Positions 1-64,000 of a stretch of DNA of 64,000 nt are shown one piece after another. Source of the stretch: a virus (taxonomy: Duplodnaviria > Caudoviricetes); IMG/VR virus record IMGVR_UViG_3300031555_004309, positions 33,440 to 97,439 of that record; one strand, 5' to 3'. Both the position numbers and the translations under genes were made by a program. Numbering within the stretch: position 1 is the stretch's first letter; each line of letters begins with the position of its first letter. Under the pieces are notes generated by a model. The model had not been told where the DNA came from. It made no database searches and saw only the letters and a list, made by a program, of their open reading frames with translations.

Positions 1-843
1 AGTAATAGGAATAAGCGGAGAACCCATCGCATATGCAGAATAATAATCTCCCATTAATCTCGTCTCATTTTTATCATTCCACCAATAAGGCCAGGTCTCA
101 ATTTCTTTTCCTTTATATTCCCAAGTGGACGGTTTATAATTACCAGTTAAGAAGCAATCAATTTCATTCCCAATTTCTTTCTTAACTTTAATACTTTTTC
201 GCGCGGGCCGCTTACCAGGTTCATACTTACCATCTTTAATTTGAAGTACGACGCCTTCCCAACCTTTTTCTAAGCAATAGCCAATGTAATCAAGAAGTTC
301 ATCTCCTTCATAGTAGCGGGCGCGCACCAAGTAAGTAAACTTCATTCTTTCAAACACATTTTTAAACAAAGTAATTCTATCTACCATTTCAGTGTCCATT
401 AAATTTTTTCCACCGTAAGCTAAACAATCAAAAATATAATAATAAAGTTTTTCACCTTTTTCTTGACGTTCTATTGCTTTTGCGGGTAAACATCCCATTA
501 TAGTGGTAACTGCACGACTTTGTTCATTATTAGGAAAGAAAATTTCACCTATTAAACAAGTTCCATTAGGAAATTGAGAAAATTCTTCTTTTAAGTGAGG
601 AACAAGTTCAATTTTATTGAGATATCCACCTTTTGTGCTTTCAGTTCTACTACGAAGAAAAAGATTTCCATCATCATCTTTTAGCATCATAAACCAATGA
701 CCGTCGATTTTTCTTGCCGCGAAATAGTCACCACTTTTAACTGCATTATATACTAATTCTTTAAGGTTAAGACTCTTTGTAGGACTCCAATATTTTTCTG
801 GTGTCATATTTAAAAAATCATAGTTACCAATATATCCGTACAT
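1..843 (-). CDS. ATP-dependent DNA ligase (3' end runs off the window; missing from the ORF track)
   Basis: Manual translation from ATG at 843 (GAGG RBS upstream): MYGYIGNYDF...ARKIDGHW (KxDG adenylation motif), LIGEI, YYIFDCL, GWEGVVL, IKVKK, matching ligase motifs I, III, IIIa, IV and V. Confidence 0.85.
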   Translation of the reverse strand, partial: MYGYIGNYDFLNMTPEKYWSPTKSLNLKELVYNAVKSGDYFAARKIDGHWFMMLKDDDGNLFLRSRTESTKGGYLNKIELVPHLKEEFSQFPNGTCLIGEIFFPNNEQSRAVTTIMGCLPAKAIERQEKGEKLYYYIFDCLAYGGKNLMDTEMVDRITLFKNVFERMKFTYLVRARYYEGDELLDYIGYCLEKGWEGVVLQIKDGKYEPGKRPARKSIKVKKEIGNEIDCFLTGNYKPSTWEYKGKEIETWPYWWNDKNETRLMGDYYSAYAMGSPLIPIT

Positions 844-877
844 TACATTACCTCTTTTCTATTTTTATTCTAATTAT

Positions 878-906
878 ATTATACCACAAAAAAGAAAAAG
901 TGTCAA
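878..906 (-). promoter_or_regulatory. SigA-type promoter for the ligase
   Basis: TTGACA-17 nt-TATAAT with TG extension on the - strand. Confidence 0.85.
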
Positions 907-920
907 GAATTCTTGACACT
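890..920 (-). terminator. Intrinsic terminator overlapping the -35 of the ligase promoter
   Basis: Perfect palindrome AGTGTCAAGAATTCTTGACACT (899-920) followed by a U-rich tract on the - strand. Confidence 0.6.
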
Positions 921-1452
921 AATTCCACTTTTCTATTTCTTTTAAAAATTCTTCACTTTTTATACTTAATTCTTCTATTGTTCCATTGTTCCAAATCGTA
1001 TAATCATATTTTCCAGTATCAGTATTTAAATCTGCGGAATTAAAAAACTTCTCAATCCCATCTCTTTTTATCAAAAGAGTTCTTACAATAATTTTTCTTT
1101 TCTTGAATAACTCCACGAACTCTTTTATTTCCAATTGTTCTCTACAATGAATAAAAACAATACATTCTTTATCGCAAATTTCTTCATATAAATTAATATT
1201 TGCAATATCTTTCATTACTTCTTTAACAGGACCGTTATTATAACTCTTCCACGCTCGTTTTAAGTCTGCTAAAAAGGCGCGCCCAGCATTATCTTTCTCA
1301 CCTTTCCAGCCCATCGTAGTCGCAATCTCTTTCACACTTGTAATTGTAGAAAGATTCTTAATTTCATACTTATCCATACAATAAGTCCTTAACAAAGTAA
1401 CAAAAGTATCTTTACCTGCACCGCCAGCGCCATTAATAATTACAACTTTCAT
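919..1452 (-). CDS. P-loop nucleoside monophosphate kinase-like protein
   Basis: N-terminal GAGGAGKDT Walker A; C-terminal YDYTIWNNGTIEEL typical of phage dNMP kinases. Confidence 0.7.
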   Translation of the reverse strand: MKVVIINGAGGAGKDTFVTLLRTYCMDKYEIKNLSTITSVKEIATTMGWKGEKDNAGRAFLADLKRAWKSYNNGPVKEVMKDIANINLYEEICDKECIVFIHCREQLEIKEFVELFKKRKIIVRTLLIKRDGIEKFFNSADLNTDTGKYDYTIWNNGTIEELSIKSEEFLKEIEKWN

Positions 1453-2453
1453 TATTTCTGCCTCGCTGCTAAATTAAAATCTTCAATTTCCATTTTTCCA
1501 TTCGGAAATAAGAATTTAAACACTTTCATTGCAGAAGGAGTTTCAAGTCCAACTTTTGGAAATTTTACATATCCATCTGCAAATCCATATTTAAAATATT
1601 GAAATTGAATAGGAGTAAAATGTTCAAAATCAAGTTCTTTCTTAAAAGTTTCAAGACTTTTCCAAAATACTTCTTCTCTTGCTTCACGCGCGGCTCCTTC
1701 TTTCGTAGTATAAGTTGTATCTAACATTTTATGGAAAAAGGCACAATGTTCGCCCATATTTCTAAAAACTTTCTTTTCGTTATATTCATTTTTAAAAATA
1801 GTTTGATATGCGAAAATCAAAGTTTCTATTACATCTTCTAAATGGTCAACTGTAAAAGAACCTTCACTTCTTGTAATCGATTCTTCATTATGCATCCAAT
1901 AATACATAGGTTCATTTAAATACCCAACCTTATCAGATAACATATAACATATAGTATTAAAACTACCATCTTCATTATATCTATCACAGAATTTAATACC
2001 TTTTTCTTTTAAATAACTTCTTCTATATACATTACCGTGAAGCCAAGTAGTATCGCCTTGTCCCATTCTATTCCAAGTCTTTTCTTTTGTTTGACTAAAA
2101 AATGCGCCAATAAGGACGTCCATTCCATTTCTTGTCATTTCCGTCTGTGCCATTTGAACTGCACTTGGAGCCAACATATCATCAGCATCTAAAAACATAA
2201 TATACTGATTATTAGTATGGTCTATACCGACCTGCCGCACTAAGCCAGGATACTTCATATTCTTCTCATTTCTAATATACTGAAGTTTAATGAAAGAAGA
2301 AAACTTGTCACAAATCGACTTAATATCCTGAGTTGAACAATCGTCTACTACTGTCACCATACATTTTTCAGGATTTGTTTGGGATACGATTGATGCTAAG
2401 GCGCGCGGAAGCGTCTTTTCTGCATTATAGCAAGGAATTATAATATCAACCAT
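1452..2453 (-). CDS. Glycosyltransferase family 2
   Basis: IIIPCYNA, VVDDCST and FLDADD (DxD) GT-A motifs. Confidence 0.9.
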   Translation of the reverse strand: MVDIIIPCYNAEKTLPRALASIVSQTNPEKCMVTVVDDCSTQDIKSICDKFSSFIKLQYIRNEKNMKYPGLVRQVGIDHTNNQYIMFLDADDMLAPSAVQMAQTEMTRNGMDVLIGAFFSQTKEKTWNRMGQGDTTWLHGNVYRRSYLKEKGIKFCDRYNEDGSFNTICYMLSDKVGYLNEPMYYWMHNEESITRSEGSFTVDHLEDVIETLIFAYQTIFKNEYNEKKVFRNMGEHCAFFHKMLDTTYTTKEGAAREAREEVFWKSLETFKKELDFEHFTPIQFQYFKYGFADGYVKFPKVGLETPSAMKVFKFLFPNGKMEIEDFNLAARQK

Positions 2454-2928
2454 TGGAAACCTCCTGTGTTTTTGCCTTTACGGCTAATTTATCTACATAA
2501 TCATTCCAATCATTTTCTCCAGTATGACCTTTTACTTTATAAAAACCAAATCTCATATCTTCAAAGAAAGGAATAAGTGCTTCCCATAAATCTTTATTTG
2601 CAACGGGTTGACGACCACTATTAATCCAACCATTTTGAAGCCATTTCTTATACCAACCTGCGCGCATACAATTATGAAGATAAGCAGAATCTGTATACAC
2701 ATCAACATAAAGTTCATTATCTTCAGAAAAATGGTCTACACAATACCATAGCCCTTCAAGTGCCGCATAAAGTTCCATTCTATTATTAGTTGCACCCGCA
2801 ATCGGACCAATCGCATATTCATATACAATTTCTTCATTTTCATTTAAAACAATGCCCGCGTATCCACCAACTGCATTACTATATCCATTATTACTAGTCG
2901 CGCCGTCACAATAAATCTTATATTTCAT
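2446..2928 (-). CDS. rnhA: Ribonuclease HI
   Basis: YCDGA, TNNRMEL, YTDSAY, NKDLW, VKGH and DKLA motifs. Confidence 0.95.
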   Translation of the reverse strand: MKYKIYCDGATSNNGYSNAVGGYAGIVLNENEEIVYEYAIGPIAGATNNRMELYAALEGLWYCVDHFSEDNELYVDVYTDSAYLHNCMRAGWYKKWLQNGWINSGRQPVANKDLWEALIPFFEDMRFGFYKVKGHTGENDWNDYVDKLAVKAKTQEVSNG

Positions 2929-2977
2929 ATACTTATACTTCTCCTTTTATTCATTTAATTTTTATATTTATAATTAA

Positions 2978-3051
2978 ATTATACTCCAATTTTTTGTTTT
3001 TGTCAAATTTTAAATTCTAAATTTGACTTTTTCTACAAAATATGGTATAAT
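2978..3051. promoter_or_regulatory. Divergent SigA promoters (rnhA leftward, nrdH-nrdD-nrdG rightward)
   Basis: - strand TTGACA(3006-3001)-17-TATAAT(2983-2978); + strand TTGACT(3023)-17-TATAAT(3046). Confidence 0.85.
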
Positions 3052-3088
3052 TATTATGTATGAATACAAAAAGTAAGGAGGGAATATA

Positions 3089-3295
3089 ATGACTTTGTAT
3101 AGTACAGGTTGTCCAAAATGTAAAGTTTTGGAAACAAAATTAAAAATGAAAAATATTAATTATGAAATTAGTAATGATATTGATTTGCTGGTGCGAAATG
3201 GCATTATGTCCGCGCCCGTTCTCGAAGTAGATGGGGAATTTTTGCTGTTCGCGGACGCAAATAAGTATGTCAATTCGTTGGAGGCAAATAAATGA
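3089..3295 (+). CDS. Glutaredoxin/NrdH-like redoxin
   Basis: CPKC active site, SAPVL cis-Pro motif, coupled to nrdD. Confidence 0.85.
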   Translation: MTLYSTGCPKCKVLETKLKMKNINYEISNDIDLLVRNGIMSAPVLEVDGEFLLFADANKYVNSLEANK

Positions 3296-5211
3296 ACATC
3301 AACATTAAATTGAGCAAAAATTTCACAACCCAATACAATAAAATGCAACAAGAATATGGCGAGGAATTTGCTTATTTAAACGGTTTTGGTGATAAACAAT
3401 TATCGTTCACCGACTTTATCGATAATTTTATTGATGCTCAAACTGTTGCGGACGCGTCTGTTGATGGAAACGCAAATGTAGGTAATAAAGATATGAGGAC
3501 TTTGATGAATGAGATGCCGAAGCCTCATAGAAAATTACTTGCCTTTAACAAAATCCATTATGAATTGAATAAAAAATATGGATTTAAAACCGCAAATGAA
3601 TGGCTTCAAGCAGAATGGACAAAAGCGTTGTATATGCACGATGCAGATACTTCTACTTATATCCATTATTGTTTTGCTTATGACTTAAAAGATTTAGCAG
3701 AACAGGGCTTATATTTCTTAAATAATTTTAACCCAGAGCCGCCCAAGCATTTATCTACTTTTGTCGACTTCGTAAAAGAATTCATTTCTTTTGCAAGTAA
3801 TAGATCTTCTGGCGCAGTAGGACTTCCCAATCTTATTCCTTATATGTATTATTTTTGGAAAAAAGATTGCGAAAATGGATATGCGACAAAGAACTCTGAT
3901 TATTACGCCCGCCAACAAATTCAACGCTTTATATATGCAGTAAATCAACCTTATGTAAGAGATGGACTTCAAAGCGCTTTTACAAATGTAAGTGTTTATG
4001 ACAGTGAATACTTGGAAGCATTATTCGGTGGAAGTGTATTTCCTGATGGAAGTTTTATGGTAGATGAACTTGAAGAAATCAAAGAATTCCAAAAATTATT
4101 TATGGAAGTCGTATCTGATATTCGTTCTCATAATATGTTCACTTTCCCTGTCCTTACGATTTCTCTTTTAAGAAAAGATGGTGAATTTGCAGACAAAGAA
4201 TTTGCGGTTTGGGGCATTAAACATAATATGAAATGGAATGACTCGAATCTTTTCATTGATGATAGTGTTACAAGTCTTTCAAACTGTTGCAGATTAAAAA
4301 GTAATATTGAAGATTTAGGATATTTCAATTCTATTGGTGGAACCGCATTAAAAGTTGGTTCAGTAAAAGTTTCTACTGTTAATTTAGCAAGAATTGCTCT
4401 TGAAACAGACAATGAAGAAGATTATTTACTTAAACTCCAAAAAATGGTAGAATTAGATTGTAAGGTTCTTGATGTTGTTCGTCATATTATTGAAAGAAAT
4501 GTTGAGAAAGGACTTCTTCCAAACTTTTCAAAAGGTTTAGTTGACTTTGAACATTTATATAATACTATTGGTATTATTGGTATTTATGAAACTATGAAGA
4601 AATTTGACTATGTTAAAGTAGACGAATTTGGAAATTCTTATTACACAGAACAAGCAGATGCTTTTGGTAAGAAAATTTTTGAAGTAATCCATAAGACTAA
4701 AGATTACTTTGCTTTAGATAAAAACTATCAAATCAATATTGAGCAAATCCCAGGTGAGAGCGCCGCAGTAAAAATGCAGAAAGCAGATGTAATGTTATAT
4801 CCTGAAACTGCAATTACTGACCTTCCACTTTATGGAAATCAATTTATTCCACTCGGAATTAAAACAACTCTCCAAGAAAGAATTCGTATAGCAAGTCTTT
4901 TTGATAGTTATTGTAATGGCGGCTCCATCGCTCATATCAATATTGAGGCCCCATTCACAACCTTTGAACAAGCTTGGGATATGACAAATTATATTGCTGA
5001 CCAAGGTTTGACTTATTTTGCCTTTAATACTAAAATTCAAGCGTGTGAAAAGAATCACGCTTTTTACGGAGATAAGTGCCCAGTTTGCGGCGGCCCCGTA
5101 ACAACAGAATTTACGCGTATTGTAGGCTTCTATACTCCAATTAGAACTTGGTCAAAAGAAAGAAAAGAAGAATATTCAATGAGAGAATGGGAGAAAGTAA
5201 ATGAAACTTAA
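3292..5211 (+). CDS. nrdD: Class III anaerobic ribonucleotide reductase, no ATP-cone
   Basis: SNCCRL finger loop, C-terminal metal site (CEKNH...CPVC), RIVGF glycyl-radical loop. Confidence 0.95.
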   Translation: MNINIKLSKNFTTQYNKMQQEYGEEFAYLNGFGDKQLSFTDFIDNFIDAQTVADASVDGNANVGNKDMRTLMNEMPKPHRKLLAFNKIHYELNKKYGFKTANEWLQAEWTKALYMHDADTSTYIHYCFAYDLKDLAEQGLYFLNNFNPEPPKHLSTFVDFVKEFISFASNRSSGAVGLPNLIPYMYYFWKKDCENGYATKNSDYYARQQIQRFIYAVNQPYVRDGLQSAFTNVSVYDSEYLEALFGGSVFPDGSFMVDELEEIKEFQKLFMEVVSDIRSHNMFTFPVLTISLLRKDGEFADKEFAVWGIKHNMKWNDSNLFIDDSVTSLSNCCRLKSNIEDLGYFNSIGGTALKVGSVKVSTVNLARIALETDNEEDYLLKLQKMVELDCKVLDVVRHIIERNVEKGLLPNFSKGLVDFEHLYNTIGIIGIYETMKKFDYVKVDEFGNSYYTEQADAFGKKIFEVIHKTKDYFALDKNYQINIEQIPGESAAVKMQKADVMLYPETAITDLPLYGNQFIPLGIKTTLQERIRIASLFDSYCNGGSIAHINIEAPFTTFEQAWDMTNYIADQGLTYFAFNTKIQACEKNHAFYGDKCPVCGGPVTTEFTRIVGFYTPIRTWSKERKEEYSMREWEKVNET

Positions 5212-5683
5212 ATATCTCATAGATGAAGACTTCATAAATTACAAAAAACCTTCAATGTTTTTAGGTTTTCCTCATTGTAGTTTAAAATGTGATAAAGAGA
5301 ATGGCAAACCAGTTTGTCAAAATTCTCATCTTGTTAAAGCACCCATAATCGAAATCCATACTGAAGAAATCGTAGATAGATATCTTAGTAATAGAATTAC
5401 TTCTGCAATAGTCTGCGGCGGCATGGAGCCTTTTGACTCTTGGGAAGAACTTAAACATTTAGTCGAAACCTTCAGAATTTGGACAAATGATGATATTGTT
5501 ATTTATACTGGATATGTGGAAGATGAGATTAAGAATGAGATTGAATTTTTGAGTGATTTTAAGAATATTTATGTAAAATTTGGGAGATTTAAAATTAATG
5601 ATGAAAAGAGATATGATGAATTATTGGGAGTAACTCTTGCCTCTTCTAATCAATATGCGAAAAAAATTTCTCGACAGCAATAA
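5201..5683 (+). CDS. nrdG: NrdD activase (radical SAM)
   Basis: Follows nrdD; CSLKC-x8-C cluster motif, GGMEP, YTGY, KFGRF, SSNQ. Confidence 0.9.
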   Translation: MKLKYLIDEDFINYKKPSMFLGFPHCSLKCDKENGKPVCQNSHLVKAPIIEIHTEEIVDRYLSNRITSAIVCGGMEPFDSWEELKHLVETFRIWTNDDIVIYTGYVEDEIKNEIEFLSDFKNIYVKFGRFKINDEKRYDELLGVTLASSNQYAKKISRQQ

Positions 5684-5735
5684 ATAATTAAAAACTTTCA
5701 CCTCTTTATCACATATATCGGGAGAAAAATAGGAG

Positions 5736-6944
5736 GTGAAAACAATGAGAAAAAATATTATTTCAGCAATTTTAAGTATAATTTTAGCATTTGTTTTTTC
5801 TATCGGTGTATTTGCTGCTACTCCCGCCGCAAAAACAGAAGGGTTCTGGTATCATAAAAACTCTTCTTTTTCTTCGGAAGGAAGCAATGGTAGTGGTGGA
5901 GATTATTATACAAATATGATGATGAATCACACTAAAATGTATTTCGTTCAGACAAAAGATAATGAAATCTTTGAGGTCTCAAATACTCTTTATTTAAACA
6001 AAAGTAATGGTATTAATTATCTTTGGATAAATAGTGTTACAACAAATACTAATGGTACTTGGTCAATTACCACGGGTGCACCTGATAATACAAGCAAGGC
6101 AACTAATGTAAATGCACCTAATAATGTAGGTATAGGAAGTAATGTAGTTGGGTATACTTATACCTCTACTTTTACTGGTAATGGCGCAGAAACAAAAAAT
6201 ATTAACTGGGATATTGATTATAAAGCTGGCGCAATTTCTTGGATAGCATCAAATCATAAAACTTCTTCAGATAATGAGGCGCCCGCAATCGAAATAGTTG
6301 TCTCAGATATGAGAGAATTATTAAATAGAATGGGCGAAGTAGAAATGCTATTAGCAAATGGCGACCTTGAAGAAGAACAATGGGATGTACTTAATGCAAA
6401 TCTTCAAACCATTTTAAACAACTGTGAACTTGATGGTTCTGTATACTATCCTCAAAATACCATTGACCAATTAGTAGCATCTTTAGAAGTTCCAGAATTA
6501 ACAAAAATAGTTCCAAAGAATTATTCTTTTGCATTAGATAGAGATGAATTCCTATTCACAGGTCTTGACGCAGATAATAATTCTGTCGGTGCGATTAAGG
6601 CGCAACTTAAAAATGATAGCACTCAAATTATCATTTTAAGAAATGGCATTGAATTAACTGATGAAGAATTAGTTGGTACAAATTGCGTAATTAGATTAGT
6701 ATCTAAGGCGGACCCGTCAATAATTTATGAAGAGTTTACCTTCATTCTTTATGGAGATGTAGATGGTGATGGCATTATCAATGAAACAGATTATGAGAAT
6801 ACTTTTAATGTTTCATTAGGTTTTGGAACTTTAGAAGGTTTATTTGCTGTTGCAGCAGATACAAACAGAGATACAGTAATTGACGGTTTTGACTGCGCGC
6901 AGATCGACTTACAATCAAATGGAATGAGAAATATCGTTCAATAA
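5736..6944 (+). CDS. Secreted protein with C-terminal type-I dockerin-like domain
   Basis: Signal peptide (MRKNIISAILSIILAFVFSIGVFAA); duplicated Ca-binding loops GDVDGDGIINETD and ADTNRDTVIDGFD. Confidence 0.8.
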   Translation: MKTMRKNIISAILSIILAFVFSIGVFAATPAAKTEGFWYHKNSSFSSEGSNGSGGDYYTNMMMNHTKMYFVQTKDNEIFEVSNTLYLNKSNGINYLWINSVTTNTNGTWSITTGAPDNTSKATNVNAPNNVGIGSNVVGYTYTSTFTGNGAETKNINWDIDYKAGAISWIASNHKTSSDNEAPAIEIVVSDMRELLNRMGEVEMLLANGDLEEEQWDVLNANLQTILNNCELDGSVYYPQNTIDQLVASLEVPELTKIVPKNYSFALDRDEFLFTGLDADNNSVGAIKAQLKNDSTQIIILRNGIELTDEELVGTNCVIRLVSKADPSIIYEEFTFILYGDVDGDGIINETDYENTFNVSLGFGTLEGLFAVAADTNRDTVIDGFDCAQIDLQSNGMRNIVQ

Positions 6945-6964
6945 AATGAAAGAAATAAAAGACG

Positions 6965-6998
6965 ACTCCAAGTTTTTAAAACTTGGAGTTTTATTTTT
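6965..6998 (+). terminator. Intrinsic terminator
   Basis: ACTCCAAGTTT/AAACTTGGAGT stem plus T tract. Confidence 0.8.
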
Positions 6999-7006
6999 AG
7001 AAAATC

Positions 7007-7035
7007 TTGACTTTTTCGCGCGATTTTGATATAAT
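7007..7035 (+). promoter_or_regulatory. SigA promoter for gyrB-gyrA
   Basis: TTGACT-17-TATAAT with TG extension. Confidence 0.85.
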
Positions 7036-7068
7036 ATTTATATATAAAGAAAAAAGAGGTGAAATTTA

Positions 7069-8937
7069 TTGGCAGATAATTATGGAATTAATGATATTGC
7101 CCATCTTGAAACAAGAGAAGCCATGAGAACAAGAATACAGATGTATCTCGGCTCAGATGATACAGATGGAATTTATCAAGCATTAAAAGAAATTATCAAT
7201 AATTCTACCGATGAGGCGCTTGCAGGTTATGGAGATAGAATAGAGATTATTGTTGATGAAAAAAATAATAATGTATCTGTTCGAGATTATGGCCGCGGCG
7301 TCCCATTTGGAATTAAAGACGGAAGAAACTACCTCGTTGCGATTTATACCGAAAGTCATACTGGAGGTAAATTTGATAAGGGAGTTTACAAAAATTCGTC
7401 GGGCCTCAATGGTATTGGTGGTACAGCAGTATGTATGTCTTCAAGATTTTTTATCGTTAGTTCAATTAGAGATGGTGTAGTTGCGACTGCACATTTTTCA
7501 AAAGGAAATCTTGAAAATTATAGTGAGAAATCAACGAAAGGTTTAGGAAAAGATTTTGAAAAAAATGGTACTTTAATAGATTTTGGTCCAGATCCCGAAG
7601 TCTTTAAGAATATGGAAGAAGGATTTTCTTTTGAAAGAATTTGTAAAGAGATAAAAAATATTTCTTATCTTAATAAGGGTATTCATTTTGTTATTAAAGA
7701 ATATCTTGGAGACGGAAAATTTGGTAAAAAAATAGAATACTATTCTAAAAATGGTATTGCCGACTTCATCACAGACAAAGTTCAAAACCCAATTATGAGT
7801 AAACCTATAATTGCTACTGCAAAAGATGATGAAGATGAAGTGGAAATTGCTTTTATGTGGAGTAAGGACGCTACTCAATCTTATGTATTTGTAAATGGTC
7901 TTTATTGCCCAGAAGGCGGCACCCCGATAACTGGCGCAAAAACAACTATTACTACTTCGATTAAAAGATTAAGTGGTAAAAGTTTCGATCCAGAATTAAT
8001 TAGAAAGGGACTTGTTTTTGCGATAAATTGTAAGGTATCAAATCCTTCTTTTGCAAATCAGACAAAAAGTAAAATAAATAACCCCAATCTTCGTACTCTT
8101 GCTTCGGCGGCCTTTAAAGAAGGTCTTGAAGAATTTGCCAAAACATCAGATTTTGACAAAATTATTGAAATTATGAAGAAAATGACAAAAGCCGAGGCGG
8201 CCGCAGATAAAGCAAGAGAAGCCGTTCTTAATCATACAAAAGAAATGAACGAGGCTGCGAAAGATAAATTCTTAATGATGGATAAATTAAAAGATGCGGA
8301 GTTCTTAGGAGAAAACGCAACTTTATTGATTGTAGAGGGTGACTCGGCTGCGGGCGCAATCATTCAAGGAAGAGATGTCGACTATTATGGACTTCTTCCA
8401 ATTCGTGGTAAGTGTATAAATGCAATGTCTAATCCAATTGAAGATGTTCTCGCTAATGCAGAAGTAAAAGCAATTTTAAAAGCATTAAATATAACTGCAA
8501 ATGGAACTTACAATCCAAAGAAATTAAGATATGGAAGACTTGGCATATGTGTCGATGCGGATGATGACGGCGCACACATAGCACTTCTTGTTACAACACT
8601 TATCTATACGCTCTGCCCGCAGTTTGTGCTTGATGGAAGACTTTATTGGTTGCAAGCCCCTCTCTATAAAGCAACAAGTGGTGGAAAAACAACTTATTAT
8701 TTTAATGATAAAGAAATGCCGAAAAATATTACGGGAGAAATCACTCGTTATAAAGGACTTGGTGAAATGAGTCCGCAAGATGTTGAAGTTTCTATGTTTG
8801 GTTCTGAACAGAGACTTCTTCAAATCGTACCAAGTGAAGAGGGTATTAAGAGATTAACTGAACTAATGGATAAAGATGTTGAGCCAAGAAAAGAATTTGT
8901 TTTCAATAATATAGATTTTAGTACAATAGAGGTATAA
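7069..8937 (+). CDS. gyrB: Type IIA topoisomerase/gyrase subunit B
   Basis: GHKL motifs (EIINNSTDE, DYGRGVP, HTGGKFD, GLNGIG); TOPRIM motifs EGDSA, PIRGK, DADDDG, RYKGLGEM. Confidence 0.95.
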   Translation: MADNYGINDIAHLETREAMRTRIQMYLGSDDTDGIYQALKEIINNSTDEALAGYGDRIEIIVDEKNNNVSVRDYGRGVPFGIKDGRNYLVAIYTESHTGGKFDKGVYKNSSGLNGIGGTAVCMSSRFFIVSSIRDGVVATAHFSKGNLENYSEKSTKGLGKDFEKNGTLIDFGPDPEVFKNMEEGFSFERICKEIKNISYLNKGIHFVIKEYLGDGKFGKKIEYYSKNGIADFITDKVQNPIMSKPIIATAKDDEDEVEIAFMWSKDATQSYVFVNGLYCPEGGTPITGAKTTITTSIKRLSGKSFDPELIRKGLVFAINCKVSNPSFANQTKSKINNPNLRTLASAAFKEGLEEFAKTSDFDKIIEIMKKMTKAEAAADKAREAVLNHTKEMNEAAKDKFLMMDKLKDAEFLGENATLLIVEGDSAAGAIIQGRDVDYYGLLPIRGKCINAMSNPIEDVLANAEVKAILKALNITANGTYNPKKLRYGRLGICVDADDDGAHIALLVTTLIYTLCPQFVLDGRLYWLQAPLYKATSGGKTTYYFNDKEMPKNITGEITRYKGLGEMSPQDVEVSMFGSEQRLLQIVPSEEGIKRLTELMDKDVEPRKEFVFNNIDFSTIEV

Positions 8938-9243
8938 ATGAAAAGAATTAAAAAATTTATTATGTGTTTAAAACAAAAACATTACTCAAAATATTATACT
9001 AAAAATTTGCCTCATAACTGTCACAGTTGTTATTATCGACATAGATGTTCATATCCAGTTCCAGGTTTTAATGAAGTTAATGGAAAAATCATTTGGAATG
9101 AATGTAAGCATTGGAAACCTGGAGGATGTTATAGTTGCCAAATGATATTAGAAAATGATGATGTTTGGTTTGAAAATAATTGTGAATGTGAGTGTTTTGG
9201 AGGTTGTAGCAAATGGAAATTACGAAAAGATTTCAACAAATAG
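8938..9243 (+). CDS. Cys-rich hypothetical protein inserted between gyrB and gyrA
   Basis: 101 aa, 11 Cys, GAGG RBS, overlaps the gyrA start. Confidence 0.6.
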   Translation: MKRIKKFIMCLKQKHYSKYYTKNLPHNCHSCYYRHRCSYPVPGFNEVNGKIIWNECKHWKPGGCYSCQMILENDDVWFENNCECECFGGCSKWKLRKDFNK

Positions 9244-11594
9244 ATTTAAAAGTAATGACAGAAGAAAATTTTATAATCTATGCTGGAATGGTCATTCAAA
9301 AAAGAGCATTAGTAGATGTTAGAGATTGTCTGAAGCCTTCTGCACGCGAATTAATGTATGCTCAATATATTGATAAAATAGATTGGAAGCATAAGTATCA
9401 AAAAAGTTTAAAATCTGTAGGTTCTGGCACATCTCATTTTTATGTTCATGGTGATACTTCTGCCTATGGCGTTCTTATACGAATGGGTAAGCCTTTTGTT
9501 ATGAGATATATGTTAGAAGATGTTAATGGTAATGCTGGTACTATGACAGCAAATGGTAATGAGGCATCTTCTCGTTATACTGAAATGAGGTTATCCCCTA
9601 TTTGTACTAATCTTTTTAATAGTATAGATAAAAATAGTGTCAAATTATGGTTCAACAATTATGATAATACGGAAATCTACCCTTCAGTATTTCCATCATT
9701 AGGATTTTATAATATCGTTAATGGAACTATGGGTATTGGTGTTGCATTAGCCTCTTCTATTCCTCAATTTAACTTGAAGGAAGTTAATGCGGCCCTGGTG
9801 ACACTTTTGAATAATCCCAATGCAAGTTTTGAGGAACTTTACTGCGCACCTGATTTTGCTACGGGCGCAATTCTGATAAATGAAGAAGAAGTAAAGGAAA
9901 GTTTAAAGAATGGACACGGTAAAGCGTGTAAATTAAGAGCGTGCATTGAATATAATGAGAAAGAGAATTGTTTAGTAGTTACTGAAATTCCATTTGGAGT
10001 TTATACAGATAATATCTGTATGCAAATTGCAGAAATGGTAAAGGAAAACCCAACTTGTGGTATTGATAAGTGTGTTGATAGGACGAAGACTTCTCCTGAA
10101 ATTAAGATTTTCTTAACTAAGCGCGCGAATGTACAGCAAGTGGTAAAAGAATTGTATGCAAATACAGACCTCCAATCTCATTATAGTATTAATATGACAA
10201 TGCTTGATAATGGTACAAGTCCTCGTGTCTTCACTTGGAAAGGAGCATTATCTGCACACTTAGCACACGAAAAAGAAGTTCTCACTCGTTCTCTTGAATA
10301 TGATAAGCAGAAGTATAGCGATAGATTAAATATTGTTGAAGGCCTCCTTATTGCTCTTGCTCGAATTGAGGAAGTAATTGCAGTTATCAAGAATTCCTTA
10401 GACGGCGCGAGCGCCAAGAAATCTCTTGTATCTAAATTTGGATTAAATGAAGAACAAGCGAAGGCTATTCTTGATATTAAATTAGTGAGATTAGCAAATC
10501 TTGAAACTGTTAAGGTTGAGAATGAGAAGAAAGAATTGATAAGTAAGATAGAAGAAATTAACACAATTTTATCTTCTCCTCTTAAACTGAATAAGATAAT
10601 TGAAGAAAAATTAAATGAGGTCGCTAAGAAATACGGAGATGCGCGCAGAACGCAAGTAATGAATCTTAATTTTGATGGGGAAGATGAAGAACCTATTGAA
10701 AAGAAAGAACTCATTGTCTATCTCTCAAATCGTGGTACACTTTATACAGAAGAAAAGTCTACTCTTCTCGTTCAAAGACGCGGTGGCAAGGGCACCCGCA
10801 TCAAAATGAATAAAGGCGAGTATGTTATTGACTCTATCGCAGACATAAACACTTCTGCGTGTTTGGCTTTTTCAAATAAAGGAAAAGTCTTCTCAATCGC
10901 ACTTTCAAAATTGCCAGAAAATGGAAAGATAAATTGTAGTGAGATTTTTGAACTTTCAGCAGGAGAAGAAATTGTTCGTATTCTTGCTTTTAACAAAATG
11001 TCTCAATATAACTCTATCTTGTTTACTACCAAGTGCGGCCTCGTCAAAAAATCCTCACTATCCGAATATAAATTCAGAAAGAGTAAAGGTATCATTGCCG
11101 TAAAACTTAAAGACGGAGATGAACTTGTCGGAATTCATTTTGCGAATAATGAGCCACTTGAATTCTTGACAAAAGAAGGAAAGTCTGTTATAATAGACAT
11201 AGAATCAGTAAATGCGACAGGAAGAGCAACTTCAGGAGTCTGCGGCATTAAGTTAAATGACGGAGACGAAGTCGTATGCACTCAGCTCATTCCCGATAAT
11301 ACAAAGTATATATTTACTGTTTCTAAAAATGGTATTGCGAAGAAAATTCCTTATAGTGAATGTTCTCTTGCTAATCGTGCGACTAAAGGCGTGTATATGC
11401 AGAAATTAAAAGATGATGATGAGATGGCTTATTTTCTTCCTCTTTCAAGTGAAGATAAAGAAATTACTCTCATTTCAAGTCTTAATACAATAAAAATTTC
11501 TCTTTCTCAAATTGTTGAGACGAGTAGAATGGCGCAAGGTGTATCTGCAAAGACTATGGGAGATAGAGAGAAGATTATAAAGGTGATTGTGTGA
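9213..11594 (+). CDS. gyrA: Type IIA topoisomerase/gyrase subunit A with beta-pinwheel CTD
   Basis: DCLKP, VHGD, catalytic SRYTE, PDFATG; QRRGGKG GyrA-box and CTD repeats. Confidence 0.95.
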   Translation: MEITKRFQQIDLKVMTEENFIIYAGMVIQKRALVDVRDCLKPSARELMYAQYIDKIDWKHKYQKSLKSVGSGTSHFYVHGDTSAYGVLIRMGKPFVMRYMLEDVNGNAGTMTANGNEASSRYTEMRLSPICTNLFNSIDKNSVKLWFNNYDNTEIYPSVFPSLGFYNIVNGTMGIGVALASSIPQFNLKEVNAALVTLLNNPNASFEELYCAPDFATGAILINEEEVKESLKNGHGKACKLRACIEYNEKENCLVVTEIPFGVYTDNICMQIAEMVKENPTCGIDKCVDRTKTSPEIKIFLTKRANVQQVVKELYANTDLQSHYSINMTMLDNGTSPRVFTWKGALSAHLAHEKEVLTRSLEYDKQKYSDRLNIVEGLLIALARIEEVIAVIKNSLDGASAKKSLVSKFGLNEEQAKAILDIKLVRLANLETVKVENEKKELISKIEEINTILSSPLKLNKIIEEKLNEVAKKYGDARRTQVMNLNFDGEDEEPIEKKELIVYLSNRGTLYTEEKSTLLVQRRGGKGTRIKMNKGEYVIDSIADINTSACLAFSNKGKVFSIALSKLPENGKINCSEIFELSAGEEIVRILAFNKMSQYNSILFTTKCGLVKKSSLSEYKFRKSKGIIAVKLKDGDELVGIHFANNEPLEFLTKEGKSVIIDIESVNATGRATSGVCGIKLNDGDEVVCTQLIPDNTKYIFTVSKNGIAKKIPYSECSLANRATKGVYMQKLKDDDEMAYFLPLSSEDKEITLISSLNTIKISLSQIVETSRMAQGVSAKTMGDREKIIKVIV
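11166..11194 (+). promoter_or_regulatory. Consensus SigA promoter embedded in gyrA
   Basis: TTGACA-17-TATAAT with TGn extension. Confidence 0.7.
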
Positions 11595-11947
11595 ATAATA
11601 AAAAATTTACAATTGAAGTTGAAATGAATGAGAGATGGATAAATACTTTCTGTTCTATGCTAAAAAGAATGGAATTAAATGGAAATATTGGTCATTCAGA
11701 ATGGATTGCATTATTTTCGGATGGGGACGGAGATTTTAGACCTCGGTTTTCTTTTTCTGATATATATAATGAAGTTTTAGATAAAAGTTCTACTATTGAA
11801 TCATTTCATAAAGAAGGAAAACCATATTTAGTACAACAGTCTAATTGGGAACCTTGGGAAGAAGCCATTGTATTATATGATGCAGACTATTGTAGGACAA
11901 CAAATGAAATTCAGGAGTTGAAAAATCACAATGAGCGAAGAAAATAA
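11591..11947 (+). CDS. Hypothetical phage protein
   Basis: ORF coupled to gyrA; DGDGDFRPRF motif. Confidence 0.7.
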   Translation: MNNKKFTIEVEMNERWINTFCSMLKRMELNGNIGHSEWIALFSDGDGDFRPRFSFSDIYNEVLDKSSTIESFHKEGKPYLVQQSNWEPWEEAIVLYDADYCRTTNEIQELKNHNERRK

Positions 11948-12359
11948 AGTAATAAAAGTAGATTTTGAAAAGGATGCGGCCGCAAACGAGGTAGAAGTAC
12001 TGCGCCGCAATCAATTCCAAAATAAATTCATAACAGATAGAAAAGATACTTTTGTTTCTATTTGTAACAAGGTTCTTGACTATTGCTATGATGCAAAAGA
12101 TAGAAACGAAATAAAATCGGAACTTTCTTCAGAGGCTCTCGATAATATCGATTCTATTTTAGAAGACCTCGAATCTATTCGCAAGAAAATTCAAATCGAG
12201 GCTCTTCTCGCAGATGAAGAAATTACTCGCATTATTCTCTGTTGTCAACTTCTCGCAAAAGAATTTATGGCTAATGCAGAAAACTATATTCAAGGCGCAA
12301 ACTCTTTGAACGGATATATTGAATTCTTGTTAGAAAAAAATTTGACTTCTGAAGAATAA
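11931..12359 (+). CDS. Hypothetical helical protein
   Basis: ORF with AGGAG RBS, in operon context. Confidence 0.7.
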   Translation: MSEENKVIKVDFEKDAAANEVEVLRRNQFQNKFITDRKDTFVSICNKVLDYCYDAKDRNEIKSELSSEALDNIDSILEDLESIRKKIQIEALLADEEITRIILCCQLLAKEFMANAENYIQGANSLNGYIEFLLEKNLTSEE

Positions 12360-12370
12360 TGTGATATAAT
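12342..12370 (+). promoter_or_regulatory. SigA promoter
   Basis: TTGACT-17-TATAAT with TG extension. Confidence 0.85.
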
Positions 12371-12447
12371 ATTTATGTAATAAAAAATAGCAGATGATAA
12401 GTCGGCTATGAGAATAAAATTATATTATCAAAAGGAGGATGTAAGTA

Positions 12448-12813
12448 ATGGCAGACATTAAGAAGACACTTACAGAGAAACAAGCACTTATTCACAAATT
12501 TTTGAAGGACACAGACGGCGAAAAGTTCACCGCTTATCAGATTGCTGATGCCACAGAAATTGAAAGAAAATCTATCAATGTTCTTGTTAACGGCATGGTT
12601 ACAAAAGGTTATTGTGTTCGTGAAGAAGGCACAACAGTAGACGAAGAAGGCAAGGAAACTGCTGTTAAATTTGTAGTTCTTACTGACGAAGGTCGTAACT
12701 ATGATGAAGCTGCAGCTGTTGCTCATGATGAGGCACTTGCTGCTGCAAGAAAAGAAGCTGAAAAGGCTAAGAGAGCCGCTAAGAAGGCTGCAAAGGAAGC
12801 TGCTGCTGAATAA
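12448..12813 (+). CDS. Winged-HTH DNA-binding protein with Lys/Ala-rich tail
   Basis: LTEKQ..I..FL, HTH (FTAYQIADAT), wing LTDEG; tail AKRAAKKAAKEAAAE; own promoter and terminator. Confidence 0.7.
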   Translation: MADIKKTLTEKQALIHKFLKDTDGEKFTAYQIADATEIERKSINVLVNGMVTKGYCVREEGTTVDEEGKETAVKFVVLTDEGRNYDEAAAVAHDEALAAARKEAEKAKRAAKKAAKEAAAE

Positions 12814-12830
12814 TTTCAACAGATAGTTTA

Positions 12831-12859
12831 AATGAGGGGATTCGTCCCCTCATTCTTTT
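12831..12859 (+). terminator. Intrinsic terminator
   Basis: AATGAGGGGA-TTCG-TCCCCTCATT plus T tract. Confidence 0.85.
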
Positions 12860-12880
12860 ACCTAAAATGAAGATTAAGGA

Positions 12881-13798
12881 GTGAAATTAAAAATGGGTAT
12901 TAAAAATTGGACAGATGGCGCACTGAATGAAGTTACAATGGATGGAATTTTAAACGAAGTTAATCTTCAGTCTAACACAGATAAAAGTGGCCGCCCCGTA
13001 ATTTATGGAGATTATGTTATTAAGACAACAAACCATATTGGTGATAAAGAATTTGTTGCCGAAGTTCCGATTAGAGTTTATCAATCACAGTTAACTTCAA
13101 CTGGTAAGCCTAATCCCGCATATGACACTGCATCAAAAATTATGAAGGAATTTACATCTGTCGCGGCAGGTGGAGAAGAAAATGCAGATTATATTCGCAT
13201 TAGTTCTTCAGGTAAACTTTCAGAAAATACTTTTATTTCAAAGACAACAGGTCAACTTGTTAGTACACCTGTTATTAGAGCAAGTTTTGCTAATAAAATT
13301 AAGAAGTCTGATGCTCAAGACGGCGCAAGATTTAAGACAATTATTGTTATAGGTAAAATTACGCCTGAACTTTCAAGAGATGGTGTTGAAACTGGTCGTC
13401 TTATTATAAAAGGTATTCTTCCTGTTTGGGGCGGTAAGGTTGAACTTATTGACTATATTGTCGAGAATCCTAATGTTGCAAAGCATATTGAAGGTAATTG
13501 GCAGGAAGGCGATACAGTTATGATTGGTGGTTATATTAACTTTGTTTCAAAGACAATTGAAACAGAAGAACCTAGTGGTTTTGGTGAACCTATCGTAACT
13601 CGTAGAACTATCTCTGTTAAGGAACTCATCATTACTGGTGGTCATGATGCTCCTCTTACAGAAGAAGAGGGCGCCTATGATAATGAAGCAATTGGAGTTG
13701 CTTTAAATGAGAGAAAGGCTAGAATGGATGAAAAGGTAAAGGCTGCGGCTCAGGCTGCAACTACATCTAAGCCAGCTTCTAATGGATTTGGATTTTAA
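12881..13798 (+). CDS. Probable single-stranded DNA-binding protein (SPbeta YorF-like position)
   Basis: OB-like beta-rich repeats, C-terminal Phe tail, directly upstream of the Sak4-like ATPase. Confidence 0.55.
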   Translation: MKLKMGIKNWTDGALNEVTMDGILNEVNLQSNTDKSGRPVIYGDYVIKTTNHIGDKEFVAEVPIRVYQSQLTSTGKPNPAYDTASKIMKEFTSVAAGGEENADYIRISSSGKLSENTFISKTTGQLVSTPVIRASFANKIKKSDAQDGARFKTIIVIGKITPELSRDGVETGRLIIKGILPVWGGKVELIDYIVENPNVAKHIEGNWQEGDTVMIGGYINFVSKTIETEEPSGFGEPIVTRRTISVKELIITGGHDAPLTEEEGAYDNEAIGVALNERKARMDEKVKAAAQAATTSKPASNGFGF

Positions 13799-13813
13799 TA
13801 GGAGGTCGATTAA

Positions 13814-14800
13814 ATGATTGACCTTCTAAACTTAGAGCCTACTAGAATTAGTAGGAATTTAAGAGGTAAGTATATGTTGTTTTACGGCTTACCAAAAGTC
13901 GGTAAAACAACTTTACTATCCAAATTCCCTAAATCTCTTATTCTTGAATTTGAAACAGGTACAAATGCTCTTAATAATGCTTATGTGCAACCTATTCAAA
14001 AGTGGACAGATGCAAAAGCGGTCTTAAGAGACCTTCGTAAAGATGACGTTAAAGAAAAATTTTACACAGTTTGTGTAGATACTGCAGATGTAGCATGGTC
14101 GCTTTGTGAAAAATATATATGTCAGCAAAATCAAGTTCAAAACTTGGGAGACATTCCTTGGGGCAAAGGATATGCACTTTGTAAACAAGAATATGAAGAT
14201 TTCTTCCGTGAAATAGCGATGCTAGGTTATGGTGTTATCTTTACTTCTCATAGTGCAGAAAAAAATATGAAGGACGAAAAGGGAAATGATTACATTTCTC
14301 TTGCGCCCGCCCTACCACAAAGACCATATGATATAGTTAATAAAATGGTGGATATTATTGGTTATATCCGTAGCATTAAAAACTATGATACAGGTGAGCA
14401 GAAAACTTTCTTATTTTTACGTGGAGACGATAGATTTGTAGCTGGTTCAAGATTTAAATATATTGAACCCCGTATTGAATTTAGTTATGAAGCACTTTCA
14501 AATGCGATTTATAATGCAGTTGACCAACAAGTCCAAGCAGATGGAACTGGTGCAGCGAGTGAAGAATATAATTCATTTTATAATACTTCAGAAGGACGTA
14601 CTTTTGAACAAATTAAAGATGAAGCAATTCAACTTTGGGACGATTTAGTTGTAAAACCTCAAAGTGAAGAAATGGCACAGAAAATTTCTTTCATTATAGA
14701 AAAGATTTTCGGTAAGAAAATGAAGCTTAGTGAGATAACTGAATCTCAAAAAGATTTGTTTGAGTTAGTTGTTTCTGAAATGAGGGAATTACAGAAATAA
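13814..14800 (+). CDS. Sak4/AAA_24-family ATPase (YorG-like recombinase)
   Basis: YGLPKVGKTT Walker A, VCVDT Walker B, FTSH, AGSRF. Confidence 0.8.
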   Translation: MIDLLNLEPTRISRNLRGKYMLFYGLPKVGKTTLLSKFPKSLILEFETGTNALNNAYVQPIQKWTDAKAVLRDLRKDDVKEKFYTVCVDTADVAWSLCEKYICQQNQVQNLGDIPWGKGYALCKQEYEDFFREIAMLGYGVIFTSHSAEKNMKDEKGNDYISLAPALPQRPYDIVNKMVDIIGYIRSIKNYDTGEQKTFLFLRGDDRFVAGSRFKYIEPRIEFSYEALSNAIYNAVDQQVQADGTGAASEEYNSFYNTSEGRTFEQIKDEAIQLWDDLVVKPQSEEMAQKISFIIEKIFGKKMKLSEITESQKDLFELVVSEMRELQK

Positions 14801-14809
14801 AAAGAAAAT

Positions 14810-14836
14810 AAGGAGAGAATGTAATATTCTCTCCTT
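14810..14836 (+). terminator. Hairpin, probable terminator
   Basis: AAGGAGAGAAT/ATTCTCTCCTT stem. Confidence 0.6.
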
Positions 14837-14858
14837 GTTCTTCTATAGGAGTGATTAA

Positions 14859-16055
14859 ATGTATCTTGTAGATACAAATGTATTATTAGAATATCCATCA
14901 GTTTTAAGAACTTATCAAGGTGAAATTAAAGTTACTTTATCAGTTGTAAAAGAATTAGATGAATTAAAGCGTAGTTTAAATGCGGAGACGGCATACAATG
15001 CGCGCCGAGCCATACATAAATTAAAGAGAGACGAAACAGTTAATTACTATCCGGAGGTAATTAAAAAAATAGTTGACGATGATTTGTTGGCGGTGGCGCA
15101 GAAAGTAGGAGATATTTTAATAACTAATGATTTAAATATTCACATTAAAGGAAAAGCATTAGGAGTAGAGTGTATTTTTTATGATAAAGTCGAAACTAAT
15201 TATACTGGTGTAAGATATTTAGAAGTTGAATGTGATGAGAATATTTATAATGAAGAATTAGAGGTTATTTTACAAGGAAGAGAGCCTCTCGAAGGAATGA
15301 AGGAAAATGAGTTTTTAATTATTACCGATAAGAACAGTGGAGATTTTATGTCTACTATGAAAGTTAAAAATGGAAAACTTGAATTAATAAAAGAAACTCA
15401 GATAAAAAACAGATTTATAAATACTATCTTTCCTCGTAATCAAGAGCAATCGTGCCTGTTTGATTTATTATGGGATAAAGATATTAGTATTATTCTTGCT
15501 ACTGGAGAATTTGGAACAGGTAAAAGTTTTATTTTAACTAATTTTGCATTTCATCAGTTAGATAAAGGATATATTAATAAAATAGTATATGTTCCCAATA
15601 ATTCTATCGTTGATAATTCAAGAGAATTAGGTATTTTGCCAGGTGACACAGTAGATAAAGAATTAATATATATGGGTCCTCTTCTCGACCTTATTGGTGT
15701 AGAATATTCGAGAGAATTCATTCGTCAGGGCAAGGTAGAAGTCGTACCTCTTTCAGTAATGAGAGGTCGTAGCTTTGAAAATTCTATTGTCATTGTCAAT
15801 GAAGCCCAAAATTTAACTACCGAGCATGTGAAATTGCTTGTCGCTAGGTGTGGCGAGGGTACACGAATTTTCTTTGATGGAGATATAAAACAGACAGATA
15901 ATCTTATTTTTAAAAATAAGAATGGACTAAAACTTCTTCTTCACCTTGCCGACAGTGAAGAATTTGCACCAATTTTTGGTACAGTTAGATTAAATTCTAT
16001 TGAAAGAAGTAAAACCGCACAGGCGAGTGCATACTTAGATAATCTCTTAATTTGA
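14859..16055 (+). CDS. phoH: PIN-PhoH ATPase
   Basis: N-terminal PIN (VDTNVLL, ITND); GEFGTGKS, LGILPG, MRGRSF, NEAQN, GDIKQ. Confidence 0.9.
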   Translation: MYLVDTNVLLEYPSVLRTYQGEIKVTLSVVKELDELKRSLNAETAYNARRAIHKLKRDETVNYYPEVIKKIVDDDLLAVAQKVGDILITNDLNIHIKGKALGVECIFYDKVETNYTGVRYLEVECDENIYNEELEVILQGREPLEGMKENEFLIITDKNSGDFMSTMKVKNGKLELIKETQIKNRFINTIFPRNQEQSCLFDLLWDKDISIILATGEFGTGKSFILTNFAFHQLDKGYINKIVYVPNNSIVDNSRELGILPGDTVDKELIYMGPLLDLIGVEYSREFIRQGKVEVVPLSVMRGRSFENSIVIVNEAQNLTTEHVKLLVARCGEGTRIFFDGDIKQTDNLIFKNKNGLKLLLHLADSEEFAPIFGTVRLNSIERSKTAQASAYLDNLLI

Positions 16056-16080
16056 CAAAAATTCAAAAATGTGATATAAT
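16052..16080 (+). promoter_or_regulatory. SigA promoter of the replication operon
   Basis: TTGACA-17-TATAAT with TG extension. Confidence 0.9.
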
Positions 16081-16110
16081 ATAAGTATAAACTAAAAAGA
16101 AGGTGAAAAA

Positions 16111-16581
16111 ATGGGTAGACCTTGTACTTGTCCTATCTGTCATAAGGTAATTCCGAATTCAGAAGAGTCCGTTCCTTATAAAAATAAACATTATCATCCA
16201 GAGTGTTATCAAGAACAAAAAGTAAAAGATGATTTGTATGAGTATATTTGTAGATTATTTACTTTTAAGGCGCCAGGCCCAAGAATATATTCTCAAATAT
16301 CAAAGTACATTAATCAAGGTTATACTTATAAAGGAATTTATCAAGCATTAGCATATTTTTATGAGATAAAGCATGGAGACATAAAAAAAGCAAATGAAGG
16401 TATAGGTATAGTGCCTTATGTTTATAATGAGGCACAACATTATTATGCCGAAAAACAAAATCAACAAGTAGAATTAGCAAAGAAAATTGGAGAATCAGTA
16501 GCAACAACAAATGTGACAAAAATCGTAAAACAAAAACCAAAAGAAAAAAAGAAATTGAGTTATGATATAGAAGACTTTTAA
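16111..16581 (+). CDS. Zn-finger protein upstream of the helicase (YorH-like, possible loader)
   Basis: CPIC...HPEC, GIGIVPYVY; SPbeta-like synteny. Confidence 0.6.
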   Translation: MGRPCTCPICHKVIPNSEESVPYKNKHYHPECYQEQKVKDDLYEYICRLFTFKAPGPRIYSQISKYINQGYTYKGIYQALAYFYEIKHGDIKKANEGIGIVPYVYNEAQHYYAEKQNQQVELAKKIGESVATTNVTKIVKQKPKEKKKLSYDIEDF

Positions 16582-16598
16582 TAAAAAGGAGTGATTAA

Positions 16599-18224
16599 GT
16601 GGAAAACAGAAATGTTGTTATGCAACTTTTTGGTTGTTTAATGAAGAATCCACTTCTTTTAGGTGAAGTCAACTCTTATAATTTAACTCCAGACGATTTT
16701 GAAAAGCGATTAGACAAACAGATTTTTGCAGGTATATATAATCTATTCCTTGGCGGCGCGGAACGAATAACTGTCGCAGATATAGACAATTATTTTAAAG
16801 GTCATAAGGCAATTTATGATAGTTTTGTAAAAGCAAATGGAATAGAATATTTGCAAGATGCGGAAGAATTAAGCGTAAGTGAGAATTTTCCTTATTATTA
16901 TTCGACTTTAAAGAAATATAATGCAGTAAAAGATTTGAAGAAAGCTGGTTTTGATACTTCAAGTTTTTATCCTGAAAATGTATTAGACGAGAATTATGAG
17001 AAGAAGATGGGCAGATTTGATGCAATGACTGTCCAAAATATCTTTGATGAAGTTCGACAAAAGTTGATAGAAGTAGAGGGGAAATACGGTGCGGGAACTA
17101 ACACAAAAACTTCAACTGCAGTTGAAGGGTTAGGAGAATTGTTGGAGTCATTAAAGAGTACTCCCGATATCGGTGCCGCACTTCAAGGTTCTCATTTTAA
17201 TACAGTAGTTAGAGGCGCGAGAAAAGGTGCGTTTTATCTGCAATCCTCTGGTACTGGTGTAGGTAAGACAAGAGGTATGATAGGAGATGCGTGTTATTTA
17301 GCATATCCTGTAATATATGATTGGTCGGTATCAGAATGGATAAGTAGTGGTTCTACAGAAAAAGTTTTATATGTAGGAACAGAACAGACAATTAGTGAAA
17401 TCCAAACTCTTATTCTTTCGTATTTATCTGGTATTAATGAAGAGAAAATAATTAGCAATAGGCTAACTAACATAGAACAACAAGTATTAGAACAAGCAAT
17501 AGATGTAATGACGCGATTCGAAGATAACTTCACGATTGTGCAATTGCCAGATCCTACGATCCAATTAGTAAAAGGTATAATTAGAAAAGAAGTTCTATTA
17601 AAAGATATAGAATATGTATTTTATGATTATATCTTTTCTAGTCCAGGATTATTAGGTGAATTTAGAGATTTGAGAATAAGAGAAGATGTTGTACTTGGAA
17701 TGTTATCGACAGCATTAAAGGATATTTGTGTAGAATTGCAAGTATTTTTAAAGAGTGCAACGCAAGTAAACGGCGACCTAATGGATATAAAAGGTATCCG
17801 TGACCAAAGATGTATTAGAGGTTCAAAGGCAATAGCAGATAAAATAGATTGTGGTGTTATTACAGCGAGAGTGACAAAAGAAGAGTTGATCACTTTAGGT
17901 AGATTAGGACAAGATAGTGGACTTATTCCTACTCAGGTAACAGATGTATATAAATTAAGACGTGGAAGATATAATAATGTAAGAATATGGAGTTCATTTA
18001 ACTTGGGCACTTGTAGAAAGAAAGATTTATTTATAACCGATGAGGATTTTAAGCCAATTGAAGGATTTGTTCCTGTTGAATTGAATTTTACAAGTATGGA
18101 GATTGGCGAAATTGATGAAATTGTGAGAATGTTAAATGAAGGAATAATGATTTCTTCTGTGGGTGAGGCCGCAATAAATATAGAAGATTTACAAGTTGAC
18201 AATCCAAAGAAATGGGAATTTTAA
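16599..18224 (+). CDS. dnaB: Replicative DnaB-like helicase
   Basis: SGTGVGKTR Walker A, FYDYI Walker B, ATQVN, RGSKAIADK. Confidence 0.88.
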   Translation: MENRNVVMQLFGCLMKNPLLLGEVNSYNLTPDDFEKRLDKQIFAGIYNLFLGGAERITVADIDNYFKGHKAIYDSFVKANGIEYLQDAEELSVSENFPYYYSTLKKYNAVKDLKKAGFDTSSFYPENVLDENYEKKMGRFDAMTVQNIFDEVRQKLIEVEGKYGAGTNTKTSTAVEGLGELLESLKSTPDIGAALQGSHFNTVVRGARKGAFYLQSSGTGVGKTRGMIGDACYLAYPVIYDWSVSEWISSGSTEKVLYVGTEQTISEIQTLILSYLSGINEEKIISNRLTNIEQQVLEQAIDVMTRFEDNFTIVQLPDPTIQLVKGIIRKEVLLKDIEYVFYDYIFSSPGLLGEFRDLRIREDVVLGMLSTALKDICVELQVFLKSATQVNGDLMDIKGIRDQRCIRGSKAIADKIDCGVITARVTKEELITLGRLGQDSGLIPTQVTDVYKLRRGRYNNVRIWSSFNLGTCRKKDLFITDEDFKPIEGFVPVELNFTSMEIGEIDEIVRMLNEGIMISSVGEAAINIEDLQVDNPKKWEF

Positions 18225-19337
18225 ATGATAGATTTACAAGAATTATTAAATAGTTTTACAGAAGAAGATATTATTGAAATAATGCAAGAATTGGGTGCAG
18301 ACAGATATGTGGTGCGCCCCGAAGCAATTATATTTCCAACCATTTGTCATAATGAGGATGCGGCAGAAGCAAGTTTGAAATTATATTATTATAAAGATTC
18401 AAAACTTTTTCACTGTTACACAGATTGTTCAAGTAGTTTTAATCTTATTAATCTTATACAAAAAGTTTGGGAATTAAGAGGATTAAATTTTGTTCAAACT
18501 CATAAAGAAAAGAAGAAAGATAATGATTTTTGTTTCTTTGATATTGTAAAGTTTCTTTTAGAAAAAGGTAAAGGAGATTTTTCAAATAAAAAGAATAATG
18601 AAGTTTATAGAAGTGATAGAGATAGGTTAAAAAGAAAAGAAAGACTCATCACCCTTCCTACATATCCTGAAAGTGTGTTGGATATTTTTGAAAAAAGTTA
18701 TCCTACTGAATGGATAGAGGAAGGAATTAGTGCGGCGGCACTATCTGAATATCATATTCTTTATTCTGTTAGAAGAAACAAAATCATTATACCTCATTAT
18801 GATGTAAACTCAAATCTTGTAGGTATTCGCGGGCGCGCACTAAACAAAGATGAAGTAGAAGAATTTGGTAAATATATGCCCGTAGAGATAGAAAAGAAAT
18901 GGTATGCCCATCCACTTGGACAAAATTTATATGGACTAAATCTAGTTCAAGATAATATCAAAAAATTAAAAAAAGTAGTCATTTTTGAAGGTGAAAAAAG
19001 TTGCCTAAAATATTTTGACTACTTTGGAAAAGACAACAATATTGCAGTTGCTTGTTGCGGTTCAAGTATAAATAAGGCACAAATTGACTTATTGATGAAG
19101 ACTTGCGCGCCATTGGAAATAGTAATTGCTTTTGATAAAGAATTTGAAAATGGAGATTATAAAGGAGAAGATAAGTATTTCCAAAAACTTTACTCCATAG
19201 GTCAAAAATATAATAAATATGCAAATTTCTCAATAATCTTTGACCATAAAGGATTATTAGGACTAAAAGACAGCCCTGTAGATAGAGGAATTGAAGTTTA
19301 TAAACAATTATTCAAGGAAAGAGTGATAGTTAAATGA
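18225..19337 (+). CDS. DNA primase (YorJ-like)
   Basis: Zn site (ICHN...HCYTDC), GIRGR, FEGEK, IAFD TOPRIM motifs. Confidence 0.85.
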   Translation: MIDLQELLNSFTEEDIIEIMQELGADRYVVRPEAIIFPTICHNEDAAEASLKLYYYKDSKLFHCYTDCSSSFNLINLIQKVWELRGLNFVQTHKEKKKDNDFCFFDIVKFLLEKGKGDFSNKKNNEVYRSDRDRLKRKERLITLPTYPESVLDIFEKSYPTEWIEEGISAAALSEYHILYSVRRNKIIIPHYDVNSNLVGIRGRALNKDEVEEFGKYMPVEIEKKWYAHPLGQNLYGLNLVQDNIKKLKKVVIFEGEKSCLKYFDYFGKDNNIAVACCGSSINKAQIDLLMKTCAPLEIVIAFDKEFENGDYKGEDKYFQKLYSIGQKYNKYANFSIIFDHKGLLGLKDSPVDRGIEVYKQLFKERVIVK

Positions 19338-21052
19338 AGTTTACAGTACCACAAATTAAATATACAAACAAGTTTTTGGAGAATTTATTGGTAGAAAGAG
19401 GAGTTTTTGATTTAGAGAATTTCTTAATGCCAACAAAGTCTGCTTTACTTCCATATGGGGATTTAGATAATATTGCTGCCGCAATCCAACTTATTAAACG
19501 CCATCTTAATGATGATGTGTTGATTGTAGTTGACTGTGATGGAGATGGTTTTACTTCTGCAGCGGTAATGTGGCAGTATTTAAGAGATCTTAACCCAGAA
19601 ATTAATATGGAATATATTCTCCACACTGGAAAACAACACGGACTTGAAGATACTTGGGAACAGATTATTGAGAAAGAAAATATAAAATTAGTTATACTTC
19701 CCGATTCGAGTTCTAATGATGAAGAATATCACCAAAAACTTGCAGAAAGTGGAAAAGATATTCTTGTTCTTGACCACCACGAAGCACCGTCATATTCTCA
19801 GTATGCGTGCGTAGTAAATAATCAGTTGAGTGAGAATTATAAGAATAAAGCCCTTTCTGGTGTAGGTGTTGTATATAAATTTTGTCAGGCACTTGATGAA
19901 GAATATAATGTGAAATATGCGGATAAGTATCTTGACCTTGTTGCAGTTGGTGAAATCAGTGATATGATGCTGGTCACAACTCTTGAGAATAGATACATCT
20001 TTACACAAGGTTTAAAAAATGTTACCAACACAGGTATTAAAGAGCTTATTAAAAAACAAGAATACTCAATTGGCGACATCTCTCATTTAACTCCAACTCA
20101 TATTGCTTTCTATATTTCTCCTCTTATTAATGCAATTATTAGAGTAGGAAAACAAGAAGAAAAAGAAATCCTCTTCCAAGCACTCATAAATGGAGATAAG
20201 AGAGTTCCTTCTACCAAGAGAGGCGCGCAGGCTGGCACATATGAAAGTATTGCAGAACAAAATGCAAGAAATTGTGTTAATGCACGCTCTCGTCAGAATA
20301 GAGCAAAAGAGAAAGCACTTGACCTTCTTCAAATGACAATTTGTAAAGAAGGACTTGATGAGAATAAAGTTATTTTAGTTGAAGTCGAAGATAATGCAAT
20401 TGAAAGTACACTTACAGGTCTGTGTGCTATGCAATTGGTTTCAATATATAAGAAACCCGTTTTAGTTATGAAAGAGAATAGCGATGGATATTTAAGTGGT
20501 TCAGGTCGCGGCGCAGATAGATGCGCGCTGACCGACTTCAAACAGTTTCTCAATGATAGTGGATATTTTGATTTTGCAGAAGGACATGCGCAGGCTTTCG
20601 GTGCAAGTATCCATAAAAATAAAGTAGAAGACTTTATTAAGTACGCGAATGAAGAATTAAAAGATGTCGATTTTAATGAGGGTGTTTATAACTGTGATTT
20701 TTACTTTAAAGCAAATGATGGATTACTGACTGATGCAATTTTCTCTATCGGTTCACATCCTGAAATTTGGGGTAAAGGTAATGAAGAACCTTTATTTGTA
20801 GTTGATGAAGTAAAGTTGAGTTATAGTGACATTAATGTATGTGGAAAGAATTCTGATACAGTTCGCTTTAATGTAGGCGGAGTTACTTTCATTAAGTTTA
20901 ATGCTAAAGATTTCATTGAAGAATTGAAAGGTCATAATGAATTCACATTACAGATAGTAGGCCGCGCGCAGTTAAATGAGTGGGCGGGCAACGTAACTCC
21001 GCAAATTATGATAATGGATTATAACTTTAGAAACTCATTATTTGATTTTTAA
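19334..21052 (+). CDS. recJ: RecJ-like DHH exonuclease
   Basis: DCDGDG, HG, LDHH, GSGRG, GHAQAFG. Confidence 0.92.
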   Translation: MKFTVPQIKYTNKFLENLLVERGVFDLENFLMPTKSALLPYGDLDNIAAAIQLIKRHLNDDVLIVVDCDGDGFTSAAVMWQYLRDLNPEINMEYILHTGKQHGLEDTWEQIIEKENIKLVILPDSSSNDEEYHQKLAESGKDILVLDHHEAPSYSQYACVVNNQLSENYKNKALSGVGVVYKFCQALDEEYNVKYADKYLDLVAVGEISDMMLVTTLENRYIFTQGLKNVTNTGIKELIKKQEYSIGDISHLTPTHIAFYISPLINAIIRVGKQEEKEILFQALINGDKRVPSTKRGAQAGTYESIAEQNARNCVNARSRQNRAKEKALDLLQMTICKEGLDENKVILVEVEDNAIESTLTGLCAMQLVSIYKKPVLVMKENSDGYLSGSGRGADRCALTDFKQFLNDSGYFDFAEGHAQAFGASIHKNKVEDFIKYANEELKDVDFNEGVYNCDFYFKANDGLLTDAIFSIGSHPEIWGKGNEEPLFVVDEVKLSYSDINVCGKNSDTVRFNVGGVTFIKFNAKDFIEELKGHNEFTLQIVGRAQLNEWAGNVTPQIMIMDYNFRNSLFDF

Positions 21053-21064
21053 GGAGAGAAAATA

Positions 21065-21325
21065 ATGTGTACATTTGGCGTTTATATAGTATATGAGCAT
21101 ACAAATTATCAGCATTTTTATTATGGAAGACAAGATGTTGGCACTTTTTATGTAGAAACAAAATATTTTGATGATTTAAGAGAATTTATGAAATTTGCAA
21201 CAGATTTCAAAAAAGAAGTAATTGATGAAATAGTATTTTTTGATGAAGAAGAGGCTAATCAAGTTGCAGTAGAGCGTACATTGGAAAAACTAAAAAGGGT
21301 TCAATTAAAAAAGGAGGAAGAATAA
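21065..21325 (+). CDS. Hypothetical protein
   Basis: AGGAG RBS; translationally coupled to the next gene. Confidence 0.65.
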   Translation: MCTFGVYIVYEHTNYQHFYYGRQDVGTFYVETKYFDDLREFMKFATDFKKEVIDEIVFFDEEEANQVAVERTLEKLKRVQLKKEEE

Positions 21326-22026
21326 TGGAAACTAATATTGTATATAATTGTGATTGCATGGACGTAATGGCAAAAATGCCTGCAAAATCTATTCCTTTTA
21401 TTCTTACCGACATTCCTTATGATGAAGTTCAAAGGGAAACGAATGGTCTTTCTCAAATGAAGAGTTTAGATACTCTTGGTGCCGCGGATAAAGCGACTTT
21501 TAATACTCTTAAATTCTGTGAAGAAGTTTATAGAATTTGTGGTAATAGTCTTATTATATTCTGCGGACGCGAACAGTTCAGCGAAATATTTAAATTCTTT
21601 GCAAATAAGCCAGGTACTACTCGACCAATAGTATGGGAGAAAACTAACCCAGTACCTTCAAATGGACAGTATGTATATTTAAGTGGGGTAGAATTTGCAG
21701 TATGGTTTAAAAGAAAAGGTGCTAAAACTTTTAATGCAAGATGTAAGAATACTGTATTTAAGTACCCTATTCCTGGTGGTAAGAAAAGAATTCACCCAAC
21801 TCAAAAACATTGGGATTTATTTAAAGAACTTATTCTTGATAATACAAATGAAGGAGATATAGTTTTCGATCCTTGTGCGGGCGGACTAACAACTATGCTG
21901 GCAGCAGTAGAAACTAATCGTAAATTTATTTGTTGTGAAAAAGATTATGAGACTTTCAAAAAGTCTATTGATTGGTATAAAGCAAATACAGATATAGAAA
22001 TTATTACAGGAATGGAGGAAGTATAA
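21325..22026 (+). CDS. N4-C/N6-A DNA methyltransferase (beta class)
   Basis: TDIPY (variant of DPPY), IVWEK, HPTQK, DPCAGG SAM motif. Confidence 0.85.
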   Translation: METNIVYNCDCMDVMAKMPAKSIPFILTDIPYDEVQRETNGLSQMKSLDTLGAADKATFNTLKFCEEVYRICGNSLIIFCGREQFSEIFKFFANKPGTTRPIVWEKTNPVPSNGQYVYLSGVEFAVWFKRKGAKTFNARCKNTVFKYPIPGGKKRIHPTQKHWDLFKELILDNTNEGDIVFDPCAGGLTTMLAAVETNRKFICCEKDYETFKKSIDWYKANTDIEIITGMEEV

Positions 22027-22715
22027 TGGGGGAATATAGTAAAAAGGGTTCTTATGCAGGATATGATAAAGACCATTTAGATCGTGCTGACTTAGATTAT
22101 TATGCAACTCCACCTGAAGAGGTTGAGAATATATTAGAAAAAGAAGGATTGCGTTGGTTTACTGTTGAAGGAATAAACACTTCTTGCACTATATGGGAAC
22201 CTTGTTGCGGTGGTGGACACATGGCAAAAGGTATTATAGATTATCTTAATAAAAATCATATTTCTACTACTCATTTCTTTATGAGCGATTTAGTTGATAG
22301 AGGTGCGCAAGACTATATCGAATCTTTATATGAAAATTCGCAAATTCAGTATGATTATGGGATAGATTTACTTGATCCAGAAGAAGATTTTCCTATCACG
22401 GATTTTATTATAATGAATCCACCTTTCAAAGATATAGATAAATTTGTTAATGCAGTTTTTTCTTGCTTCAGTCATAAACTCATTATGCTTGCACGTCTTA
22501 AATTCATAGAAAGCAAGAAGAGATATGAAGAAATATTTTCTAAAAATCCACCAACTCGTATCTACCAGTATATAGACCGAATTGCTTGTTATAAAGATGG
22601 AGATTTTTCTATCAAACCAAATTCAATAGAAGCATATGCTTGGTTTGTATGGGATAAGGACGATCCAAGTAAAGATACAACTTTAAAGTGGATTTGGAGT
22701 AAGAAACATAAATAA
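22026..22715 (+). CDS. N6-adenine DNA methyltransferase
   Basis: YYATP, WEPCCGGG SAM motif, NPPF catalytic motif, YAWFVW. Confidence 0.85.
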   Translation: MGEYSKKGSYAGYDKDHLDRADLDYYATPPEEVENILEKEGLRWFTVEGINTSCTIWEPCCGGGHMAKGIIDYLNKNHISTTHFFMSDLVDRGAQDYIESLYENSQIQYDYGIDLLDPEEDFPITDFIIMNPPFKDIDKFVNAVFSCFSHKLIMLARLKFIESKKRYEEIFSKNPPTRIYQYIDRIACYKDGDFSIKPNSIEAYAWFVWDKDDPSKDTTLKWIWSKKHK

Positions 22716-23095
22716 AAGCAGACAGAAAAGAAGATAGACAGATAGATAGATAGGAGGAGATTTTTAATGTTAATGAAAATCCAAAGTAAAAATTATAATA
22801 CAATATCATATTATGAGGATATTGCTCTTATTAATATAAACCTGGATAGACACCCAATAAATTGTGACTGTGTAACTTGCCACATCGCAAATGAAAAATG
22901 GTCTGGTCCAAACTGCATCAATTGTTCAGAAGGTTGGGCTGTATATTTAATAGATATTCAACAGAAAGATGAATCTATTCGTACAATAGAGTGCGGACCT
23001 GGAGATGAAGTTTATTTATTGAATGATCGAGGTCAAACAATAGATAAAATCCGCGTTCCAATAGATTAAAAAAAATAAATCTTTCTGTCTGCTTT
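22715..23095. repeat. 14-bp perfect inverted repeats bracketing ORF 22767-23069
   Basis: AAAGCAGACAGAAA at 22715-22728 and TTTCTGTCTGCTTT at 23082-23095. Confidence 0.8.
22767..23069 (+). CDS. Hypothetical Cys-containing protein
   Basis: AGGAGG RBS; CDCVTC...CINC; C-terminal VYLLNDRGQTIDKI. Confidence 0.7.
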   Translation: MLMKIQSKNYNTISYYEDIALININLDRHPINCDCVTCHIANEKWSGPNCINCSEGWAVYLIDIQQKDESIRTIECGPGDEVYLLNDRGQTIDKIRVPID

Positions 23096-23100
23096 AATAT

Positions 23101-23150
23101 AAAAAGTCAAGAAAATAATTCTTGACTTTTTTTCTTTTTTGTGGTATAAT
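23101..23150 (+). promoter_or_regulatory. Terminator hairpin fused with the SigA promoter for dnaE
   Basis: AAAAAGTCAAGAA/TTCTTGACTTTTT stem; TTGACT(23122)-17-TATAAT(23145). Confidence 0.85.
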
Positions 23151-23184
23151 ATAATTATAAAGAAATAAAAGGAGGAGTAGAACC

Positions 23185-26100
23185 GTGTCTATCAAAGATT
23201 ATTCGCGCTTTGAATGTCATAGTCACTCTGAATATTCTAACATACGACTTCTTGACTGCATAAATCGACCAAAGGATTTATTGCGGACTGCCGCAGAATT
23301 AGGATATTCTGGACTCACAATTACAGACCACGAAGCATTATGCGGTCACGTCGACTTCATTAATGCAGAAAAAGAATTAAAAGAAAAAGAACTTATCCCA
23401 CAAGATTTCAAACTCGGTTTAGGTAATGAAATTTATCTTACCGATACAAGAGATAAGTCTCAAAAATATTATCACTTTATTCTTATAGCAAAAAATAACA
23501 TAGGTCACCGCGCATTAAGAGAATTAAGTTCTCAGGCTTGGTACAATTCATATTTCGACAGAGGTATGGAAAGAGTACCAACATTAAAATCTGAACTTGA
23601 AGTAATAGTTAAGAAATATCCTAACTCTCTTATTGCAAGTAGTGCGTGTTTAGGTGGAGAGTTGCCGAAATTAGTTTTTGACCTCATCACCGCAGAGAAA
23701 AAGAATAATGAAACAGAAATATACGAATGTAAGAAGGCAATCTTTGAATTTTTAAGTTGGTGTAAAAATTTATTTGGTGATGATTTTTCGATTGAGGTCG
23801 CGCCAAGTAAGAGTAAAGACCAAATCACCTTTAATAGTAGAGTAAAAGATATTGCAAAAGGTATGGGTATCTCAATGTTATTTGCGACAGACGCCCATTA
23901 TCTAACTGCAAAAGATAGATATGTTCATAAAGCATATCTTAACTCTAAAAATGGTGATAGAGAAGTAGACGACTTTTATCTCTATGCCCATTTAATGGAT
24001 AATGAAGAAGCATTTGAGAATTTGAAAGATTGCTTCAATGAAAATGAGTTTGCTACCATGTGCGCGCGGACCATAGAAATTATGGATAAAATTGAAGGGT
24101 ACGAACTCTTTCATCAACCTATCATTCCCACAAGACCAGTTAAAAATTATGCTGCGCGCGCCTTAATAGGAAATGAGTATCCGATACTTCATAAACTTTG
24201 CACAGAAGGCAATTCCCAAGAAAAGTATTGGGTAAATCAATGTATAGAAAATCTTAACCGTCTCCAACCTTGGCTTATCCCAACAGAAGAAGGAGAGCAA
24301 AAGACAAGAGAAGATTATCTTACAAGACTTGAAATTGAAGCCGATGTAATTAACACAATTGGAGAGAAATTAGGTAACTGCTTATTCGCTTACTTTAATA
24401 CTTTCCAACATTATATAGATTTATTTTGGGATTGCGGCAGTTTGAGTGGACCAGGTCGTGGTTCTTCAGTTTGTTTCTTGTCAAACTACTTGTTAGGTAT
24501 AACTCAGCTTGATCCTATTCGTTGGAACTTAATGTATTGGCGTTTCTTGAATAAAGAGAGAGTTGAACTCCCTGATATTGATACCGACCTCAGTCCTTCC
24601 AAGCGCAAACTTATCTTCAAAAAGATAAGAGAAGAAATAGGAGAAACAAATCTTCTTCAAGTTGCAACTTTCGGCACAGAAGGAACTCGTTCTGCAATCC
24701 AAACTGCGTGCCGAGGATATCGTTCTGACGAGTATCCTGAAGGCATCGACATTGATATTGCATTATATTTAAGTGGTCTTATTCCTCAAGAAAGAGGTTT
24801 CTTATGGCCGCTGTCTGATGTAGTAAATGGAAATGAAGAGAAAGATCGTAAACCTATCAAACAATTTATTGCAGAAGTAAATAAGTATCCTGGTCTTCTT
24901 GATATTATGGTATCAATTGAAGGATTAGTTAATAAAAGAGGTCAACACGCGTCAGGTGTTATCTTGTATAACTCAACTCCATTCGATACAAATGCGATTA
25001 TGAGAAGTCCAAACGGAGATTTGATAACACAATTCGCACTTCACGAATCAGAGGCATTAGGTGATGTTAAGTTCGACTTTCTTGTTACTGAAGTTTGTGA
25101 TAAGTTGACTAATGCAATTAATCTTCTCAAAGCAGACGGTTATTTCGAAGAAGAAACTTTGCGTGATATATATGAATCTCACTTCCACCCTTCAATAATA
25201 GACTTGAGCGATGAACGAATTTGGGATAGTCTTTTTGAAGGAAGCACAATCGACGTCTTCCAGTTTAACTCAGAAGTAGGTCTCCAAGCCGCGAAATCTA
25301 TTCATCCAACTAACCCCATTCAAATGACAATGGCAAATGCGTTAATGAGACTTATGGGTGAGAAAGGTAAAGAAAGACCTATTGAGAGATATATCCGTAT
25401 GAAGAATAATATGAAATTATGGTACGGAGAATGTCGAAGAAGAAATTTGTCTGATGAACAAATTAAGATTTTGGAAAAATATTATCTTCCTCGTGCAGGT
25501 ACGCCCGCACTTCAAGAAGATCTTATGCTTGTTTGTATGGATAAGGATATTGCACATTTTACATTATCAGAAGCAAATCAGGCTCGTAAAATAGTCGCAA
25601 AGAAACAAATGAGTAAAATCCCAGAACTTAAAGAAAAATTTATAACTCAATGTGGAGATGAGAATTTTGGAGAATATGTATGGGAAACTACTATGGGTCC
25701 GCAAATGGGTTACAGTTTTGCACTTCCTCATTCATTGGCCTATAGTTTTGTTGGAATCCAAACTCTCATTCTCGCAAATTGTTATCCGTCTATTTATTGG
25801 AATTGCGCATGCCTTATTACAAATAGTGGAGGCAATGAAGACGCTGAAGAAGAAGATGAAATTGTCGAGATAGTTCCGATAAATGAGATAGAGAATGATG
25901 ATGACGCAGAATATGAAGATTTGCCAGATAGAAGTGGAAAGAAGAAAAAAGTTCGTAACACAAACTATGGTAAGATTTCTACGGCAATAGGACAGATGCG
26001 GGCGGCCGGCATAATCGTTGCACCTCCCGACATTAATAAATCTTCATTTACTTTTGTGCCTGATGCCGAAAATAACACAATTATTTATGGTATTAAAGGT

Positions 26101-27153
26101 ATTACAAGAATAGGTGCAGAAGTAATTAATGATATAATGGCAAATCGTCCATTTACAGATATTTGGGACTTTTTGTCAAAAGTAAAAGTTAACAAACCTC
26201 AAATGGTGAACTTGATTAAGTCAGGCGCATTTGATTGTTTTGGAGATAGAATAGAAATTATGAGAGAGTATATTGATTCAATCTCTGATAAGAAACAAAG
26301 ACTCACTCTCCAGAATATGGCTATGCTGATAAAGTATGAATTGATCCCCGAAGATTATCAGTATTATGCAAAATTGTTTAATTTTAATAAATATCTGAAA
26401 GCACATAAAATTGGAACTGCATATGAGATAGATAGTGTTGCCGATCCATTCTATAGTCTTCACTTTGATAAAGATTTAACTTGGTGGGAAAATGGACAGC
26501 AATTAATCTCTCAATTAGAATGGGATAGGATTTATAAAAAAGAGATGGACGGAATGCGCGCGTACCTTAAAGAAAATAAGGATGCGGTCCTCGCGCAACT
26601 AAATGAGAAACTACTTAAAGAAACTTGGGATAAATATTGTCTTGGTTCAATCTCAAAGTGGGAAATGGACTCAATTGGGTTCTACTATCACGAACACGAA
26701 CTTGAAAAATTAGACAGTGCAGTATACAACATTGCAAACTTTAATAAACTCTCAACAGAACCTCAAGTAGAAAGAGTTATCACCATTAAAGATAAAGAAG
26801 TCCCAATCTATAAACTGTACCATATTGCAGGAACAGTTATCAATAAAGAGAAGAATAAAAATAGTATCTCCCTTCTTACAAAAGACGGAGTTGTAAATGT
26901 AAAAATTTATCAAGCTCAATTTGCAAAGTATGACCGACAGATAAGTGAAAAAGGTGCCGATGGCAAGAAACATGTCATTGAAAAATCTTGGTTTACTCGC
27001 GGCAATAAGTTACTTGTAATGGGAATGAGAAGAGACGATACATTCCAATTAAAGAAATATAAAAATACTTCAGGTGAAGTCATTCAATTAATAAAAGGAA
27101 TCGATGAAGATGGACTGCTCAGTCTCCAATCCAAACGATATGGTGAAGTGTAA
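23185..27153 (+). CDS. dnaE: DNA polymerase III alpha subunit (family C)
   Basis: PHP domain (HSHSEYS, TDH, DAHY); GPGRGS, PDIDTD, HASG, KFDFL; C-terminal OB fold. Confidence 0.95.
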   Translation: MSIKDYSRFECHSHSEYSNIRLLDCINRPKDLLRTAAELGYSGLTITDHEALCGHVDFINAEKELKEKELIPQDFKLGLGNEIYLTDTRDKSQKYYHFILIAKNNIGHRALRELSSQAWYNSYFDRGMERVPTLKSELEVIVKKYPNSLIASSACLGGELPKLVFDLITAEKKNNETEIYECKKAIFEFLSWCKNLFGDDFSIEVAPSKSKDQITFNSRVKDIAKGMGISMLFATDAHYLTAKDRYVHKAYLNSKNGDREVDDFYLYAHLMDNEEAFENLKDCFNENEFATMCARTIEIMDKIEGYELFHQPIIPTRPVKNYAARALIGNEYPILHKLCTEGNSQEKYWVNQCIENLNRLQPWLIPTEEGEQKTREDYLTRLEIEADVINTIGEKLGNCLFAYFNTFQHYIDLFWDCGSLSGPGRGSSVCFLSNYLLGITQLDPIRWNLMYWRFLNKERVELPDIDTDLSPSKRKLIFKKIREEIGETNLLQVATFGTEGTRSAIQTACRGYRSDEYPEGIDIDIALYLSGLIPQERGFLWPLSDVVNGNEEKDRKPIKQFIAEVNKYPGLLDIMVSIEGLVNKRGQHASGVILYNSTPFDTNAIMRSPNGDLITQFALHESEALGDVKFDFLVTEVCDKLTNAINLLKADGYFEEETLRDIYESHFHPSIIDLSDERIWDSLFEGSTIDVFQFNSEVGLQAAKSIHPTNPIQMTMANALMRLMGEKGKERPIERYIRMKNNMKLWYGECRRRNLSDEQIKILEKYYLPRAGTPALQEDLMLVCMDKDIAHFTLSEANQARKIVAKKQMSKIPELKEKFITQCGDENFGEYVWETTMGPQMGYSFALPHSLAYSFVGIQTLILANCYPSIYWNCACLITNSGGNEDAEEEDEIVEIVPINEIENDDDAEYEDLPDRSGKKKKVRNTNYGKISTAIGQMRAAGIIVAPPDINKSSFTFVPDAENNTIIYGIKGITRIGAEVINDIMANRPFTDIWDFLSKVKVNKPQMVNLIKSGAFDCFGDRIEIMREYIDSISDKKQRLTLQNMAMLIKYELIPEDYQYYAKLFNFNKYLKAHKIGTAYEIDSVADPFYSLHFDKDLTWWENGQQLISQLEWDRIYKKEMDGMRAYLKENKDAVLAQLNEKLLKETWDKYCLGSISKWEMDSIGFYYHEHELEKLDSAVYNIANFNKLSTEPQVERVITIKDKEVPIYKLYHIAGTVINKEKNKNSISLLTKDGVVNVKIYQAQFAKYDRQISEKGADGKKHVIEKSWFTRGNKLLVMGMRRDDTFQLKKYKNTSGEVIQLIKGIDEDGLLSLQSKRYGEV

Positions 27154-28130
27154 TGATAGGTTTATATGATTGCGATTTATTTGACGGAAAGACCTTCGTT
27201 CCAAACCCAGAAATTATGCTCCTTTCTTCTTATTTTAAGAAGAAAGGGGAGATAGTCCATCTTCTTCTCGATTTCAAAAATATTGACCTTTACCAAAAAG
27301 TATTCATTCGTAAAAATCGAAACGGTAAACAGATTACTGTTACTCCTGACATATACACAAGAGATAATGTAGATTTTGGAGGAATGTTTTTTACAAAAGG
27401 AATATACTCTCCAATTCCACAAGAAGTATTAGAATGCGCGCCCGACACTACAATTTACGAGAAATATATAAAAAGTAGAAAATGGGAAACAAAAGCAGAA
27501 CGAGAAGAACTCGGAAATGCGCGTGCAGAATTCATCTCAATTCATCAACGAAAAGTAACTGAGACTCATCAACGAAAAGTATTTATTATTGACCCCGATA
27601 TCACAGAATATGATTATGAATACTTGTGCAATATTCAAAAATTTACATCAAGCCAAGTATTCCACTTTTATTATCCTATAATAATGGATAGCGTCGCGGG
27701 TGCAATTAAGTTCTTAACTGCAGATTGGTTTCCAAGTCAACAGTATATCTATTTTAGAAAAGAACTCTCAGTAGAAGAAATGGAACAGGTCTCTCAATAT
27801 AGAAAAGGTAAAATTATTTTCTTCTCTTATTTAAATGATAAATATCGTTTTAAAACTCAAGAAGAAGAAGAAGAACTTATTATAGATTGTTTAGAGAAAA
27901 TATTGGAAACTCGAAAAAGAAAATTATTCTTTAATTTTCGTATTCATCCACGAACAAGAACAGGCTCTATTCCTCTTTTATCTACCGTAGAGAAATGGTG
28001 TAACCTTTATTCAAATAAAAGTTTTTACGAGTTTTGTGATTGGGATGATAAAATAAGATGTAGAAGAATAGTAGGACATTATCCTAATTCAAAAGATCTA
28101 TTCTTTTCAAATATATTTAATTATAAATAG
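27153..28130 (+). CDS. Hypothetical protein, degenerate radical-SAM-associated family
   Basis: N-terminus IGLYDCD...PNPEIMLLSSYFKKKGEIV resembles phage radical-SAM-family N-domains; no CxxxCxxC motif. Confidence 0.5.
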   Translation: MIGLYDCDLFDGKTFVPNPEIMLLSSYFKKKGEIVHLLLDFKNIDLYQKVFIRKNRNGKQITVTPDIYTRDNVDFGGMFFTKGIYSPIPQEVLECAPDTTIYEKYIKSRKWETKAEREELGNARAEFISIHQRKVTETHQRKVFIIDPDITEYDYEYLCNIQKFTSSQVFHFYYPIIMDSVAGAIKFLTADWFPSQQYIYFRKELSVEEMEQVSQYRKGKIIFFSYLNDKYRFKTQEEEEELIIDCLEKILETRKRKLFFNFRIHPRTRTGSIPLLSTVEKWCNLYSNKSFYEFCDWDDKIRCRRIVGHYPNSKDLFFSNIFNYK

Positions 28131-28137
28131 GAGGTGT

Positions 28138-28344
28138 TTGGTAATGACAGGGCCAGAGATTAAACGCGAAATTGAAAGAATCAACGAGTTAAATAAGAGC
28201 CTTATCACTCCCGACATTTGGACATTGAATCCAGATATTGCGAAGAATTTAGTAGAAATAGCCAAGTTGCGCGCCCAGTGTCCTCATGAATTTGAGAACG
28301 GAGAATGTAAATGGTGCTATTTAAAGGAGGAGAAAAATGATTAA
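28138..28344 (+). CDS. Small Zn-ribbon protein
   Basis: CPH...CKWC; GGAGG RBS. Confidence 0.65.
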   Translation: MVMTGPEIKREIERINELNKSLITPDIWTLNPDIAKNLVEIAKLRAQCPHEFENGECKWCYLKEEKND

Positions 28345-29002
28345 AGAAACAGAACAAGAATCAAAATGGACACTTGATACAGATATTAAAGCTCTCCTTC
28401 AAGCGTATCTTAATCAATCCTCAATTAAAGATTTTGAAAGTTTATCTGAATATGTTGATATTGTAAATAGGAATATCTATATTAGTGATATAGAAGAAGT
28501 AACTGGCGCCGGTGTCGACGCATTTATTCGTTTTTATAATATCGTTGATAAGCAACTCAATATCCCCGTAGAAGATAGAATTCCTATTAAAATCTTTATT
28601 AATTCAAGCGGCGGAGATCTTACTGCAACCTTTACAGTAATAGATGCAATACATATGAGTAAGACGCCAGTTTACACTATTAATCAAGGGCGCGCTTACT
28701 CAGGTGGCTACTTCATTTATATCTGCGGTCATAAAAGGTATAGTTTTTCCTCTGCTAATTTCCTTTTCCACGAAGGTTCTACTGTAATGAGTGGCGATGC
28801 ACATAAGTTCGAAAGTGCCGCGGACTATTACAAGAAAAAGAGAGAAAAATTAAGACAAATAGTGCTTGACCATACTAAAATATCTCCTGAACTCTATGAT
28901 GAAAAGAAAAAAGACGATTGGTGGTTCGATACAGAAGAAGCCGAAAGACTCGGAATGGTAGAAGTTATCGTTACACCTGAGAATTACGATGAAATTTTAT
29001 GA
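28337..29002 (+). CDS. clpP: ClpP-like serine protease
   Basis: IKIFINSSGGD, AYSGG (catalytic Ser), FLFHE (His), DWWFDTEEAERLGMV. Confidence 0.85.
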   Translation: MIKETEQESKWTLDTDIKALLQAYLNQSSIKDFESLSEYVDIVNRNIYISDIEEVTGAGVDAFIRFYNIVDKQLNIPVEDRIPIKIFINSSGGDLTATFTVIDAIHMSKTPVYTINQGRAYSGGYFIYICGHKRYSFSSANFLFHEGSTVMSGDAHKFESAADYYKKKREKLRQIVLDHTKISPELYDEKKKDDWWFDTEEAERLGMVEVIVTPENYDEIL

Positions 29003-29960
29003 GTTTTTGATATATTTACTTCTATTAGTTTGCGGCGGCGTCATAGGATTTTTCTTACGACGTCGCGCAAACATAGAGATAGATGAACAGTCTCAAGCAC
29101 AAAATAAAAGATTGAATGAAGAAAACTTAAAATTGGACCGACTTATTGCAGAAAAGAAATGTACTTTTGCTTCTGAAATTCAACAACTTCAAGAATCTCA
29201 AAATGAAAAGAAGAAAGAGTTACTTGCTTCACTGAAAGAAGAAGAAGATTCTAAACGCAAAGAAATTTCTGAAAAAATTCATTTAGAATTACAATTAGAA
29301 CGTGAAAAATTGAAACAAAAAATCGCTGAAATTAGCCAAAATGAATTTAGTCAATTGTCTATTCAGCTTGAAGAAAATCGTTTGAATTTTGAAGCAAAAA
29401 CTGCGGAGTGGAACTCTGAATTAGAAACTCTTTCTAAAGAAATAGAGGAATTAAGGAATAAGAAGCGCGCACTTATTGAGGCGGCTAAGCATGAGGAAGA
29501 AATTGCACAGCAAAAAGATTTTTATCGCTTACAAGTAGAAGATGATGTGATAGAAGATGTGATAGAGTTGAAAAAATTACAAAATAGACTTCATAATCCT
29601 GACGTACTTAATAAACTCATTTATAAGACCTATTTTGAAAAACCATACACCTCTCTTATAGGAAGGGTTGTAGGTGCAGATAAGGTTACTGGTATTTATA
29701 AAATTACCAATATAAATGACCAACGAGTTTATATAGGTCAAGCAGTAGATATCGCGGCTCGTTGGAAACAGCATATTAAGCGCGCTCTCGGCGCAGAACC
29801 TATCACCCAAAATAAACTTTATCCTGCTATGGAGAAGGAAGGAGTTTGGAATTTTACTTTTGAAATAGTGGAAAAGTGTAAAAAGGAAGAATTAGGAGAA
29901 AGAGAACAATATTATCAAGAGTTCTTTGGTGCAAAGGAATATGGATATAGTATTAAATAA
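28989..29960 (+). CDS. Membrane-anchored coiled-coil GIY-YIG nuclease
   Basis: N-terminal TM helix, long coiled coil, GIYKIT...VYIGQA...RWKQH. Confidence 0.8.
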   Translation: MKFYEFLIYLLLLVCGGVIGFFLRRRANIEIDEQSQAQNKRLNEENLKLDRLIAEKKCTFASEIQQLQESQNEKKKELLASLKEEEDSKRKEISEKIHLELQLEREKLKQKIAEISQNEFSQLSIQLEENRLNFEAKTAEWNSELETLSKEIEELRNKKRALIEAAKHEEEIAQQKDFYRLQVEDDVIEDVIELKKLQNRLHNPDVLNKLIYKTYFEKPYTSLIGRVVGADKVTGIYKITNINDQRVYIGQAVDIAARWKQHIKRALGAEPITQNKLYPAMEKEGVWNFTFEIVEKCKKEELGEREQYYQEFFGAKEYGYSIK

Positions 29961-30159
29961 AAGGCTTATTGGTAGAACAGAAAAAATGTTATGGTATGCA
30001 AAGTATACTAATGGTATTATTATAAGCAAAAACCCTTCTCTTTTAGAGGAAAAGGCAAAATCTTTAGGTATTACAGGATTAAAGATTGTAAGTTGTGATA
30101 AAAATGCACAAGGAAGATTTTGTTCCAATGTAAATTTTGACTTTTCTAAGTCATTGTGA
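29926..30159 (+). CDS. Possible small hypothetical protein (start may be 29986)
   Basis: Fills the gap on the coding strand; weak RBS. Confidence 0.35.
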   Translation: MVQRNMDIVLNKRLIGRTEKMLWYAKYTNGIIISKNPSLLEEKAKSLGITGLKIVSCDKNAQGRFCSNVNFDFSKSL

Positions 30160-30165
30160 TATAAT
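30137..30165 (+). promoter_or_regulatory. SigA promoter
   Basis: TTGACT-17-TATAAT with TG extension. Confidence 0.85.
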
Positions 30166-30188
30166 ATGAGATAAAGGAGGCGAGAAGA

Positions 30189-30401
30189 ATGATTCTTTTA
30201 AAACGAACAGAAGAGTTTAGAGTAGAGTCCGATGTTGAGGCTCGTAAGGCCATTGATGATGTCCGTGCAGATGCAAATGAGAAAGGTTATCAAATTGCTT
30301 CAGCAGGCTACACTCATAAAGAGAAAAAGGCAAAAGGCGAAGTTATTGATGCTTGTGAAATTCTCAAAATCGTAAAAGTATTTGGAGGGATTTGGGAATG
30401 A
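30189..30401 (+). CDS. Hypothetical phage protein
   Basis: AGGAGG RBS directly after the promoter. Confidence 0.75.
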   Translation: MILLKRTEEFRVESDVEARKAIDDVRADANEKGYQIASAGYTHKEKKAKGEVIDACEILKIVKVFGGIWE

Positions 30402-31093
30402 ATGCAAGGATAATTGAAGGTCAAGAACAACCTACTAATGATAATAAGTTACTTGAAAACATTATCAATTTAATGGGTAAGATTGAACAAGGCGCGCCGG
30501 GGTTTGATGAAAAGGAGTTTGAAGAATTAAAGTCCCAAATGTTGGCTTCAGGTATGAGTGTTGAAGATTTGTTTAATCTTTTAGGAGATAATTTTGTAGA
30601 GGCAGTTGCTAATCGTACTATTGTCGATATGCCAATTCAATTACTCACTCCTACTGCAAAAATTCCTGAATATGCCCACCTTTCTGATGCTTGCGCAGAT
30701 ATTTATGCCGATGAAGATTATGACTTAATGCCCGGTGAGACTCACGCAGTTTCCACAGGTATAGCACTTGCAATTCCTGAAGGATATGTATGTCACATTT
30801 ATGCAAGAAGTGGACTGAGTTTAAAGACGGGTTTAAGAATTGCAAATTGTGTAGGTATTATAGATGCAGGATATAGAGGTGAAATAAAAGTACCTCTTTG
30901 GAATAGTGGTTCAGAGACCTATAAAATTGAAAAAGGTATGAGAATTGCACAAATTGAAATCCAACAATCTCCTGCCATAGAGTTTTATCCCGTAGATAAT
31001 GTAAAAGAATATGGGAAAGACCGTAATGGAGGATTCGGCTCAACAGGTTTAGAAAAACTTGCCGAAAATCTCGAAATAAATGGCAAAGTATAA
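30392..31093 (+). CDS. dut: Trimeric dUTPase with N-terminal extension
   Basis: ACADI, ARSGL, GIIDAGYRGE, RIAQ, RNGGFGSTG motifs. Confidence 0.93.
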   Translation: MGMNARIIEGQEQPTNDNKLLENIINLMGKIEQGAPGFDEKEFEELKSQMLASGMSVEDLFNLLGDNFVEAVANRTIVDMPIQLLTPTAKIPEYAHLSDACADIYADEDYDLMPGETHAVSTGIALAIPEGYVCHIYARSGLSLKTGLRIANCVGIIDAGYRGEIKVPLWNSGSETYKIEKGMRIAQIEIQQSPAIEFYPVDNVKEYGKDRNGGFGSTGLEKLAENLEINGKV

Positions 31094-31820
31094 TATTGAA
31101 GGATTAAAGAAAGAGTACCAAGATAACGGTTGGGAACTGCGCGCAGATAAGTATGAAAACTTATCAACTTTAATGGAATGTGTGTGTCCTGAAGGTCATA
31201 CTTGTCATATGACTTATGATAAGTGGAGAAAGAGTAAAGAATGTCCGCAGTGTGCTGCAGCCGCATTAAAAAAGACAAAAGAGAATGAAGTTATCCCTAA
31301 AAGTCGTGGTATCAAGAGAACTCTTGCATTAGACCAAGCTACCAATGTTACTGGTTGGGCGGTTTTTGATAATGAGAAGTTAGTTTCTTACGGAGTTTTT
31401 AAGAATAAAGAGGATAAGACTGAAATCAAAATCAATAACCTCAAGCATTGGTTTTCTGATATGTGCGCGGCCTGGAAAGTAGATCGATTAATCTTTGAAG
31501 ACATTCAATTACAAAATTTTGAAGGTGGACCAATGAACACAATTGGAGTTACCACTTTCCAAATTTTAGCTCAACTTCAAGGAGTATTGATAGACGTAGC
31601 GGTAGAAGAAAAACTTCCTTTTAAACTCGCGCATACAGGAGTCTGGAGAAAGTATAACGATATAAAAGGAAAAAGTCGAGCAGATAAAAAGAAAAGTGCT
31701 CAACTTTTAGTTAAAAATACATATAGTAGAGAAGTTTCTCAAGATGAGGCTGACGCAATCTGTATAGGAAGATATGGTCTTACTCTTTTTAAAGAACTAA
31801 CTTTCTCAAATTGGGAATAA
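31080..31820 (+). CDS. ruvC: RuvC-like Holliday junction resolvase with N-terminal Zn finger
   Basis: ALDQAT..TGWA, IFEDI, DEADAI; N-terminal CPEGH...CPQC. Confidence 0.8.
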   Translation: MAKYNIEGLKKEYQDNGWELRADKYENLSTLMECVCPEGHTCHMTYDKWRKSKECPQCAAAALKKTKENEVIPKSRGIKRTLALDQATNVTGWAVFDNEKLVSYGVFKNKEDKTEIKINNLKHWFSDMCAAWKVDRLIFEDIQLQNFEGGPMNTIGVTTFQILAQLQGVLIDVAVEEKLPFKLAHTGVWRKYNDIKGKSRADKKKSAQLLVKNTYSREVSQDEADAICIGRYGLTLFKELTFSNWE

Positions 31821-31853
31821 AAAAAAGAGGGCTTTTGCCCTCTTTCTTTTTTT
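31821..31853. terminator. Bidirectional terminator between converging arms
   Basis: A-tract, GAGGGC-TTTT-GCCCTC, T-tract. Confidence 0.85.
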
Positions 31854-32222
31854 TTATATTCGATAAGCACTCCATACAAATCTATCTTGTGGATTAAAAG
31901 TATCGTATATGCACCCATTAATCGCGCAAGTAATATGCCCGCTCATAGTTATCAAATAAGTTCCTTGTGGATGAGTATCTACGAACTCTCCTACCGTAAC
32001 CCTTATTTCACCTTTACAGCCGCAGATTTTTTCATATCGTGTTGACAAATATTGTTCGATATAAATTACATCGTCGGGCATAACTGCTTGTTCTTGCGCC
32101 ACTCGCGTCAACTGTTCATAGGTTTCATCCCAAGTGCGCCCAGTAGCAAGAGATATTGCTCGAACAGTGCAATCATTCACATTACGCTTTAATGGATTTG
32201 CATTATAATACTTAAATCTCAT
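31854..32222 (-). CDS. Putative papain-fold/C39-like Cys peptidase
   Basis: NDC18TVRAI helix, GH96ITC strand and YD107T suggest a Cys-His-Asp triad. Confidence 0.55.
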   Translation of the reverse strand: MRFKYYNANPLKRNVNDCTVRAISLATGRTWDETYEQLTRVAQEQAVMPDDVIYIEQYLSTRYEKICGCKGEIRVTVGEFVDTHPQGTYLITMSGHITCAINGCIYDTFNPQDRFVWSAYRI

Positions 32223-32698
32223 TAGATTTGTGCAATTTTTTGAGCGTGCTTACGAACAACTTCTTTTTCCTCTGGAGTTTCAGCATTATCCATAATGGTC
32301 TCAACAAGAGTGCAAATAGCATACATTGTCTTTTCAAGACCTTCTGTCATACTACCAGAGTGGTCGCCATCATAATATCTATCTTTTCCATAAACATACG
32401 CATCTAAACCGTCTTCAATACGATAAACTTTATCATACATACGGTCATAATCACGATGTCCATAGCGACCTGAGTTGCGGCCAGAATCTCTACCATAGCG
32501 TTCATCATAAGTGCCATAGCGTCCACCGCGTCTTGCTTCGTAACGGTCGTACATTTGCTCATCCTCCATCGCTTCAATTGTTAAAATATTCTTCATAATA
32601 GAAGTTAGCATTTTCGCATTACTTACGTTGTTTGAGCTAAGTCCACTTTCTTCTATCTTATGAAGTTCTTTTTGCGCATTACTATATAACTTATCCAT
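32222..32698 (-). CDS. Hypothetical protein, helical ends with Y/R/G/D low-complexity core
   Basis: ORF composition; translationally coupled on both sides. Confidence 0.8.
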   Translation of the reverse strand: MDKLYSNAQKELHKIEESGLSSNNVSNAKMLTSIMKNILTIEAMEDEQMYDRYEARRGGRYGTYDERYGRDSGRNSGRYGHRDYDRMYDKVYRIEDGLDAYVYGKDRYYDGDHSGSMTEGLEKTMYAICTLVETIMDNAETPEEKEVVRKHAQKIAQI

Positions 32699-33104
32699 TA
32701 GTACCTCCTGTTACTGTCGCCGGAGCTTCTACAGGAAGCGAGGGCAAATTATTTACGCATTGAGAACAAGGAAGTCTTGTCATAAGAACAAAACTACCAC
32801 TAGTTGCGCCAGTTCTAACTATTGTAGAATAGCGTGTTCTCGTATTGATTGAACATGCATTAACAGGTGTAAGATTACAATTAACGAGTGGGTATGTTGT
32901 GCCAGTGTCGCCGCCAATCGTAATTGCAACTGTTGCATTAATTGTTGTTTCTGCAGGTATAGTCTGAGCTACTACAATACAATATTTCTCATTATCAAAA
33001 TAAGTACCTGCGGGAATGTCGATCAGAAGAGTGTCATCAGCAAAGGTAACACTATCTGAGAGTATTAATCTGTTACAGAGTCTTCTGCAAGGAGAACAAC
33101 TCAT
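32691..33104 (-). CDS. Hypothetical Cys-flanked beta-rich protein
   Basis: 8 Cys (CSPCRRLC...CSQC), Thr-rich beta pattern, GAGG RBS. Confidence 0.8.
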   Translation of the reverse strand: MSCSPCRRLCNRLILSDSVTFADDTLLIDIPAGTYFDNEKYCIVVAQTIPAETTINATVAITIGGDTGTTYPLVNCNLTPVNACSINTRTRYSTIVRTGATSGSFVLMTRLPCSQCVNNLPSLPVEAPATVTGGTNG

Positions 33105-33133
33105 TTAATCACCTCTTTAATAGAATAAAATTG

Positions 33134-33170
33134 GAAGAAAGGAGAGAGAAGGGAAAACTCTCCTTTCTTC
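33134..33170 (-). terminator. Intra-operon hairpin (attenuator or mRNA stabiliser)
   Basis: 13-bp perfect stem GAAGAAAGGAGAG/CTCTCCTTTCTTC. Confidence 0.65.
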
Positions 33171-33179
33171 ACCTACCAA

Positions 33180-33911
33180 TTAGTTATTGCAGCCGCAACC
33201 ATTTCCGCAACCGTATCCAAAGCCATTTGCATAGCTATAAGGATTGAGTGCAGTATAAGGACTTGCAGTTAAATATGCAGGTTTAGCGATTGGCATTAAC
33301 TGATTGATAATGCTTGTTGTTTGATCCTGTTGTGAAATCTGGAACTGTGCAGACTGAAGTTCAGTACGGAGTCTATCCATTTCCTGATTTGTGAGATAGT
33401 TGATAATACGATCTGTGTTTTTGTCAGATGCAGTAAGAATTGCATTAAGGTTATTTGCCATCAAGTATTTGATGTCATCCTGACCTCTTTCAATTTCGCA
33501 GCAGCACATATCCATTTGATGAGATACGTTATTTATGCCGAGAAGTGTTGCATAGTCAGAATTTGCAATTGCCTGTTTTACAGAATCGAAGCCCTGACAA
33601 ATTTGAAGTTGGTTCTGACCATTTGCAGTAAGGAAAGAAACATTTTGACTGTTAAAACCGTTACTGATTGCGGCCTGAATACCAGCTAAATCGCCTTGAA
33701 TTGAGTTGAAATTAAATGCGTCTGTTACACCTTGCGCAGTTGCAGGTGCGAAGCCTCCGCCATAATTGCCGCCGAAAGCGCCATTACCGCCCCAGCCAGC
33801 AAATAAAAGGACAAGAAGGATAACCCACCAAGAGCCGCCGTCTCCTCCCCAACCATTGCCATCACGGCTACCTAATGCAAGAGCATCAGCTACAGAAAGA
33901 CCTTCGTTCAT
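33180..33911 (-). CDS. Hypothetical membrane protein: Gly-rich TM segment, coiled coil with CCC, Cys/Gly tail
   Basis: WWVILLVLLFAGW flanked by Gly-rich runs; MDMCCCEI; GCGNGCGCNN end; GGAGG RBS. Confidence 0.85.
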   Translation of the reverse strand: MNEGLSVADALALGSRDGNGWGGDGGSWWVILLVLLFAGWGGNGAFGGNYGGGFAPATAQGVTDAFNFNSIQGDLAGIQAAISNGFNSQNVSFLTANGQNQLQICQGFDSVKQAIANSDYATLLGINNVSHQMDMCCCEIERGQDDIKYLMANNLNAILTASDKNTDRIINYLTNQEMDRLRTELQSAQFQISQQDQTTSIINQLMPIAKPAYLTASPYTALNPYSYANGFGYGCGNGCGCNN

Positions 33912-33940
33912 TTGATTACCTCCATTAAGTTATTTTATAC

Positions 33941-34183
33941 TCAACCTCTTCCAATCATACGCATAAAAGACTCTAGCTCAGTATTAAAGTCTCTTCCCTG
34001 GCTATTGAAATATTGTTGAGCGAATTCTTGAATACCTTGAGTATCACCATTCTTTCCCATTTCGATTAAATGTTGCATTTGAGGATCGTTGGGGAAATTT
34101 TGGGATACGATTTGTTGTGCGATTTGCGCGGGATTACCACTTCTTGCGAGGGAAATTAGTTGAAAGGGATTTAAAGCTGCCAT
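33941..34183 (-). CDS. Hypothetical Gln/Asn-rich helical protein
   Basis: NP repeats, STI1-like pattern, GGAGG RBS. Confidence 0.75.
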   Translation of the reverse strand: MAALNPFQLISLARSGNPAQIAQQIVSQNFPNDPQMQHLIEMGKNGDTQGIQEFAQQYFNSQGRDFNTELESFMRMIGRG

Positions 34184-34617
34184 TTAGATGAACCTCCTGT
34201 TGCAGTAGTTTTTTCTTCTTGTTGCGCCTTGAGTTGCCGCACTTCTTCTTCTAAAGTAGTCAAGTGAGATTTTAATTCTTCATTTTCTTGTTGAAGATCT
34301 GCGGGAGTCTTAGGTTCTACCGCAGTTAAAGAAAATTGTTTGATAAGTGGAACTCCATTTTGAGAAACTTTAATATACATTAAGTTCTCTGGAAGACAAA
34401 GTGCAACTGTCGTCCCCATCCCTACGGGTACATTATTTGCTTCTTGAAGGGTATTTGTAACATAGACTGCGCCCGCAGGGTTTAGGAACGTAGTTGAGGG
34501 ATAGAATGAAGCAGGTTGGGTAACCTGTTGTGGTTGAACTTGTGATTGTTGATACTGTGGGTATGCGCCATATTGCGCGGCCACGGGACTATATGGTTGT
34601 GTGAAATGTGATGCCAT
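34171..34617 (-). CDS. Hypothetical protein: Q/P/Y-rich N-terminus, small beta domain, coiled coil
   Basis: AGGAGG RBS; ORF composition. Confidence 0.8.
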   Translation of the reverse strand: MASHFTQPYSPVAAQYGAYPQYQQSQVQPQQVTQPASFYPSTTFLNPAGAVYVTNTLQEANNVPVGMGTTVALCLPENLMYIKVSQNGVPLIKQFSLTAVEPKTPADLQQENEELKSHLTTLEEEVRQLKAQQEEKTTATGGSSKWQL

Positions 34618-34757
34618 TATATTTTCCTCCTTTTTTTTTGGATTTTCTCTTCCAATTTATAAGTAATTTTTTGGATAAAAAATTCCAAAAAATAATGCGC
34701 TTTGTCAAACTCAAATATTTGAGTTGACGGCGCGCAACGAGGTAGAAAAGAAGATAT

Positions 34758-34787
34758 AAAAAAAAGACCTCTTAATAGAGGTCTTTT
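34758..34787 (-). terminator. Intrinsic terminator isolating the six-gene operon
   Basis: AAAAGACCTCT/AGAGGTCTTTT stem with flanking A/T tracts. Confidence 0.85.
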
Positions 34788-34796
34788 ATTTTACCT

Positions 34797-35171
34797 TTAT
34801 TCTTTTATAAAAGGAAGAAGTGGAGCAAGGTCTTCAGGTGAAATCTCAAGACAATCAAGTTCTTCAGGTGTGAAGAAAATTTCAATTGCGTCCATTTCTA
34901 TATCTCTTAACTCTTTCATTTCTTTACTTGCAGGTTCTTCAAAACCTTTTTTAATAATGAAATTTCCGTTTGAAAAGGTTTTGAATTCTCCCTTTTCATC
35001 TTTTTCTCCATATTTATCGAGAATTTCTCTGCCTTTTTCAAGGTAGAAGGTGTAATCGTCTTTTAAACGAGAGTTAAGTTTTGTGATTTTATAGGAAAGT
35101 TTAAAGGGAAGTTTTTGAGTTGAGATTGAAGAAAGAGTTGGGATAAGAGTTTCTATATCTCCAAGTTTCAT
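34797..35171 (-). CDS. Conserved phage protein (DUF1617-like)
   Basis: KLPFKLSYKI...YGEKDEKG pattern common next to tail genes. Confidence 0.65.
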   Translation of the reverse strand: MKLGDIETLIPTLSSISTQKLPFKLSYKITKLNSRLKDDYTFYLEKGREILDKYGEKDEKGEFKTFSNGNFIIKKGFEEPASKEMKELRDIEMDAIEIFFTPEELDCLEISPEDLAPLLPFIKE

Positions 35172-35205
35172 TGAATGAATCCTCCTTATTTTATTTCTTA
35201 ATTAT

Positions 35206-35234
35206 ATTATATCAGATTAAGATAAAATTGTCAA
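35206..35234 (-). promoter_or_regulatory. SigA promoter for the 124-aa gene
   Basis: TTGACA-17-TATAAT with TG extension on the - strand. Confidence 0.85.
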
Positions 35235-38200
35235 GAATTTATCAATTTATTCCACACTTCTCTTGCCCACTTCTGACGATTTTCACTAGCAGTCTCAATA
35301 CTGCCAGGATATTCATATACTCTCACAAAAGTATCTGCTACTTTTTGTGCTCCAACCCAAGTATTAGGTGGCATTTTTAAATAACTAAACAGAGTAATTG
35401 TATTTGTAGGATCATGTATTACTCCTTGTTCATTTGTACTTTTTAATCTACTTTGATAAGTCCCAGAAGTTTCACTATAGTTACCTTTCATATCATAAAC
35501 TAAATAGTCACATTGACCTTCAAGATTAGTTCTCCAATCTGGATTATCAGGATAATGGCTTGCGACATAGTTACTCATTCGAGTAAGGTTGCCATAGTGA
35601 TCATTCCACATACACATTCCACCTGCCCAATACCCATCAGAATCTATAACCTTTTGAGAATAATCAAAACTACACTCTCCATAAACATTACCACATATAC
35701 CTACTGCCGCGGAAGTTGTTAATCCTCTAACAGTTAAATAATTAATAATTCTTTGTGCTGTTGCAATTTGAGATTGTGACATTACATTTGTGGCAGGAAG
35801 ATTTTTGTTTACCACTGCAACATAGGTTTCAGGGTCTATATCATCTCTATCATAAGTATATGGGGGCACTCTTATCTCTAAATGGACGTGAGGTCCAGTA
35901 ACATTACCAGATTCTCCTGCATACATAATAACTTGACCTTTTTGAACGCTATCTCCATGCTGCCACTCTTGTCCAGTCGAAGGGTTTGTTGCAATACTTG
36001 ATGCATGACCATATAGACTTCTTATTTGATAATCAGGGTGATTAATTACAACATGGTTTCCATAGCCTGTTGAACTATGGGTTACACTTTCTATTGTTCC
36101 ATCGTGAATTGCAACAACCTGCTTATTTAAAGTTCCTGAACTGCAACAATAATCTATACCAGTATGTCTTCCACCACTAGGATACTTTGGGTAATCTGCC
36201 GATTTATAGATGTCATTGTAATTGTTAAGAGGATTAATAAAAGTACCGTCTCCTCCTCCTGATCCACCAGGAACAACTTCTTGACCATTAACATACAGTT
36301 TTGTAACCCACAAAGTACCTGTACTTCCATCTCCATGAATGGAAGTGTGAGAAATATCTGATAAATTATACTGTCCAAACCAAAAATGATTTTGTTTAAA
36401 ATTCCAGCCAGTTAAAGGGGTTATGTCAAGTTTACCTAAAACAGAATGTGTTGCATAAAAAGGTAATCCTGAAAGATCGGCTACAAATTCTATTGGTTCA
36501 CCATTAGTATTATAATCATGCATTAAAATACCTGTAGTATAATAGCTTAATCTTTGATCTTTAGAATGTAGTCCACTACTTCCAATATCAAAGCCTCCTA
36601 ATTCAGAATAACCATTACTACTAAGTTTAGCAATAGTTTTGAAATCACTATCTCCAGACAATTTTCTTTCTATTAATAAACCATAATCGGATTTTTGTTC
36701 GTTTAAAAACCCTAATGTTAATCGCCCTTGACTTTTTTTAATATTTAGTTTGAAACCATTATCAGTAATACTTACCAAAGCTTTATCTTGAATTTTATTA
36801 ATTGCATCAGTACGGGTTATATCTTTAAACCAAGTGCTTCCTTCTTGATTATAATTAAAATCGCTATCTCCTTCAATAACATATAAACCAAATTGATCAA
36901 ATCTAGTAAAATACTTACTAGTGTCTTTTGTTCCACTAGTAGAATGGCTATGATAGGCTGTTATACCAAGTTCGTTCCAAGCAAATAATTCTTGACCACT
37001 ACCGCCAAAAATCTTAATCAATGAAGTGTCAATCTCGCCTGCAGTAATTAAACTTGCATTAATTCCGTCTCCTGTAATACCAGTACTCCAAACAGGTTCA
37101 CCATTATCACCTGTCTGTTTAGAAATAAAAATACCATCAGCAGTAATTCTTACTCTCTTAGTAGGATTTGGAATAGATTGAAGTTTTAATCCTTCAACAT
37201 CTAACTCATAACTGTTATCATCAGAACTCGTTAAAACAAAATTATTATTAATCAAACTCTTCTGCAAAATAGCACTACTAATCTCTCCATTCGCAGTAAA
37301 TCTATCTGCTTTATCATAAATCTGTTCATTCAACTCTAAAGTCTGAGTTGCCGCAGAAATTCTTTGAAATAAATCTTCAAAACTTGTCAAATAGTTTCTA
37401 ACTTCAATTTGATTTTTTTGAGAATTGTCGAAATAATCGTGATATCCAGTGATTAAAATCTCAAATTTGTAATCTCTGCCTTCTTCAGTAGGACGATAAA
37501 AGAAATCATTATCTACCAAGAAAGTTTTGTCTCCTACTTTAAAGAAGAAGTCTTTTAATTCTTCTGCGCCGCCACCATCAATGACATTTATAGTCCAACT
37601 TGCCTTTGGTATTGCGGAAGTATTTGATACTTTTTGAGAGTCGATATAATAGGTTGAACTATCTGCATATGAACTATCTACCCAAGTTCCTTCTTTTATG
37701 AATTGAGAATATTTAGTTTCAAATTGGGAGATAAGGGTTTTCTTCTGAGTATCAATAGAAGTAACAGATGCAGAAAGATTGTCTAATTTTATTTTTATTT
37801 TATCATTCTGCTTTTGAAGTTTATCTGATTCTTTCTTATACTTACTTTTTTGTTTGCTTTGATTTTTATATGAACTACGAGCATTAACAAGGTCAGGTAA
37901 TGCTTCATCTGCCCCTTCTTTTACTAACCCATCTATTGTTTCTTTTAAACTTGTCATTGTTTCAGTACAAGCAGAAATCTGATATGAATATAATTTTATC
38001 TTATCTTGATTATCTCGATAAGTTTTATAATAAGTATTATATTTATCATAGGTTTCTTTCTCATTCTCATTTAAGACCTTAACTTGGCGATATAATTCTT
38101 CTTTGTCTCTGTCAATTTCAGGTCCGACAAGTTTATGTTCAATATAGTGACGGAAATTATAGTAATATCTCTCTCCCCAAGGATTAAGTGTAGTTTCGGC

Positions 38201-40225
38201 AATAGAAATCTTACCATCTGTAATGTAACTCTTTTCTACATCCTCAACATACATTTTTGTTACAATTTCATCACTTTCAAGTTTTCGAGTTATACTTGAA
38301 AGATTAATACCTTTATGGAAGCCAGCAAAATTATCTCGTAATGCACTTTCTTTATACCAAAATTCTTTGACGAGCGCGCCGTCTTCGTTTCTATGCACTT
38401 CAAATACTGGCCATACCCTAAATAATTCAGCAATTTCTTGAATTATATTAAAGCGATTAGATTTACTAATTACAAGGGTTCTTATTTTATCTACTTGACC
38501 ACTACCAAATCTTGCATAATTCCATTTACCATTTGTGATACCATTTCTTTCTACTTTATAATATTGATAATAGTAATTATCAGTAGAAAGTTGATATATT
38601 TTATTATCCTCTCCAGTTTCAGGTAGTTCAGAAACAAGTTGGATTGGTAAAGGCTTATTCTCTACAATAGAAGTAACTCCATCTACTTTCGCTAATTTAT
38701 ATTCGGCATTATTTATATCATCAAAAGATACGAATTCTAATTCATCATCTATAAAAGGATCTTCGTGAACCTCAACATTTGTAGAAAGTTGAATTTTATA
38801 ATTGTCACGATAAAAATATCTTACCTTTTTATCATAATATGCATCAATATCTTCACCCGCATCAGAAGGAAGTAGCATTTTATTTAGTTGCGCCGCAGTT
38901 GCTGATGCCCCATTCGCAAGTGAGGCTATGAGAGAGACTTGAGATGCTTCATCTTTTCCCTGTGCCTTAAAAAACTCAACACTAATTACATCTGTCGTAC
39001 CAGCAATTTCTGTATAAAGATAAAAATATGGGTTTGAAATATTTGTAGTTGGCTTTATGACATAATAAGTATTGGGTTTAAAATCCATAAGGACTTTATA
39101 TTTAAACCTATCATTCATATCTTTTGCATTTTTATATTGATTATGAATATAAAGACCTTTAAAGATATTTTTATTACCTTTTGTAGTATATCTAAAAATA
39201 TAAGGTTGATAGGCTTGTAAAATTGTTCTATTGTTTGTCATTGTATCATTTAACAGATAAGATGGATTTGAATTAGAATTAGAAATTTGAAGATAATATT
39301 CACCATTATCTTGATAAGGTCCTACCACATATGGAGTACCTGTCGAGAGCGCTTTCCAACCTATTGAATCTGTAAAATCATCACCATTAGAAATAAGATT
39401 CTTCGCAGGTATCGTCTGCGTCATATCCATCATTTCTGCACAATAGAAAGGCTTATAATAACCATCCTTCACTTCTGCAAGAGTTTCCAATTGATACGCA
39501 TATTGAGATATTTCAGGTATGAATTTATAAGTATGAGAAGGAATAGGTGTATAAACTTCATCAAATCTCTGCTGCTCTTCATTCCACTGTACATCAGTAA
39601 GATATTCAATTAAAGTTCCTGTTTTATCTTCTCTATATACCCAATCTGTTCCCGCCGCAACTTGTTTTGAAAAATCGTGAATTGTTCCCAATCCATTTCC
39701 AACTTCAATATCATCAGAAAACTGAATTTCATAACCAGTTTTTGAAAGTTCTTCTACATACGCATCAGTACAAGAATAAGTATAAGAAATAATACCTTTA
39801 TCATCCTTATCTTCTTTATCATTTACAACCATAAAATAAGTATCATAAACAGTTTCTTGTCCTTTTAGAATATCTTTTTTCTTTGCATAAGGCTTATTCT
39901 CCTTACGGTATTCTAAATTTTCTCGTCTGACTTCAATCTTACATTTATTGGTCAAGTATTTAACTAACTCATTATCTACTAGTGCGCCCGCATCTTCATC
40001 AAAATACTTAGCATCAAGACTAAAACTCAAAGTGTGCGTTCCATCTATCTTTGTATAAAATTCCACATCGTGAACTTGCCAAGAATAATTCGCATCGCTT
40101 GAACCAATCTCTAATACTGGTCTGCTTACATATCCACCAACAAATGCAGATTCAGGAAACAAAGAAGTATCTAAAAACTCTTCTGTGAGTAAAATTTGAT
40201 ATTTTCTTTTTTCCACTCCTTTCAC
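35231..40225 (-). CDS. Tail-associated lysin/central fibre with C-terminal M23 peptidase and phage-tail-lysozyme domains
   Basis: Position after Dit; HTGID, LYGH, GPHVHLE (M23); GICGNVYGECSF, FVRVYEYP (tail lysozyme). Confidence 0.85.
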   Translation of the reverse strand: MKGVEKRKYQILLTEEFLDTSLFPESAFVGGYVSRPVLEIGSSDANYSWQVHDVEFYTKIDGTHTLSFSLDAKYFDEDAGALVDNELVKYLTNKCKIEVRRENLEYRKENKPYAKKKDILKGQETVYDTYFMVVNDKEDKDDKGIISYTYSCTDAYVEELSKTGYEIQFSDDIEVGNGLGTIHDFSKQVAAGTDWVYREDKTGTLIEYLTDVQWNEEQQRFDEVYTPIPSHTYKFIPEISQYAYQLETLAEVKDGYYKPFYCAEMMDMTQTIPAKNLISNGDDFTDSIGWKALSTGTPYVVGPYQDNGEYYLQISNSNSNPSYLLNDTMTNNRTILQAYQPYIFRYTTKGNKNIFKGLYIHNQYKNAKDMNDRFKYKVLMDFKPNTYYVIKPTTNISNPYFYLYTEIAGTTDVISVEFFKAQGKDEASQVSLIASLANGASATAAQLNKMLLPSDAGEDIDAYYDKKVRYFYRDNYKIQLSTNVEVHEDPFIDDELEFVSFDDINNAEYKLAKVDGVTSIVENKPLPIQLVSELPETGEDNKIYQLSTDNYYYQYYKVERNGITNGKWNYARFGSGQVDKIRTLVISKSNRFNIIQEIAELFRVWPVFEVHRNEDGALVKEFWYKESALRDNFAGFHKGINLSSITRKLESDEIVTKMYVEDVEKSYITDGKISIAETTLNPWGERYYYNFRHYIEHKLVGPEIDRDKEELYRQVKVLNENEKETYDKYNTYYKTYRDNQDKIKLYSYQISACTETMTSLKETIDGLVKEGADEALPDLVNARSSYKNQSKQKSKYKKESDKLQKQNDKIKIKLDNLSASVTSIDTQKKTLISQFETKYSQFIKEGTWVDSSYADSSTYYIDSQKVSNTSAIPKASWTINVIDGGGAEELKDFFFKVGDKTFLVDNDFFYRPTEEGRDYKFEILITGYHDYFDNSQKNQIEVRNYLTSFEDLFQRISAATQTLELNEQIYDKADRFTANGEISSAILQKSLINNNFVLTSSDDNSYELDVEGLKLQSIPNPTKRVRITADGIFISKQTGDNGEPVWSTGITGDGINASLITAGEIDTSLIKIFGGSGQELFAWNELGITAYHSHSTSGTKDTSKYFTRFDQFGLYVIEGDSDFNYNQEGSTWFKDITRTDAINKIQDKALVSITDNGFKLNIKKSQGRLTLGFLNEQKSDYGLLIERKLSGDSDFKTIAKLSSNGYSELGGFDIGSSGLHSKDQRLSYYTTGILMHDYNTNGEPIEFVADLSGLPFYATHSVLGKLDITPLTGWNFKQNHFWFGQYNLSDISHTSIHGDGSTGTLWVTKLYVNGQEVVPGGSGGGDGTFINPLNNYNDIYKSADYPKYPSGGRHTGIDYCCSSGTLNKQVVAIHDGTIESVTHSSTGYGNHVVINHPDYQIRSLYGHASSIATNPSTGQEWQHGDSVQKGQVIMYAGESGNVTGPHVHLEIRVPPYTYDRDDIDPETYVAVVNKNLPATNVMSQSQIATAQRIINYLTVRGLTTSAAVGICGNVYGECSFDYSQKVIDSDGYWAGGMCMWNDHYGNLTRMSNYVASHYPDNPDWRTNLEGQCDYLVYDMKGNYSETSGTYQSRLKSTNEQGVIHDPTNTITLFSYLKMPPNTWVGAQKVADTFVRVYEYPGSIETASENRQKWAREVWNKLINS

Positions 40226-40231
40226 CTCCTA

Positions 40232-41452
40232 TTAATAATACTTATAATTATATTTTACCTCAATTTTGAACTTTTGTCCAATAATAGAGTTCGGCACTGA
40301 AATTTTTAATCTACTTCTACCTTGAGGAACTTCAGTCCAATTTGAATTCTCAATTAAGTCATATCTCATATCATAAATTTTATTCATATCTAATGAAGGA
40401 TAGACTTTTACAGTATGGTCTTTTGAATTGAGAAGAATATGATTATTTTTGAATAAACTTTGAGTATTGAAAGATAAGGAATATCCTTTATCTAACCATT
40501 CATAGTAACTTTCAGGTATTTCATTTGGTAAATTCCAATAATTTTTAAGGCGAGGTACTTGTAATTGAATATCAATTATTTTTTTCTCTGTAATCTTTTC
40601 AGTACCATTATTAATGTCAAAAAATATTTGTATATTCGCAGGTTTATCACCTGGATTATAAAGAGGAATATAATATACATTCGTTCCTTCAGTTGAGTCT
40701 TCGGTACTCTGATATGGAACATTTATATTCTTCTCTTTGAATTTTCTTTCTGTTAATAGGCCTGATGCTTTACCCCATTCATCATTCGCCGCGTCCCAAT
40801 CGGTAGGAGGAATGTACTCATCTAAAAATTGCCAATTAGTTTTTCCAGTATATCTCAACCCATATTCAATCGTCATTTTATTGCTGTCATCTGCGCAGTA
40901 GCCAAATGGATCGTATGCGATGAAATTGAATTCTCCTTCTCCTTTATATATACGACGCTTATTACCGACGGTAATAGGAGAAGTTGTGAAGCTGAATTCT
41001 TGTGGCTCATTTGGAGAATGCGCGGGAGGATTCTTTGAAAAACCGTCATATATAGGAGTAAAGTCAGTGGGGCCGCCTGAGTAGCCATCTATATCTTCTT
41101 CTTCCGAAAAACATACATAATTAAGGATAGGACGAGAAGATAACTTTGCAAAATAAGTTTTATAAGGTCTTTCATCAAATTGAAGAGGTTTTAAATCTTC
41201 TGTTTCTATCCAACTACGAAGATTTCGAAGATTTTCCTCTGTCATACTATCAAAAGCAATTTGAATTTTAAAAGGAATTGGTTTATATTTTTGTCCTTGA
41301 TAAATGTCTCCATGCCCACCTGCAACAGATACCGAATAGTTTTCGAAGTCGGGAATAAGACCTTCCTCGAAACGAGAACCGTTGGAAGTACGGTATATGT
41401 TGTAGGTGGAAGAATGGATATGGTTAAAATAGAAACCTGTAAAATCTGCCAT
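40232..41452 (-). CDS. Distal tail protein (Dit)
   Basis: Between TMP and Tal; FTGFYFN, LQFDERPYKTY, FIAYDPFGY, NPGD motifs. Confidence 0.8.
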   Translation of the reverse strand: MADFTGFYFNHIHSSTYNIYRTSNGSRFEEGLIPDFENYSVSVAGGHGDIYQGQKYKPIPFKIQIAFDSMTEENLRNLRSWIETEDLKPLQFDERPYKTYFAKLSSRPILNYVCFSEEEDIDGYSGGPTDFTPIYDGFSKNPPAHSPNEPQEFSFTTSPITVGNKRRIYKGEGEFNFIAYDPFGYCADDSNKMTIEYGLRYTGKTNWQFLDEYIPPTDWDAANDEWGKASGLLTERKFKEKNINVPYQSTEDSTEGTNVYYIPLYNPGDKPANIQIFFDINNGTEKITEKKIIDIQLQVPRLKNYWNLPNEIPESYYEWLDKGYSLSFNTQSLFKNNHILLNSKDHTVKVYPSLDMNKIYDMRYDLIENSNWTEVPQGRSRLKISVPNSIIGQKFKIEVKYNYKYY

Positions 41453-41468
41453 TCTTCCACCTCCTTAA

Positions 41469-44400
41469 TTACTTTGATTTTTTAAGAATGTTGATATTAC
41501 GATAGCCTGAGGCTTGTTGAATTTTTGATTGAAGGTGAGATACTGCTTGGTCGACATCATAGTCAGAAGCAATTGAATCTACCTCGATTGTGATATTGTA
41601 TGTTGCATTTGAAGTTGATTGAGAGTTTGGATAAGTTGGAGCAGTTGAATCGAAAGCGATTGAAAGGATGTCGCGAAGTTTGGCAATGTTAGCAGTGTCT
41701 GCCGCGGAAAGAAATGCTTCGGGATTAGCTTTTGTGCCATCTACCCATGTTGGACCAGTGAAATCAACCAAACCACCTTTTGCATTAGTAAGCATTTTAG
41801 GAGTATTATATTTATTTTGCCCCGCAATAATTTGAGATATTTCTTCTAAAGTAAAAATTTCAGTTTCTGATTTAGCAAGCTTATTAAGAGAACCATTACC
41901 AGACTCAATTTCTCCTTCATTTTTCCCATAAAAATCACTTTCTTTCGCATATCTTGGAGAATCATTAAATTCTTGAAAACGAGAACGAATTCGATAATAC
42001 TTTGTTCCATCAATTTCAACTATACCAGAACCTGATTCATGATACCAACCTGCCTCTTTATTAGCATAATTAATATTACCATTTTTATCTTTTACTGTAA
42101 TTGGTCTTAAACTTGTTTTTGTATAAGGAGATAAAGTCGACGTAGTATTTTTAGAAGGATTTTGATCTTTCACATTATCAGTTGAAAAATTCGCAGCTTT
42201 TTCCTGAGCATCTTTTAAATCTCTCGCTGCTTCTGCTGCTTTTTTTATCGCTTCTCTTAAGTTATTATATGCACTTACTAAACTATCTCCATTTCCATCA
42301 ATAATGTTAACTAAATTACTATATTCTCCTGCTAATTCACTAACTGAACTTTGAACTCCTTCATTAGTAACCTTTGCATTATCTCCATATAACTTAATTG
42401 CCTCATCTAAATCAGTAGCAGATTCTTGCGCAAGGGTTATTGCTTGTTGAACAGAAGTAATACTTCCATCTTGAAGAACTTCTTTCGAGGCCTCTCCATT
42501 TCCAACTAACTCTGCATATTGTTGTTTAAGCAATTCTTTTTGAGCTTTACTTGCTTTTAAATATTCTTCATCATTATTCATAAACCAAGTAACTAAATCT
42601 GTATCTAATTGCTTAATTTCCTCATAATAATCTGTCATTAACTCTCTCTTTCTTTCAAGAGTTGTTTCAGTATAATATACATCCTTATCCATTGCTTCTG
42701 CCCGCGCATTATTTTCTTCTTCTAACTGATCTACCATTCGGTCTACTGCTTTATCGCTTAAATCTTGGTAATCTTGTTTAAGTTCTTTTTCTAATGCGCG
42801 AATTTCAGAAGAATAGATACCAGATGTATCCATCTTCATCATAGCAAGTTTTCTTTCTTTATCTCTTACTGCATCTTCATCATTTTTCTGTTCTCTTAAT
42901 GCGCGTTCTTTATCTATCATCTTACGCACGCTATCAAGATATTTATTATCTTCTTCTTTTATTGCATCATATTTCTTTTTAGTAAGTTCGAGTTCTTTAT
43001 CTTCTTTTTTCTGAATAACATCAATAAGTTTATTTTCAAGTTCAATAACATTTTCATATATCTCCTTATTAATGTTTTGAGTTTTGTCAAGACTGTCTTG
43101 AACTCCTTTTGTATATTTCTGAACAGCTTTTAATTCATCATTATAAGCCTTTACATTATCTTCAATGGCTTTCTTTTGTCCTTCTAATACTGCAAGGGTA
43201 ACTTCATTATTTTTAATTTTAGCATCTCGAATTTGTTCTTCAAGTGCTAACATTTTTTGTTGATCAATAATAATATTACCTTCTGCACCGAAGGATAAAT
43301 AGTCTTTTGTTTGAGAATTAGAATTAATAGCATTTCTACGTGCAAGTAAGTTACGTTCTGCGCCACGCTTACCTGCTATATTACCAGCCATTTGACGTTG
43401 AATTTCATTTAATTGAGATTTTAAATCTTTTGCAATTTCTTTTGGATTTGTAGAAAAACTAATTTCAAATTCAAGATTATCTATCTTATCCTTAATTCTA
43501 TCAAGTAATGCATCGAGATTAGAATATTTATCTACATTATTAAGATAGTCTACAAAATTTTGCCAAGCCTCTTTAATTCTATCCATTTTTTCTTTCATTT
43601 TTTCCAATGCAGGATCTACAGCGTGATCAATTTCTTGCTTAATAGTATTCGCCGACATTGTAATAAGAGTTTTATTTAACTCCATAGAAAGAATTTCTGC
43701 TTCAGCTTTTTCTTTTTCTGTTCCATCTGTCATAAGCGCAAGTTCTTGGCGTCTTTTCTTTATTCTTGCATCTAATAATGTTAAAATAACTTCTGTAGTA
43801 GTTTTTTCGCCAGTTGCTAAATCTACTTGTGCTTTCTGTAATAATGTGCTATTTAAACCGATACCTTTTGATGTATATGTAAGAGCATTATTAAAATTAT
43901 GAATCATTTCTATTGATTCTTTAAAATCTAACCCTTCAATTAAAATATTTAAAATTTGTTGCATTTGTTCTGCAGTTGCAGTTCCTTCACTTGCAGCATT
44001 CAATGCCTCTACACTATCTTTTAAAGAATCAATATTATTTTTGCAATATGTTGCTATATCTGCAGTATTTTCTAATGGTAACTCATCTAATCCACCAGCT
44101 AAATCTACAATCGTTTGAGAAGTAACTTTAGTAGATACATTTAATTGCTTCATTTGTTTAACAAATTTTTCAATCCCCTCTAAGTCACTTACATCTGCAG
44201 TATTTAGAGCATTTATTGCTTTTTCAAAATCATTTATATCTTTAATACCATTCTGAATATTTTGTTTAATAGTTAAATATTTTTGTCCTGCATCTTTACC
44301 ATAAACTTCTTGTAATTTTGCTGCAGTTTGTTGCATCGCTTTTATTTGCTCAAGAGTATATCCTTCAATAGTTTCTCCATCTAAAAGAATTACATTTTGA

Positions 44401-47400
44401 ATTGCGTTTAATTCATCTTTCGTAAAAGTAAAAGCATCTATAAGACTTTGTTTATATGCCTGATATTCAGGAGAATTTTTATTTATATCTAGTTCTTTAA
44501 GATAACTAGACATAATTTTATCCAAATCACTCGTTGCTAAAGACTCTGGAGTTAATGCTTTTCCAAAAATTTCTCCTAATTCTAACTTTTCAGATGAAAG
44601 AATTTTATTAAAAATCTTATTATAAGTTTCTTCATCTAATCCTTCCATATATCTTAAGAAATCTTCTTCAGTGAAATTTTCATCATCTGTAAAGGCCTTT
44701 GCAAATGCTTTTGCAAATTTTTCTTTGCTTTCTGCAGTAACAGAAAATTCAAAATCTATTTCACTTAAACTAACATTCAAAGTTTGCTCCCATGCTGCTT
44801 CTACTTGACTATATCCTTTAGTAATCATATCTCCTATTTCTGGAATTTTTTCTACTATTTGCATATAGTTATTATACCAAGTTTCTAATTGATGTTGGCT
44901 TGTAGCTTGAATATTTGATTCAGATAGTGTTTTTGAAAAAGTTTTAAAATCAGTTAAATCTTGATTTGCAGCGAGATCTCTAAATTTTTTAAATTGCTGT
45001 TCATTTATACTTGCCCCTGCACCAAATACAGTATTTAAATCTTGAGTCATAAAACTCTTTTTAGTACCAGAGAGATAACCTTCTAACATTTTTCGTAATT
45101 GTTCATTACGGTAAGCAGAAACTCCACCTTGTACAACCAACGGAGAAGCGGCTCCTAAAGTACCGACTGTAGCTAAATGTTCTCCTGCAATTTTAAGAGA
45201 TTCCACTATTTTACCATAACCAATTATATCTTTAGTAATTTTATTAGCTTGTTCTTTTGAACTTTTAGAACTAAGATTTAATGATTGAGAAAGATAATTT
45301 AATCTATTTTGTGCTTGTTCAAAAGAAGCAAAATCTTCACCATAAATACCTTGATTTACAAGCTCTTTATTTTTAGAAATATAAGCGTTCCTTTTCTCTT
45401 TGTTAAGTTTCTTTTGATTCTCCAATTCTAAAGCAATAGCATCTGCATTTCTAAGATGATAATTGCCTTCTTCATCAATATAATTTAATAAAGTAGGATA
45501 ATCTTCAGCAATAGATTGTTGAGCATTTTTTAATTCTTCCTGTTGTTCTGTCGTAAGAACAAGCATATCCTTGTATTTTTCAAGAATATTTAAGTTATCT
45601 TTTAATGCTTTTGTTTTTTGAACTTGATTTTGATACTCATCATATTTTTTACTTAGTTCATCTAATGCCTCAGAATTATCGGTAATAACTTTATGCTCTT
45701 TTTCCCATAATTTTAGTATTCCATATCCTGCGGCAACTAAAACTGCCATAGCAGCAATAATAAGTAATAAAGGACCATATGCTTCTAATTCTGCCGCAGC
45801 AAGAACTTTAAAACTAATTGAAGTGTTTTTATTTGAGAGATCAACACCTTTTTGTTTTAAGATATATAAAACATTCTCATCACTTAAAGCTTTTTTTGTT
45901 GCCCATTCTGTTAATTCAGTATGAATAAGTTTTTTAAAAGAAACTATTTCTCCGTTTTGAATTATACGAGATTTTAAAGAAACAGCATTATCTTTCTCTT
46001 TTAATCCTATATTTGTTGCAATTGTAGCACCTAATTTTTCTAATGCTTTATCAACTATAAAAGTTTTTGTTGCCCATAAACCTAAGCCACCAACTATAAG
46101 AGAAATATAAGGTCCAATTGCAGGTATTTTATTTATTTTATTAAAAATTCCAACAATACTATTACCAAGTTCAATAAACCATTTTATTGCACCACTTGTA
46201 ATAATACCAGAATAGAATTCTTGCCAAGCAGATTTTAATCTATTTAAACTTGTCTCAATACTCTCTTGTGCTTTAGCTAATTGTCTCGCGCCAGTTCCAG
46301 CAGAATTTTGTGCAACATCAACAAGTTCAAGCGTTCTATCATAATTTTCCATCATAGCAATAAAACGAGACTGTTGACGTGAACCCGCCGCCATGGTAGC
46401 GATATATCTTTGAGTATTCCTATCTAATCCATCCCATTTAGATGATAATTCCATAAAAACATCATCTAAATCTCTCATTTGGCCAGAAGTATCTAATAAA
46501 GTAATGCCAACTGTTTTTAAGGCTTTATCAACTTTGTTTATATCTGCTTGTTCAATAGCTTCACCATTTTCATCTATTGCATTTTTAACTTCACCAAATC
46601 TTGCAACAATCGTTTTTAATGCAGTACCTAAGTTTTCGGGTGCTTCACGAGTTGTTTCAATCATTTTAGTTAAGAAGACTTCTGTATTCTCAAGGCTTAC
46701 ACCTGCGTTTGCCGCAATTGATGCAGTTTTTGTTAAAGCAGTCATCAACTCTTCTGATGAAGTCGCTGCATTAGCACTCAATGCTGCAACAGTATCAGTA
46801 ACTCTTACTGCATCTTCTGCCGTTAACTTATAGGCGTTTAATGCCGCAGTTAATTTATTTGTTGCATCAGCATAGTCCATACCTGTGATTTTTGCAAGGG
46901 TTAAAGTTTGAGCAGTAAGTTTATTAACCTCTGCCATATCTTTACCTTGATGGTAGTAAAGATTTTGAACTTCAAGAATATTCTTAGTAGTAACACCATA
47001 TTCTTGAGCCATTTGGTTAACTTGAGAGAAAGATTGCCACATTTCTGCAGTTGAATATCTAGAAACAATAGCAATTTCATTAAATTCTTTATCAAGTTCT
47101 TGGAAATCCTTTACCGCTCCACGGACTACTCGTCTTAATACAGAAAATACAGAAGTGGCACTAAACAAATATTTGATACGATTCGTCAAATTCTGAATTG
47201 ATTTTTCTCTTTCAGAGAGTTCTTGAAGCCCTTGGCTTCCTTGCTTTGCTGCATCTCCAATTCCAATAAGTTTTTCAATTTGTTCATTTGCTGAATTAAC
47301 AACTGTTCCCCTATTTTGTTCTGCAGCTTGGCGAGCTTCTTCAAATCCTTTTTCAACATCTGTATTTGCGGCATCCGCTTGTTGTTGATATTGCTTCATA

Positions 47401-48032
47401 ATTGTAATACAACCACGAAGTTGTTGAGCAAACTTGTTTATTGCTGCCGCCTGAGCATTAAAAGTTTCTTGAGAAATATCTCCGCCTGCGAGCTTATTCT
47501 TTAGTTCTCCTAAAAGATAATCTTGACCTGATTTTAAACCAGCATAATCTCCTGCTTGCGCCGCCGCAATCATTTTTGGCGCAGTTTTATCTATTCTACC
47601 AAGAATCTGAGAACCTTTTACTCTTTCAATGGAGAAATTCCCCATTTTATCTTGCATTCCCTTAATTTTTTCGCTATATTCATCAAATACCTCTAATAAA
47701 TCTTTTACAGATTGAATATTACTTGCAAGATATTTATCAGTAAGTTCAAATCCCTTTAATTTTCCTTCCCATTGAGAAAGTTCAGTTGCAATATCTTTTA
47801 TACTATGCTCAAATGCAGCCAATTGCTTTGGAGTAGAACCACTACCAGGGATGTTGCTCATAACTTTTTTAAGTCTATTTTCAATATCCTGCAAGCCTTT
47901 AGAAGAACTTTCAAATAATTTATCACCAAGTTTTTCTTTTGACAAATCATTCTTAATCTTCTGAATTCCACTCATAATATCATTAGCATCTAATTTTCCG
48001 ACTAAAGAGAATTCAACTTGATTTTTCGGCAT
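41469..48032 (-). CDS. Tape measure protein
   Basis: 2187 aa helical protein, TP901-type core (LGTALKTIVARF, AGSRQQSRF), TM segments. Confidence 0.92.
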   Translation of the reverse strand: MPKNQVEFSLVGKLDANDIMSGIQKIKNDLSKEKLGDKLFESSSKGLQDIENRLKKVMSNIPGSGSTPKQLAAFEHSIKDIATELSQWEGKLKGFELTDKYLASNIQSVKDLLEVFDEYSEKIKGMQDKMGNFSIERVKGSQILGRIDKTAPKMIAAAQAGDYAGLKSGQDYLLGELKNKLAGGDISQETFNAQAAAINKFAQQLRGCITIMKQYQQQADAANTDVEKGFEEARQAAEQNRGTVVNSANEQIEKLIGIGDAAKQGSQGLQELSEREKSIQNLTNRIKYLFSATSVFSVLRRVVRGAVKDFQELDKEFNEIAIVSRYSTAEMWQSFSQVNQMAQEYGVTTKNILEVQNLYYHQGKDMAEVNKLTAQTLTLAKITGMDYADATNKLTAALNAYKLTAEDAVRVTDTVAALSANAATSSEELMTALTKTASIAANAGVSLENTEVFLTKMIETTREAPENLGTALKTIVARFGEVKNAIDENGEAIEQADINKVDKALKTVGITLLDTSGQMRDLDDVFMELSSKWDGLDRNTQRYIATMAAGSRQQSRFIAMMENYDRTLELVDVAQNSAGTGARQLAKAQESIETSLNRLKSAWQEFYSGIITSGAIKWFIELGNSIVGIFNKINKIPAIGPYISLIVGGLGLWATKTFIVDKALEKLGATIATNIGLKEKDNAVSLKSRIIQNGEIVSFKKLIHTELTEWATKKALSDENVLYILKQKGVDLSNKNTSISFKVLAAAELEAYGPLLLIIAAMAVLVAAGYGILKLWEKEHKVITDNSEALDELSKKYDEYQNQVQKTKALKDNLNILEKYKDMLVLTTEQQEELKNAQQSIAEDYPTLLNYIDEEGNYHLRNADAIALELENQKKLNKEKRNAYISKNKELVNQGIYGEDFASFEQAQNRLNYLSQSLNLSSKSSKEQANKITKDIIGYGKIVESLKIAGEHLATVGTLGAASPLVVQGGVSAYRNEQLRKMLEGYLSGTKKSFMTQDLNTVFGAGASINEQQFKKFRDLAANQDLTDFKTFSKTLSESNIQATSQHQLETWYNNYMQIVEKIPEIGDMITKGYSQVEAAWEQTLNVSLSEIDFEFSVTAESKEKFAKAFAKAFTDDENFTEEDFLRYMEGLDEETYNKIFNKILSSEKLELGEIFGKALTPESLATSDLDKIMSSYLKELDINKNSPEYQAYKQSLIDAFTFTKDELNAIQNVILLDGETIEGYTLEQIKAMQQTAAKLQEVYGKDAGQKYLTIKQNIQNGIKDINDFEKAINALNTADVSDLEGIEKFVKQMKQLNVSTKVTSQTIVDLAGGLDELPLENTADIATYCKNNIDSLKDSVEALNAASEGTATAEQMQQILNILIEGLDFKESIEMIHNFNNALTYTSKGIGLNSTLLQKAQVDLATGEKTTTEVILTLLDARIKKRRQELALMTDGTEKEKAEAEILSMELNKTLITMSANTIKQEIDHAVDPALEKMKEKMDRIKEAWQNFVDYLNNVDKYSNLDALLDRIKDKIDNLEFEISFSTNPKEIAKDLKSQLNEIQRQMAGNIAGKRGAERNLLARRNAINSNSQTKDYLSFGAEGNIIIDQQKMLALEEQIRDAKIKNNEVTLAVLEGQKKAIEDNVKAYNDELKAVQKYTKGVQDSLDKTQNINKEIYENVIELENKLIDVIQKKEDKELELTKKKYDAIKEEDNKYLDSVRKMIDKERALREQKNDEDAVRDKERKLAMMKMDTSGIYSSEIRALEKELKQDYQDLSDKAVDRMVDQLEEENNARAEAMDKDVYYTETTLERKRELMTDYYEEIKQLDTDLVTWFMNNDEEYLKASKAQKELLKQQYAELVGNGEASKEVLQDGSITSVQQAITLAQESATDLDEAIKLYGDNAKVTNEGVQSSVSELAGEYSNLVNIIDGNGDSLVSAYNNLREAIKKAAEAARDLKDAQEKAANFSTDNVKDQNPSKNTTSTLSPYTKTSLRPITVKDKNGNINYANKEAGWYHESGSGIVEIDGTKYYRIRSRFQEFNDSPRYAKESDFYGKNEGEIESGNGSLNKLAKSETEIFTLEEISQIIAGQNKYNTPKMLTNAKGGLVDFTGPTWVDGTKANPEAFLSAADTANIAKLRDILSIAFDSTAPTYPNSQSTSNATYNITIEVDSIASDYDVDQAVSHLQSKIQQASGYRNINILKKSK

Positions 48033-48077
48033 TTCTTATCTCACCACCTATATATAAAAATTTTTCTTTACTTATAT

Positions 48078-48110
48078 AAAAAGACCAAGTAAGCAATTGC
48101 TCACCTGGTC
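48078..48110 (-). terminator. Terminator upstream of the TMP gene
   Basis: GACCAGGTGAGC-AATT-GCTTACTTGGTC followed by TTTTT on the - strand. Confidence 0.7.
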
Positions 48111-48125
48111 TAACAATTTTCAACC

Positions 48126-48971
48126 TTAAAAGTCTGCATCTATATCCTCATTCAAAAAGGTATATCTACAAACATATTCGTGTCCTCTGTCTCCTACTGG
48201 ATACCCCATTATACTAAAATCATAAATATAAGGAGTCACTGCACTACCCAGCCGCATTGTTAAATCAGATGTAAGTTTTAACTTTGGGATTTCAATGAGA
48301 GCCGTACTCTCTTTACCCGTCTGATCGTCCTTTAATCTCGTCCTACCAGTGAGACATAAAAATCCTTTTACCGCGCGCTCACCAATAGATAAATTATCAT
48401 ATTCATTGGTATACTCATAATCATAATATACTTCATATATGCCATCATCTTCTGTCATATATTTCATACTTATATATATGATATGAGGATCATTATCATC
48501 TATATCAAAACATTCATCAGGGACTCGGACACCATTTCTTCTAATAAAAGTATTTTCCTTATCTCCGTGAATGGGATATTTCACTTCTATTCTCCAAACA
48601 CTATGGTCTTGTGCCAAATCTCCACTTTCTAGCTCACTCTTTTCTATTGTCTCATTATAAGGAATAAGAATATCGTCTTGTTGATGAGTAAGAAGTTTTG
48701 AATTTGATAACATACTAAGACCTGTTTTAGAAATAACTCCTTCTGAAAATCTCATTCCAATAGAAGTTGTATTTTCCCAAGTCACAAGAATACGATCTCC
48801 GTATCCTCCGTGCGCATACCATCTTCTTTTATTTTCATTTAAGTATGCAACTTGGATTTTATCAAAAGTGATAATAGGTTCATTTTTACGAAAATAAATT
48901 CCATTTATCTTCATATCTAATGTGGGTTTGAGAGTGACAGAGTATAATTCTTTTATTCCGAAGTCAGTCAT
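48126..48971 (-). CDS. Second tail-tube paralogue
   Basis: Aligns by eye with 49044-50078 (FGIKE/YGLKE, AHGGYG/ARGGKG, IPKLKLT/IPKAKMT). Confidence 0.7.
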   Translation of the reverse strand: MTDFGIKELYSVTLKPTLDMKINGIYFRKNEPIITFDKIQVAYLNENKRRWYAHGGYGDRILVTWENTTSIGMRFSEGVISKTGLSMLSNSKLLTHQQDDILIPYNETIEKSELESGDLAQDHSVWRIEVKYPIHGDKENTFIRRNGVRVPDECFDIDDNDPHIIYISMKYMTEDDGIYEVYYDYEYTNEYDNLSIGERAVKGFLCLTGRTRLKDDQTGKESTALIEIPKLKLTSDLTMRLGSAVTPYIYDFSIMGYPVGDRGHEYVCRYTFLNEDIDADF

Positions 48972-48993
48972 AAAAATTCACTCCTTAGAAAAT

Positions 48994-49015
48994 AGGGAGG
49001 GATTTCTCCCTCCCT
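48994..49015 (-). terminator. Hairpin after the major tail gene
   Basis: AGGGAGGGA/TCCCTCCCT stem. Confidence 0.7.
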
Positions 49016-49043
49016 TAAAAGTTGAGTATTAAGTTTTATTGGA

Positions 49044-50078
49044 TTATGAACGGTTCTTAGGTTTAACCTGAGGTGCAGCAGTAGCATTTGTTGTAACAAC
49101 GCCATCTGTATCAGTTTCTGCGCCACTAGCATAAGTAACTCTCTTTGATTCAGGAAGTACTTCTTCAGCATTAGTTGAAGATTTTGTAGGTGGATTCTTT
49201 GAGAAGCCATCATATGCAGGAACAAAGTTCATTTGTCCACCAGCAATACTGTCATCTTCATCATCGTCATAATCAGCAAATTCATACTTAACAAATCTAA
49301 CCATTTCGCCGTCTTCAGGACGAAGAACTTGAAGGTTAAAGTTAAATGTAGCAGGATCACCATCTGCGCTCATTTCAAGAGTTTGTTCAGCAGTCATCTT
49401 TGCTTTAGGAATAATGAACTGGAAGTATTCATCATCGCCATTTCTTTCATTCTTAATCATTGTATCACCGACAACATAATATGTGCCAGGGAATGAATCA
49501 GGTTCAATCTTAATGATTGCCTTAGATTTTACAAGATGATTCCAAGTTGCATAAAGAACATCGCCTTCTTTAAGACCTTGTGCAGTTGTTAAAGCAGTTG
49601 TGCTACCATTCTTATAGAAAAGAATGTTTGTAGCTGTATCTCCTGCAGTGCCATAAGAAACAGAAACTTCTTTACCAAGGCCATTAACTACTTTACCATC
49701 AACTTTTACTTCAGGATAAGTGTTATTTTCTTTTACAACTACTCTTGCACTCTTAAGTACTGTACCAAATTCTGTAGTACCACTTGCGGCAGTATCACCA
49801 TATACATTACCATCACCGAGCATAACTGCGAGTGATTTTGGAGAGAAGAGAGCATCTTCAATAGTAACATTGATTTCCTTGTTGAAATCCCATACAATTA
49901 ACTTGCCATTACCTTTACCGCCGCGGGCTTCAGAAGTCTCTGCGGTCTGTTCGATGGAAGTAACTTTCAAACTATCAAGAATAAGAACAGGATAGTCGGG
50001 ATAACCAGCTTTGTTGATGTGGTAGAATGTTACGTCGGCACATTCTTTAAGACCATATCTTTGAAGTATATCAGCCAT
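49044..50078 (-). CDS. Major tail tube protein with C-terminal extension
   Basis: Synteny, codon bias of a highly expressed gene, ARGGKGN and GDPATF motifs. Confidence 0.8.
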   Translation of the reverse strand: MADILQRYGLKECADVTFYHINKAGYPDYPVLILDSLKVTSIEQTAETSEARGGKGNGKLIVWDFNKEINVTIEDALFSPKSLAVMLGDGNVYGDTAASGTTEFGTVLKSARVVVKENNTYPEVKVDGKVVNGLGKEVSVSYGTAGDTATNILFYKNGSTTALTTAQGLKEGDVLYATWNHLVKSKAIIKIEPDSFPGTYYVVGDTMIKNERNGDDEYFQFIIPKAKMTAEQTLEMSADGDPATFNFNLQVLRPEDGEMVRFVKYEFADYDDDEDDSIAGGQMNFVPAYDGFSKNPPTKSSTNAEEVLPESKRVTYASGAETDTDGVVTTNATAAPQVKPKNRS

Positions 50079-50091
50079 CTAATAACCTCCT

Positions 50092-50823
50092 TTAAATATC
50101 TAATTTTTCTAACCAACTTTTTGGTTTTATCTTCTTTGGATCTGCGCCTGCGGCAATCATACGCAAGTCCAAGTCATATTTATATTTAGCTTGCGCGCAA
50201 GTAAAAAGTTTACGGAATTGGTAATAAGTTAAATTACCCACATTATCAAAAGTAATGCCCACATTAAAACAAATCAGTTTTGTAAGGGCATCGTCTAATG
50301 CCATTCCATCGCTTTTCGCTGCGGCGCGTCTTTTTGCTTCTGCAACTTGTTCTCTTCTTAATCGGAATTTTCGTTGCATAGCGTTTTCGTTTTTTGGAAT
50401 AGGTTCAGGTATTGGAAGACAATTCTGTGCTCGCAGTACCATTTGAAAATCTTCAAAATTCTCTTCATTGAGAACTTTACTTTTATCTATATCTCCTACA
50501 AAAATTTCTTTTGTATCTATGGAAATATGAACCTCTTCCTTAATAAATGTAAAAAATGCTTTTTGTAACTCTAATAAAAAATTGTCATTGAGACTAGCAC
50601 TAAGTAATAAGTATTCAAAAGAAGTAAAAGATTGGTCTATTCCCGCCTCTTTCATTTTCTTTTCTACTTCGCGCGCATCTAGGGTAAGCAATCCAAGATA
50701 TTGTTCAAATTTCTTTTCTCCAAGTCCAAAAATCTCTTTCATTCTTAAAGGATAAATGAAACAAATATCTTGGAAATTTTCTGCGCCACCCAAAAATAAT
50801 TTATTCTTATCAATCGAAAACAT
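50092..50823 (-). CDS. Tail assembly protein (chaperone-like)
   Basis: Synteny; LTYYQF motif. Confidence 0.55.
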   Translation of the reverse strand: MFSIDKNKLFLGGAENFQDICFIYPLRMKEIFGLGEKKFEQYLGLLTLDAREVEKKMKEAGIDQSFTSFEYLLLSASLNDNFLLELQKAFFTFIKEEVHISIDTKEIFVGDIDKSKVLNEENFEDFQMVLRAQNCLPIPEPIPKNENAMQRKFRLRREQVAEAKRRAAAKSDGMALDDALTKLICFNVGITFDNVGNLTYYQFRKLFTCAQAKYKYDLDLRMIAAGADPKKIKPKSWLEKLDI

Positions 50824-51295
50824 GAATATAAAACTCCATTCTATAACAAGACATAATATCTGTTACAAGTTGAAGGGAAAAACCTTCATATTCTATCTTG
50901 CCGAGACTTTCAACCCTTTTTCCTTTTAGTTCTTTTTCTATCTCTGTCATTATTAAAAATGGACGTAAATTAATATCATTTAATTTCCACTCAGTTAAAG
51001 GTACATAGACAAGAACATCAAGCGCAATATCTTTAAATTCCTTATTCTCCATTACTGTTCCACTGTTATACATTACGACAACAGTGGATTCAGTATCATC
51101 GGAGTGTTCATTTACAAGAGGAACAACTTTAAGGTTTTTGTCAAGTGCGATTGAAGGATCAATTTCTTCTTTATCTTGTGAAAAAGGATTGTTATCTGTA
51201 TATTTTAAAAGACGTAAAAGTCTTTTATTTTGTGATAATTTAGTGACAATTTTTAATAAGTTAGTTCCAAGCTCAGAGGAATTACGAATCGACAT
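50810..51295 (-). CDS. Tail completion/terminator-like protein
   Basis: Position in the head-tail joining block. Confidence 0.5.
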   Translation of the reverse strand: MSIRNSSELGTNLLKIVTKLSQNKRLLRLLKYTDNNPFSQDKEEIDPSIALDKNLKVVPLVNEHSDDTESTVVVMYNSGTVMENKEFKDIALDVLVYVPLTEWKLNDINLRPFLIMTEIEKELKGKRVESLGKIEYEGFSLQLVTDIMSCYRMEFYIHVFD

Positions 51296-52607
51296 TGTCT
51301 TTCTTACCTCCTAACCAAAAACTTTGAATTTCAATTGGAAGTTGTGCCTGAGAGTTTATATCAAGAATTGTGGTTCCAATCTCTTTTGCCAATATAACAA
51401 CTTTATTACCAATAGACTTATCTGTATCGATCTGCGCGCAGGTCGTATCAGAAAGCGTAGGATTAATAGTATCAGTTCCTGTTATTGTATATGTGACTTC
51501 TTGTCCCATTGTAATAACATCTGGTCCAACTATTCCTATTTTAGTTTGTGGTTGAATAGATTTAAAAGTGAAATCAAAATCTTGAGCAGTTTCTTCTTGA
51601 CCCTTAATTTGAATTCTTAATCTAGCAATAGTTACCGGCCAACCGCGTGCACGAGTAGGATTAATAATAAAAGGTTCTCCACTATAGAATTTTCCATCTT
51701 CTTCCAATGAAATAACTTCAAAAGGAATGTAATTTGGAACTTCCCTCTCAACTGGGATAGGTTCTATTTCAACCTTTCTATCTCCAATACGAGATTCTTG
51801 TTTATAAAATGCGGTAAAAGTGACTTGAGTCTCAGTATTCGTGTCTATTTCAAAATTTTCTCCTAAATCAGTAGTAATATACCAATTCGCACTTTCATCT
51901 CTACCTGCGACAGGAATGTCATCATTTTTATCTGTAAGATATTCTTCAAGAGTAATATACATTACTCCATTAACACTAATTTTATCAAATCCAGTAATAC
52001 GCCAAGTTTCTCCACCAATAGTGACTTTATTATTCTTTTTAACACTTGCATCTGCTGGCATTATAATAGAATATCTTTTATTTGGAAGAAAAACTCCTGA
52101 TTCCGCAAATTGTATACGGAATTTAAGATTTATATTCTTATCACGTGCACCACTACCGCCGCCGACTGCGTGAACTGGACTAGAATGGTAAATACCATCT
52201 ACATACCATTCCATTTTTTCTTCTAATTCTATAACTGTATAACGATTATGGCTTCCAGTAGTATAAGGATCTACTGCATATGCCAGCCAGGGATGCTCTC
52301 TTTTTTGATGTCTAACATCCATAAAATAGAGTAATTTTCCCATTTGAATTTTTCTATTACAAGGAACTAGAAGATAATCTACAATCTCATCTTGATCATA
52401 TTCTTTAGTTTGAAGAATTCCTAAATAATCTGGCGGCATTTCTGCCTCATCCCAACTATTTAATCCTTCCCAAACAGAAACTTGATTAGGGGATTTTTTT
52501 AAAATTGTTTCTTCAAAATCATACTCTCTTTTGTTTTGTATGCGTTCTTGAATATTGTTCCCGAAGCGATTAATTCTCTTTAAATATATTTCATCAAAGT
52601 ATCCCAT
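51282..52607 (-). CDS. Head-closure-like protein with Ig-like C-terminal extension
   Basis: Synteny; IGGETWRITGFD; IVGPDVITMGQEVTYTI Ig-like strand pattern. Confidence 0.55.
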   Translation of the reverse strand: MGYFDEIYLKRINRFGNNIQERIQNKREYDFEETILKKSPNQVSVWEGLNSWDEAEMPPDYLGILQTKEYDQDEIVDYLLVPCNRKIQMGKLLYFMDVRHQKREHPWLAYAVDPYTTGSHNRYTVIELEEKMEWYVDGIYHSSPVHAVGGGSGARDKNINLKFRIQFAESGVFLPNKRYSIIMPADASVKKNNKVTIGGETWRITGFDKISVNGVMYITLEEYLTDKNDDIPVAGRDESANWYITTDLGENFEIDTNTETQVTFTAFYKQESRIGDRKVEIEPIPVEREVPNYIPFEVISLEEDGKFYSGEPFIINPTRARGWPVTIARLRIQIKGQEETAQDFDFTFKSIQPQTKIGIVGPDVITMGQEVTYTITGTDTINPTLSDTTCAQIDTDKSIGNKVVILAKEIGTTILDINSQAQLPIEIQSFWLGGKKDNVDS

Positions 52608-52864
52608 TAATCACTCAACCCCGTAATTAAATTCATACATTCAAAAACAGTTTTTCTAAAATATTCATATCTTAAAAAGCGGAGAGATTGAGTCTTGCGC
52701 AACAATCTCTCATAGTTTATGGTTTTATTATCTTCCTCAAAACCAAGTAATTCAATTACAATAGTATCAAGAAATTTTTCCCATTCTCCGCCTTTTTCTC
52801 TCTCATTCAACAAGCCAAAATATTTACTTTTTAGCTTATTTTTATATCCTTCGCTAACTGTCAT
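52607..52864 (-). CDS. Hypothetical protein
   Basis: Coupled ORF in the structural operon. Confidence 0.7.
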   Translation of the reverse strand: MTVSEGYKNKLKSKYFGLLNEREKGGEWEKFLDTIVIELLGFEEDNKTINYERLLRKTQSLRFLRYEYFRKTVFECMNLITGLSD

Positions 52865-53358
52865 TTTCCAGCTAAGTCAGAGTAAGAAAAAGATTTTCTG
52901 TACCCTTCCTCATTAGTTTTTGAGCGGTAGAATATTTTTTCTAATTCCGCTGCCTTAGTTTTACTTTGCGCAAGGAGAGATATGAATTGTTTTAGTAAGT
53001 TTGCAGGGGACCAATCTCTTTCGTCATACATAACTTTTACATTCTCCCAAGTATGAATAGTGCGGCTAAGCCACTCTACTTTCATATATTCAGAAATTAT
53101 ATCAATTTCTTCAGGAGAAAGAGTATCTTCAAATCCATTCTCATCTCTTACAAGACGATGAGTAGGAAATTTAAAATATGGTAAAGCATTTTCAAGTATT
53201 GACCGCCAATCTGCTAGGGCCGCAGAAGTAGGAACTGTTTCAAGAGGTCCTTCAGGAACAAGTTCATCAACTAGTTTTTCCTCATATTCTTCTGCCCAGT
53301 CGTCTGCAATAATTTTACTTAAAAATGCGTCATAGACTGTTTGATATGGAGTTGCCAT
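52861..53358 (-). CDS. Head-tail adaptor-like protein
   Basis: Synteny; MATPY..VYDAFL motif. Confidence 0.55.
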   Translation of the reverse strand: MATPYQTVYDAFLSKIIADDWAEEYEEKLVDELVPEGPLETVPTSAALADWRSILENALPYFKFPTHRLVRDENGFEDTLSPEEIDIISEYMKVEWLSRTIHTWENVKVMYDERDWSPANLLKQFISLLAQSKTKAAELEKIFYRSKTNEEGYRKSFSYSDLAGK

Positions 53359-53376
53359 TTAAAACACCTCCGTGTA

Positions 53377-53862
53377 TTATTCATCGACTTCTTCTTCTTT
53401 TGTTATTTCAATAGTTTTAATGATATCGCGGCCTGTGAGCTTTTTGAAATAAATATTCTTTGCATAGTCCATATATCCTTTTTCAATTGCGACATCAACA
53501 AATCTTTGCTGCTGAACTGGAGGCAGCTCATCTACTACTTTCTTTAAATCTGCAAGATTGAGAGTAGTTAATTTTTCATAAACTTCTTCTGAAGAAAGAA
53601 TAGTGGGCGCATGTTCAATATTGCCCTTTTCATCTTTTACTTCAAGGCCATATTCAATTCTTGCATCTTCATCATCAATATAGAGAAGACCATTCTCAAA
53701 CATAGCCATAACACTTGGAGTATAAATTGCTTGGTCAAGTACATCCTTATCAATTATATGTGTTTGACCTTCTTTTGTAAAATCACGAGAATAGTGATAT
53801 TCGGGTAAATAAAGATTAATATTTGAACTAATCTTACTTATGAGTTTAATTTTCTTTGACAT
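53377..53862 (-). CDS. Hypothetical virion/assembly protein (YonA-like position)
   Basis: Follows the capsid gene; AGGAGG RBS. Confidence 0.65.
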   Translation of the reverse strand: MSKKIKLISKISSNINLYLPEYHYSRDFTKEGQTHIIDKDVLDQAIYTPSVMAMFENGLLYIDDEDARIEYGLEVKDEKGNIEHAPTILSSEEVYEKLTTLNLADLKKVVDELPPVQQQRFVDVAIEKGYMDYAKNIYFKKLTGRDIIKTIEITKEEEVDE

Positions 53863-53887
53863 TATAAAATCCTCCTTTTACTCAATT

Positions 53888-53911
53888 AGGGCCAGCCATA
53901 AGACTGGCCCT
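53888..53911 (-). terminator. Hairpin after the major capsid gene
   Basis: AGGGCCAG/CTGGCCCT stem. Confidence 0.7.
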
Positions 53912-53925
53912 TAATCAAAATTTAA

Positions 53926-54951
53926 TTAGCTAATTTCATAGAAGCCCCAGTTATTACCAGTAACAACTGCAGTACCAATCTTTGTATAAGCCTGAATTTC
54001 CATAGAACGATCTCTATTCTTCCAGTCATCAACAATCATGCCGCCTTCCATAAGGACTTTAACAACCTTTTCTCCATTTGAAGGAAGAACAAAGCAGAAA
54101 TTACCACCGAAGATTTCTGTTGTATTTGTTTCATCTTCAAAAGAAACAGGAAGAACGATAACAGGATAGCCGCCACGGAATGTAAGAACATGACCATAAC
54201 GATGGATTGCATCAATATCATCAGGAGCATAAATTCCTTGATAATTTGCACTACCAGCAACAATTGCATCAGGACCCATACCATCAGCAAATTCTTGAGT
54301 TGCAACAATTACGGGAGAACCATATGCAGCAACTTTACGAACAATACCCTGAAGAGCAGTTTGATTATAAGCATTACCTGTTGTCTTGTTTGCAGGAATG
54401 ATAACATTACGCGCACCAGCAAGCATAGCACCATAAACTTCCTTCCAGATAGCAGTAATAATACCATCCATAAGTGCTTCCATATAATCTGCCCAATCTT
54501 CATCACCAGAAAGGAATCTTTCAAAGTCGATATAAGCAGCATCGCCGATTACGAATGTATTAACATCAATGATGTCTGTATCAAGACGGAAAGCTTCATA
54601 AACGCCACTAGCAGTAGCTCTTGTAGCAAACTTTCTTGCGCGAAGCTTACCTTTCTTAATTTTGAATTGAGGCTTTGTTCCATGATCATAATTTCTAATA
54701 TCAGCAAATTGACCAATAACAGAAATAACTTCCTTAGGAACAACTTCATTCATTGTTTCTTCCATAATCTCGAAGAGAACGTTTTTATTAGTTCTGTAGA
54801 GTTGATATGTACCACAAAGTTCGTTAAGTTCAGCACGAAGAACGTCATTAACATCTTCAACTGTCTTATTTGCGAACTCTGTAGGAACTTGTTTCTTAGC
54901 CGCATAGAGGGCTAATTCTTTAATCTTTTTAATATCTGACATTATTTTCAC
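53926..54951 (-). CDS. Major capsid protein (YonB-like)
   Basis: 341 aa, position after scaffold and decoration genes, strong codon bias. Confidence 0.8.
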   Translation of the reverse strand: MKIMSDIKKIKELALYAAKKQVPTEFANKTVEDVNDVLRAELNELCGTYQLYRTNKNVLFEIMEETMNEVVPKEVISVIGQFADIRNYDHGTKPQFKIKKGKLRARKFATRATASGVYEAFRLDTDIIDVNTFVIGDAAYIDFERFLSGDEDWADYMEALMDGIITAIWKEVYGAMLAGARNVIIPANKTTGNAYNQTALQGIVRKVAAYGSPVIVATQEFADGMGPDAIVAGSANYQGIYAPDDIDAIHRYGHVLTFRGGYPVIVLPVSFEDETNTTEIFGGNFCFVLPSNGEKVVKVLMEGGMIVDDWKNRDRSMEIQAYTKIGTAVVTGNNWGFYEIS

Positions 54952-54960
54952 CCTCCTAAA

Positions 54961-55473
54961 TTATTCTGTAGCACCAGTACTAGGAACTACCTGAATTTTA
55001 ACTGCAGGCTGGCCATCAGGCATTGTTGTAAGTTCAACAACTTGAAGACCAATATCACCAACAGGCTGACCACCAGAAGTGAGAGTTCCGTCTGCGTTAA
55101 CAAAAAGTCCACTTGCTGCTGTGATAGCAGTAGTAATGCCGCCATCAGTTAATAATGTTGTAACAGCATTTGTTGTATATACGTCACCAACTTTAAGATA
55201 ACCAATACGAGGATACTCATTTGCTTTTACTTTGAAATTCTTAAGACCAGTTGCTCTTTCATAAATTCTTTCTGCAGTATAGTTAAGACCAATAAGACCT
55301 TTAAGTTCACTAGTTGTAGAAACTGTACCAGCAACTTTGTCAACCTTTACGATCCAACCGTTTTCAAGATCTACTGCAGCCTTGCATTGTGACTCGATGT
55401 TTCCATCGTGAAGGAAAGAACAACGATTAGGTTCTACCTGGCCATAGCCAGTACCGTTTAATAAAACAGCCAT
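54961..55473 (-). CDS. Head decoration/structural protein (YonC-like)
   Basis: YGQVEPN, LENG, GDVYTTN, TTMPDGQPAVK; synteny. Confidence 0.6.
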   Translation of the reverse strand: MAVLLNGTGYGQVEPNRCSFLHDGNIESQCKAAVDLENGWIVKVDKVAGTVSTTSELKGLIGLNYTAERIYERATGLKNFKVKANEYPRIGYLKVGDVYTTNAVTTLLTDGGITTAITAASGLFVNADGTLTSGGQPVGDIGLQVVELTTMPDGQPAVKIQVVPSTGATE

Positions 55474-55493
55474 TTTATCTAACCTCCGTTAAA

Positions 55494-56762
55494 TTAATCT
55501 TCTTCTTTAAAATACTTAGCCATAAGCGCGGCCGCACCAGAATAAGAAGGTTTACCTTCTACATCTTTTAAGACCTCTTTTGTGGCTTTGTTGAATAATG
55601 TGTCTTCATTTGCATTAACAACTGCTAATGCAATTTCACTCTTTAAACTGTCAAGAGTGTAAGTGTCAATGTTCTCTTTAAATTCTTCTGTCTTTTCTTG
55701 GGGAAGAACTTCTGCGTACTTATCAATCAAATCTGATTTTTGAGCTTTTTCCTGCTCAAGTTTGTAGGTTTGAAGTTCTTCAACTTGTGCTTCGAGTTCT
55801 TTGATTCTAGCTTGTGCTTCGACATACTTGGACTCGAAATCTTCAGTAGTTTCGTTTTCTTCGCCTTCTGCGCCGTCTTCAGTTTCAACTTCTGTTTCTT
55901 CAGTTTCAGTTACTTCTTCAGCTTCTTCTACCTCTTCAACTTCTTCTGTCTCTGCTGGCACATCCTCAGCTTCAGTTTCAGTTTCTTCAGTTTCTTCTGT
56001 TTCTAACTCATTTTCAGTAGCAACTTCTTCAACTGTTTCAACTGTTTCCTCTGCTTCTGGGGCATCTGCTTCATTCTCAACTACAGGTTCTTCTTGCACT
56101 TGTTCAATTTTTTCTTCATCCATTGTTTCCGTGCCTCCTATAATCTCATTTGTTGCAGAGAAATTATAATTCTTTAATTCTTTAATAAGATTAGTTGCAT
56201 CTGTTAAGTTGTAGAATGCCGCACCCTCAAAACAAGGTTCTACATCTTGTCCTAATGCAGTTAATCCTAAAAAACAACCATCTGTGAATTCGAAATACTC
56301 AACTGCGCCATCTCTTTTCCATTCACCTTTTGCACTATCAACGCAAAGTTCCATTGATTGTGCCTTTCCTGGCAGTGCACGCGCAGCTTCGTATCTTGCT
56401 GTCCATAAGAAAATATCACAGCACGCATAATTTCTCAAAACTCCATCTTTATCAAGATGATCTTCCCATTGGACATTAGGATTTTCAGGAACTACGCCAT
56501 AAGCAACAAATTGCTCTCTGTCAAGTCCGTGGTCAGTGAAGTCTTTGTTTTCCTGGTCCCAAATCCCACCAACAGGTGAATAAGGAAGAGTAGATAATAA
56601 TTTATCTGCAAACTCCTTCGTAATATAAGTGAGATTTCTGTTCAGACCAGTATAAAAAATTCTTACCCTCGCCTTTGATAAAGTTGGATTTATTTTCTGA
56701 ACATCTCCTACAGGAGAGATTGAAAACGTAATTCGACTATTTAATTCTCTTTCCATTATCAT
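55494..56762 (-). CDS. Prohead protease fused to an acidic scaffold (YonD-like)
   Basis: NRN, QSMEL, LG..VEPCF protease motifs; long Glu-rich tract and coiled coil. Confidence 0.75.
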   Translation of the reverse strand: MIMERELNSRITFSISPVGDVQKINPTLSKARVRIFYTGLNRNLTYITKEFADKLLSTLPYSPVGGIWDQENKDFTDHGLDREQFVAYGVVPENPNVQWEDHLDKDGVLRNYACCDIFLWTARYEAARALPGKAQSMELCVDSAKGEWKRDGAVEYFEFTDGCFLGLTALGQDVEPCFEGAAFYNLTDATNLIKELKNYNFSATNEIIGGTETMDEEKIEQVQEEPVVENEADAPEAEETVETVEEVATENELETEETEETETEAEDVPAETEEVEEVEEAEEVTETEETEVETEDGAEGEENETTEDFESKYVEAQARIKELEAQVEELQTYKLEQEKAQKSDLIDKYAEVLPQEKTEEFKENIDTYTLDSLKSEIALAVVNANEDTLFNKATKEVLKDVEGKPSYSGAAALMAKYFKEED

Positions 56763-58309
56763 TGCCCTCCTGAGTTTTTGTTCTTAATAGTTTGTTCGGC
56801 TTGCTCAGTTTCGTCAACTGAAGCACCCTCTGATTCCGCTTGTCGTTGTTCTTCTTCAGTAAGTTTTTGTTTTTCTGAATCTGCTTGATTACCACTTTCA
56901 GTATGTGAAGAACGAAGTGGAACCATAACTGTTTGCATATCAAGTAGGTCAATTTCAAGTCTCTTCATATCGAGCAATTGATTTTGTTCTAATCCCATTG
57001 CAAGGCTTGGAATAAAGAAACTAAAACCATATTGCGCCGCGTTCATTGTTTGAGACAAATAATCTTTTTGATTGTATTGACCAACTGGAAGAATTTCTAC
57101 TCCAAAATTAATTTTTTTATTTGAAAAATGAGCATTAATTAAATTCTTTAACCAAATAGAAAAAGAATTTGCTAATGTCATCATTGTACAAATATCATTT
57201 TGAATTGATTTTTCAAGCGAAGTGTTTGTATCTGCTGAAAAGATTTGCTTACTAACACCTGATTCAGAGTAAAATACTTTTTCTATCTTTTCAAGATTGT
57301 TCTTTATTGTCGCATCGGTATCATGAACTTGGTGAATCTTAATTTTACCATAAGTAGTAATTGCATCAAGATTTTCATTTCCTTCAGCAATTTTCTTTAA
57401 ACCTTTATGAAGCTCAAGTGCTTCATCGGGTTCAAGAACTAGACCACCATCCGCTAAGTGTTCAATTTCTTGTGCTATGACCGCGCGTAAGTCTTGTTTA
57501 TCTCTTGCTTTTTCAAGATTGATATAATCATTAAAATTAATTACTGCGGGAATAACAGGAGAAAAGAAAGGTCTTTCTTCATAAAGTTCAAAATGGATAC
57601 CAATTTCACTTGGAAGTTTTACCCAATTTGATTTTCTCTTTCCTTTTTTATATTTCTTATATGCATCTTTAATTTCTTTAGGAAAACCTTCAAGTGCGAC
57701 TGCTAGTAGATCATCATCAGTCATTTTATCAAACCATTCAAGATTTAATTCAATGATATCTACACCAGTATAACTTTTATATCTTGATCTGCAATAAGAA
57801 TAAGGCAAATCTTGAATACAATATTCTCCGTTTACTTCTTTTACTATTCCATAATATGCACCGTCAAGCAAAACTTTTAATGCAAAGCGACGGCATAACT
57901 GTTCAAAATTAAGAGAATTGATAAATTCAAGCGCTTCAAAATATTTCTCTGCATTTTTCTTTTCAGTAATCTTACTTTTATTCCCTATCATATGGGGAAT
58001 AAGAAGTGGAGTATAATATAAAATTGTTGCATAGTAACATAAAAGTTTCTTGTAAAATCCATTTGAGTAAAAGAAAAAGTTAGATAATTCTTTTAGTAGC
58101 TCTGGATCTCCAGTTGCAATAATTTCTTCTGCTTCTTCTTTAGTATAGGCCGTTACCTTTCTCGCACGAGGCCTATTACTAAAAAAATCACTTCTACTTT
58201 CATAGTCTTCGGGATTTATTGCAATATAAGGTTCACTATTTTTTGCAAATTCTAAAAATCTATTAATGGGCTGATTAGTTTCTTGAGTATTCTTTTTTTC
58301 TTCTTCCAC
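56759..58309 (-). CDS. Portal protein
   Basis: 516 aa between terminase and protease. Confidence 0.8.
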   Translation of the reverse strand: MEEEKKNTQETNQPINRFLEFAKNSEPYIAINPEDYESRSDFFSNRPRARKVTAYTKEEAEEIIATGDPELLKELSNFFFYSNGFYKKLLCYYATILYYTPLLIPHMIGNKSKITEKKNAEKYFEALEFINSLNFEQLCRRFALKVLLDGAYYGIVKEVNGEYCIQDLPYSYCRSRYKSYTGVDIIELNLEWFDKMTDDDLLAVALEGFPKEIKDAYKKYKKGKRKSNWVKLPSEIGIHFELYEERPFFSPVIPAVINFNDYINLEKARDKQDLRAVIAQEIEHLADGGLVLEPDEALELHKGLKKIAEGNENLDAITTYGKIKIHQVHDTDATIKNNLEKIEKVFYSESGVSKQIFSADTNTSLEKSIQNDICTMMTLANSFSIWLKNLINAHFSNKKINFGVEILPVGQYNQKDYLSQTMNAAQYGFSFFIPSLAMGLEQNQLLDMKRLEIDLLDMQTVMVPLRSSHTESGNQADSEKQKLTEEEQRQAESEGASVDETEQAEQTIKNKNSGGQ

Positions 58310-58323
58310 TAATTCTCCCTCCT

Positions 58324-60114
58324 TTAATTATAAAAGAAAAGAGTACGCTTTCCTTGACGAGAACGGAGTTTCTTATACCATTCTTCTTCTAGTTCTTTTA
58401 TGCGCCAGAGTCCATATTCGAAAGCCGAAAATTTATCTTTCATCATATTAGAATTAATTTGTTCAAGTTTTATATCATTACCTGCACCTTTTAATTTTAA
58501 ATTCGCCATTTCTTCAAATAAACGAGTGGTCATTTCGTGTGGTAATATGCGCGTGATTCTTTTCTCTATCTTCATTGATTGACCAGTTTTAGAACTCATT
58601 AAACGAGTTTTTATTTCTTGTTCACGAACAAGGAATTTAACTTTACCACTAAAGATTTTATTATAACAATTTCCATCTATTTGTGGTTGAAGTGTTGCAT
58701 TTGCCTTTATACCGTATATAAGAGGAATATTTCGAGGATACATTTTTTTAGAATGAGAATCCTTTACTGCACCCGCATTAACTGAACAATATCCAGGATA
58801 GGTTTTTCCATAAACGGGGTCATAGGTTTCTTGAGCCAAAAAATCTACAAGTCCAATTCCAAGTCCATTAGCATCTATTACTAATTCTTTTGGTTGAAAG
58901 GCATCTACAAGTCGTTTAATTTCTAAAGACTGTATTGGAAGTGCTTTTTCTTCTTTCGTTTTTCCAAGCACTTGAATATTTACTAAATTACAAGTAAATT
59001 CTGATTCATGTGGAAATACTTTAAAAATACAAGCTACGGTTTGACAATTAAGTCTACCTATATCCACTGATATAATGTAGAATTCTTTGCCTCCAACTCT
59101 AATATTTTGTTGTCGTTCGGGGTTAATTAATTTTCTATATTTTGTCATCTTGTCATAATCGAACCAACTATCATTTCCGCCACCTGTCCAAAGTGCCATA
59201 TATTCACGTGCAAAAGAGTCTTCTTTATAAGTGGGACTCATTTTGATTTCTCTCATAAAATTACGGTCAAGTAGGCCCGCTTGCATAGGTACTCTATAAT
59301 CACACCCCCATACGAAAGCAGATTTAGGAGTAATTATCTCAAGTTCGAGTATTTCTATGAGCTTTTGATAAGCATAGGAATTCTTTTGTCCTGCTGATGT
59401 CATAAAATACTGTGCTTGGTGAGGTTCTTTTGGATTTACCAGGCCCGCACGTGTTCTTCTATTAACATTTAAAAGCGGAATTACAATTTCATTTAATGTG
59501 TCTCCATCGTGGTCTCTAATTTCGTCAACAAGTCCAAAATGACGACGTCCACCACGAGTGGTATCTAACGCGCCGACGACATCAAAAATTGAACCATTTC
59601 TAAAAGTCATTTTAACGTAGTCTGCGCCAGCATTGTAATTATCCCCAACTAATTCTTTTCGTAAAAGAGGGAATAAATCAAGTATTTCATCAATTTTTTC
59701 TTTTGCGATTTTTGCTGACTGTTCTTTCTTTGGCGCGCAAATGAAACATTTACTACCAGGAAGAAAAATACATTTTAATATCATAGCCAGCATAGTAATG
59801 AAAGTTTTTGAAAACGCACGAGGCGCAGTACAATAATGATAACGATATCTTAAACATGCACGCAGGAATATTTTTTGATAAAAGAATAATCTAAAATTAC
59901 TTTCGACAGGAGTTATTAATTCAATAAACTTATCAGGATATACAGTAAAATAATTCATATATTTAGTATACAAATCCCAGTTCTTTTCAATTCTTTCTCT
60001 TGTCATTATTGCGCCTTTTTCAAGTTCAATTCCATTTCGATAATAATGAAAAGTACCATTATCATCTTGCACAGTTTCAATTTTAGTAGTTCTATCTTTT
60101 AATTCTATGTTCAT
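58324..60114 (-). CDS. Terminase large subunit
   Basis: APRAFSKT, TRGGRR, LVDE Walker B, MTSAG, SVDIGR, IDANGLG, KDKFSA. Confidence 0.92.
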   Translation of the reverse strand: MNIELKDRTTKIETVQDDNGTFHYYRNGIELEKGAIMTRERIEKNWDLYTKYMNYFTVYPDKFIELITPVESNFRLFFYQKIFLRACLRYRYHYCTAPRAFSKTFITMLAMILKCIFLPGSKCFICAPKKEQSAKIAKEKIDEILDLFPLLRKELVGDNYNAGADYVKMTFRNGSIFDVVGALDTTRGGRRHFGLVDEIRDHDGDTLNEIVIPLLNVNRRTRAGLVNPKEPHQAQYFMTSAGQKNSYAYQKLIEILELEIITPKSAFVWGCDYRVPMQAGLLDRNFMREIKMSPTYKEDSFAREYMALWTGGGNDSWFDYDKMTKYRKLINPERQQNIRVGGKEFYIISVDIGRLNCQTVACIFKVFPHESEFTCNLVNIQVLGKTKEEKALPIQSLEIKRLVDAFQPKELVIDANGLGIGLVDFLAQETYDPVYGKTYPGYCSVNAGAVKDSHSKKMYPRNIPLIYGIKANATLQPQIDGNCYNKIFSGKVKFLVREQEIKTRLMSSKTGQSMKIEKRITRILPHEMTTRLFEEMANLKLKGAGNDIKLEQINSNMMKDKFSAFEYGLWRIKELEEEWYKKLRSRQGKRTLFFYN

Positions 60115-61049
60115 ACACCTGCCTCCTCGTCGAAGTCATCATCATATCCTTCAGCGTCAAAGTCATCAAGTTCTTCTTCGTCAGGAATAGCAAGTATAGA
60201 TTCTTCCATAGCATCTGCTGCTTTAAGCGCTTCAATTCTTCTATCAACATCTTCGCCAATACCAGTCTCATTCTTATATAAATTACGAATCCAAGTTTGT
60301 ACATCTTTCATTACTGTATCAACTTGGTCTCTCGGCGTGTCATCATAAAAGTCATTTAACCAACCTAACTTTTCACAATATGCAAAAACTTCGCCAAAAG
60401 AATCAAAATCATTCGCATTTTTAATATTCTTTTCTGTTAGGCCGGCAGATTTACGGATTGTATCATAAGACTTTATTAATTTATCAAAATCTTCTCCGCC
60501 ACGAATTCTATTTTCAATAAGAAGTTTGATTTTACACAATTGTTTTGCATCATCTGCTTGAAGTTTACTATTAATATTTTGAGTTTGAAGAATTCCTTGA
60601 TAAAGATCTTCTAAATATGCGATTTCTTTGTCAAGATATTCTTCTCCCCATTTCTCTCTTAACTTCTCCATATCTGCATCCTTAAGAATAGAAAAAGCAT
60701 TTCGTAAATTTCCTTGAGCCAGCAACCCTTTATACTCTTCATTCATTTCTCTCCAATCTATCATTGGATAATTTTCAGTAAGAGTGGTATTTACGTAAGT
60801 CGATAGTGCCGCAGACCCATTAGCAGTCGAATACTCAATCCATCTATCAGGAATAAAAGGAATATCTAACCATCTACATAATTTATCTACAAAGTCTAAA
60901 CTTCCATCATTCTCATCAATCATATCTTCTAAACATTCAATACAAATAGGAGTTTTATTTTGAGGAAAGAACAAACTTCTTGCAGGCAAAAATTCACTCG
61001 CAATTTTATCCTTTCCACATTTTTCACAAGTGTAAAATAATCCACTCAT
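60111..61049 (-). CDS. Zn-finger protein preceding the terminase (YonG-like, candidate small subunit)
   Basis: CEKC...CIEC, acidic tail, coupled to terL. Confidence 0.55.
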   Translation of the reverse strand: MSGLFYTCEKCGKDKIASEFLPARSLFFPQNKTPICIECLEDMIDENDGSLDFVDKLCRWLDIPFIPDRWIEYSTANGSAALSTYVNTTLTENYPMIDWREMNEEYKGLLAQGNLRNAFSILKDADMEKLREKWGEEYLDKEIAYLEDLYQGILQTQNINSKLQADDAKQLCKIKLLIENRIRGGEDFDKLIKSYDTIRKSAGLTEKNIKNANDFDSFGEVFAYCEKLGWLNDFYDDTPRDQVDTVMKDVQTWIRNLYKNETGIGEDVDRRIEALKAADAMEESILAIPDEEELDDFDAEGYDDDFDEEAGV

Positions 61050-61375
61050 TCTTCATCATCTCGATTTTCTGTCGGATTATGAGAATCGGTTGGCGGCGCG
61101 CACTTCATACGAAGTCTAGTTATCTTATCCAACCATTTCTTCAATTCTCTCCTATTTTCTCTATTCAACTTATTCCAAGCTAATACAATATCACTCTTCA
61201 TTCCATCATAATCTGTTCTAGGAGTAAATTTTGGAACTGTTACCATTTCTCCAGTTTCTTTATTTTCAACTTCTGCATCACTTATATCACAATATCTCAC
61301 ACCTAATATTCTCATTAATTCCCAAAGTTCTCTAGTTTCCAAATACCCTAATTGTTCATACAAATCTATTTTCAT
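61046..61375 (-). CDS. Hypothetical protein
   Basis: Coupled ORF. Confidence 0.65.
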   Translation of the reverse strand: MKIDLYEQLGYLETRELWELMRILGVRYCDISDAEVENKETGEMVTVPKFTPRTDYDGMKSDIVLAWNKLNRENRRELKKWLDKITRLRMKCAPPTDSHNPTENRDDEE

Positions 61376-61379
61376 TCTC

Positions 61380-62606
61380 TCACTCCTTTTTCTTTTCTAT
61401 TCTCTTTAATCTCTCGCAATTTTTACAAATAGATGCATATCCATCTGCATTACGAGATCTCTTAGAAAAATCTCTTTCATCTACTAATTTCCATTCTCCA
61501 CATTTTCCACATTTTTTCCACTTATTCAAAATCTCTCTATTCATATAATAGTCAAAACGTAGTTGCGCGAAGTCTGCAATCTCCTTACAAATATGTTGTT
61601 TGTAAATAGTAGAAATATAATTTGGAGAGTGCGTTGTATTAAAATTTTTATGAAGATAGTCCGCAATATACTCATTACTCTTTTTTTCTATCTTCAATTT
61701 TAATATTTCTTTTTGGACTTCTGTCAATCCGCAATTTTCTTCATACCATTTCAAAGTCTCAAGAATATTTCCAAGTACAGATTCAGGATTTTTATCTGCT
61801 TCTTCTTCTAAATCCATATAATTCTCATAAAGAGTATATATGTGTAAAGGATCGCAAAAGTTAAGAATTGTAGTTGCGGCCGCATTAGGTTGGTAGTCGA
61901 TTTCTACTAAGTTGCGCGGGTCCTCAAATCTCATTTTATTTGAAGGATATGTCCCCATTGGTCTAATATCGAAATCACTTCCAACTTCTTCCCACGGCAC
62001 TTCTTCTCCAACTTCATAAAAAGACTGAGTTACGTTAGTTTTTGTTCTACAAATAACGGGTTTCACACTATCTTTAAGAGTGAATTGTTGACGGCGCAAC
62101 TCTACCAGAAGATGAGAATATTCATATAATTCTCTATCTGTAAGTTTACGAACAGAGTCGTCTTTAATTTTACCTTTATTTACGTCTACTAAGTAGGCAA
62201 CCTTATCTATCTGCTCCCATAACTCCTTCATACCAGGGACGTCCGCATCTTTTTCTCTATCAATAGTAGGTTTTGGATGTTTGTATTTGAGTTCATTATG
62301 TGAAAATGCGCGCTCATCGAAAGTAGGACTTTCGAGAAGAGCTTCGAGACTTTCGGGTTCTTTTCGTTTATAAGTGTTATGTTTTGTTTGGATTTGGATC
62401 TCTTTGCGGTCAACCGCAGAGGTTCCGTCTTCGTCTTTTCCGAATAAAATATAGTTTGCGATAGTTTCTAATTCTTTCTGTGTATAGTGAGTTCCATAAG
62501 GGTCTAAGTATTTATTTACGAATTCTGTACGTTCTGCGGCAGTTTCAAGGGTAAAATCTAATTTTAACATTGAAAGTAGCCTCCTATTTAGTTGCGGCCG
62601 AGTCAA
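61380..62606 (-). CDS. Putative transcription regulator with sigma-region-4-like HTH and C-terminal Zn finger
   Basis: LTEVQKEILKLKIEKKSNEYIADYL HTH; CGKC...CKNC; start codon uncertain. Confidence 0.6.
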   Translation of the reverse strand: MTRPQLNRRLLSMLKLDFTLETAAERTEFVNKYLDPYGTHYTQKELETIANYILFGKDEDGTSAVDRKEIQIQTKHNTYKRKEPESLEALLESPTFDERAFSHNELKYKHPKPTIDREKDADVPGMKELWEQIDKVAYLVDVNKGKIKDDSVRKLTDRELYEYSHLLVELRRQQFTLKDSVKPVICRTKTNVTQSFYEVGEEVPWEEVGSDFDIRPMGTYPSNKMRFEDPRNLVEIDYQPNAAATTILNFCDPLHIYTLYENYMDLEEEADKNPESVLGNILETLKWYEENCGLTEVQKEILKLKIEKKSNEYIADYLHKNFNTTHSPNYISTIYKQHICKEIADFAQLRFDYYMNREILNKWKKCGKCGEWKLVDERDFSKRSRNADGYASICKNCERLKRIEKKKE

Positions 62607-62643
62607 AATAAGAAATTTTTATTATTCGACCTCTCTAATTTTT

Positions 62644-62672
62644 ATTATACCACATTTTTTACAAAATGTCAA
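62644..62672 (-). promoter_or_regulatory. SigA promoter heading the leftward arm
   Basis: TTGACA-17-TATAAT with TG extension on the - strand. Confidence 0.85.
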
Positions 62673-62704
62673 ATTTTTGGGAGATAGTAATAGTGGGAGG
62701 TTTC

Positions 62705-62749
62705 AAAATTTACTTTGTGCGGGAAATTGAAAATTTATTTTGTGCGAGA
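62705..62749. repeat. Tandem 20-bp direct repeat
   Basis: AAAATTTACTTTGTGCGGGA / AAAATTTATTTTGTGCGAGA, period 25. Confidence 0.7.
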
Positions 62750-62780
62750 GATTTTCCAGGGGACGCTTTCGTATTTGATA

Positions 62781-62828
62781 CCACTATATATTGATACTAA
62801 AGGTGTACCCCACCACTATATATAGTGT
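62781..62828. promoter_or_regulatory. Tandem NrdR-box-like operators
   Basis: CCACTATATATTGATA (12/16) and CCACTATATATAGTGT (15/16) versus consensus acaCwAtATaTwGtgt, 32 bp apart. Confidence 0.65.
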
Positions 62829-62953
62829 TTTTCGTTTCGGTATGCTCTCCGCCTTCCTTTCGTCAATTTGCACAAAAGAACATATAAAAAATATAATGTT
62901 ATTGTATAAATTGCACAAACTTTAAAAAATGCGATTTTTTTAATAAAAAAGTG

Positions 62954-62981
62954 TTGACAATAGTAAAAAAATGTTTATAAT
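62954..62981 (+). promoter_or_regulatory. SigA promoter with A-rich UP element
   Basis: TTGACA-16-TATAAT. Confidence 0.7.
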
Positions 62982-63039
62982 AATAAGTGTAATCGGCAAA
63001 CGGTTACACAAAAAAAACTTTTTAAAAGGATGGTAGAAA

Positions 63040-63579
63040 ATGAAAACTATTGAAAAGGTTACTTTTAAAAGTAATTCAAACAACAGGAACACGCTCAAAG
63101 CGTTGACCGAAAAGGAAAACGCTAAACTCGAACAAATGTTCGATATCGCAAAGTCAAACGGCTTGAAATACTTTGCAATTTGCTTTACTGTTAAAGGTTT
63201 TAATGATGTTTATGCTTTTAAAATTCCTATTGAAGAGGCAAAAAAGCGGATGAAAACAAACGAACAGAAAAACGGAAAATATATGTTTAAAATCTTTTGT
63301 CCGTTGTCACTCGCTCAGATGGTAGAATTGATTAAAACGAACAAATGTTCGGTTATCGGTTCTCTGGATGACCTTGAAAAAGCAAAAGAAAAGCACAACT
63401 GCAAAAATAACGGACAGGCGGTTGAATATCTCGTCAAAAGATATGAACATAAAGCCGTAAATCATACCCAAAAGTTACTTGATGGTGGTGATGCTTTGAA
63501 TGGAAATACTGAAATAAAATATTTTGAATTAGGTTTTGGAACGTCACCAAGTTGTAGATTATTTGAAAATATCAAATAA
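63040..63579 (+). CDS. Hypothetical protein (probable early gene)
   Basis: Own promoter, AGGA RBS, downstream hairpin. Confidence 0.75.
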   Translation: MKTIEKVTFKSNSNNRNTLKALTEKENAKLEQMFDIAKSNGLKYFAICFTVKGFNDVYAFKIPIEEAKKRMKTNEQKNGKYMFKIFCPLSLAQMVELIKTNKCSVIGSLDDLEKAKEKHNCKNNGQAVEYLVKRYEHKAVNHTQKLLDGGDALNGNTEIKYFELGFGTSPSCRLFENIK

Positions 63580-63591
63580 GCAAGTAAAGAA

Positions 63592-63625
63592 AACTGAATA
63601 GCACTTGAAAAAGTGCTATTCAGTT
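63592..63625 (+). terminator. 15-bp perfect hairpin
   Basis: AACTGAATAGCACTT-GAAA-AAGTGCTATTCAGTT; no U-tract on the + strand. Confidence 0.55.
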
Positions 63626-63660
63626 ATAAAAAAAACTATATTATAAAAGAGGTTTTAATA

Positions 63661-63840
63661 ATGGATAACAAAAAAAGAGTGTTTTGTGCTAAATTTGGCG
63701 GTTTTGGTATAGTTCAAAAAGAAAATAATGACTATTTTAAAATTTGGTTTTTTGATAAAGCAATAACAAGATATATTGAAAAAAGAAAACATAATTTTAT
63801 TTATGATAATAAATTAAATTGTTTAGTATTTGATTTTTAA
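63661..63840 (+). CDS. Small hypothetical protein (start reassigned to ATG 63661)
   Basis: GAGG RBS 8 nt upstream of ATG 63661. Confidence 0.6.
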   Translation: MDNKKRVFCAKFGGFGIVQKENNDYFKIWFFDKAITRYIEKRKHNFIYDNKLNCLVFDF

Positions 63841-63858
63841 TAGAAAAGAGGTTTTAAT

Positions 63859-64000
63859 ATGCTAACAAGATTCCAAAAAATCAGTTTATTAATAATAATT
63901 ATAATGTTTATCAGTTTTGTATCAGGTTTATTTTTCGGTTATTGGAATGTAATTCATTATCAAAGAATAACTCAAGACAATAACTATTATTATGTTGAAT
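63859..64000 (+). CDS. Small membrane protein (partial)
   Basis: Same AAAAGAGGTTTTAAT leader as the previous gene; MLTRFQKISLLIIIIMFISFVSGLFFGYW is a TM helix. Confidence 0.6.
   Translation, partial: MLTRFQKISLLIIIIMFISFVSGLFFGYWNVIHYQRITQDNNYYYVE

Follow-up and report, generated by a model that had tools for sequence, protein, structure and literature searches.

The window analyzed here is a 64,000-nt stretch of viral DNA belonging to a 97,439-bp contig. It encodes a phage gyrase, a DnaE-type replicase, and two DNA methyltransferases (MTases), both of which are amino-MTases located in the replication module. The G+C content is 33.5%, compared to the ~32% given in the original prediction. 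Positions of GCGCGC sites, of runs composed of G and C only, and of genes considered below are collected in Table 1.

Table 1. Coordinates of GCGCGC sites, G/C-only runs, and selected genes in the window.
Feature	Position	Strand	Description or basis
GCGCGC, 1–13 of 33	320, 1277, 2401, 2660, 6895, 10121, 10641, 15000, 18833, 19105, 20223, 20523, 20964
GCGCGC, 14–23 of 33	24062, 24154, 24156, 26556, 27436, 28269, 28690, 29465, 29780, 30492
GCGCGC, 24–33 of 33	31139, 34730, 38374, 48373, 50193, 50671, 51434, 59733, 61096, 62308
G/C-only run, 12 nt	200..211		Encodes K-R-P-A-R on − strand
G/C-only run, 10 nt	316..325		GCGCGC inside
G/C-only run, 12 nt	5087..5098		In nrdD (C-G-G-P)
G/C-only run, 10 nt	7291..7300		In gyrB
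G/C-only run, 10 nt	12989..12998
G/C-only run, 10 nt	14303..14312
G/C-only run, 10 nt	16752..16761
G/C-only run, 11 nt	18828..18838		GCGCGC inside
G/C-only run, 10 nt	20960..20969		GCGCGC inside
G/C-only run, 13 nt	25998..26010		Longest in the window; in DnaE-type polymerase gene
G/C-only run, 12 nt	30491..30502		GCGCGC inside; dUTPase gene
G/C-only run, 10 nt	47558..47567		In 2187-aa tail gene
G/C-only run, 11 nt	49918..49928
G/C-only run, 10 nt	55526..55535		GCGGCCGC inside
G/C-only run, 10 nt	61092..61101		GCGCGC inside
gyrB and gyrA	7069..11594	+	Pfam; candidate reader of stable G/C runs
Amino (N6A/N4C) DNA MTase, CcrM-like	21325..22026	+	PF01555 3e-21; NCBIfam, PHROG
Second DNA MTase	22026..22715	+	phrog_799; weak match to Alw26I-type adenine MTase
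DnaE-type Pol III alpha replicase	23185..27153	+	Pfam; marker used to collect relatives

GCGCGC Counts Under Null Models

An exact pattern search revealed 33 copies of GCGCGC in the window, where ~1.4 per strand are expected from mononucleotide or dinucleotide composition; the entire contig contains 51. The 31 coordinates listed in the original prediction were all exact, and two more sites were found: 24156, which overlaps the site at 24154, and 48373. The related words reported to be frequent are indeed so: GGCGC, GCGCC, GCCGC, and GCGGC occur 39, 45, 57, and 47 times, respectively, each against ~8.5 expected, and four copies of GCGGCCGC are present at the predicted positions (8197, 11976, 55528, and 61876). 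All GCGCGC sites of the window except the one at 34730 are located inside open reading frames. On the contig, the three frames contain 8, 18, and 22 sites, with 3 more being intergenic, and the codons involved are minority ones (CGC, 10% of Arg; GCG and GCC, 19 and 10% of Ala), in agreement with the earlier remark that the sites fall in different frames and force rare codons.

When both strands were counted, 66 GCGCGC sites were observed compared to 2.8, 2.9, and 18.6 expected under Markov models of orders 0, 1, and 2 and to 32.9 and 55.5 under orders 3 and 4. Since the expectation climbs with order, the signal is rooted in GCG, CGC, and GCGC. In a per-gene synonymous-codon shuffle, where amino acid sequence and codon usage are held, 48 GCGCGC sites in genes compare to 6.9 ± 2.5 expected (z = 16.6; a maximum of 15 among 200 shuffles). 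A codon-preserving shuffle had been named beforehand as the test capable of refuting the enrichment; the excess persists under it. Shuffling confined to 20-codon windows yielded just 28 ± 3 sites, which rules out regional G+C heterogeneity as the cause. A dinucleotide-preserving codon shuffle mixed poorly (35.1 expected) and was not relied on. Overall, the GCGCGC excess is a nonrandom, DNA-level feature.

G/C-Only Runs and Their Spelling

Besides GCGCGC, enrichment of 2- to 4.6-fold is seen for over 20 further G/C-only hexamers; taken as hexamer classes, the range is 2- to 6.5-fold. G/C-only 6-mers pooled together amount to 530 versus 187 under the codon shuffle (2.8 times), while G/C-only runs of 8, 9, and at least 10 nt number 44, 17, and 23 versus 11.9, 4.2, and 3.4, the last class being ~7 times overrepresented. 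No consensus longer than GCGCGC was found, the top 7-mers (at most 22 copies) and 8-mers (at most 13) being diverse. In a shuffle preserving the strong/weak (S/W) pattern of bases, the 48 GCGCGC sites compare to 36.1 ± 4.1 expected, a 1.33-fold excess. GCGCGC is thus the commonest spelling of a habit, common to the phage family, of using silent codon positions to build uninterrupted runs of G/C, and a dedicated recognition site seems not to be involved.

Synonymous sites show a context-dependent bias when amino acids and codon usage are fixed. Fourfold sites have a G/C fraction of 0.17, 0.18, and 0.21 with one to three flanking G/C and 0.43 with four; it is 0.28, ~0.50, and 0.70 with lengthening context, reaching 70% within longer runs. 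C and G increase equally, and the context ratio is equal across all three genome modules. Arg is spelled CGN in 92% of cases in SS_SS contexts versus 32% in WW_WW. Third-position G/C is up in all four pos2/next1 contexts, save where CCC or GGG would form. Intergenic DNA is clumped too (26 versus 6.3), in a small sample that may include terminators or small genes.

Several simpler causes were ruled out. The effect is not CpG specific, as third-position G/C is up also where no CpG forms. Amino acids are not clustered, with 1057 adjacent Gly/Ala/Arg/Pro pairs versus 1045 ± 25. Z-DNA (CG)n alternation does not account for the pattern either, since GCGGCC, GCCCGC, CGCCCG, and CGGCCG are enriched 4.4 to 4.6 times versus 3.7 times for CGCGCG. 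Run spacing is exponential, as in random placement (CV, 0.97; KS p = 0.99), which excludes regular spacing, and close run pairs that could form local hairpins number 23 versus 22 by chance. In mRNA folding, native windows exceed codon-shuffled ones in stability by 2.9 kcal/mol per 300 nt, a small difference compatible with a by-product.

The spelling of the runs is constrained. Against a codon-aware null, CCGG (0.30), CATG (0.32), CTAG (0.35), GATC (0.40), ACGT (0.41), and AGCT (0.52) are all depleted, as are 17 six-base palindromes (TCTAGA, 1 versus 16.9), with avoided 4- and 6-bp palindromes ranging from 0.06 to 0.5 of expectation. The enriched palindromes are exclusively G/C-only ones, so the contrast with phage palindrome avoidance drawn in the original prediction is real. 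Depletion of short palindromes is the mark of restriction-site avoidance; it concerns the spelling filter, not the GCGCGC excess. Under the S/W-preserving shuffle, CCGG is found 15 times versus 52.7, and words with at least four consecutive C (or G) are depleted. The GCGCGC surplus over the S/W expectation reflects this avoidance of CCGG and GGG/CCC. Across 29 word classes, enrichment follows nearest-neighbor stacking energy (rho = −0.82, p = 5e-8), a correlation confounded with avoidance of GG/CC homopolymer steps.

Distribution and Recent Substitutions Among Relatives

G/C clumping is common to about 75 relatives with the DnaE-type polymerase, with differing spellings. For the pooled family (1.37 Mb), S6 observed/expected is 2.0 and the odds ratios are 2.55 and 5.3; for the phage itself (G000), S6 observed/expected is 3.2 and the odds ratios are 3.5 and 10.4. 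Spellings vary even among close lineages, the top words of relatives differ, and so do the palindromes avoided; a complete 180-kb relative has zero GCGCGC. No conservation of the runs at orthologous positions was detected. A megablast search with 8 kb of the contig produced no match among cultured phages. Clumping was not seen in T4 (1.05), SPbeta (0.75), or low-GC bacterial loci; it is slight in metagenome-assembled genomes (MAGs) of candidate host clades (1.2 to 1.9) and absent from unrelated phages with a similar lysin (0.7 to 1.3). These results show that clumping is inherited within a large family of uncultured, AT-rich gut/rumen phages and is not a property of AT-rich DNA in general.

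Singleton substitutions in relatives were polarized by majority rule, an imperfect procedure. W>S changes account for 48 of 315 in SS_SS versus 415 of 4216 elsewhere [odds ratio (OR), 1.65; p = 0.004], in a low-powered and heterogeneous data set where this signal comes from one cluster and cluster A has none. For S>W changes, the OR is 0.71 (p = 0.13), with per-site values of 0.205 in SS_SS contexts versus 0.267. The data suggest that G/C gains are raised in G/C contexts, beyond slowed losses. Since a third strain is represented in metagenomes by 2 kb only, the comparison of G000 with L143 is unpolarized; its S<->W divergence (0.157 versus 0.123) is compatible with either slower loss or faster gain.

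Possible Origins of the G/C Runs

We consider it probable that a DNA-level pressure favors G/C runs whose spelling is filtered by restriction avoidance and that GCGCGC is no signal itself. Where neighboring Gly, Ala, Arg, or Pro codons supply G/C in their first two positions, the silent third position is set to G/C, and the choice between Arg CGN and AGR is likewise driven to G/C. The effect is cooperative, the preference strengthening as the G/C context lengthens. Two spelling filters, avoidance of CCGG-containing words and of GGG/CCC trimers, then operate. Such contexts are rich in Ala (GCN) and Arg (CGN), so that permitted runs read as GCGC-type words headed by GCGCGC, the most stable hexamer duplex, and each lineage would spell its runs according to the palindromes it must avoid. 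As for the driver, we tentatively favor a fixation or repair bias tied to local duplex stability over a sequence-specific reader.

A less likely explanation is pure neighbor-dependent mutation bias with no selection. G/C-to-A/T decay would be reduced inside G/C runs, so that AT drift spares them, due to the phage replicase/repair set or to protection of G:C from deamination and breathing-dependent damage in stable contexts. The trait follows a family with its own DnaE-type replicase, RecJ, UvrD-like helicase, ligase, and RNase H, and its uniformity over modules, its symmetry for C and G, the random and nonconserved placement of runs, and the lower per-site S>W value in SS_SS are all consistent with this idea. 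However, the S>W drop is small and not significant, while the significant W>S rise is not predicted by simple decay protection, and a ~10-fold shift of equilibrium odds in SSS_SSS is large for a context effect.

Somewhat more speculatively, uninterrupted G/C runs 7 nt or longer may be selected, spelling-independent "duplex-stability clamps" of this AT-rich gut/rumen phage family, perhaps sensed physically or by a conserved factor; they could, for example, be barriers to supercoiling-driven melting under phage gyrase or brakes for helicase-nucleases. We regard as unlikely the possibility that some protein (phage gyrase, a packaging/recombination factor, or, in a role like that of Chi, a helicase-nuclease of the host) reads the runs as degenerate recognition or barrier elements, which would be selected wherever the protein sequence makes them cheap. 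The known Chi sequences in low-GC Firmicutes are short and GC rich, GyrB and GyrA are phage encoded, G/C gains are raised in run contexts, the preference follows contiguous run length, and the most stable spellings are favored. Yet nothing beyond composition emerges as a consensus, and the leading words are palindromic or occur about as often as their reverse complements; no Chi-like asymmetric oligomer was found. Given these palindromic words, the runs have no strand orientation, in contrast to the asymmetric Chi. Exponential spacing reveals no interference, orthologous positions are not conserved, and close lineages use different spellings. The same absence of positional conservation and the exponential spacing, together with the quite different words of relatives, argue against the discrete protein-binding sites proposed originally.

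It is still less probable that the pattern mirrors oligonucleotide usage or the mutation/repair environment of the host. The best full-length genome match of the lysin, which makes for an ambiguous host assignment, is a Candidatus Fimenecus MAG that is GCGC enriched (1714 GCGCGC in 2.0 Mb) and strongly GATC depleted (17/335 in a 141-kb sample), with CATG, ACGT, AGCT, and CTAG depleted too in a 6.8-kb locus. A weaker context effect (OR, 1.7 to 1.9) was present in a set of gut phages with 44% GC and in two of the MAGs, both from Clostridia, and lineage differences in avoided palindromes are what different hosts would predict. However, the Fimenecus MAG strongly avoids GGCC (91 versus 412) and the phage does not (62 versus 69), so there is no clean host match. 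Four sampled MAGs of candidate host clades have S6 observed/expected of 0.85 to 1.15, far under the phage's 3.2; these genomes do not match the phage, although the actual host may differ. In addition, relatives whose avoidance profiles differ widely, and whose hosts are thus presumably different, have clumping as well, and it is missing from unrelated phages with related lysins.

A single palindrome made and maintained by methylation-dependent mismatch repair, as originally suggested by analogy with HIP1 (GCGATCGC; HIP, highly iterated palindrome), is very improbable and already largely refuted: although a GC-rich palindrome is greatly overrepresented under codon-aware nulls, two MTases lie in the replication module, and the HIP model ties such words to cognate MTases (PMC4390886), many words are enriched and GCGCGC only slightly beyond its S/W expectation, neither a C5-MTase nor Vsr was found in the contig, the deamination products GTGC+GCAC are barely depleted (0.90), one-off hexamers are enriched (GTGCGC+GCGCAC, 1.49; GCGTGC+GCACGC, 1.77), and within 10 kb of DnaE, in partial loci, the MTases are absent from 72 of 74 clumping relatives, GCGC-rich ones included. 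No link between the two MTases and G/C clumping was found in the sampled flanks.

Like HIP1 and the alternate HIPs of cyanobacteria (Elhai 2015, PMC4390886), the phage words include GC-rich palindromes far over expectation, present in all frames and intergenically, using minority codons and varying among lineages. While HIPs have one dominant word per genome, a cognate orphan MTase, and biased 1-nt deviations, the phage enriches the entire G/C-only class, with no MTase so far tied to the words and no depletion of one-off variants. As in context-dependent codon bias and neighbor-dependent substitution, the third position follows its neighbors after control for amino acids and codon usage, acting at the codon junction; in contrast to these, the phage effect builds up cooperatively across 7 nt or more (0.17 to 0.70), is limited to all-G/C contexts and to the family, and far exceeds that in T4, SPbeta, or sampled bacterial genomes. 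Phage restriction-site avoidance is matched by the depleted 4-bp and many 6-bp palindromes, but avoidance sets which G/C words are allowed and cannot make G/C-only palindromes exceed expectation. Similar, too, are Chi sites and Chi-rich phages, with short GC-rich words that are overrepresented in AT-rich genomes and spelled with rare codons; Chi, however, is one asymmetric, orientation-dependent word, while the phage words are many and often palindromic. No description of the trait was found in the literature searched.

An S/W-preserving null is needed before a palindrome excess in an AT-rich phage is labeled HIP-like or Chi-like. What looked like a striking "motif" becomes a measurable rule, the cooperative switching to G/C at silent sites with ranking by duplex stability. 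If mutation underlies the rule, the phage replication/repair system leaves a context signature of unusual strength, one that would bias k-mer–based host prediction and selection tests. If it is selective, it points to an unrecognized, spelling-independent DNA element, and clamps, if they exist, would be a new genomic signal that is compositional rather than sequence specific.

Unit of the GCGCGC excess

The 31 GCGCGC positions listed in the original prediction were all exact, and two further sites had been overlooked. The window, which spans bases 33,440–97,439 of the 97,439-bp IMG/VR contig, thus has 33 sites and the contig as a whole 51; composition predicts about 1.4 per strand. The prediction was also right about the four GCGGCCGC sites and about GGCGC and GCCGC being frequent, and the GCGCGC sites indeed occupy different frames and rare codons: every frame is represented, some sites are intergenic, and the codons used are minority ones. 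When codons were shuffled synonymously within each gene, with the amino-acid sequence and codon usage held constant, 6.9 ± 2.5 GCGCGC were expected in genes compared to 48 observed (z = 16.6), so the enrichment persists under a codon-shuffled null. Since the same shuffle confined to 20-codon windows, which mixes poorly, still yields only 28 ± 3 sites, regional variation in G+C is not the cause of the excess. On both strands of the window, 66 GCGCGC were observed, compared to a Markov expectation of 2.9 at order 1 that climbs to 55.5 at order 4; the signal therefore resides in shorter words. The top hexamer genome-wide under order-3 and order-4 Markov models is TAATGC/GCATTA (96 versus 50 to 61, both strands), whose excess over the codon shuffle is mild (61 versus 47; 56 versus 43).

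The anomaly is strong and real, and its unit is the unbroken G/C run, not GCGCGC. G/C-only hexamers number 530 when pooled (187 expected), with more than 20 classes enriched 2 to 6.5 times, and no prominent word was found among the 7-mers and 8-mers examined. Unbroken G/C runs of 8, 9, and at least 10 nt occur 44, 17, and 23 times (11.9, 4.2, and 3.4 expected). Runs of at least 8 nt (n = 87) code for neighbouring Gly, Ala, Arg, and Pro with G/C third positions, the run-final codon typically being GCA.

Below, S stands for G or C and W for A or T, and contexts are written around a fourfold degenerate site. When one, two, or three of the four bases around such a site are G/C, the fraction of sites that are themselves G/C is 0.17, 0.18, or 0.21; when all four are, it reaches 0.43. 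Wider contexts give 0.28 for WSS_SSW, about 0.50 once a further S is present, and 0.70 for SSS_SSS. Similarly, 92% of Arg codons are CGN in SS_SS compared to 32% in WW_WW contexts. The rise in G/C contexts is equal for C and G, and the context ratio does not differ among the left arm, replication, and structural modules. Amino-acid order is unaffected, and intergenic clumping amounts to 26 versus 6.3 expected, in a small sample.

When the shuffle preserves the S/W string exactly, as well as the amino acids, 36.1 ± 4.1 GCGCGC are expected compared to the 48 observed; clumping alone thus accounts for about three quarters of the count. The residual surplus is offset by deficits of CCGG (15 versus 52.7) and of words with at least four consecutive C or G, and third-position G/C is raised in every context of second and next first positions except where CCC or GGG would result. 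Across 29 word classes without CCGG, enrichment follows nearest-neighbour stacking energy (rho = −0.82, p = 5e-8), a correlation confounded by avoidance of GG/CC steps; the most stable hexamer, GCGCGC, is the most enriched. Codon-shuffled mRNA windows fold less stably than native ones by just 2.9 kcal/mol per 300 nt, a small difference consistent with a by-product.

Palindromes and methylation

The contrast drawn in the original prediction with a general avoidance of palindromes was borne out. GATC, CATG, CTAG, ACGT, AGCT, and CCGG occur at 0.30 to 0.52 of expectation (91/227, 48/152, 51/144, 60/148, 114/221, and 15/50 observed/expected under the codon-aware null). Seventeen six-base palindromes are depleted, including TCTAGA (1/17), ACATGT (1/9), and AACGTT (3/18), and the enriched ones are exclusively G/C-only. 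The avoided sets differ widely among relatives; GATC, for example, is found 0 to 2 times versus about 42 to 215 expected in locus L007 and in the whole genome of G005, a complete 180-kb relative.

The proposal of a HIP1-like motif maintained by methylation-linked repair fared poorly. Neither a C5-methyltransferase nor Vsr was found in the contig, both phage methyltransferases being amino-methyltransferases by homology (one CcrM-like, the other weakly Alw26I-like), and the two are absent from the 10-kb flanks in 72 of 74 relatives. Words that deamination of GCGC would produce are hardly depleted (0.90). HIP1 shows a biased pattern of single-base deviations, which Elhai (PMC4390886) interpreted as favouring methylation-dependent mismatch repair; here, in contrast, hexamers one base away are enriched 1.5 to 1.8 times. 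Runs of at least 7 nt show exponential spacing (CV 0.97, KS p = 0.99) and no excess of close pairs, and so are not arranged in arrays or as local hairpins. The phage and 12 relatives were also compared at SS_SS sites that are orthologous in the polymerase gene; their G/C status was not significantly associated (OR 1.9, p = 0.08; 1.26 elsewhere).

Relatives and candidate hosts

An alignment-based IMG/VR scan yielded 80 loci around polymerase homologues (38 to 72% identity), most of which clump likewise, G/C-only hexamers being typically at 1.5 to 4.9 times expectation and SS_SS G/C at two to three times baseline. For the family pooled (1.37 Mb), observed/expected ratios are 2.0 for G/C-only 6-mers and 3.8 for 9-mers, and odds ratios are 2.55 for SS_SS and 5.3 for SSS_SSS, compared to 3.5 and 10.4 in the studied phage. 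Run spelling varies by lineage. G005 has zero GCGCGC and avoids GCGC, CGCG, GGCC, and GATC; the words abundant in it are GCCGCC, GCCGGC, and CCGGCG. Other relatives prefer CCCGCC, or CGGCGC and GGCGCC, and a few (L128, L101, L113, L069, and L088) are GCGCGC-rich as the studied phage is.

G005 (IMGVR_UViG_3300021400_000027; 179,787 bp, loci L036 to L044) carries direct terminal repeats and looks TAG-recoded: its ORFs of at least 600 nt total 57 kb in the standard code and 118 kb with TAG as sense. Standard ORF calling spans only ~57% of the genome, and the polymerase gene is nonetheless open in the standard code. In loci L009 and L010 (10001–13864), the reading frame of the DnaE-type polymerase homologue runs uninterrupted for ~1000 codons before 11 in-frame stops of all three kinds appear, a pattern suggestive of an intron or homing-endonuclease cassette inserted in the gene or of a change of frame inside it.

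No clumping was seen in T4 (OR 1.05), SPbeta (0.75), or pooled low-GC Bacilli and Clostridia loci, and unrelated phages with related lysins gave G/C-only 6-mer ratios of 0.7 to 1.3. Some of the phage's own genes (see table) bear on the host. Many of its tRNAs read A/U-ending codons (Ser-UGA, Arg-UCU, Val-UAC, Leu-UAG, Lys-UUU, and Ala-UGC), consistent with a host of higher G+C than the contig's 33.9% (97,439 bp, about 78% complete). The dockerin domain hints at a Clostridia host bearing a cellulosome or amylosome; together with lysin relatives in rumen/gut Clostridia MAGs, the dockerin protein points to an anaerobic gut or rumen Firmicute as candidate host. In four candidate host-clade MAGs, 6-mer ratios were 0.85 to 1.15 and odds ratios 1.2 to 1.9. 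The Candidatus Fimenecus MAG with the best lysin match is GCGCGC-rich (1714 sites in 2.0 Mb), and several palindromes are avoided both there and in the phage; the MAG's strong avoidance of GGCC has no counterpart in the phage. A simple mirroring of the host genome is thus not supported by the sampled candidates.

Features encoded by the studied phage (window coordinates unless marked)
Feature	Position	Strand	Remarks
NrdD, GyrB, GyrA, DnaB-like helicase, RecJ, PhoH	in window
DnaE-type Pol III alpha	in window		39% identity with SPbeta YorL
ClpP, dUTPase, RuvC-like resolvase, RNase H, ligase, terminase, portal, long tail proteins	in window
Type I dockerin domain, C-terminal, in 402-aa protein	5736–6944	+	E 1e-4, at Pfam threshold; gene between nrdD/nrdG and gyrB
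Two adjoining DNA methyltransferases	21325–22715
323-aa protein, C-terminal third a GIY-YIG homing-endonuclease domain	28989–29960	+	directly after ClpP-like protease gene
408-aa protein matching phage sigma-factor family phrog_5767	61380–62606	−	9e-29; last ~45 residues weakly like zinc-binding part of Lar and endonuclease VII
18 tRNA genes	contig 32–1764, 6542–7021		left end (L005)

Candidate sources and direction of the proposed pressure

The best-supported explanation of the G/C runs is a cooperative DNA-level pressure linked to local duplex stability. Its candidate sources are selection favouring stable clamps that gyrase or nucleases would read, biased repair, and a mutational bias in the phage's replisome. 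An initial view of substitution direction came from L143 (IMGVR_UViG_3300031993_004209, also metagenome contig Ga0310696_10005671, L172). This 15-kb contig from a different sample is 92 to 95% identical to contig bases 27.4 to 37.7 kb over 9.1 kb, with a 98% identical lysin, and it clumps too (6-mer ratio 2.4); a third strain, L173, is 2 kb long. In the L143 alignment (9.1 kb, 95% identical, 460 mismatches), S↔W divergence is 0.157 for fourfold sites in SS_SS contexts and 0.123 for the others, a result that falls between the values calculated for purely slower loss (about 0.7 times) and purely faster gain (about 2.4 times). Among singletons polarised within four clusters of near-identical family loci, W>S changes were more frequent in SS_SS (48/315 versus 415/4216 elsewhere; OR 1.65, p = 0.004), though clusters disagree and power is low; for S>W changes, also at low power, the counts were 31/151 versus 225/844 (OR 0.71, p = 0.13). 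The balance leans towards a bias that also promotes G/C gains, through selection or biased repair, over mere protection from decay.

The analysis contributes a quantitative context rule, an S/W-preserving null, a stability ranking, and negative tests for a sign of methylation-linked repair, in addition to the look at substitution direction. The pressure would be inherited across a phage family with replication machinery of its own, and the spelling of the runs would be set by lineage-specific restriction avoidance.

Follow-up and report, generated by a model that had tools for sequence, protein, structure and literature searches.

The six genes between positions 34617 and 31854 of the window (the whole 64,000-nucleotide stretch of phage DNA analysed here) are this phage's copy of a widespread portable accessory module. 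The module consists of g1-g2-g3-g4 and a fifth gene, and is found in more than 570 IMG/VR viral contigs as well as in prophages of gut Bacillota. The phage record to which the window belongs is 97 kb long and approximately 78% complete, and near-identical DNA is present in ruminant gut and faecal samples.

Organization and distribution of the module

A sequence scan recovered all six minus-strand ORFs of the original prediction, which are tightly coupled and flanked by two hairpin terminators, one on either side as had been proposed. The features are as follows:

34617-34171, minus strand: g1, 148 aa
34183-33941, minus strand: g2, 80 aa
33911-33180, minus strand: g3, 243 aa
33104-32691, minus strand: g4, 137 aa
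32698-32222, minus strand: g5, 158 aa
32222-31854, minus strand: g6, 122 aa
34762-34787, minus strand: intrinsic terminator (hairpin and T-run) directly 3′ of the upstream gene g0
31824-31845, both strands: bidirectional terminator (hairpin and T-run, the minus strand also having a T-run)

Three pairs of genes overlap (g1/g2 by 13 nt, g4/g5 by 8 nt, and g5/g6 by 1 nt), and the gaps between g2 and g3 and between g3 and g4 are 29 and 75 nt, respectively. Since each of the six ORFs has many homologues, none of them is a chance ORF. The terminator at 34762-34787 sets g0 apart from the cassette, and the one at 31824-31845 is common to the cassette and a convergent plus-strand gene (31080-31820). 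A SigA-like promoter had been reported missing upstream of g1, and indeed no site scoring at least 10/12 was detected in 34760-34617, where a lone TTGACA has no usable -10 element; in contrast, g0 possesses a perfect TG-extended TTGACA-17-TATAAT promoter at 35234-35206. Sheep-gut metatranscriptome contigs that are 93-97% alike span only 31942-34309, and DNA runs reach the flanks too; this coverage does not prove transcription or define transcript ends, because such libraries may contain DNA and the flanks of the relative may differ.

The earlier suggestion that similar cassettes recur in gut phages is borne out by gene-neighbourhood comparisons. Among 81 related viral loci, g4 is present in all, g3 in 78, g2 in 69, and g1 in 59, always in the same order, and 50 fetched prophage loci have the same pattern of order and linkage. 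The insertion sites in late operons vary, and the cassette is always co-oriented with the flanking phage genes: the window copy is located after a tail lysin, another copy (L109) follows the endolysin at a prophage end adjoining host ruvCAB, and a third (L128) lies between the major capsid and connector genes. In eight of ten sampled loci, the cassette comes after endolysin, integrase, repressor, or antirepressor genes. A promoter of its own is rare, with a site of at least 10/12 within 200 nt upstream of g1 in two of 49 distinct loci, in which the median gap between the preceding ORF and g1 is 39 nt.

Beyond Bacillota, members of the g3 family are encoded by crAss-like phages, by a Bacteroides uniformis phage in culture, and by viruses assigned to Methanomassiliicoccales (methanogenic archaea); proteins with the DUF7841 domain, the usual fifth member, are likewise encoded by crAss-like phages. 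Cultured carriers include C. perfringens phages such as CPD1 and XP41-N3 and the Bacteroides phage C3_41T2LP. The Bacteroides phage copy adjoins recombination genes rather than late genes, and the small peptidase next to it is a PolyVal metallopeptidase unrelated to g6. Literature searches on DUF7841, phrog_16490, CPD1, C3_41T2LP, and the module generally returned nothing relevant, and found neither an experiment on any cassette member nor proteomics or a structure of a carrier phage. Several matches of g3 on records of 4-6 kb had raised the idea of a microvirus DNA pilot, which was rejected: these records contain no large capsid ORF and are unannotated fragments bearing the same cassette.

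Components of the module

The compositional features originally described for the six products are all present in the sequences. The most conserved member is g4 (mean column identity 60%; 838 relatives), an all-beta protein of 137 aa with six cysteines conserved in the alignment (Cys3, Cys10, Cys42, Cys84, Cys113, and Cys116). It is conserved at 50-70% across the sampled loci, whose contigs range from approximately 20 to 180 kb, and its family forms 336 clusters at 50% identity among 1.84 billion representatives. No true g4 fusions, including g3-g4 and g4-DUF7841, were found among these representatives; a few long matches, in which unrelated N-terminal parts are joined mid-domain, are likely to be chimeric or mis-called ORFs. 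The protein starts with MSCSPCRRLCNRL and has no signal peptide or lipobox. Its profile gave nothing usable against PDB sequences and it matches PHROG 31654 weakly. The AF2 model (pLDDT 70) has its best PDB match in the C-terminal tail-fibre domain of Pseudomonas phage Pa193 (PDB 9b45 chain 2, residues 236-340; Z 5.1, compared with 3.4 for the next row, and rmsd 4.7 over 98 residues), a weak likeness. In BFVD, the same model matches proteins of tail fibres and collagen fibres as well as receptor-binding proteins (E 2e-5 to 2e-2, TM 0.4-0.5). The modelled fold weakly resembles phage fibre-tip domains. The crAss-like protein in the g4 position contains no Cys, and the hhalign probability of 26% between the crAss-like gp17 and g4 does not establish homology.

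The second characteristic component, g3, has an acidic N-terminal tail, a Gly-flanked hydrophobic core (residues 28-42), and a region of heptad repeats in which NGF..V..AI..LGY units vary in number. It carries a CCC motif (136-138) that is invariant in the alignment, a P.PxPAY motif, and a Gly/Tyr/Cys tail with CGNGCGC. It matches phrog_16490 with an E-value of 1.5e-27 (residues 11-243 on profile positions 17-283 of 286), and a relative (L036) does so with 3.3e-66. Apart from a single short hydrophobic segment, g3 comprises a soluble part of approximately 200 aa. The strictly apolar core has a median of 11 residues (16 if Gly and Tyr are included), and the charges flanking it are 39 K+R versus 128 D+E on the N-terminal side and 42 versus 56 on the C-terminal side. 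This bias would place the rod on the cytoplasmic side, and both topology and membrane insertion itself are proposed with caution because a transmembrane helix would usually be longer than this core and because basic residues do not flank it. A PDB profile search yielded little beyond coiled-coil or heptad noise, with marginal matches to the HR1 region of coronavirus spikes (E 0.002-0.03, the best being alphacoronavirus 5zuv at 0.002) and to influenza HA2 (E 0.75). A complex prediction with three copies each of g3 (residues 120-243) and g4 scored 0.01 (mark 0.32), which gives no verdict either way.

The most variable core member is g1 (mean column identity 21%), in which a Q/P/Y-rich low-complexity head precedes a small conserved beta-rich core and a C-terminal heptad coiled coil. 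Tyr81 of the core is invariant in the alignment, and Lys83 and Gly88 are nearly so; relatives of g1 match phrog_21718 (4e-09), and its profile gave coiled-coil noise in PDB. The conserved core member g2 is a helical protein of 80 aa rich in Q, N, M, and P, with sub-cut-off matches in Pfam to CTLH (the window copy) and HRDC/XPC-binding (a relative).

At the fifth position, a protein with an Arg/Gly/Tyr/Asp-rich low-complexity stretch is always encoded, yet this stretch may belong to either of two non-homologous proteins. The window-type g5, present in 14 of the 81 viral loci, has helical ends around an R/G/Y/D stretch and matches phrog_28802 (2.3e-13). In most relatives its place is taken by a DUF7841 protein with the same kind of stretch (PF25223, matched by L036, L024, and L050; 4.6e-28 for a relative). 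The window g5 has no Pfam match and so falls outside DUF7841 by the gathering score, and in an hhalign comparison between the two (probability 1.9%) the low-complexity part alone aligns.

The sixth gene is optional. It matches phrog_3754 (E 1.4e-26), and nearly all of the top 50 VIA-align matches to its AF2 model (pLDDT 88, pTM 0.84) are papain-fold Cys enzymes (Z 6.4 to 3.6, each value being modest by itself), so that a minimal papain fold can be predicted for g6 with confidence. In an alignment of 16 sequences, the most distant at 29% identity, Asn7, Asp17, Cys18, Arg21, His96, and Asp107 do not vary, and the order Asn7 - Cys18 - His96 - Asp107 is that of clan CA. The proposal of a Cys18-His96-Asp107 peptidase-like protein therefore agrees with both the model and the alignment, and C39 domains are indeed among the best fold matches, within a likeness to the papain fold in general. 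Neither g6 nor 16 family members match Pfam at E-values up to 1, and thus do not match Peptidase_C39 or C39_2; g6 also has no PDB sequence match. Its gene was found in about 12 of the 81 viral loci and a few of the 50 prophage loci, amounting to approximately 15% of cassettes, and its position varies: ahead of g1 in some loci, behind g5 in others. It is also solitary in Bacillus Tsamsa-like, Pseudomonas, and Prevotella phages. Because of this distribution, g6 is not an obligatory maturase, contrary to the idea that the cassette carries its own.

Possible functions of the module

From these components, which are observed directly, we infer how they might assemble and where in the cell they might act. 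Our preferred reading, which is offered tentatively and is far from assured, is a late-made, self-assembling rod-and-knob complex that the hydrophobic head of g3 holds at the inner face of the membrane. As the module has no promoter of its own, it would be transcribed late by read-through from upstream late genes or via a phage factor. The heptad repeats of g3 would drive oligomerisation into a rod of approximately 200 residues, with the short Gly-flanked Trp/aliphatic head in the cytoplasmic membrane, the acidic N-tail on its outer side, and the rod in the reducing cytoplasm, where CCC and the Cys-rich tail may make metal or thiol contacts rather than disulfides. The compact fibre-tip-like beta domain of g4, having no signal peptide, could cap or dock to this rod. 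Three further proteins may serve as assembly partners through their low-complexity segments: g1 with its Tyr/Gln/Pro-rich head and coiled coil, g2 with its Met/Gln-rich helices, and g5 with its Arg/Tyr-rich stretch. Where g6 is present, it may be a small hydrolase of the papain type, with one of the components or a host protein as the target that it trims or modifies. Signal peptides are absent from g1, g2, g4, g5, and g6, as read from their sequences. Such a complex would act either late in infection, at the infected cell's membrane, or on membrane debris released by lysis, and would be neither lysis machinery nor a spore layer. Several observations weigh against this reading: the fibre-like parts and the structural-gene neighbourhood suit a virion fibre equally well, the fold match of g4 is weak at a pLDDT of 70, and the Bacteroides phage copy lies beside recombination genes.

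A broader version of the membrane-bound rod and knob holds that the module, a self-contained system working independently of the host, has spread through unrelated gut viruses infecting Bacillota, Bacteroidota, and methanogenic archaea, and that it builds a membrane- or vesicle-anchored structure organised by Tyr/Arg-rich and Gln/Pro/Tyr-rich low-complexity proteins. We regard this as speculative and rather unlikely; if true, it would represent a new class of viral accessory apparatus that serves life in the gut, such as adhesion or post-lysis protection of progeny, rather than the infection of one host.

The main rival, which is rather unlikely, is an accessory virion fibre with g3 as a trimeric coiled-coil shaft and g4 as its distal knob. 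The highly variable g1 would then be an adaptor to the capsid or tail of each phage, g2 and g5 would be assembly chaperones, and the fibre would bind a constant gut target (mucus, food particles, or common glycans) instead of a host receptor. The likeness of the g4 model to the Pa193 fibre tip and to terminal fibre or receptor-binding domains in BFVD argues for this explanation, as does the position of the cassette: it immediately follows tail or fibre genes in the window, Dulem virus 36, and L090, and is embedded in the head module of Dulem virus 35 and of a Blautia prophage. The survey of promoters and gaps suggests co-transcription with late genes, the conservation of g4 across contigs of very different size would be expected for a constant ligand, and all carriers come from animal guts. 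On the other hand, one intact cassette is carried by contigs of 20-180 kb, with BFVD relatives labelled sipho-, myo-, podo-, and crAss-like. No recognisable virion-attachment domain was detected, and a poly-Gly-flanked Trp/aliphatic head would be odd in a soluble fibre. Moreover, many temperate phages carry the cassette after the endolysin, by integrase or repressor genes, which is a cargo position.

A lysis-associated membrane device, in which g3 resembles a class I fusion protein or i-spanin and would disrupt or remodel the membrane when infection ends, or else tune holin timing, is improbable. An endolysin gene is upstream in four of the ten sampled loci, as are a GH25 gene in Anaerotruncus, endolysin and holin genes in the crAss-like cr4_1, and amidase and holin genes approximately 4 kb upstream in XP41-N3; however, the end of a late operon is also a usual cargo site. 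The marginal spike HR1 and HA2 matches of the g3 profile point in the same direction, but those to HR1 are at chance level for low-complexity heptads. In addition, g4 has no lipoprotein signal and hence offers no o-spanin analogue, and most of the sampled carriers are phages or prophages of single-membrane Bacillota. A lysis module was rejected for this phage, as its GH25 endolysin is located elsewhere in the genome (G000:C1:31543-32061, outside the window and approximately 33 kb away); neither Amidase_2 nor Amidase_3 was detected in the whole record.

It is very improbable that the cassette encodes a bacteriocin-like precursor, with g6 as a C39-type double-glycine peptidase that cuts the N-terminus of g3 (LSVADALALG...GG) and frees a membrane-active peptide. 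Several GG pairs do precede the hydrophobic core of g3, and C39 domains (3erv, 3b79, PCAT1 7s5j, ComA 5xe8, and LahT 6mpz) rank high among the folds that g6 matches (Z 5.9-5.4), but other papain-fold enzymes match equally well or better (PeiR 6.4, YopQ 6.2, staphopain, and Josephin). Furthermore, most cassettes with the same g3 N-terminus have no g6, no ABC transporter is linked (neither the six products nor g0 match such a family in Pfam), and the peptidase beside the Bacteroides phage copy is of the unrelated PolyVal type.

The explanation put forward originally, a disulfide-cross-linked spore-coat/exosporium-like layer or appendage matured by g6, is the least probable: the Cys-, Gly/Tyr-, and Q-rich composition is reminiscent of proteins of the spore coat and exosporium, spore-forming Clostridia host many of the carriers as prophages, and the putative catalytic triad of g6 is intact, but approximately 85% of cassettes have no g6 and BclA and exosporium proteins (C1q/TNF-like knob) are absent among the listed fold matches of the g4 model (pLDDT 70). 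A spore-coat or Gram-positive-envelope role is also unlikely because the g3 family reaches crAss-like, Bacteroides, and archaea-assigned viruses and DUF7841 reaches crAss-like phages. Cross-linking at the surface is doubtful in view of the missing signal peptides, the cytoplasmic side indicated by charge for the g3 rod, and the Cys-free crAss-like counterpart of g4. Of the proposed dedicated assembly system, what survives is that g3 and g4 look like assembly parts; an obligatory role of g6 and the spore layer do not.

Comparison with known systems

Five of the proteins or their relatives match catalogued but uncharacterised families: PHROG 16490 (g3), 21718 (relatives of g1), 31654 (g4, weakly), 28802 (g5), and 3754 (g6); the fifth gene of most relatives falls in another such family, Pfam DUF7841. 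Matches in the ESM Atlas were to unnamed viral clusters alone. With phage tail fibres, the module would share a coiled-coil shaft and, by the weak match of the g4 model, a small beta tip. However, its shaft and tip are separate polypeptides, the g3 shaft begins with a hydrophobic Gly-flanked head and not with a virion-attachment domain, and the g4 tip is conserved instead of hypervariable. The general layout of g3, a hydrophobic Gly-rich part and then heptads, is also that of class I viral fusion subunits and phage i-spanins, but g3 has no signal peptide or C-terminal anchor, shows no second heptad region, and is not accompanied by the lipobox-bearing o-spanin partner of a spanin pair, so this likeness is probably compositional. 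As for g6, it shares the predicted fold and the Asn/Gln - Cys - His - Asp order with clan CA enzymes (C39 domains, PeiR, staphopains, and Josephin/UfSP deubiquitinase-type enzymes), whereas, with 122 aa, it is shorter than every one of the enzymes listed, has neither a Pfam peptidase match nor a linked transporter or recognised substrate, and is not assignable to a subfamily.

The module matches no characterised system. Being conserved, mobile, and widespread across host phyla and virion types, it ranks among the commoner sets of unexplained genes that gut phages carry. Its make-up is also unusual for a phage: the rod has a hydrophobic head and an invariant CCC, the knob is highly conserved, the fifth gene may be replaced by a non-homologue provided that the Arg/Tyr-rich stretch is retained, and the peptidases, which are optional, come in two unrelated folds.

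The cassette and its surroundings in the window

Six minus-strand reading frames (g1 to g6), described in the original prediction as one operon, were recovered from the window sequence with the same overlaps and short gaps. The window, with a G+C content of ~33%, spans bases 33440-97439 of an IMG/VR virus record with a length of 97.4 kb and an estimated completeness of ~78%. Its plus-strand half carries genes for replication and nucleotide metabolism (ClpP-like, GIY-YIG, and dUTPase), and its minus-strand half carries structural genes, the last of which encode a Sipho_tail protein and a tail protein of 1664 aa. With its two muralytic domains, the latter is a tail-associated lysin. The cassette lies directly downstream of these structural genes on the same strand and is convergent with the plus-strand genes. 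The main features are as follows.

Features in and around the cassette (window coordinates)
35231-40225, minus: 1664-aa tail protein with C-terminal Peptidase_M23 (residues 1353-1453) and Phage_lysozyme2 (1489-1661)
35234-35206: g0 promoter, perfect TG-extended TTGACA-17-TATAAT
35171-34797, minus: g0, 124 aa, phrog_1401, a separate small gene upstream of the cassette
34787-34762: g0 terminator, strong 11-bp hairpin
34617-31854, minus: cassette, g1 to g6
31824-31845: 3′ hairpin with T-runs on both strands
28337-31820, plus: ClpP-like protease; coiled-coil protein ending in a GIY-YIG nuclease domain; N-terminally extended dUTPase; 246-aa Cys-rich protein

The small gene g0 separates the tail lysin gene from the cassette and is found with the cassette in 8 loci only, those of the closest relatives. 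Between its terminator and the g1 start, no promoter-like site of at least 10/12 matches was detected, only an orphan TTGACA. Hairpins flank the cassette on both sides, and the predicted terminator-bounded unit without a housekeeping promoter is borne out. The plus-strand run at 28337-31820 converges on the cassette, and its 246-aa Cys-rich product has no Pfam match. A GH25 endolysin gene (351-aa frame) was also observed outside the window (G000:C1:31543-32061), approximately 33 kb away from where the structural operon ends and not beside the tail genes.

Gene content and insertion sites across relatives

At least 576 confirmed IMG/VR loci were retrieved with an alignment of g4, and gene content was scored by iterated profile searches over 81 kept loci. 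All 81 contain g4, and g3, g2, and g1 were found in 78, 69, and 59 loci, respectively, always in the order g1-g2-g3-g4, a conserved linkage that upholds the idea of a single recurring unit. A fifth gene (100-285 aa) follows g4, encoding a DUF7841 protein in most loci and a phrog_28802 protein (g5) in the window copy and the loci closest to it. These two types are not homologous (hhalign probability 1.9%) and have only an Arg/Gly/Tyr/Asp-rich low-complexity stretch in common; the conserved property of the fifth position is this stretch and not a fold. In contrast to g1-g4, g6 is a facultative neighbour and not a fixed part of the cassette, considering that it is present in 12 of the 81 viral loci and a few of 50 prophage loci, precedes g1 in some and follows g5 in others, and has solitary relatives in phages of Pseudomonas and Prevotella and in Tsamsa-like phages of Bacillus. 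The idea of g6 as an obligatory maturation peptidase of the cassette is thus not sustained.

Prophage copies occur in gut Clostridia (Oscillospiraceae, Lachnospiraceae, Anaerotruncus, Flintibacter, and Blautia) and Bacilli, and C. perfringens phages also carry the cassette. Faecal metagenomes, among them those of cattle, goats, and sheep, contain DNA nearly identical to that of the window's cassette. The insertion sites are diverse: after tail, fibre, or receptor-binding genes in the window, Dulem virus 36, and a further relative (L090); after a GH25 endolysin gene at the extreme end of a prophage of Anaerotruncus colihominis, adjoining host ruvCAB; between the major capsid and connector genes of a Blautia prophage; and inside the head module of Dulem virus 35. 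In 8 of the 10 loci sampled, the genes ahead of the cassette are endolysin, integrase, repressor, or antirepressor genes. Since the cassette runs in the same direction as the phage genes around it in the contexts examined, with a median gap of 39 nt to the preceding reading frame (49 distinct loci) and a good promoter-like site in only two of these 49, it appears to behave as late-operon cargo rather than a self-promoted moron. Sheep-gut RNA libraries yielded contigs over part of the cassette, which is not proof of transcription. In the Blautia sp. MAG prophage (L128, 13825-15069), the cassette is followed after a few kb, beyond the tail genes, by a reverse transcriptase gene that may be part of a diversity-generating retroelement.

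Predicted properties of the rod, the knob, and g6

The rod protein g3 is characterized by an acidic N-terminal tail, a poly-Gly-flanked Trp/aliphatic core, heptads, a CCC triplet (the sole invariant motif in the alignment), and often a GCGC tail, and its length varies with the number of NGF..V..AI..LGY repeats. The short hydrophobic core has a median length of 11 residues if only strictly apolar ones are counted and of 16 with Gly and Tyr included. Given that the N-terminal side is strongly acidic (39 K+R versus 128 D+E in 33 sequences) whereas the C-terminal side is nearly neutral, an N-out/C-in topology would be favoured if the core inserts in a membrane, in agreement with the absence of signal peptides in all partners. 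Marginal profile matches of g3 to alphacoronavirus HR1 (E 0.002-0.03) and HA2 are probably compositional, and explain the labels "spike protein" and "viral fiber" in records of crAss-like genomes.

The best conserved member is g4, always a stand-alone protein with six conserved Cys residues, whose AF2 model is all-beta (pLDDT 70). Among PDB structures, the Pa193 tail-fibre tip alone stands out (Z 5.1; next row 3.4), and BFVD matches beyond family members are mostly large tail-fibre, collagen-fibre, and receptor-binding proteins, so that a knob is plausible but weak as a model-based assignment. No BclA-like fold was among the matches listed for this model. Complex prediction for g3 with g4 gave evidence neither way. 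A crAss-like virus protein of 294 aa, annotated as "DUF7841 domain-containing protein" (BFVD A0A8S5LXP6), matches the g4 model in structure (E 0.012) and may be a fusion of the knob and the fifth-gene domain.

The confident g6 model (pLDDT 88) has almost exclusively papain-fold Cys enzymes as structural neighbours, including PeiR (Z 6.4), a C39-like protein (5.9), PCAT1 (5.8), staphopain (5.7), and ComA (5.5), as well as AvrPphB and Josephins. Asn7, Cys18, His96, and Asp107 are invariant in the family, which, together with the predicted papain-like fold, agrees with the proposed Cys18-His96-Asp107 peptidase-like protein. It is thus predicted to be a papain-fold protein to which no subfamily can be assigned.

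Proposed role and divergent relatives

The cassette families are catalogued (PHROGs and DUF7841) yet uncharacterised, and a literature search found no paper on them. The present searches bear out the broad distribution of the cassette, its copies in crAss-like and Bacteroides phages, and the resemblance of the knob to the Pa193 tip. Taken together, the data support a portable, late-made multi-protein assembly of the g3 rod and the g4 knob with low-complexity partners. Such an assembly would be placed at the inner face of the cytoplasmic membrane, a location that we favour tentatively in view of the hydrophobic head and charge bias of g3, the absence of signal peptides, the independence from virion type, and the cargo position. 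An accessory virion fibre, to which the fibre-like matches of g4 are relevant, is the main rival reading and is considered somewhat less likely. Lysis-related, bacteriocin, and spore-coat readings are weaker; as the g3 family also occurs in many crAss-like phages, the cultured Bacteroides phage C3_41T2LP, and viruses assigned to Methanomassiliicoccales, a function tied to spores or the Gram-positive wall is unlikely, which argues against the spore-coat role originally suggested.

In C3_41T2LP (L140, OR296439, 4725-7970), the g3-like gene is preceded by YqaJ, RecT, and resolvase genes, and a PolyVal metallopeptidase is encoded five genes after it. This small peptidase occupies a comparable place to the papain-like g6 of other cassettes but has an unrelated fold, so that the module may benefit from some peptidase activity without requiring it. 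In the crAss-like phage cr4_1, the g3-family gene follows endolysin and holin genes beside a DUF7841 protein (hhalign 99.4%), and the genes there appear to be TAG-recoded.

Cassette version of cr4_1
L139, NC_055893, 3829-6484: DUF7841, g3-like, Cys-free beta protein, g1-like protein

The g3-like and g1-like genes of cr4_1 contain in-frame stop codons, and reading TAG as Gln removes that of the g3-like gene. This gene order differs from that of the g1-g2-g3-g4 cassettes, and the Arg/Tyr-rich stretch is located at the C-terminal end of the cr4_1 DUF7841 protein, whereas it is found at the N-terminal end of other DUF7841 proteins.

Follow-up and report, generated by a model that had tools for sequence, protein, structure and literature searches.

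A peptide shared by the tube protein tail and a Dit loop of a rumen siphophage: a probable tube arm with its mimic on the hub

The major tail (tube) protein and the distal tail protein (Dit) of a rumen phage both carry the nine residues YDGFSKNPP. The question raised by this locus is what one peptide does on these two proteins. A preliminary description of the same DNA had proposed a portable tag on tail proteins, serving either as a docking site for a decoration protein or as a recognition sequence for modification. The DNA analysed (the window) is a stretch of 64,000 nucleotides and belongs to a linear IMG/VR virus record of 97 kb. Its structural genes are on the minus strand and comprise those for the tube protein, a tube paralogue, the tape measure, Dit and a tail-associated lysin (1664 aa, with M23 and lysozyme domains). 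The following features were used.

49044..50078, minus strand: gene for the major tail (tube) protein, P0001, 344 aa; match to PHROG 2729 with E 1.7e-48 over residues 6-265.
49284..50078, minus strand: tube core, residues 1-265; the PHROG match and the homologue alignments end here, and the last predicted strand is 261-265.
49245..49283, minus strand: acidic linker of the tube tail, residues 266-278, read from the sequence; the Dit copy of the motif is also preceded by an acidic linker.
49188..49244, minus strand: tube copy of the motif, residues 279-297, GG-x3-F-x-P-x-YDGFSKNPP; proposed C-arm docking peptide, by analogy.
49047..49187, minus strand: distal Ser/Thr-rich part of the tube tail, residues 298-344, with a conserved basic P-K-N-R end; pLDDT below 50.
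48126..48971, minus strand: tube paralogue P0072, 281 aa, without the C-terminal tail; PHROG 2729, E 3.5e-12.
41469..48032, minus strand: tape measure gene, 2187 aa, assigned by position between tube and Dit, by length and by homologues in 127 related loci.
40232..41452, minus strand: gene for Dit (distal tail protein), P0002, 406 aa; Pfam PF05709, E 2.2e-9.
40955..41107, minus strand: loop insertion of Dit, residues 116-166, a proposed tail-binding loop; from alignment and the AF2 model.
41024..41080, minus strand: Dit copy of the motif, residues 125-143, SGG-x3-F-x-P-x-YDGFSKNPP; from sequence comparison.
1452..2453, minus strand: GT2 glycosyltransferase; PF00535, E 1.2e-29.

The tube paralogue sits between the tube and tape measure genes and was conserved in 175 related loci, whatever the class of the tube tail. 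This slot is the usual place of tail assembly chaperone genes. The paralogue may be an additional tube component, form an adaptor ring or act as a chaperone.

The identity of the tube protein was confirmed by comparison of its AF2 model with solved siphophage tube proteins (Foldseek E 2e-9) and by the position of its gene upstream of the tape measure gene. Matches in tblastn were to tube genes of the Lactococcus 949-group and of Bacillus phages. As the PHROG 2729 match and the homologue alignments stop at residue 265, residues 266-344 were taken as a C-terminal tail of 79 residues past the conserved core. Among related tubes, 52 of 123 distinct tails had at most 12 residues after the core. The AF2 model of the tube was of moderate confidence (pLDDT 61), with values below 50 from residue 279 on, and this part of the protein is predicted to be disordered in the monomer. 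Neither a predicted fold nor a Pfam match was obtained for the tail. The basic P-K-N-R end (within residues 336-344; 49047-49073, minus strand) was kept in P0004, P0005 and L001, and the Ser/Thr-rich stretch preceding it diverges; this end may be a second contact element. An alternative-frame ORF over the tube tail (48968-49225) was considered as a frameshift product and was rejected, its translation being Leu/Gln-rich and apparently non-coding.

Dit was identified by its Sipho_tail N-terminal domain, its galectin-like C-terminal domain and the position of its gene directly after that of the tape measure. The AF2 model (pLDDT 81) gave VIA-align Z scores of 15.9 to SPP1 Dit (residues 3-406) and 14.5 to 80alpha Dit. 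The loop insertion is 51 residues long and lies between strands 109-118 and 165-179 of the tube-like N-terminal domain. In 52 aligned homologues, the loop had 6-14 residues in 49 and 48-52 residues in the three closest (P0006-P0008). Residues 122-162 had pLDDT below 50 and are predicted to be disordered in the monomer. The preliminary description had placed both copies of the motif in disordered add-ons. This was borne out for the disorder of both copies and for the C-terminal extension of the tube, but the Dit copy is not terminal and lies in an internal loop.

Dit proteins of lactococcal and streptococcal siphophages (evolved Dits) likewise tolerate insertions, but these are folded carbohydrate-binding modules, whereas the window Dit has a disordered loop, inserted in its N-terminal ring domain. 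In evolved Dits the modules are inserted into the galectin-like C-terminal domain and point outward. A folded binding module of this kind was looked for in the window loop and was not found, the loop being disordered in the model and having no Pfam match. Some homologues of the window Dit (P0013, P0015 and P0014-P0028) have dockerin (PF00404) or LRR_5 (PF13306) insertions elsewhere in the protein. Such domains suggest that, in rumen and gut Firmicutes, the baseplate hub engages structures on the host surface, cohesin-bearing or otherwise.

YDGFSKNPP occupies residues 289-297 of the tube (49188-49214) and residues 135-143 of Dit (41024-41050). The two peptides quoted in the preliminary description were exact, and its interval 49179-49269 corresponds to tube residues 271-300. 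At the DNA level, 22 of 27 bases match between the copies, and five of the nine codons differ, all synonymously. Similarity between tube and Dit spans ~36 residues and includes an acidic run, GG and F-x-P; the Smith-Waterman score was 96, and the maximum in 5000 shuffles was 53. YDGFSKNPP was the only 9-mer common to any two of 60 non-overlapping ORFs of the window (shuffled proteomes average 0.005), and the whole 97-kb record has only two copies. Since the synonymous differences are accompanied by diverged flanks, any copying would be old and the motif core would have been held by selection. On this comparison the motif is under selection at the protein level, as had been proposed earlier from the codon differences. 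The length of the similar region suggests that the 3' end of the tube gene was once copied into dit to give the loop, or that the loop converged very closely on the tube tail.

A profile of the motif was searched against 1.84 billion proteins, and only the Dit relative P0006 and one 956-aa tandem-repeat protein were recovered. The latter (by eye CUB-like, with repeats containing YDG) was rejected as a spurious profile match. A degenerate DNA pattern of the motif, run across IMG/VR, gave only the L001 contig and three chance matches. As the motif was present in no other kind of protein searched, a widely portable tag is not supported; what stands of the earlier proposal is an add-on docking element outside either core fold. 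FSKNPPT in a DNA methyltransferase (gene 22026-22715; 22536-22556, plus strand) was considered as a third partial copy and judged to be chance. Shuffled proteomes are expected to contain 0.6 shared 7-mers each, and the window itself has three unrelated ones of 7 or 8 residues. Homologues of the methyltransferase were sought in three relatives, and none was found. The 8-mer DDDLLAVA is common to the unrelated ORFs 56762-58327 (minus strand) and 14859-16052 (plus strand), probably by chance.

Variation of the motif was followed in close relatives. In the tubes P0004 and P0005, F-V-P-A-YDGFSKNPP was unchanged, and the rest of the P0005 tail was 55% identical. The L001 tube, 93% identical overall, carries the variant FDGFTKKAP; its contig stops before Dit. 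In the Dit relatives the motif reads FDGFSKNPP (P0006) and YDGFV(P/Y)K (P0007/P0008; YDGFVPK, YDGFVYK), and all three retain SGGPT-x-F-x-P-x-[YF]DGF. Judged from these tube and Dit variants within the clade, the conserved core of the motif is G-x3-F-x-P-x-[YF]-D-G-F, and the SKNPP part is variable. At the Ser position, five copies have Ser, the L001 tube has Thr and the Dits P0007 and P0008 have Val. More distant tubes (57-66% identity) have degenerate DG[FW] tails. The cultured Lactococcus phage phiL47 and Bacillus phage PJN02 have neither the tube arm nor the Dit loop, and so provide no ready laboratory model among the cultured relatives.

Scans of metagenome, viral and genome collections with the tube alignment yielded ~180 related tubes. 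Dit was on the same fetched stretch in 51 cases, which represent 41 distinct tube/Dit combinations. A second tail motif, phi-H-N-H-x-L, preceded by an acidic or Ser/Thr-rich linker, was found in 47 distinct tube tails. L033 and L038 (L116 comes from the L038 contig) have a matching HNHxL motif in Dit, in the loop at the homologous site. In L025 a third motif, SKxLDxxLG, is present in both the tube tail and the Dit loop. Host assignment from the MAG titles of genome matches was tried and abandoned, as the titles ranged from Bacteroidales to Methanobrevibacter and were unusable for this purpose.

Tail/loop pairs on the same contig scored higher than tails scored against Dit loops of other motif classes; L033 and L038, both HNHxL, cross-match. 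The number of shuffles reaching the observed tail/loop score, out of 5000, was 0 for the window, 0 for L033, 1 for L038 and 27 for L025. Motif and spacing co-vary between the two proteins: from the last core residue to the motif, the tubes of the window, L033, L038 and L025 have 24, 18, 18 and 13 residues, and the matching Dits 20, 15, 14 and 11. In the 41 pairs, Dit loops of at least 16 residues occurred only alongside tube tails of at least 20 (Fisher p = 3e-5, the pairs being phylogenetically non-independent). Tube tails of at least 20 residues were paired with a loop of at least 16 in nine cases and with a shorter one in seven; the corresponding numbers for shorter tails were 0 and 25. In a tree of tube cores, the HNHxL tubes form a single clade (support 100/98), for which reason the co-occurrence counts are not phylogenetically independent. 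The window and L025 are on separate long branches of this tree.

About seven HNHxL lineages (L088, L114, L124, L136, L134, L160 and the L154 group) have a tube tail with a short or unmatched Dit loop. The same applies to L144, a relative of L124 and L136. The tube arm would thus be common and the Dit copy optional. The tube tails of L063 and L067 end in a Big_2 domain placed after the HNHxL motif, which points to decoration in cis, after the arm. In L194-L203 (contigs of 150-180 kb, Clostridia MAGs) the tube domain is C-terminal in stop-free frames of 750-1130 codons. These tubes have a fourth conserved tail type, TENLNLLDDAE, ending in IGATEY; the fetched flanks stop short of Dit.

A solved example of a peptide shared by tube and Dit is available from the staphylococcal phage 80alpha. 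In that phage a C-arm of the tube protein gp53 fills a crevice on the adjacent ring (Kizziah et al. 2020, PMC7048315; PDB 6V8I). The Dit protein, gp58, is without a C-arm and fits an inserted tail binding loop into the same crevice on the last tube ring; the C-arm and the loop have the triplet Y-R-F in common (PMC7048315). The authors described this match as a striking convergence, unobserved in other systems (PMC7048315). In the literature library searched, the phrase 'tail binding loop' was found in no paper beyond theirs.

In the window, as in 80alpha, the tube is extended at its C terminus, the tube-like N-terminal domain of Dit has a loop inserted, and these two segments have residues in common; a Ser/Thr/acidic C-terminal stretch lies beyond the tube arm. 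The shared element is a triplet in 80alpha, whereas here nine identical residues lie within ~36 similar ones. The 80alpha tube belongs to Phage_tail_2 and the window tube to PHROG 2729, and Foldseek ranks other tube proteins first. By position in the Pfam PF05709 profile, the Dit insertion is at ~86 in 80alpha and at ~108-111 in the window, an estimate obtained by arithmetic on profile positions. This suggests that the window loop is about one hairpin (two strands) later than that of 80alpha, in which case strand alternation would place both on the same side of the sheet. A residue-level alignment of the two Dits was attempted with hhalign, hmmsearch and a PDB sequence search, which gave nothing usable. 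Owing to the different tube family and the probably different insertion position, the window was treated as independent of 80alpha and analogous to it. Most likely, the mimicry of a tube arm by a Dit loop, known from one staphylococcal phage, occurs here in an independent and longer form. Docking was solved in 80alpha, whereas here it is proposed by analogy.

C-arms are also found on the tube proteins of other phages. Removal of the C-arm of SPP1 gp17.1 blocks polymerisation (PMC8718954). In the Brochothrix phage NF5 the tube protein gp12 has a C-arm, and Dit holds the tube by an N-terminal arm and a beta-sandwich (PMC12917162). Like the arm proposed here, those of gp17.1 and gp12 are flexible C-terminal extensions, and they fold onto the outer sheet of the next-ring subunit. 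Unlike in the window, a Dit copy of the arm is described in neither paper, and the arms have no sequence similarity to the window motif. The window tail, at 79 residues, is far longer than known C-arms. The Ig-like decoration domains of lambda gpV, T5 pb6 and SPP1 gp17.1* are likewise C-terminal additions to the tube fold. The window tail differs from these in being unfolded in prediction, and in L063 and L067 the Ig domain follows the motif and does not replace it.

By analogy with 80alpha, the tube tail of the window is probably a C-arm that grips the ring above, and the Dit loop a mimic of this arm that docks on the first tube ring. Docking, the crevice and the direction of the arm are carried over from 80alpha in the scheme that follows. 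Tube hexamer rings would stack, and the flexible acidic linker would carry GG-x3-F-x-P-x-YDGFSKNPP to the neighbouring capsid-proximal ring. There the motif would dock in a crevice in the outer surface of a tube subunit. Dit, located below the last tube ring, would present the same peptide on its inserted loop to the same crevice of the first tube ring. This contact would attach the baseplate hub to the tube, and would probably also nucleate tube polymerisation on the Dit-Tal-tape-measure initiator. Under such a mechanism the tube tail should be flexible, Dit should have an inserted loop, peptides and spacing should match, and motifs should switch together; this is the pattern found here. Both segments are disordered in the monomer models and leave their folds after a terminal or hairpin strand, as is expected of arms that become ordered in assembly.

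An alternative, which we regard as rather improbable, is that a third protein docks on the motif at both the tube surface and the hub; it might be a decoration protein, a fibre, a chaperone or a host factor. Such a partner would also explain the conservation at protein level and the matched motifs in tube and Dit. The distal 47 residues of the tube tail are exposed and are unaccounted for by a C-arm, and the genes downstream of the lysin (~31.8-35.2 kb) were outside the gene-presence comparison, as the fetched flanks end near Dit. Within that comparison, however, the genes from portal to tube paralogue were equally present in the tail-bearing relatives (43) and in the tail-less ones (48). Upstream of the tube, the head-to-tail module had no gene specific to tail-bearing phages, a result that counts against the decoration-protein dock proposed in the preliminary description. 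Moreover, the three motifs are unrelated in chemistry and each would need a partner of its own; some relatives have their decoration in cis, as a Big_2 domain behind the motif; and the solved peptide shared by tube and Dit, that of 80alpha, has the tube itself as its partner.

The other function suggested earlier, recognition for covalent modification such as glycosylation by the phage GT2, appears highly improbable. In mycobacteriophages, phage enzymes are known to glycosylate virion proteins; this phage encodes a GT2, and its motif contains Ser and runs into a Ser/Thr-rich stretch. The expected co-occurrence with the enzyme was nevertheless not seen: two complete relatives without a tube tail have GT2 homologues, and a search of three tail-bearing records gave none, although the incompleteness of these records makes that absence less telling. 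The candidate acceptor Ser gives way to Thr in the L001 tube and to Val in the Dits P0007 and P0008, no acceptor pattern is common to YDGFSKNPP and the HNHxL and SKxLDxxLG classes, and just two copies of the motif would be available in the 97-kb record. The GT2 homologues in the two complete relatives (~123 kb each; G003:C1:6215-6679 and G005:C1:78963-79379) have one in-frame TAG each, which could reflect stop-codon recoding or read-through.

Very little weight can be given to a shared stretch without a docking role, whether left over from a recent duplication or gene conversion or cut by the same protease in both proteins. The ~36-residue similarity does suggest common descent of the two segments, but the synonymous codons and diverged flanks indicate old copying with a core under selection, the motif is invariant in P0005 in spite of the divergence of the rest of its tail, the two-site pattern recurs with other motifs in independent lineages, and we know of no precedent for cleavage inside a Dit core loop.

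Under the preferred reading, of a tube C-arm with a mimic loop on Dit, a further step may be considered, although we hold it to be doubtful. The matched arm and loop peptides could be lineage-specific assembly codes, with the Dit loop copied from the 3' end of the tube gene and the code switched at least three times (YDGF, HNHxL and SKxLDxxLG). If so, these codes would decide which hubs nucleate which tubes, and would thereby restrict or direct the swapping of tail modules when mosaic phages co-infect.

The findings suggest that the arm and loop solution is found again in a large group of uncultured siphophages (~100-130 kb) from rumen and gut, with different peptides and probably a different point of insertion in Dit, and that it is recognisable from sequence alone. 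They also caution against taking every short motif common to virion proteins for a tag of modification or decoration. If confirmed, matched arms and loops would allow contacts between rings, and between hub and tube, to be predicted by a simple rule in uncultured phages, and would provide a natural set of orthogonal peptide/crevice pairs with which the nucleation of tube polymerisation could be studied.
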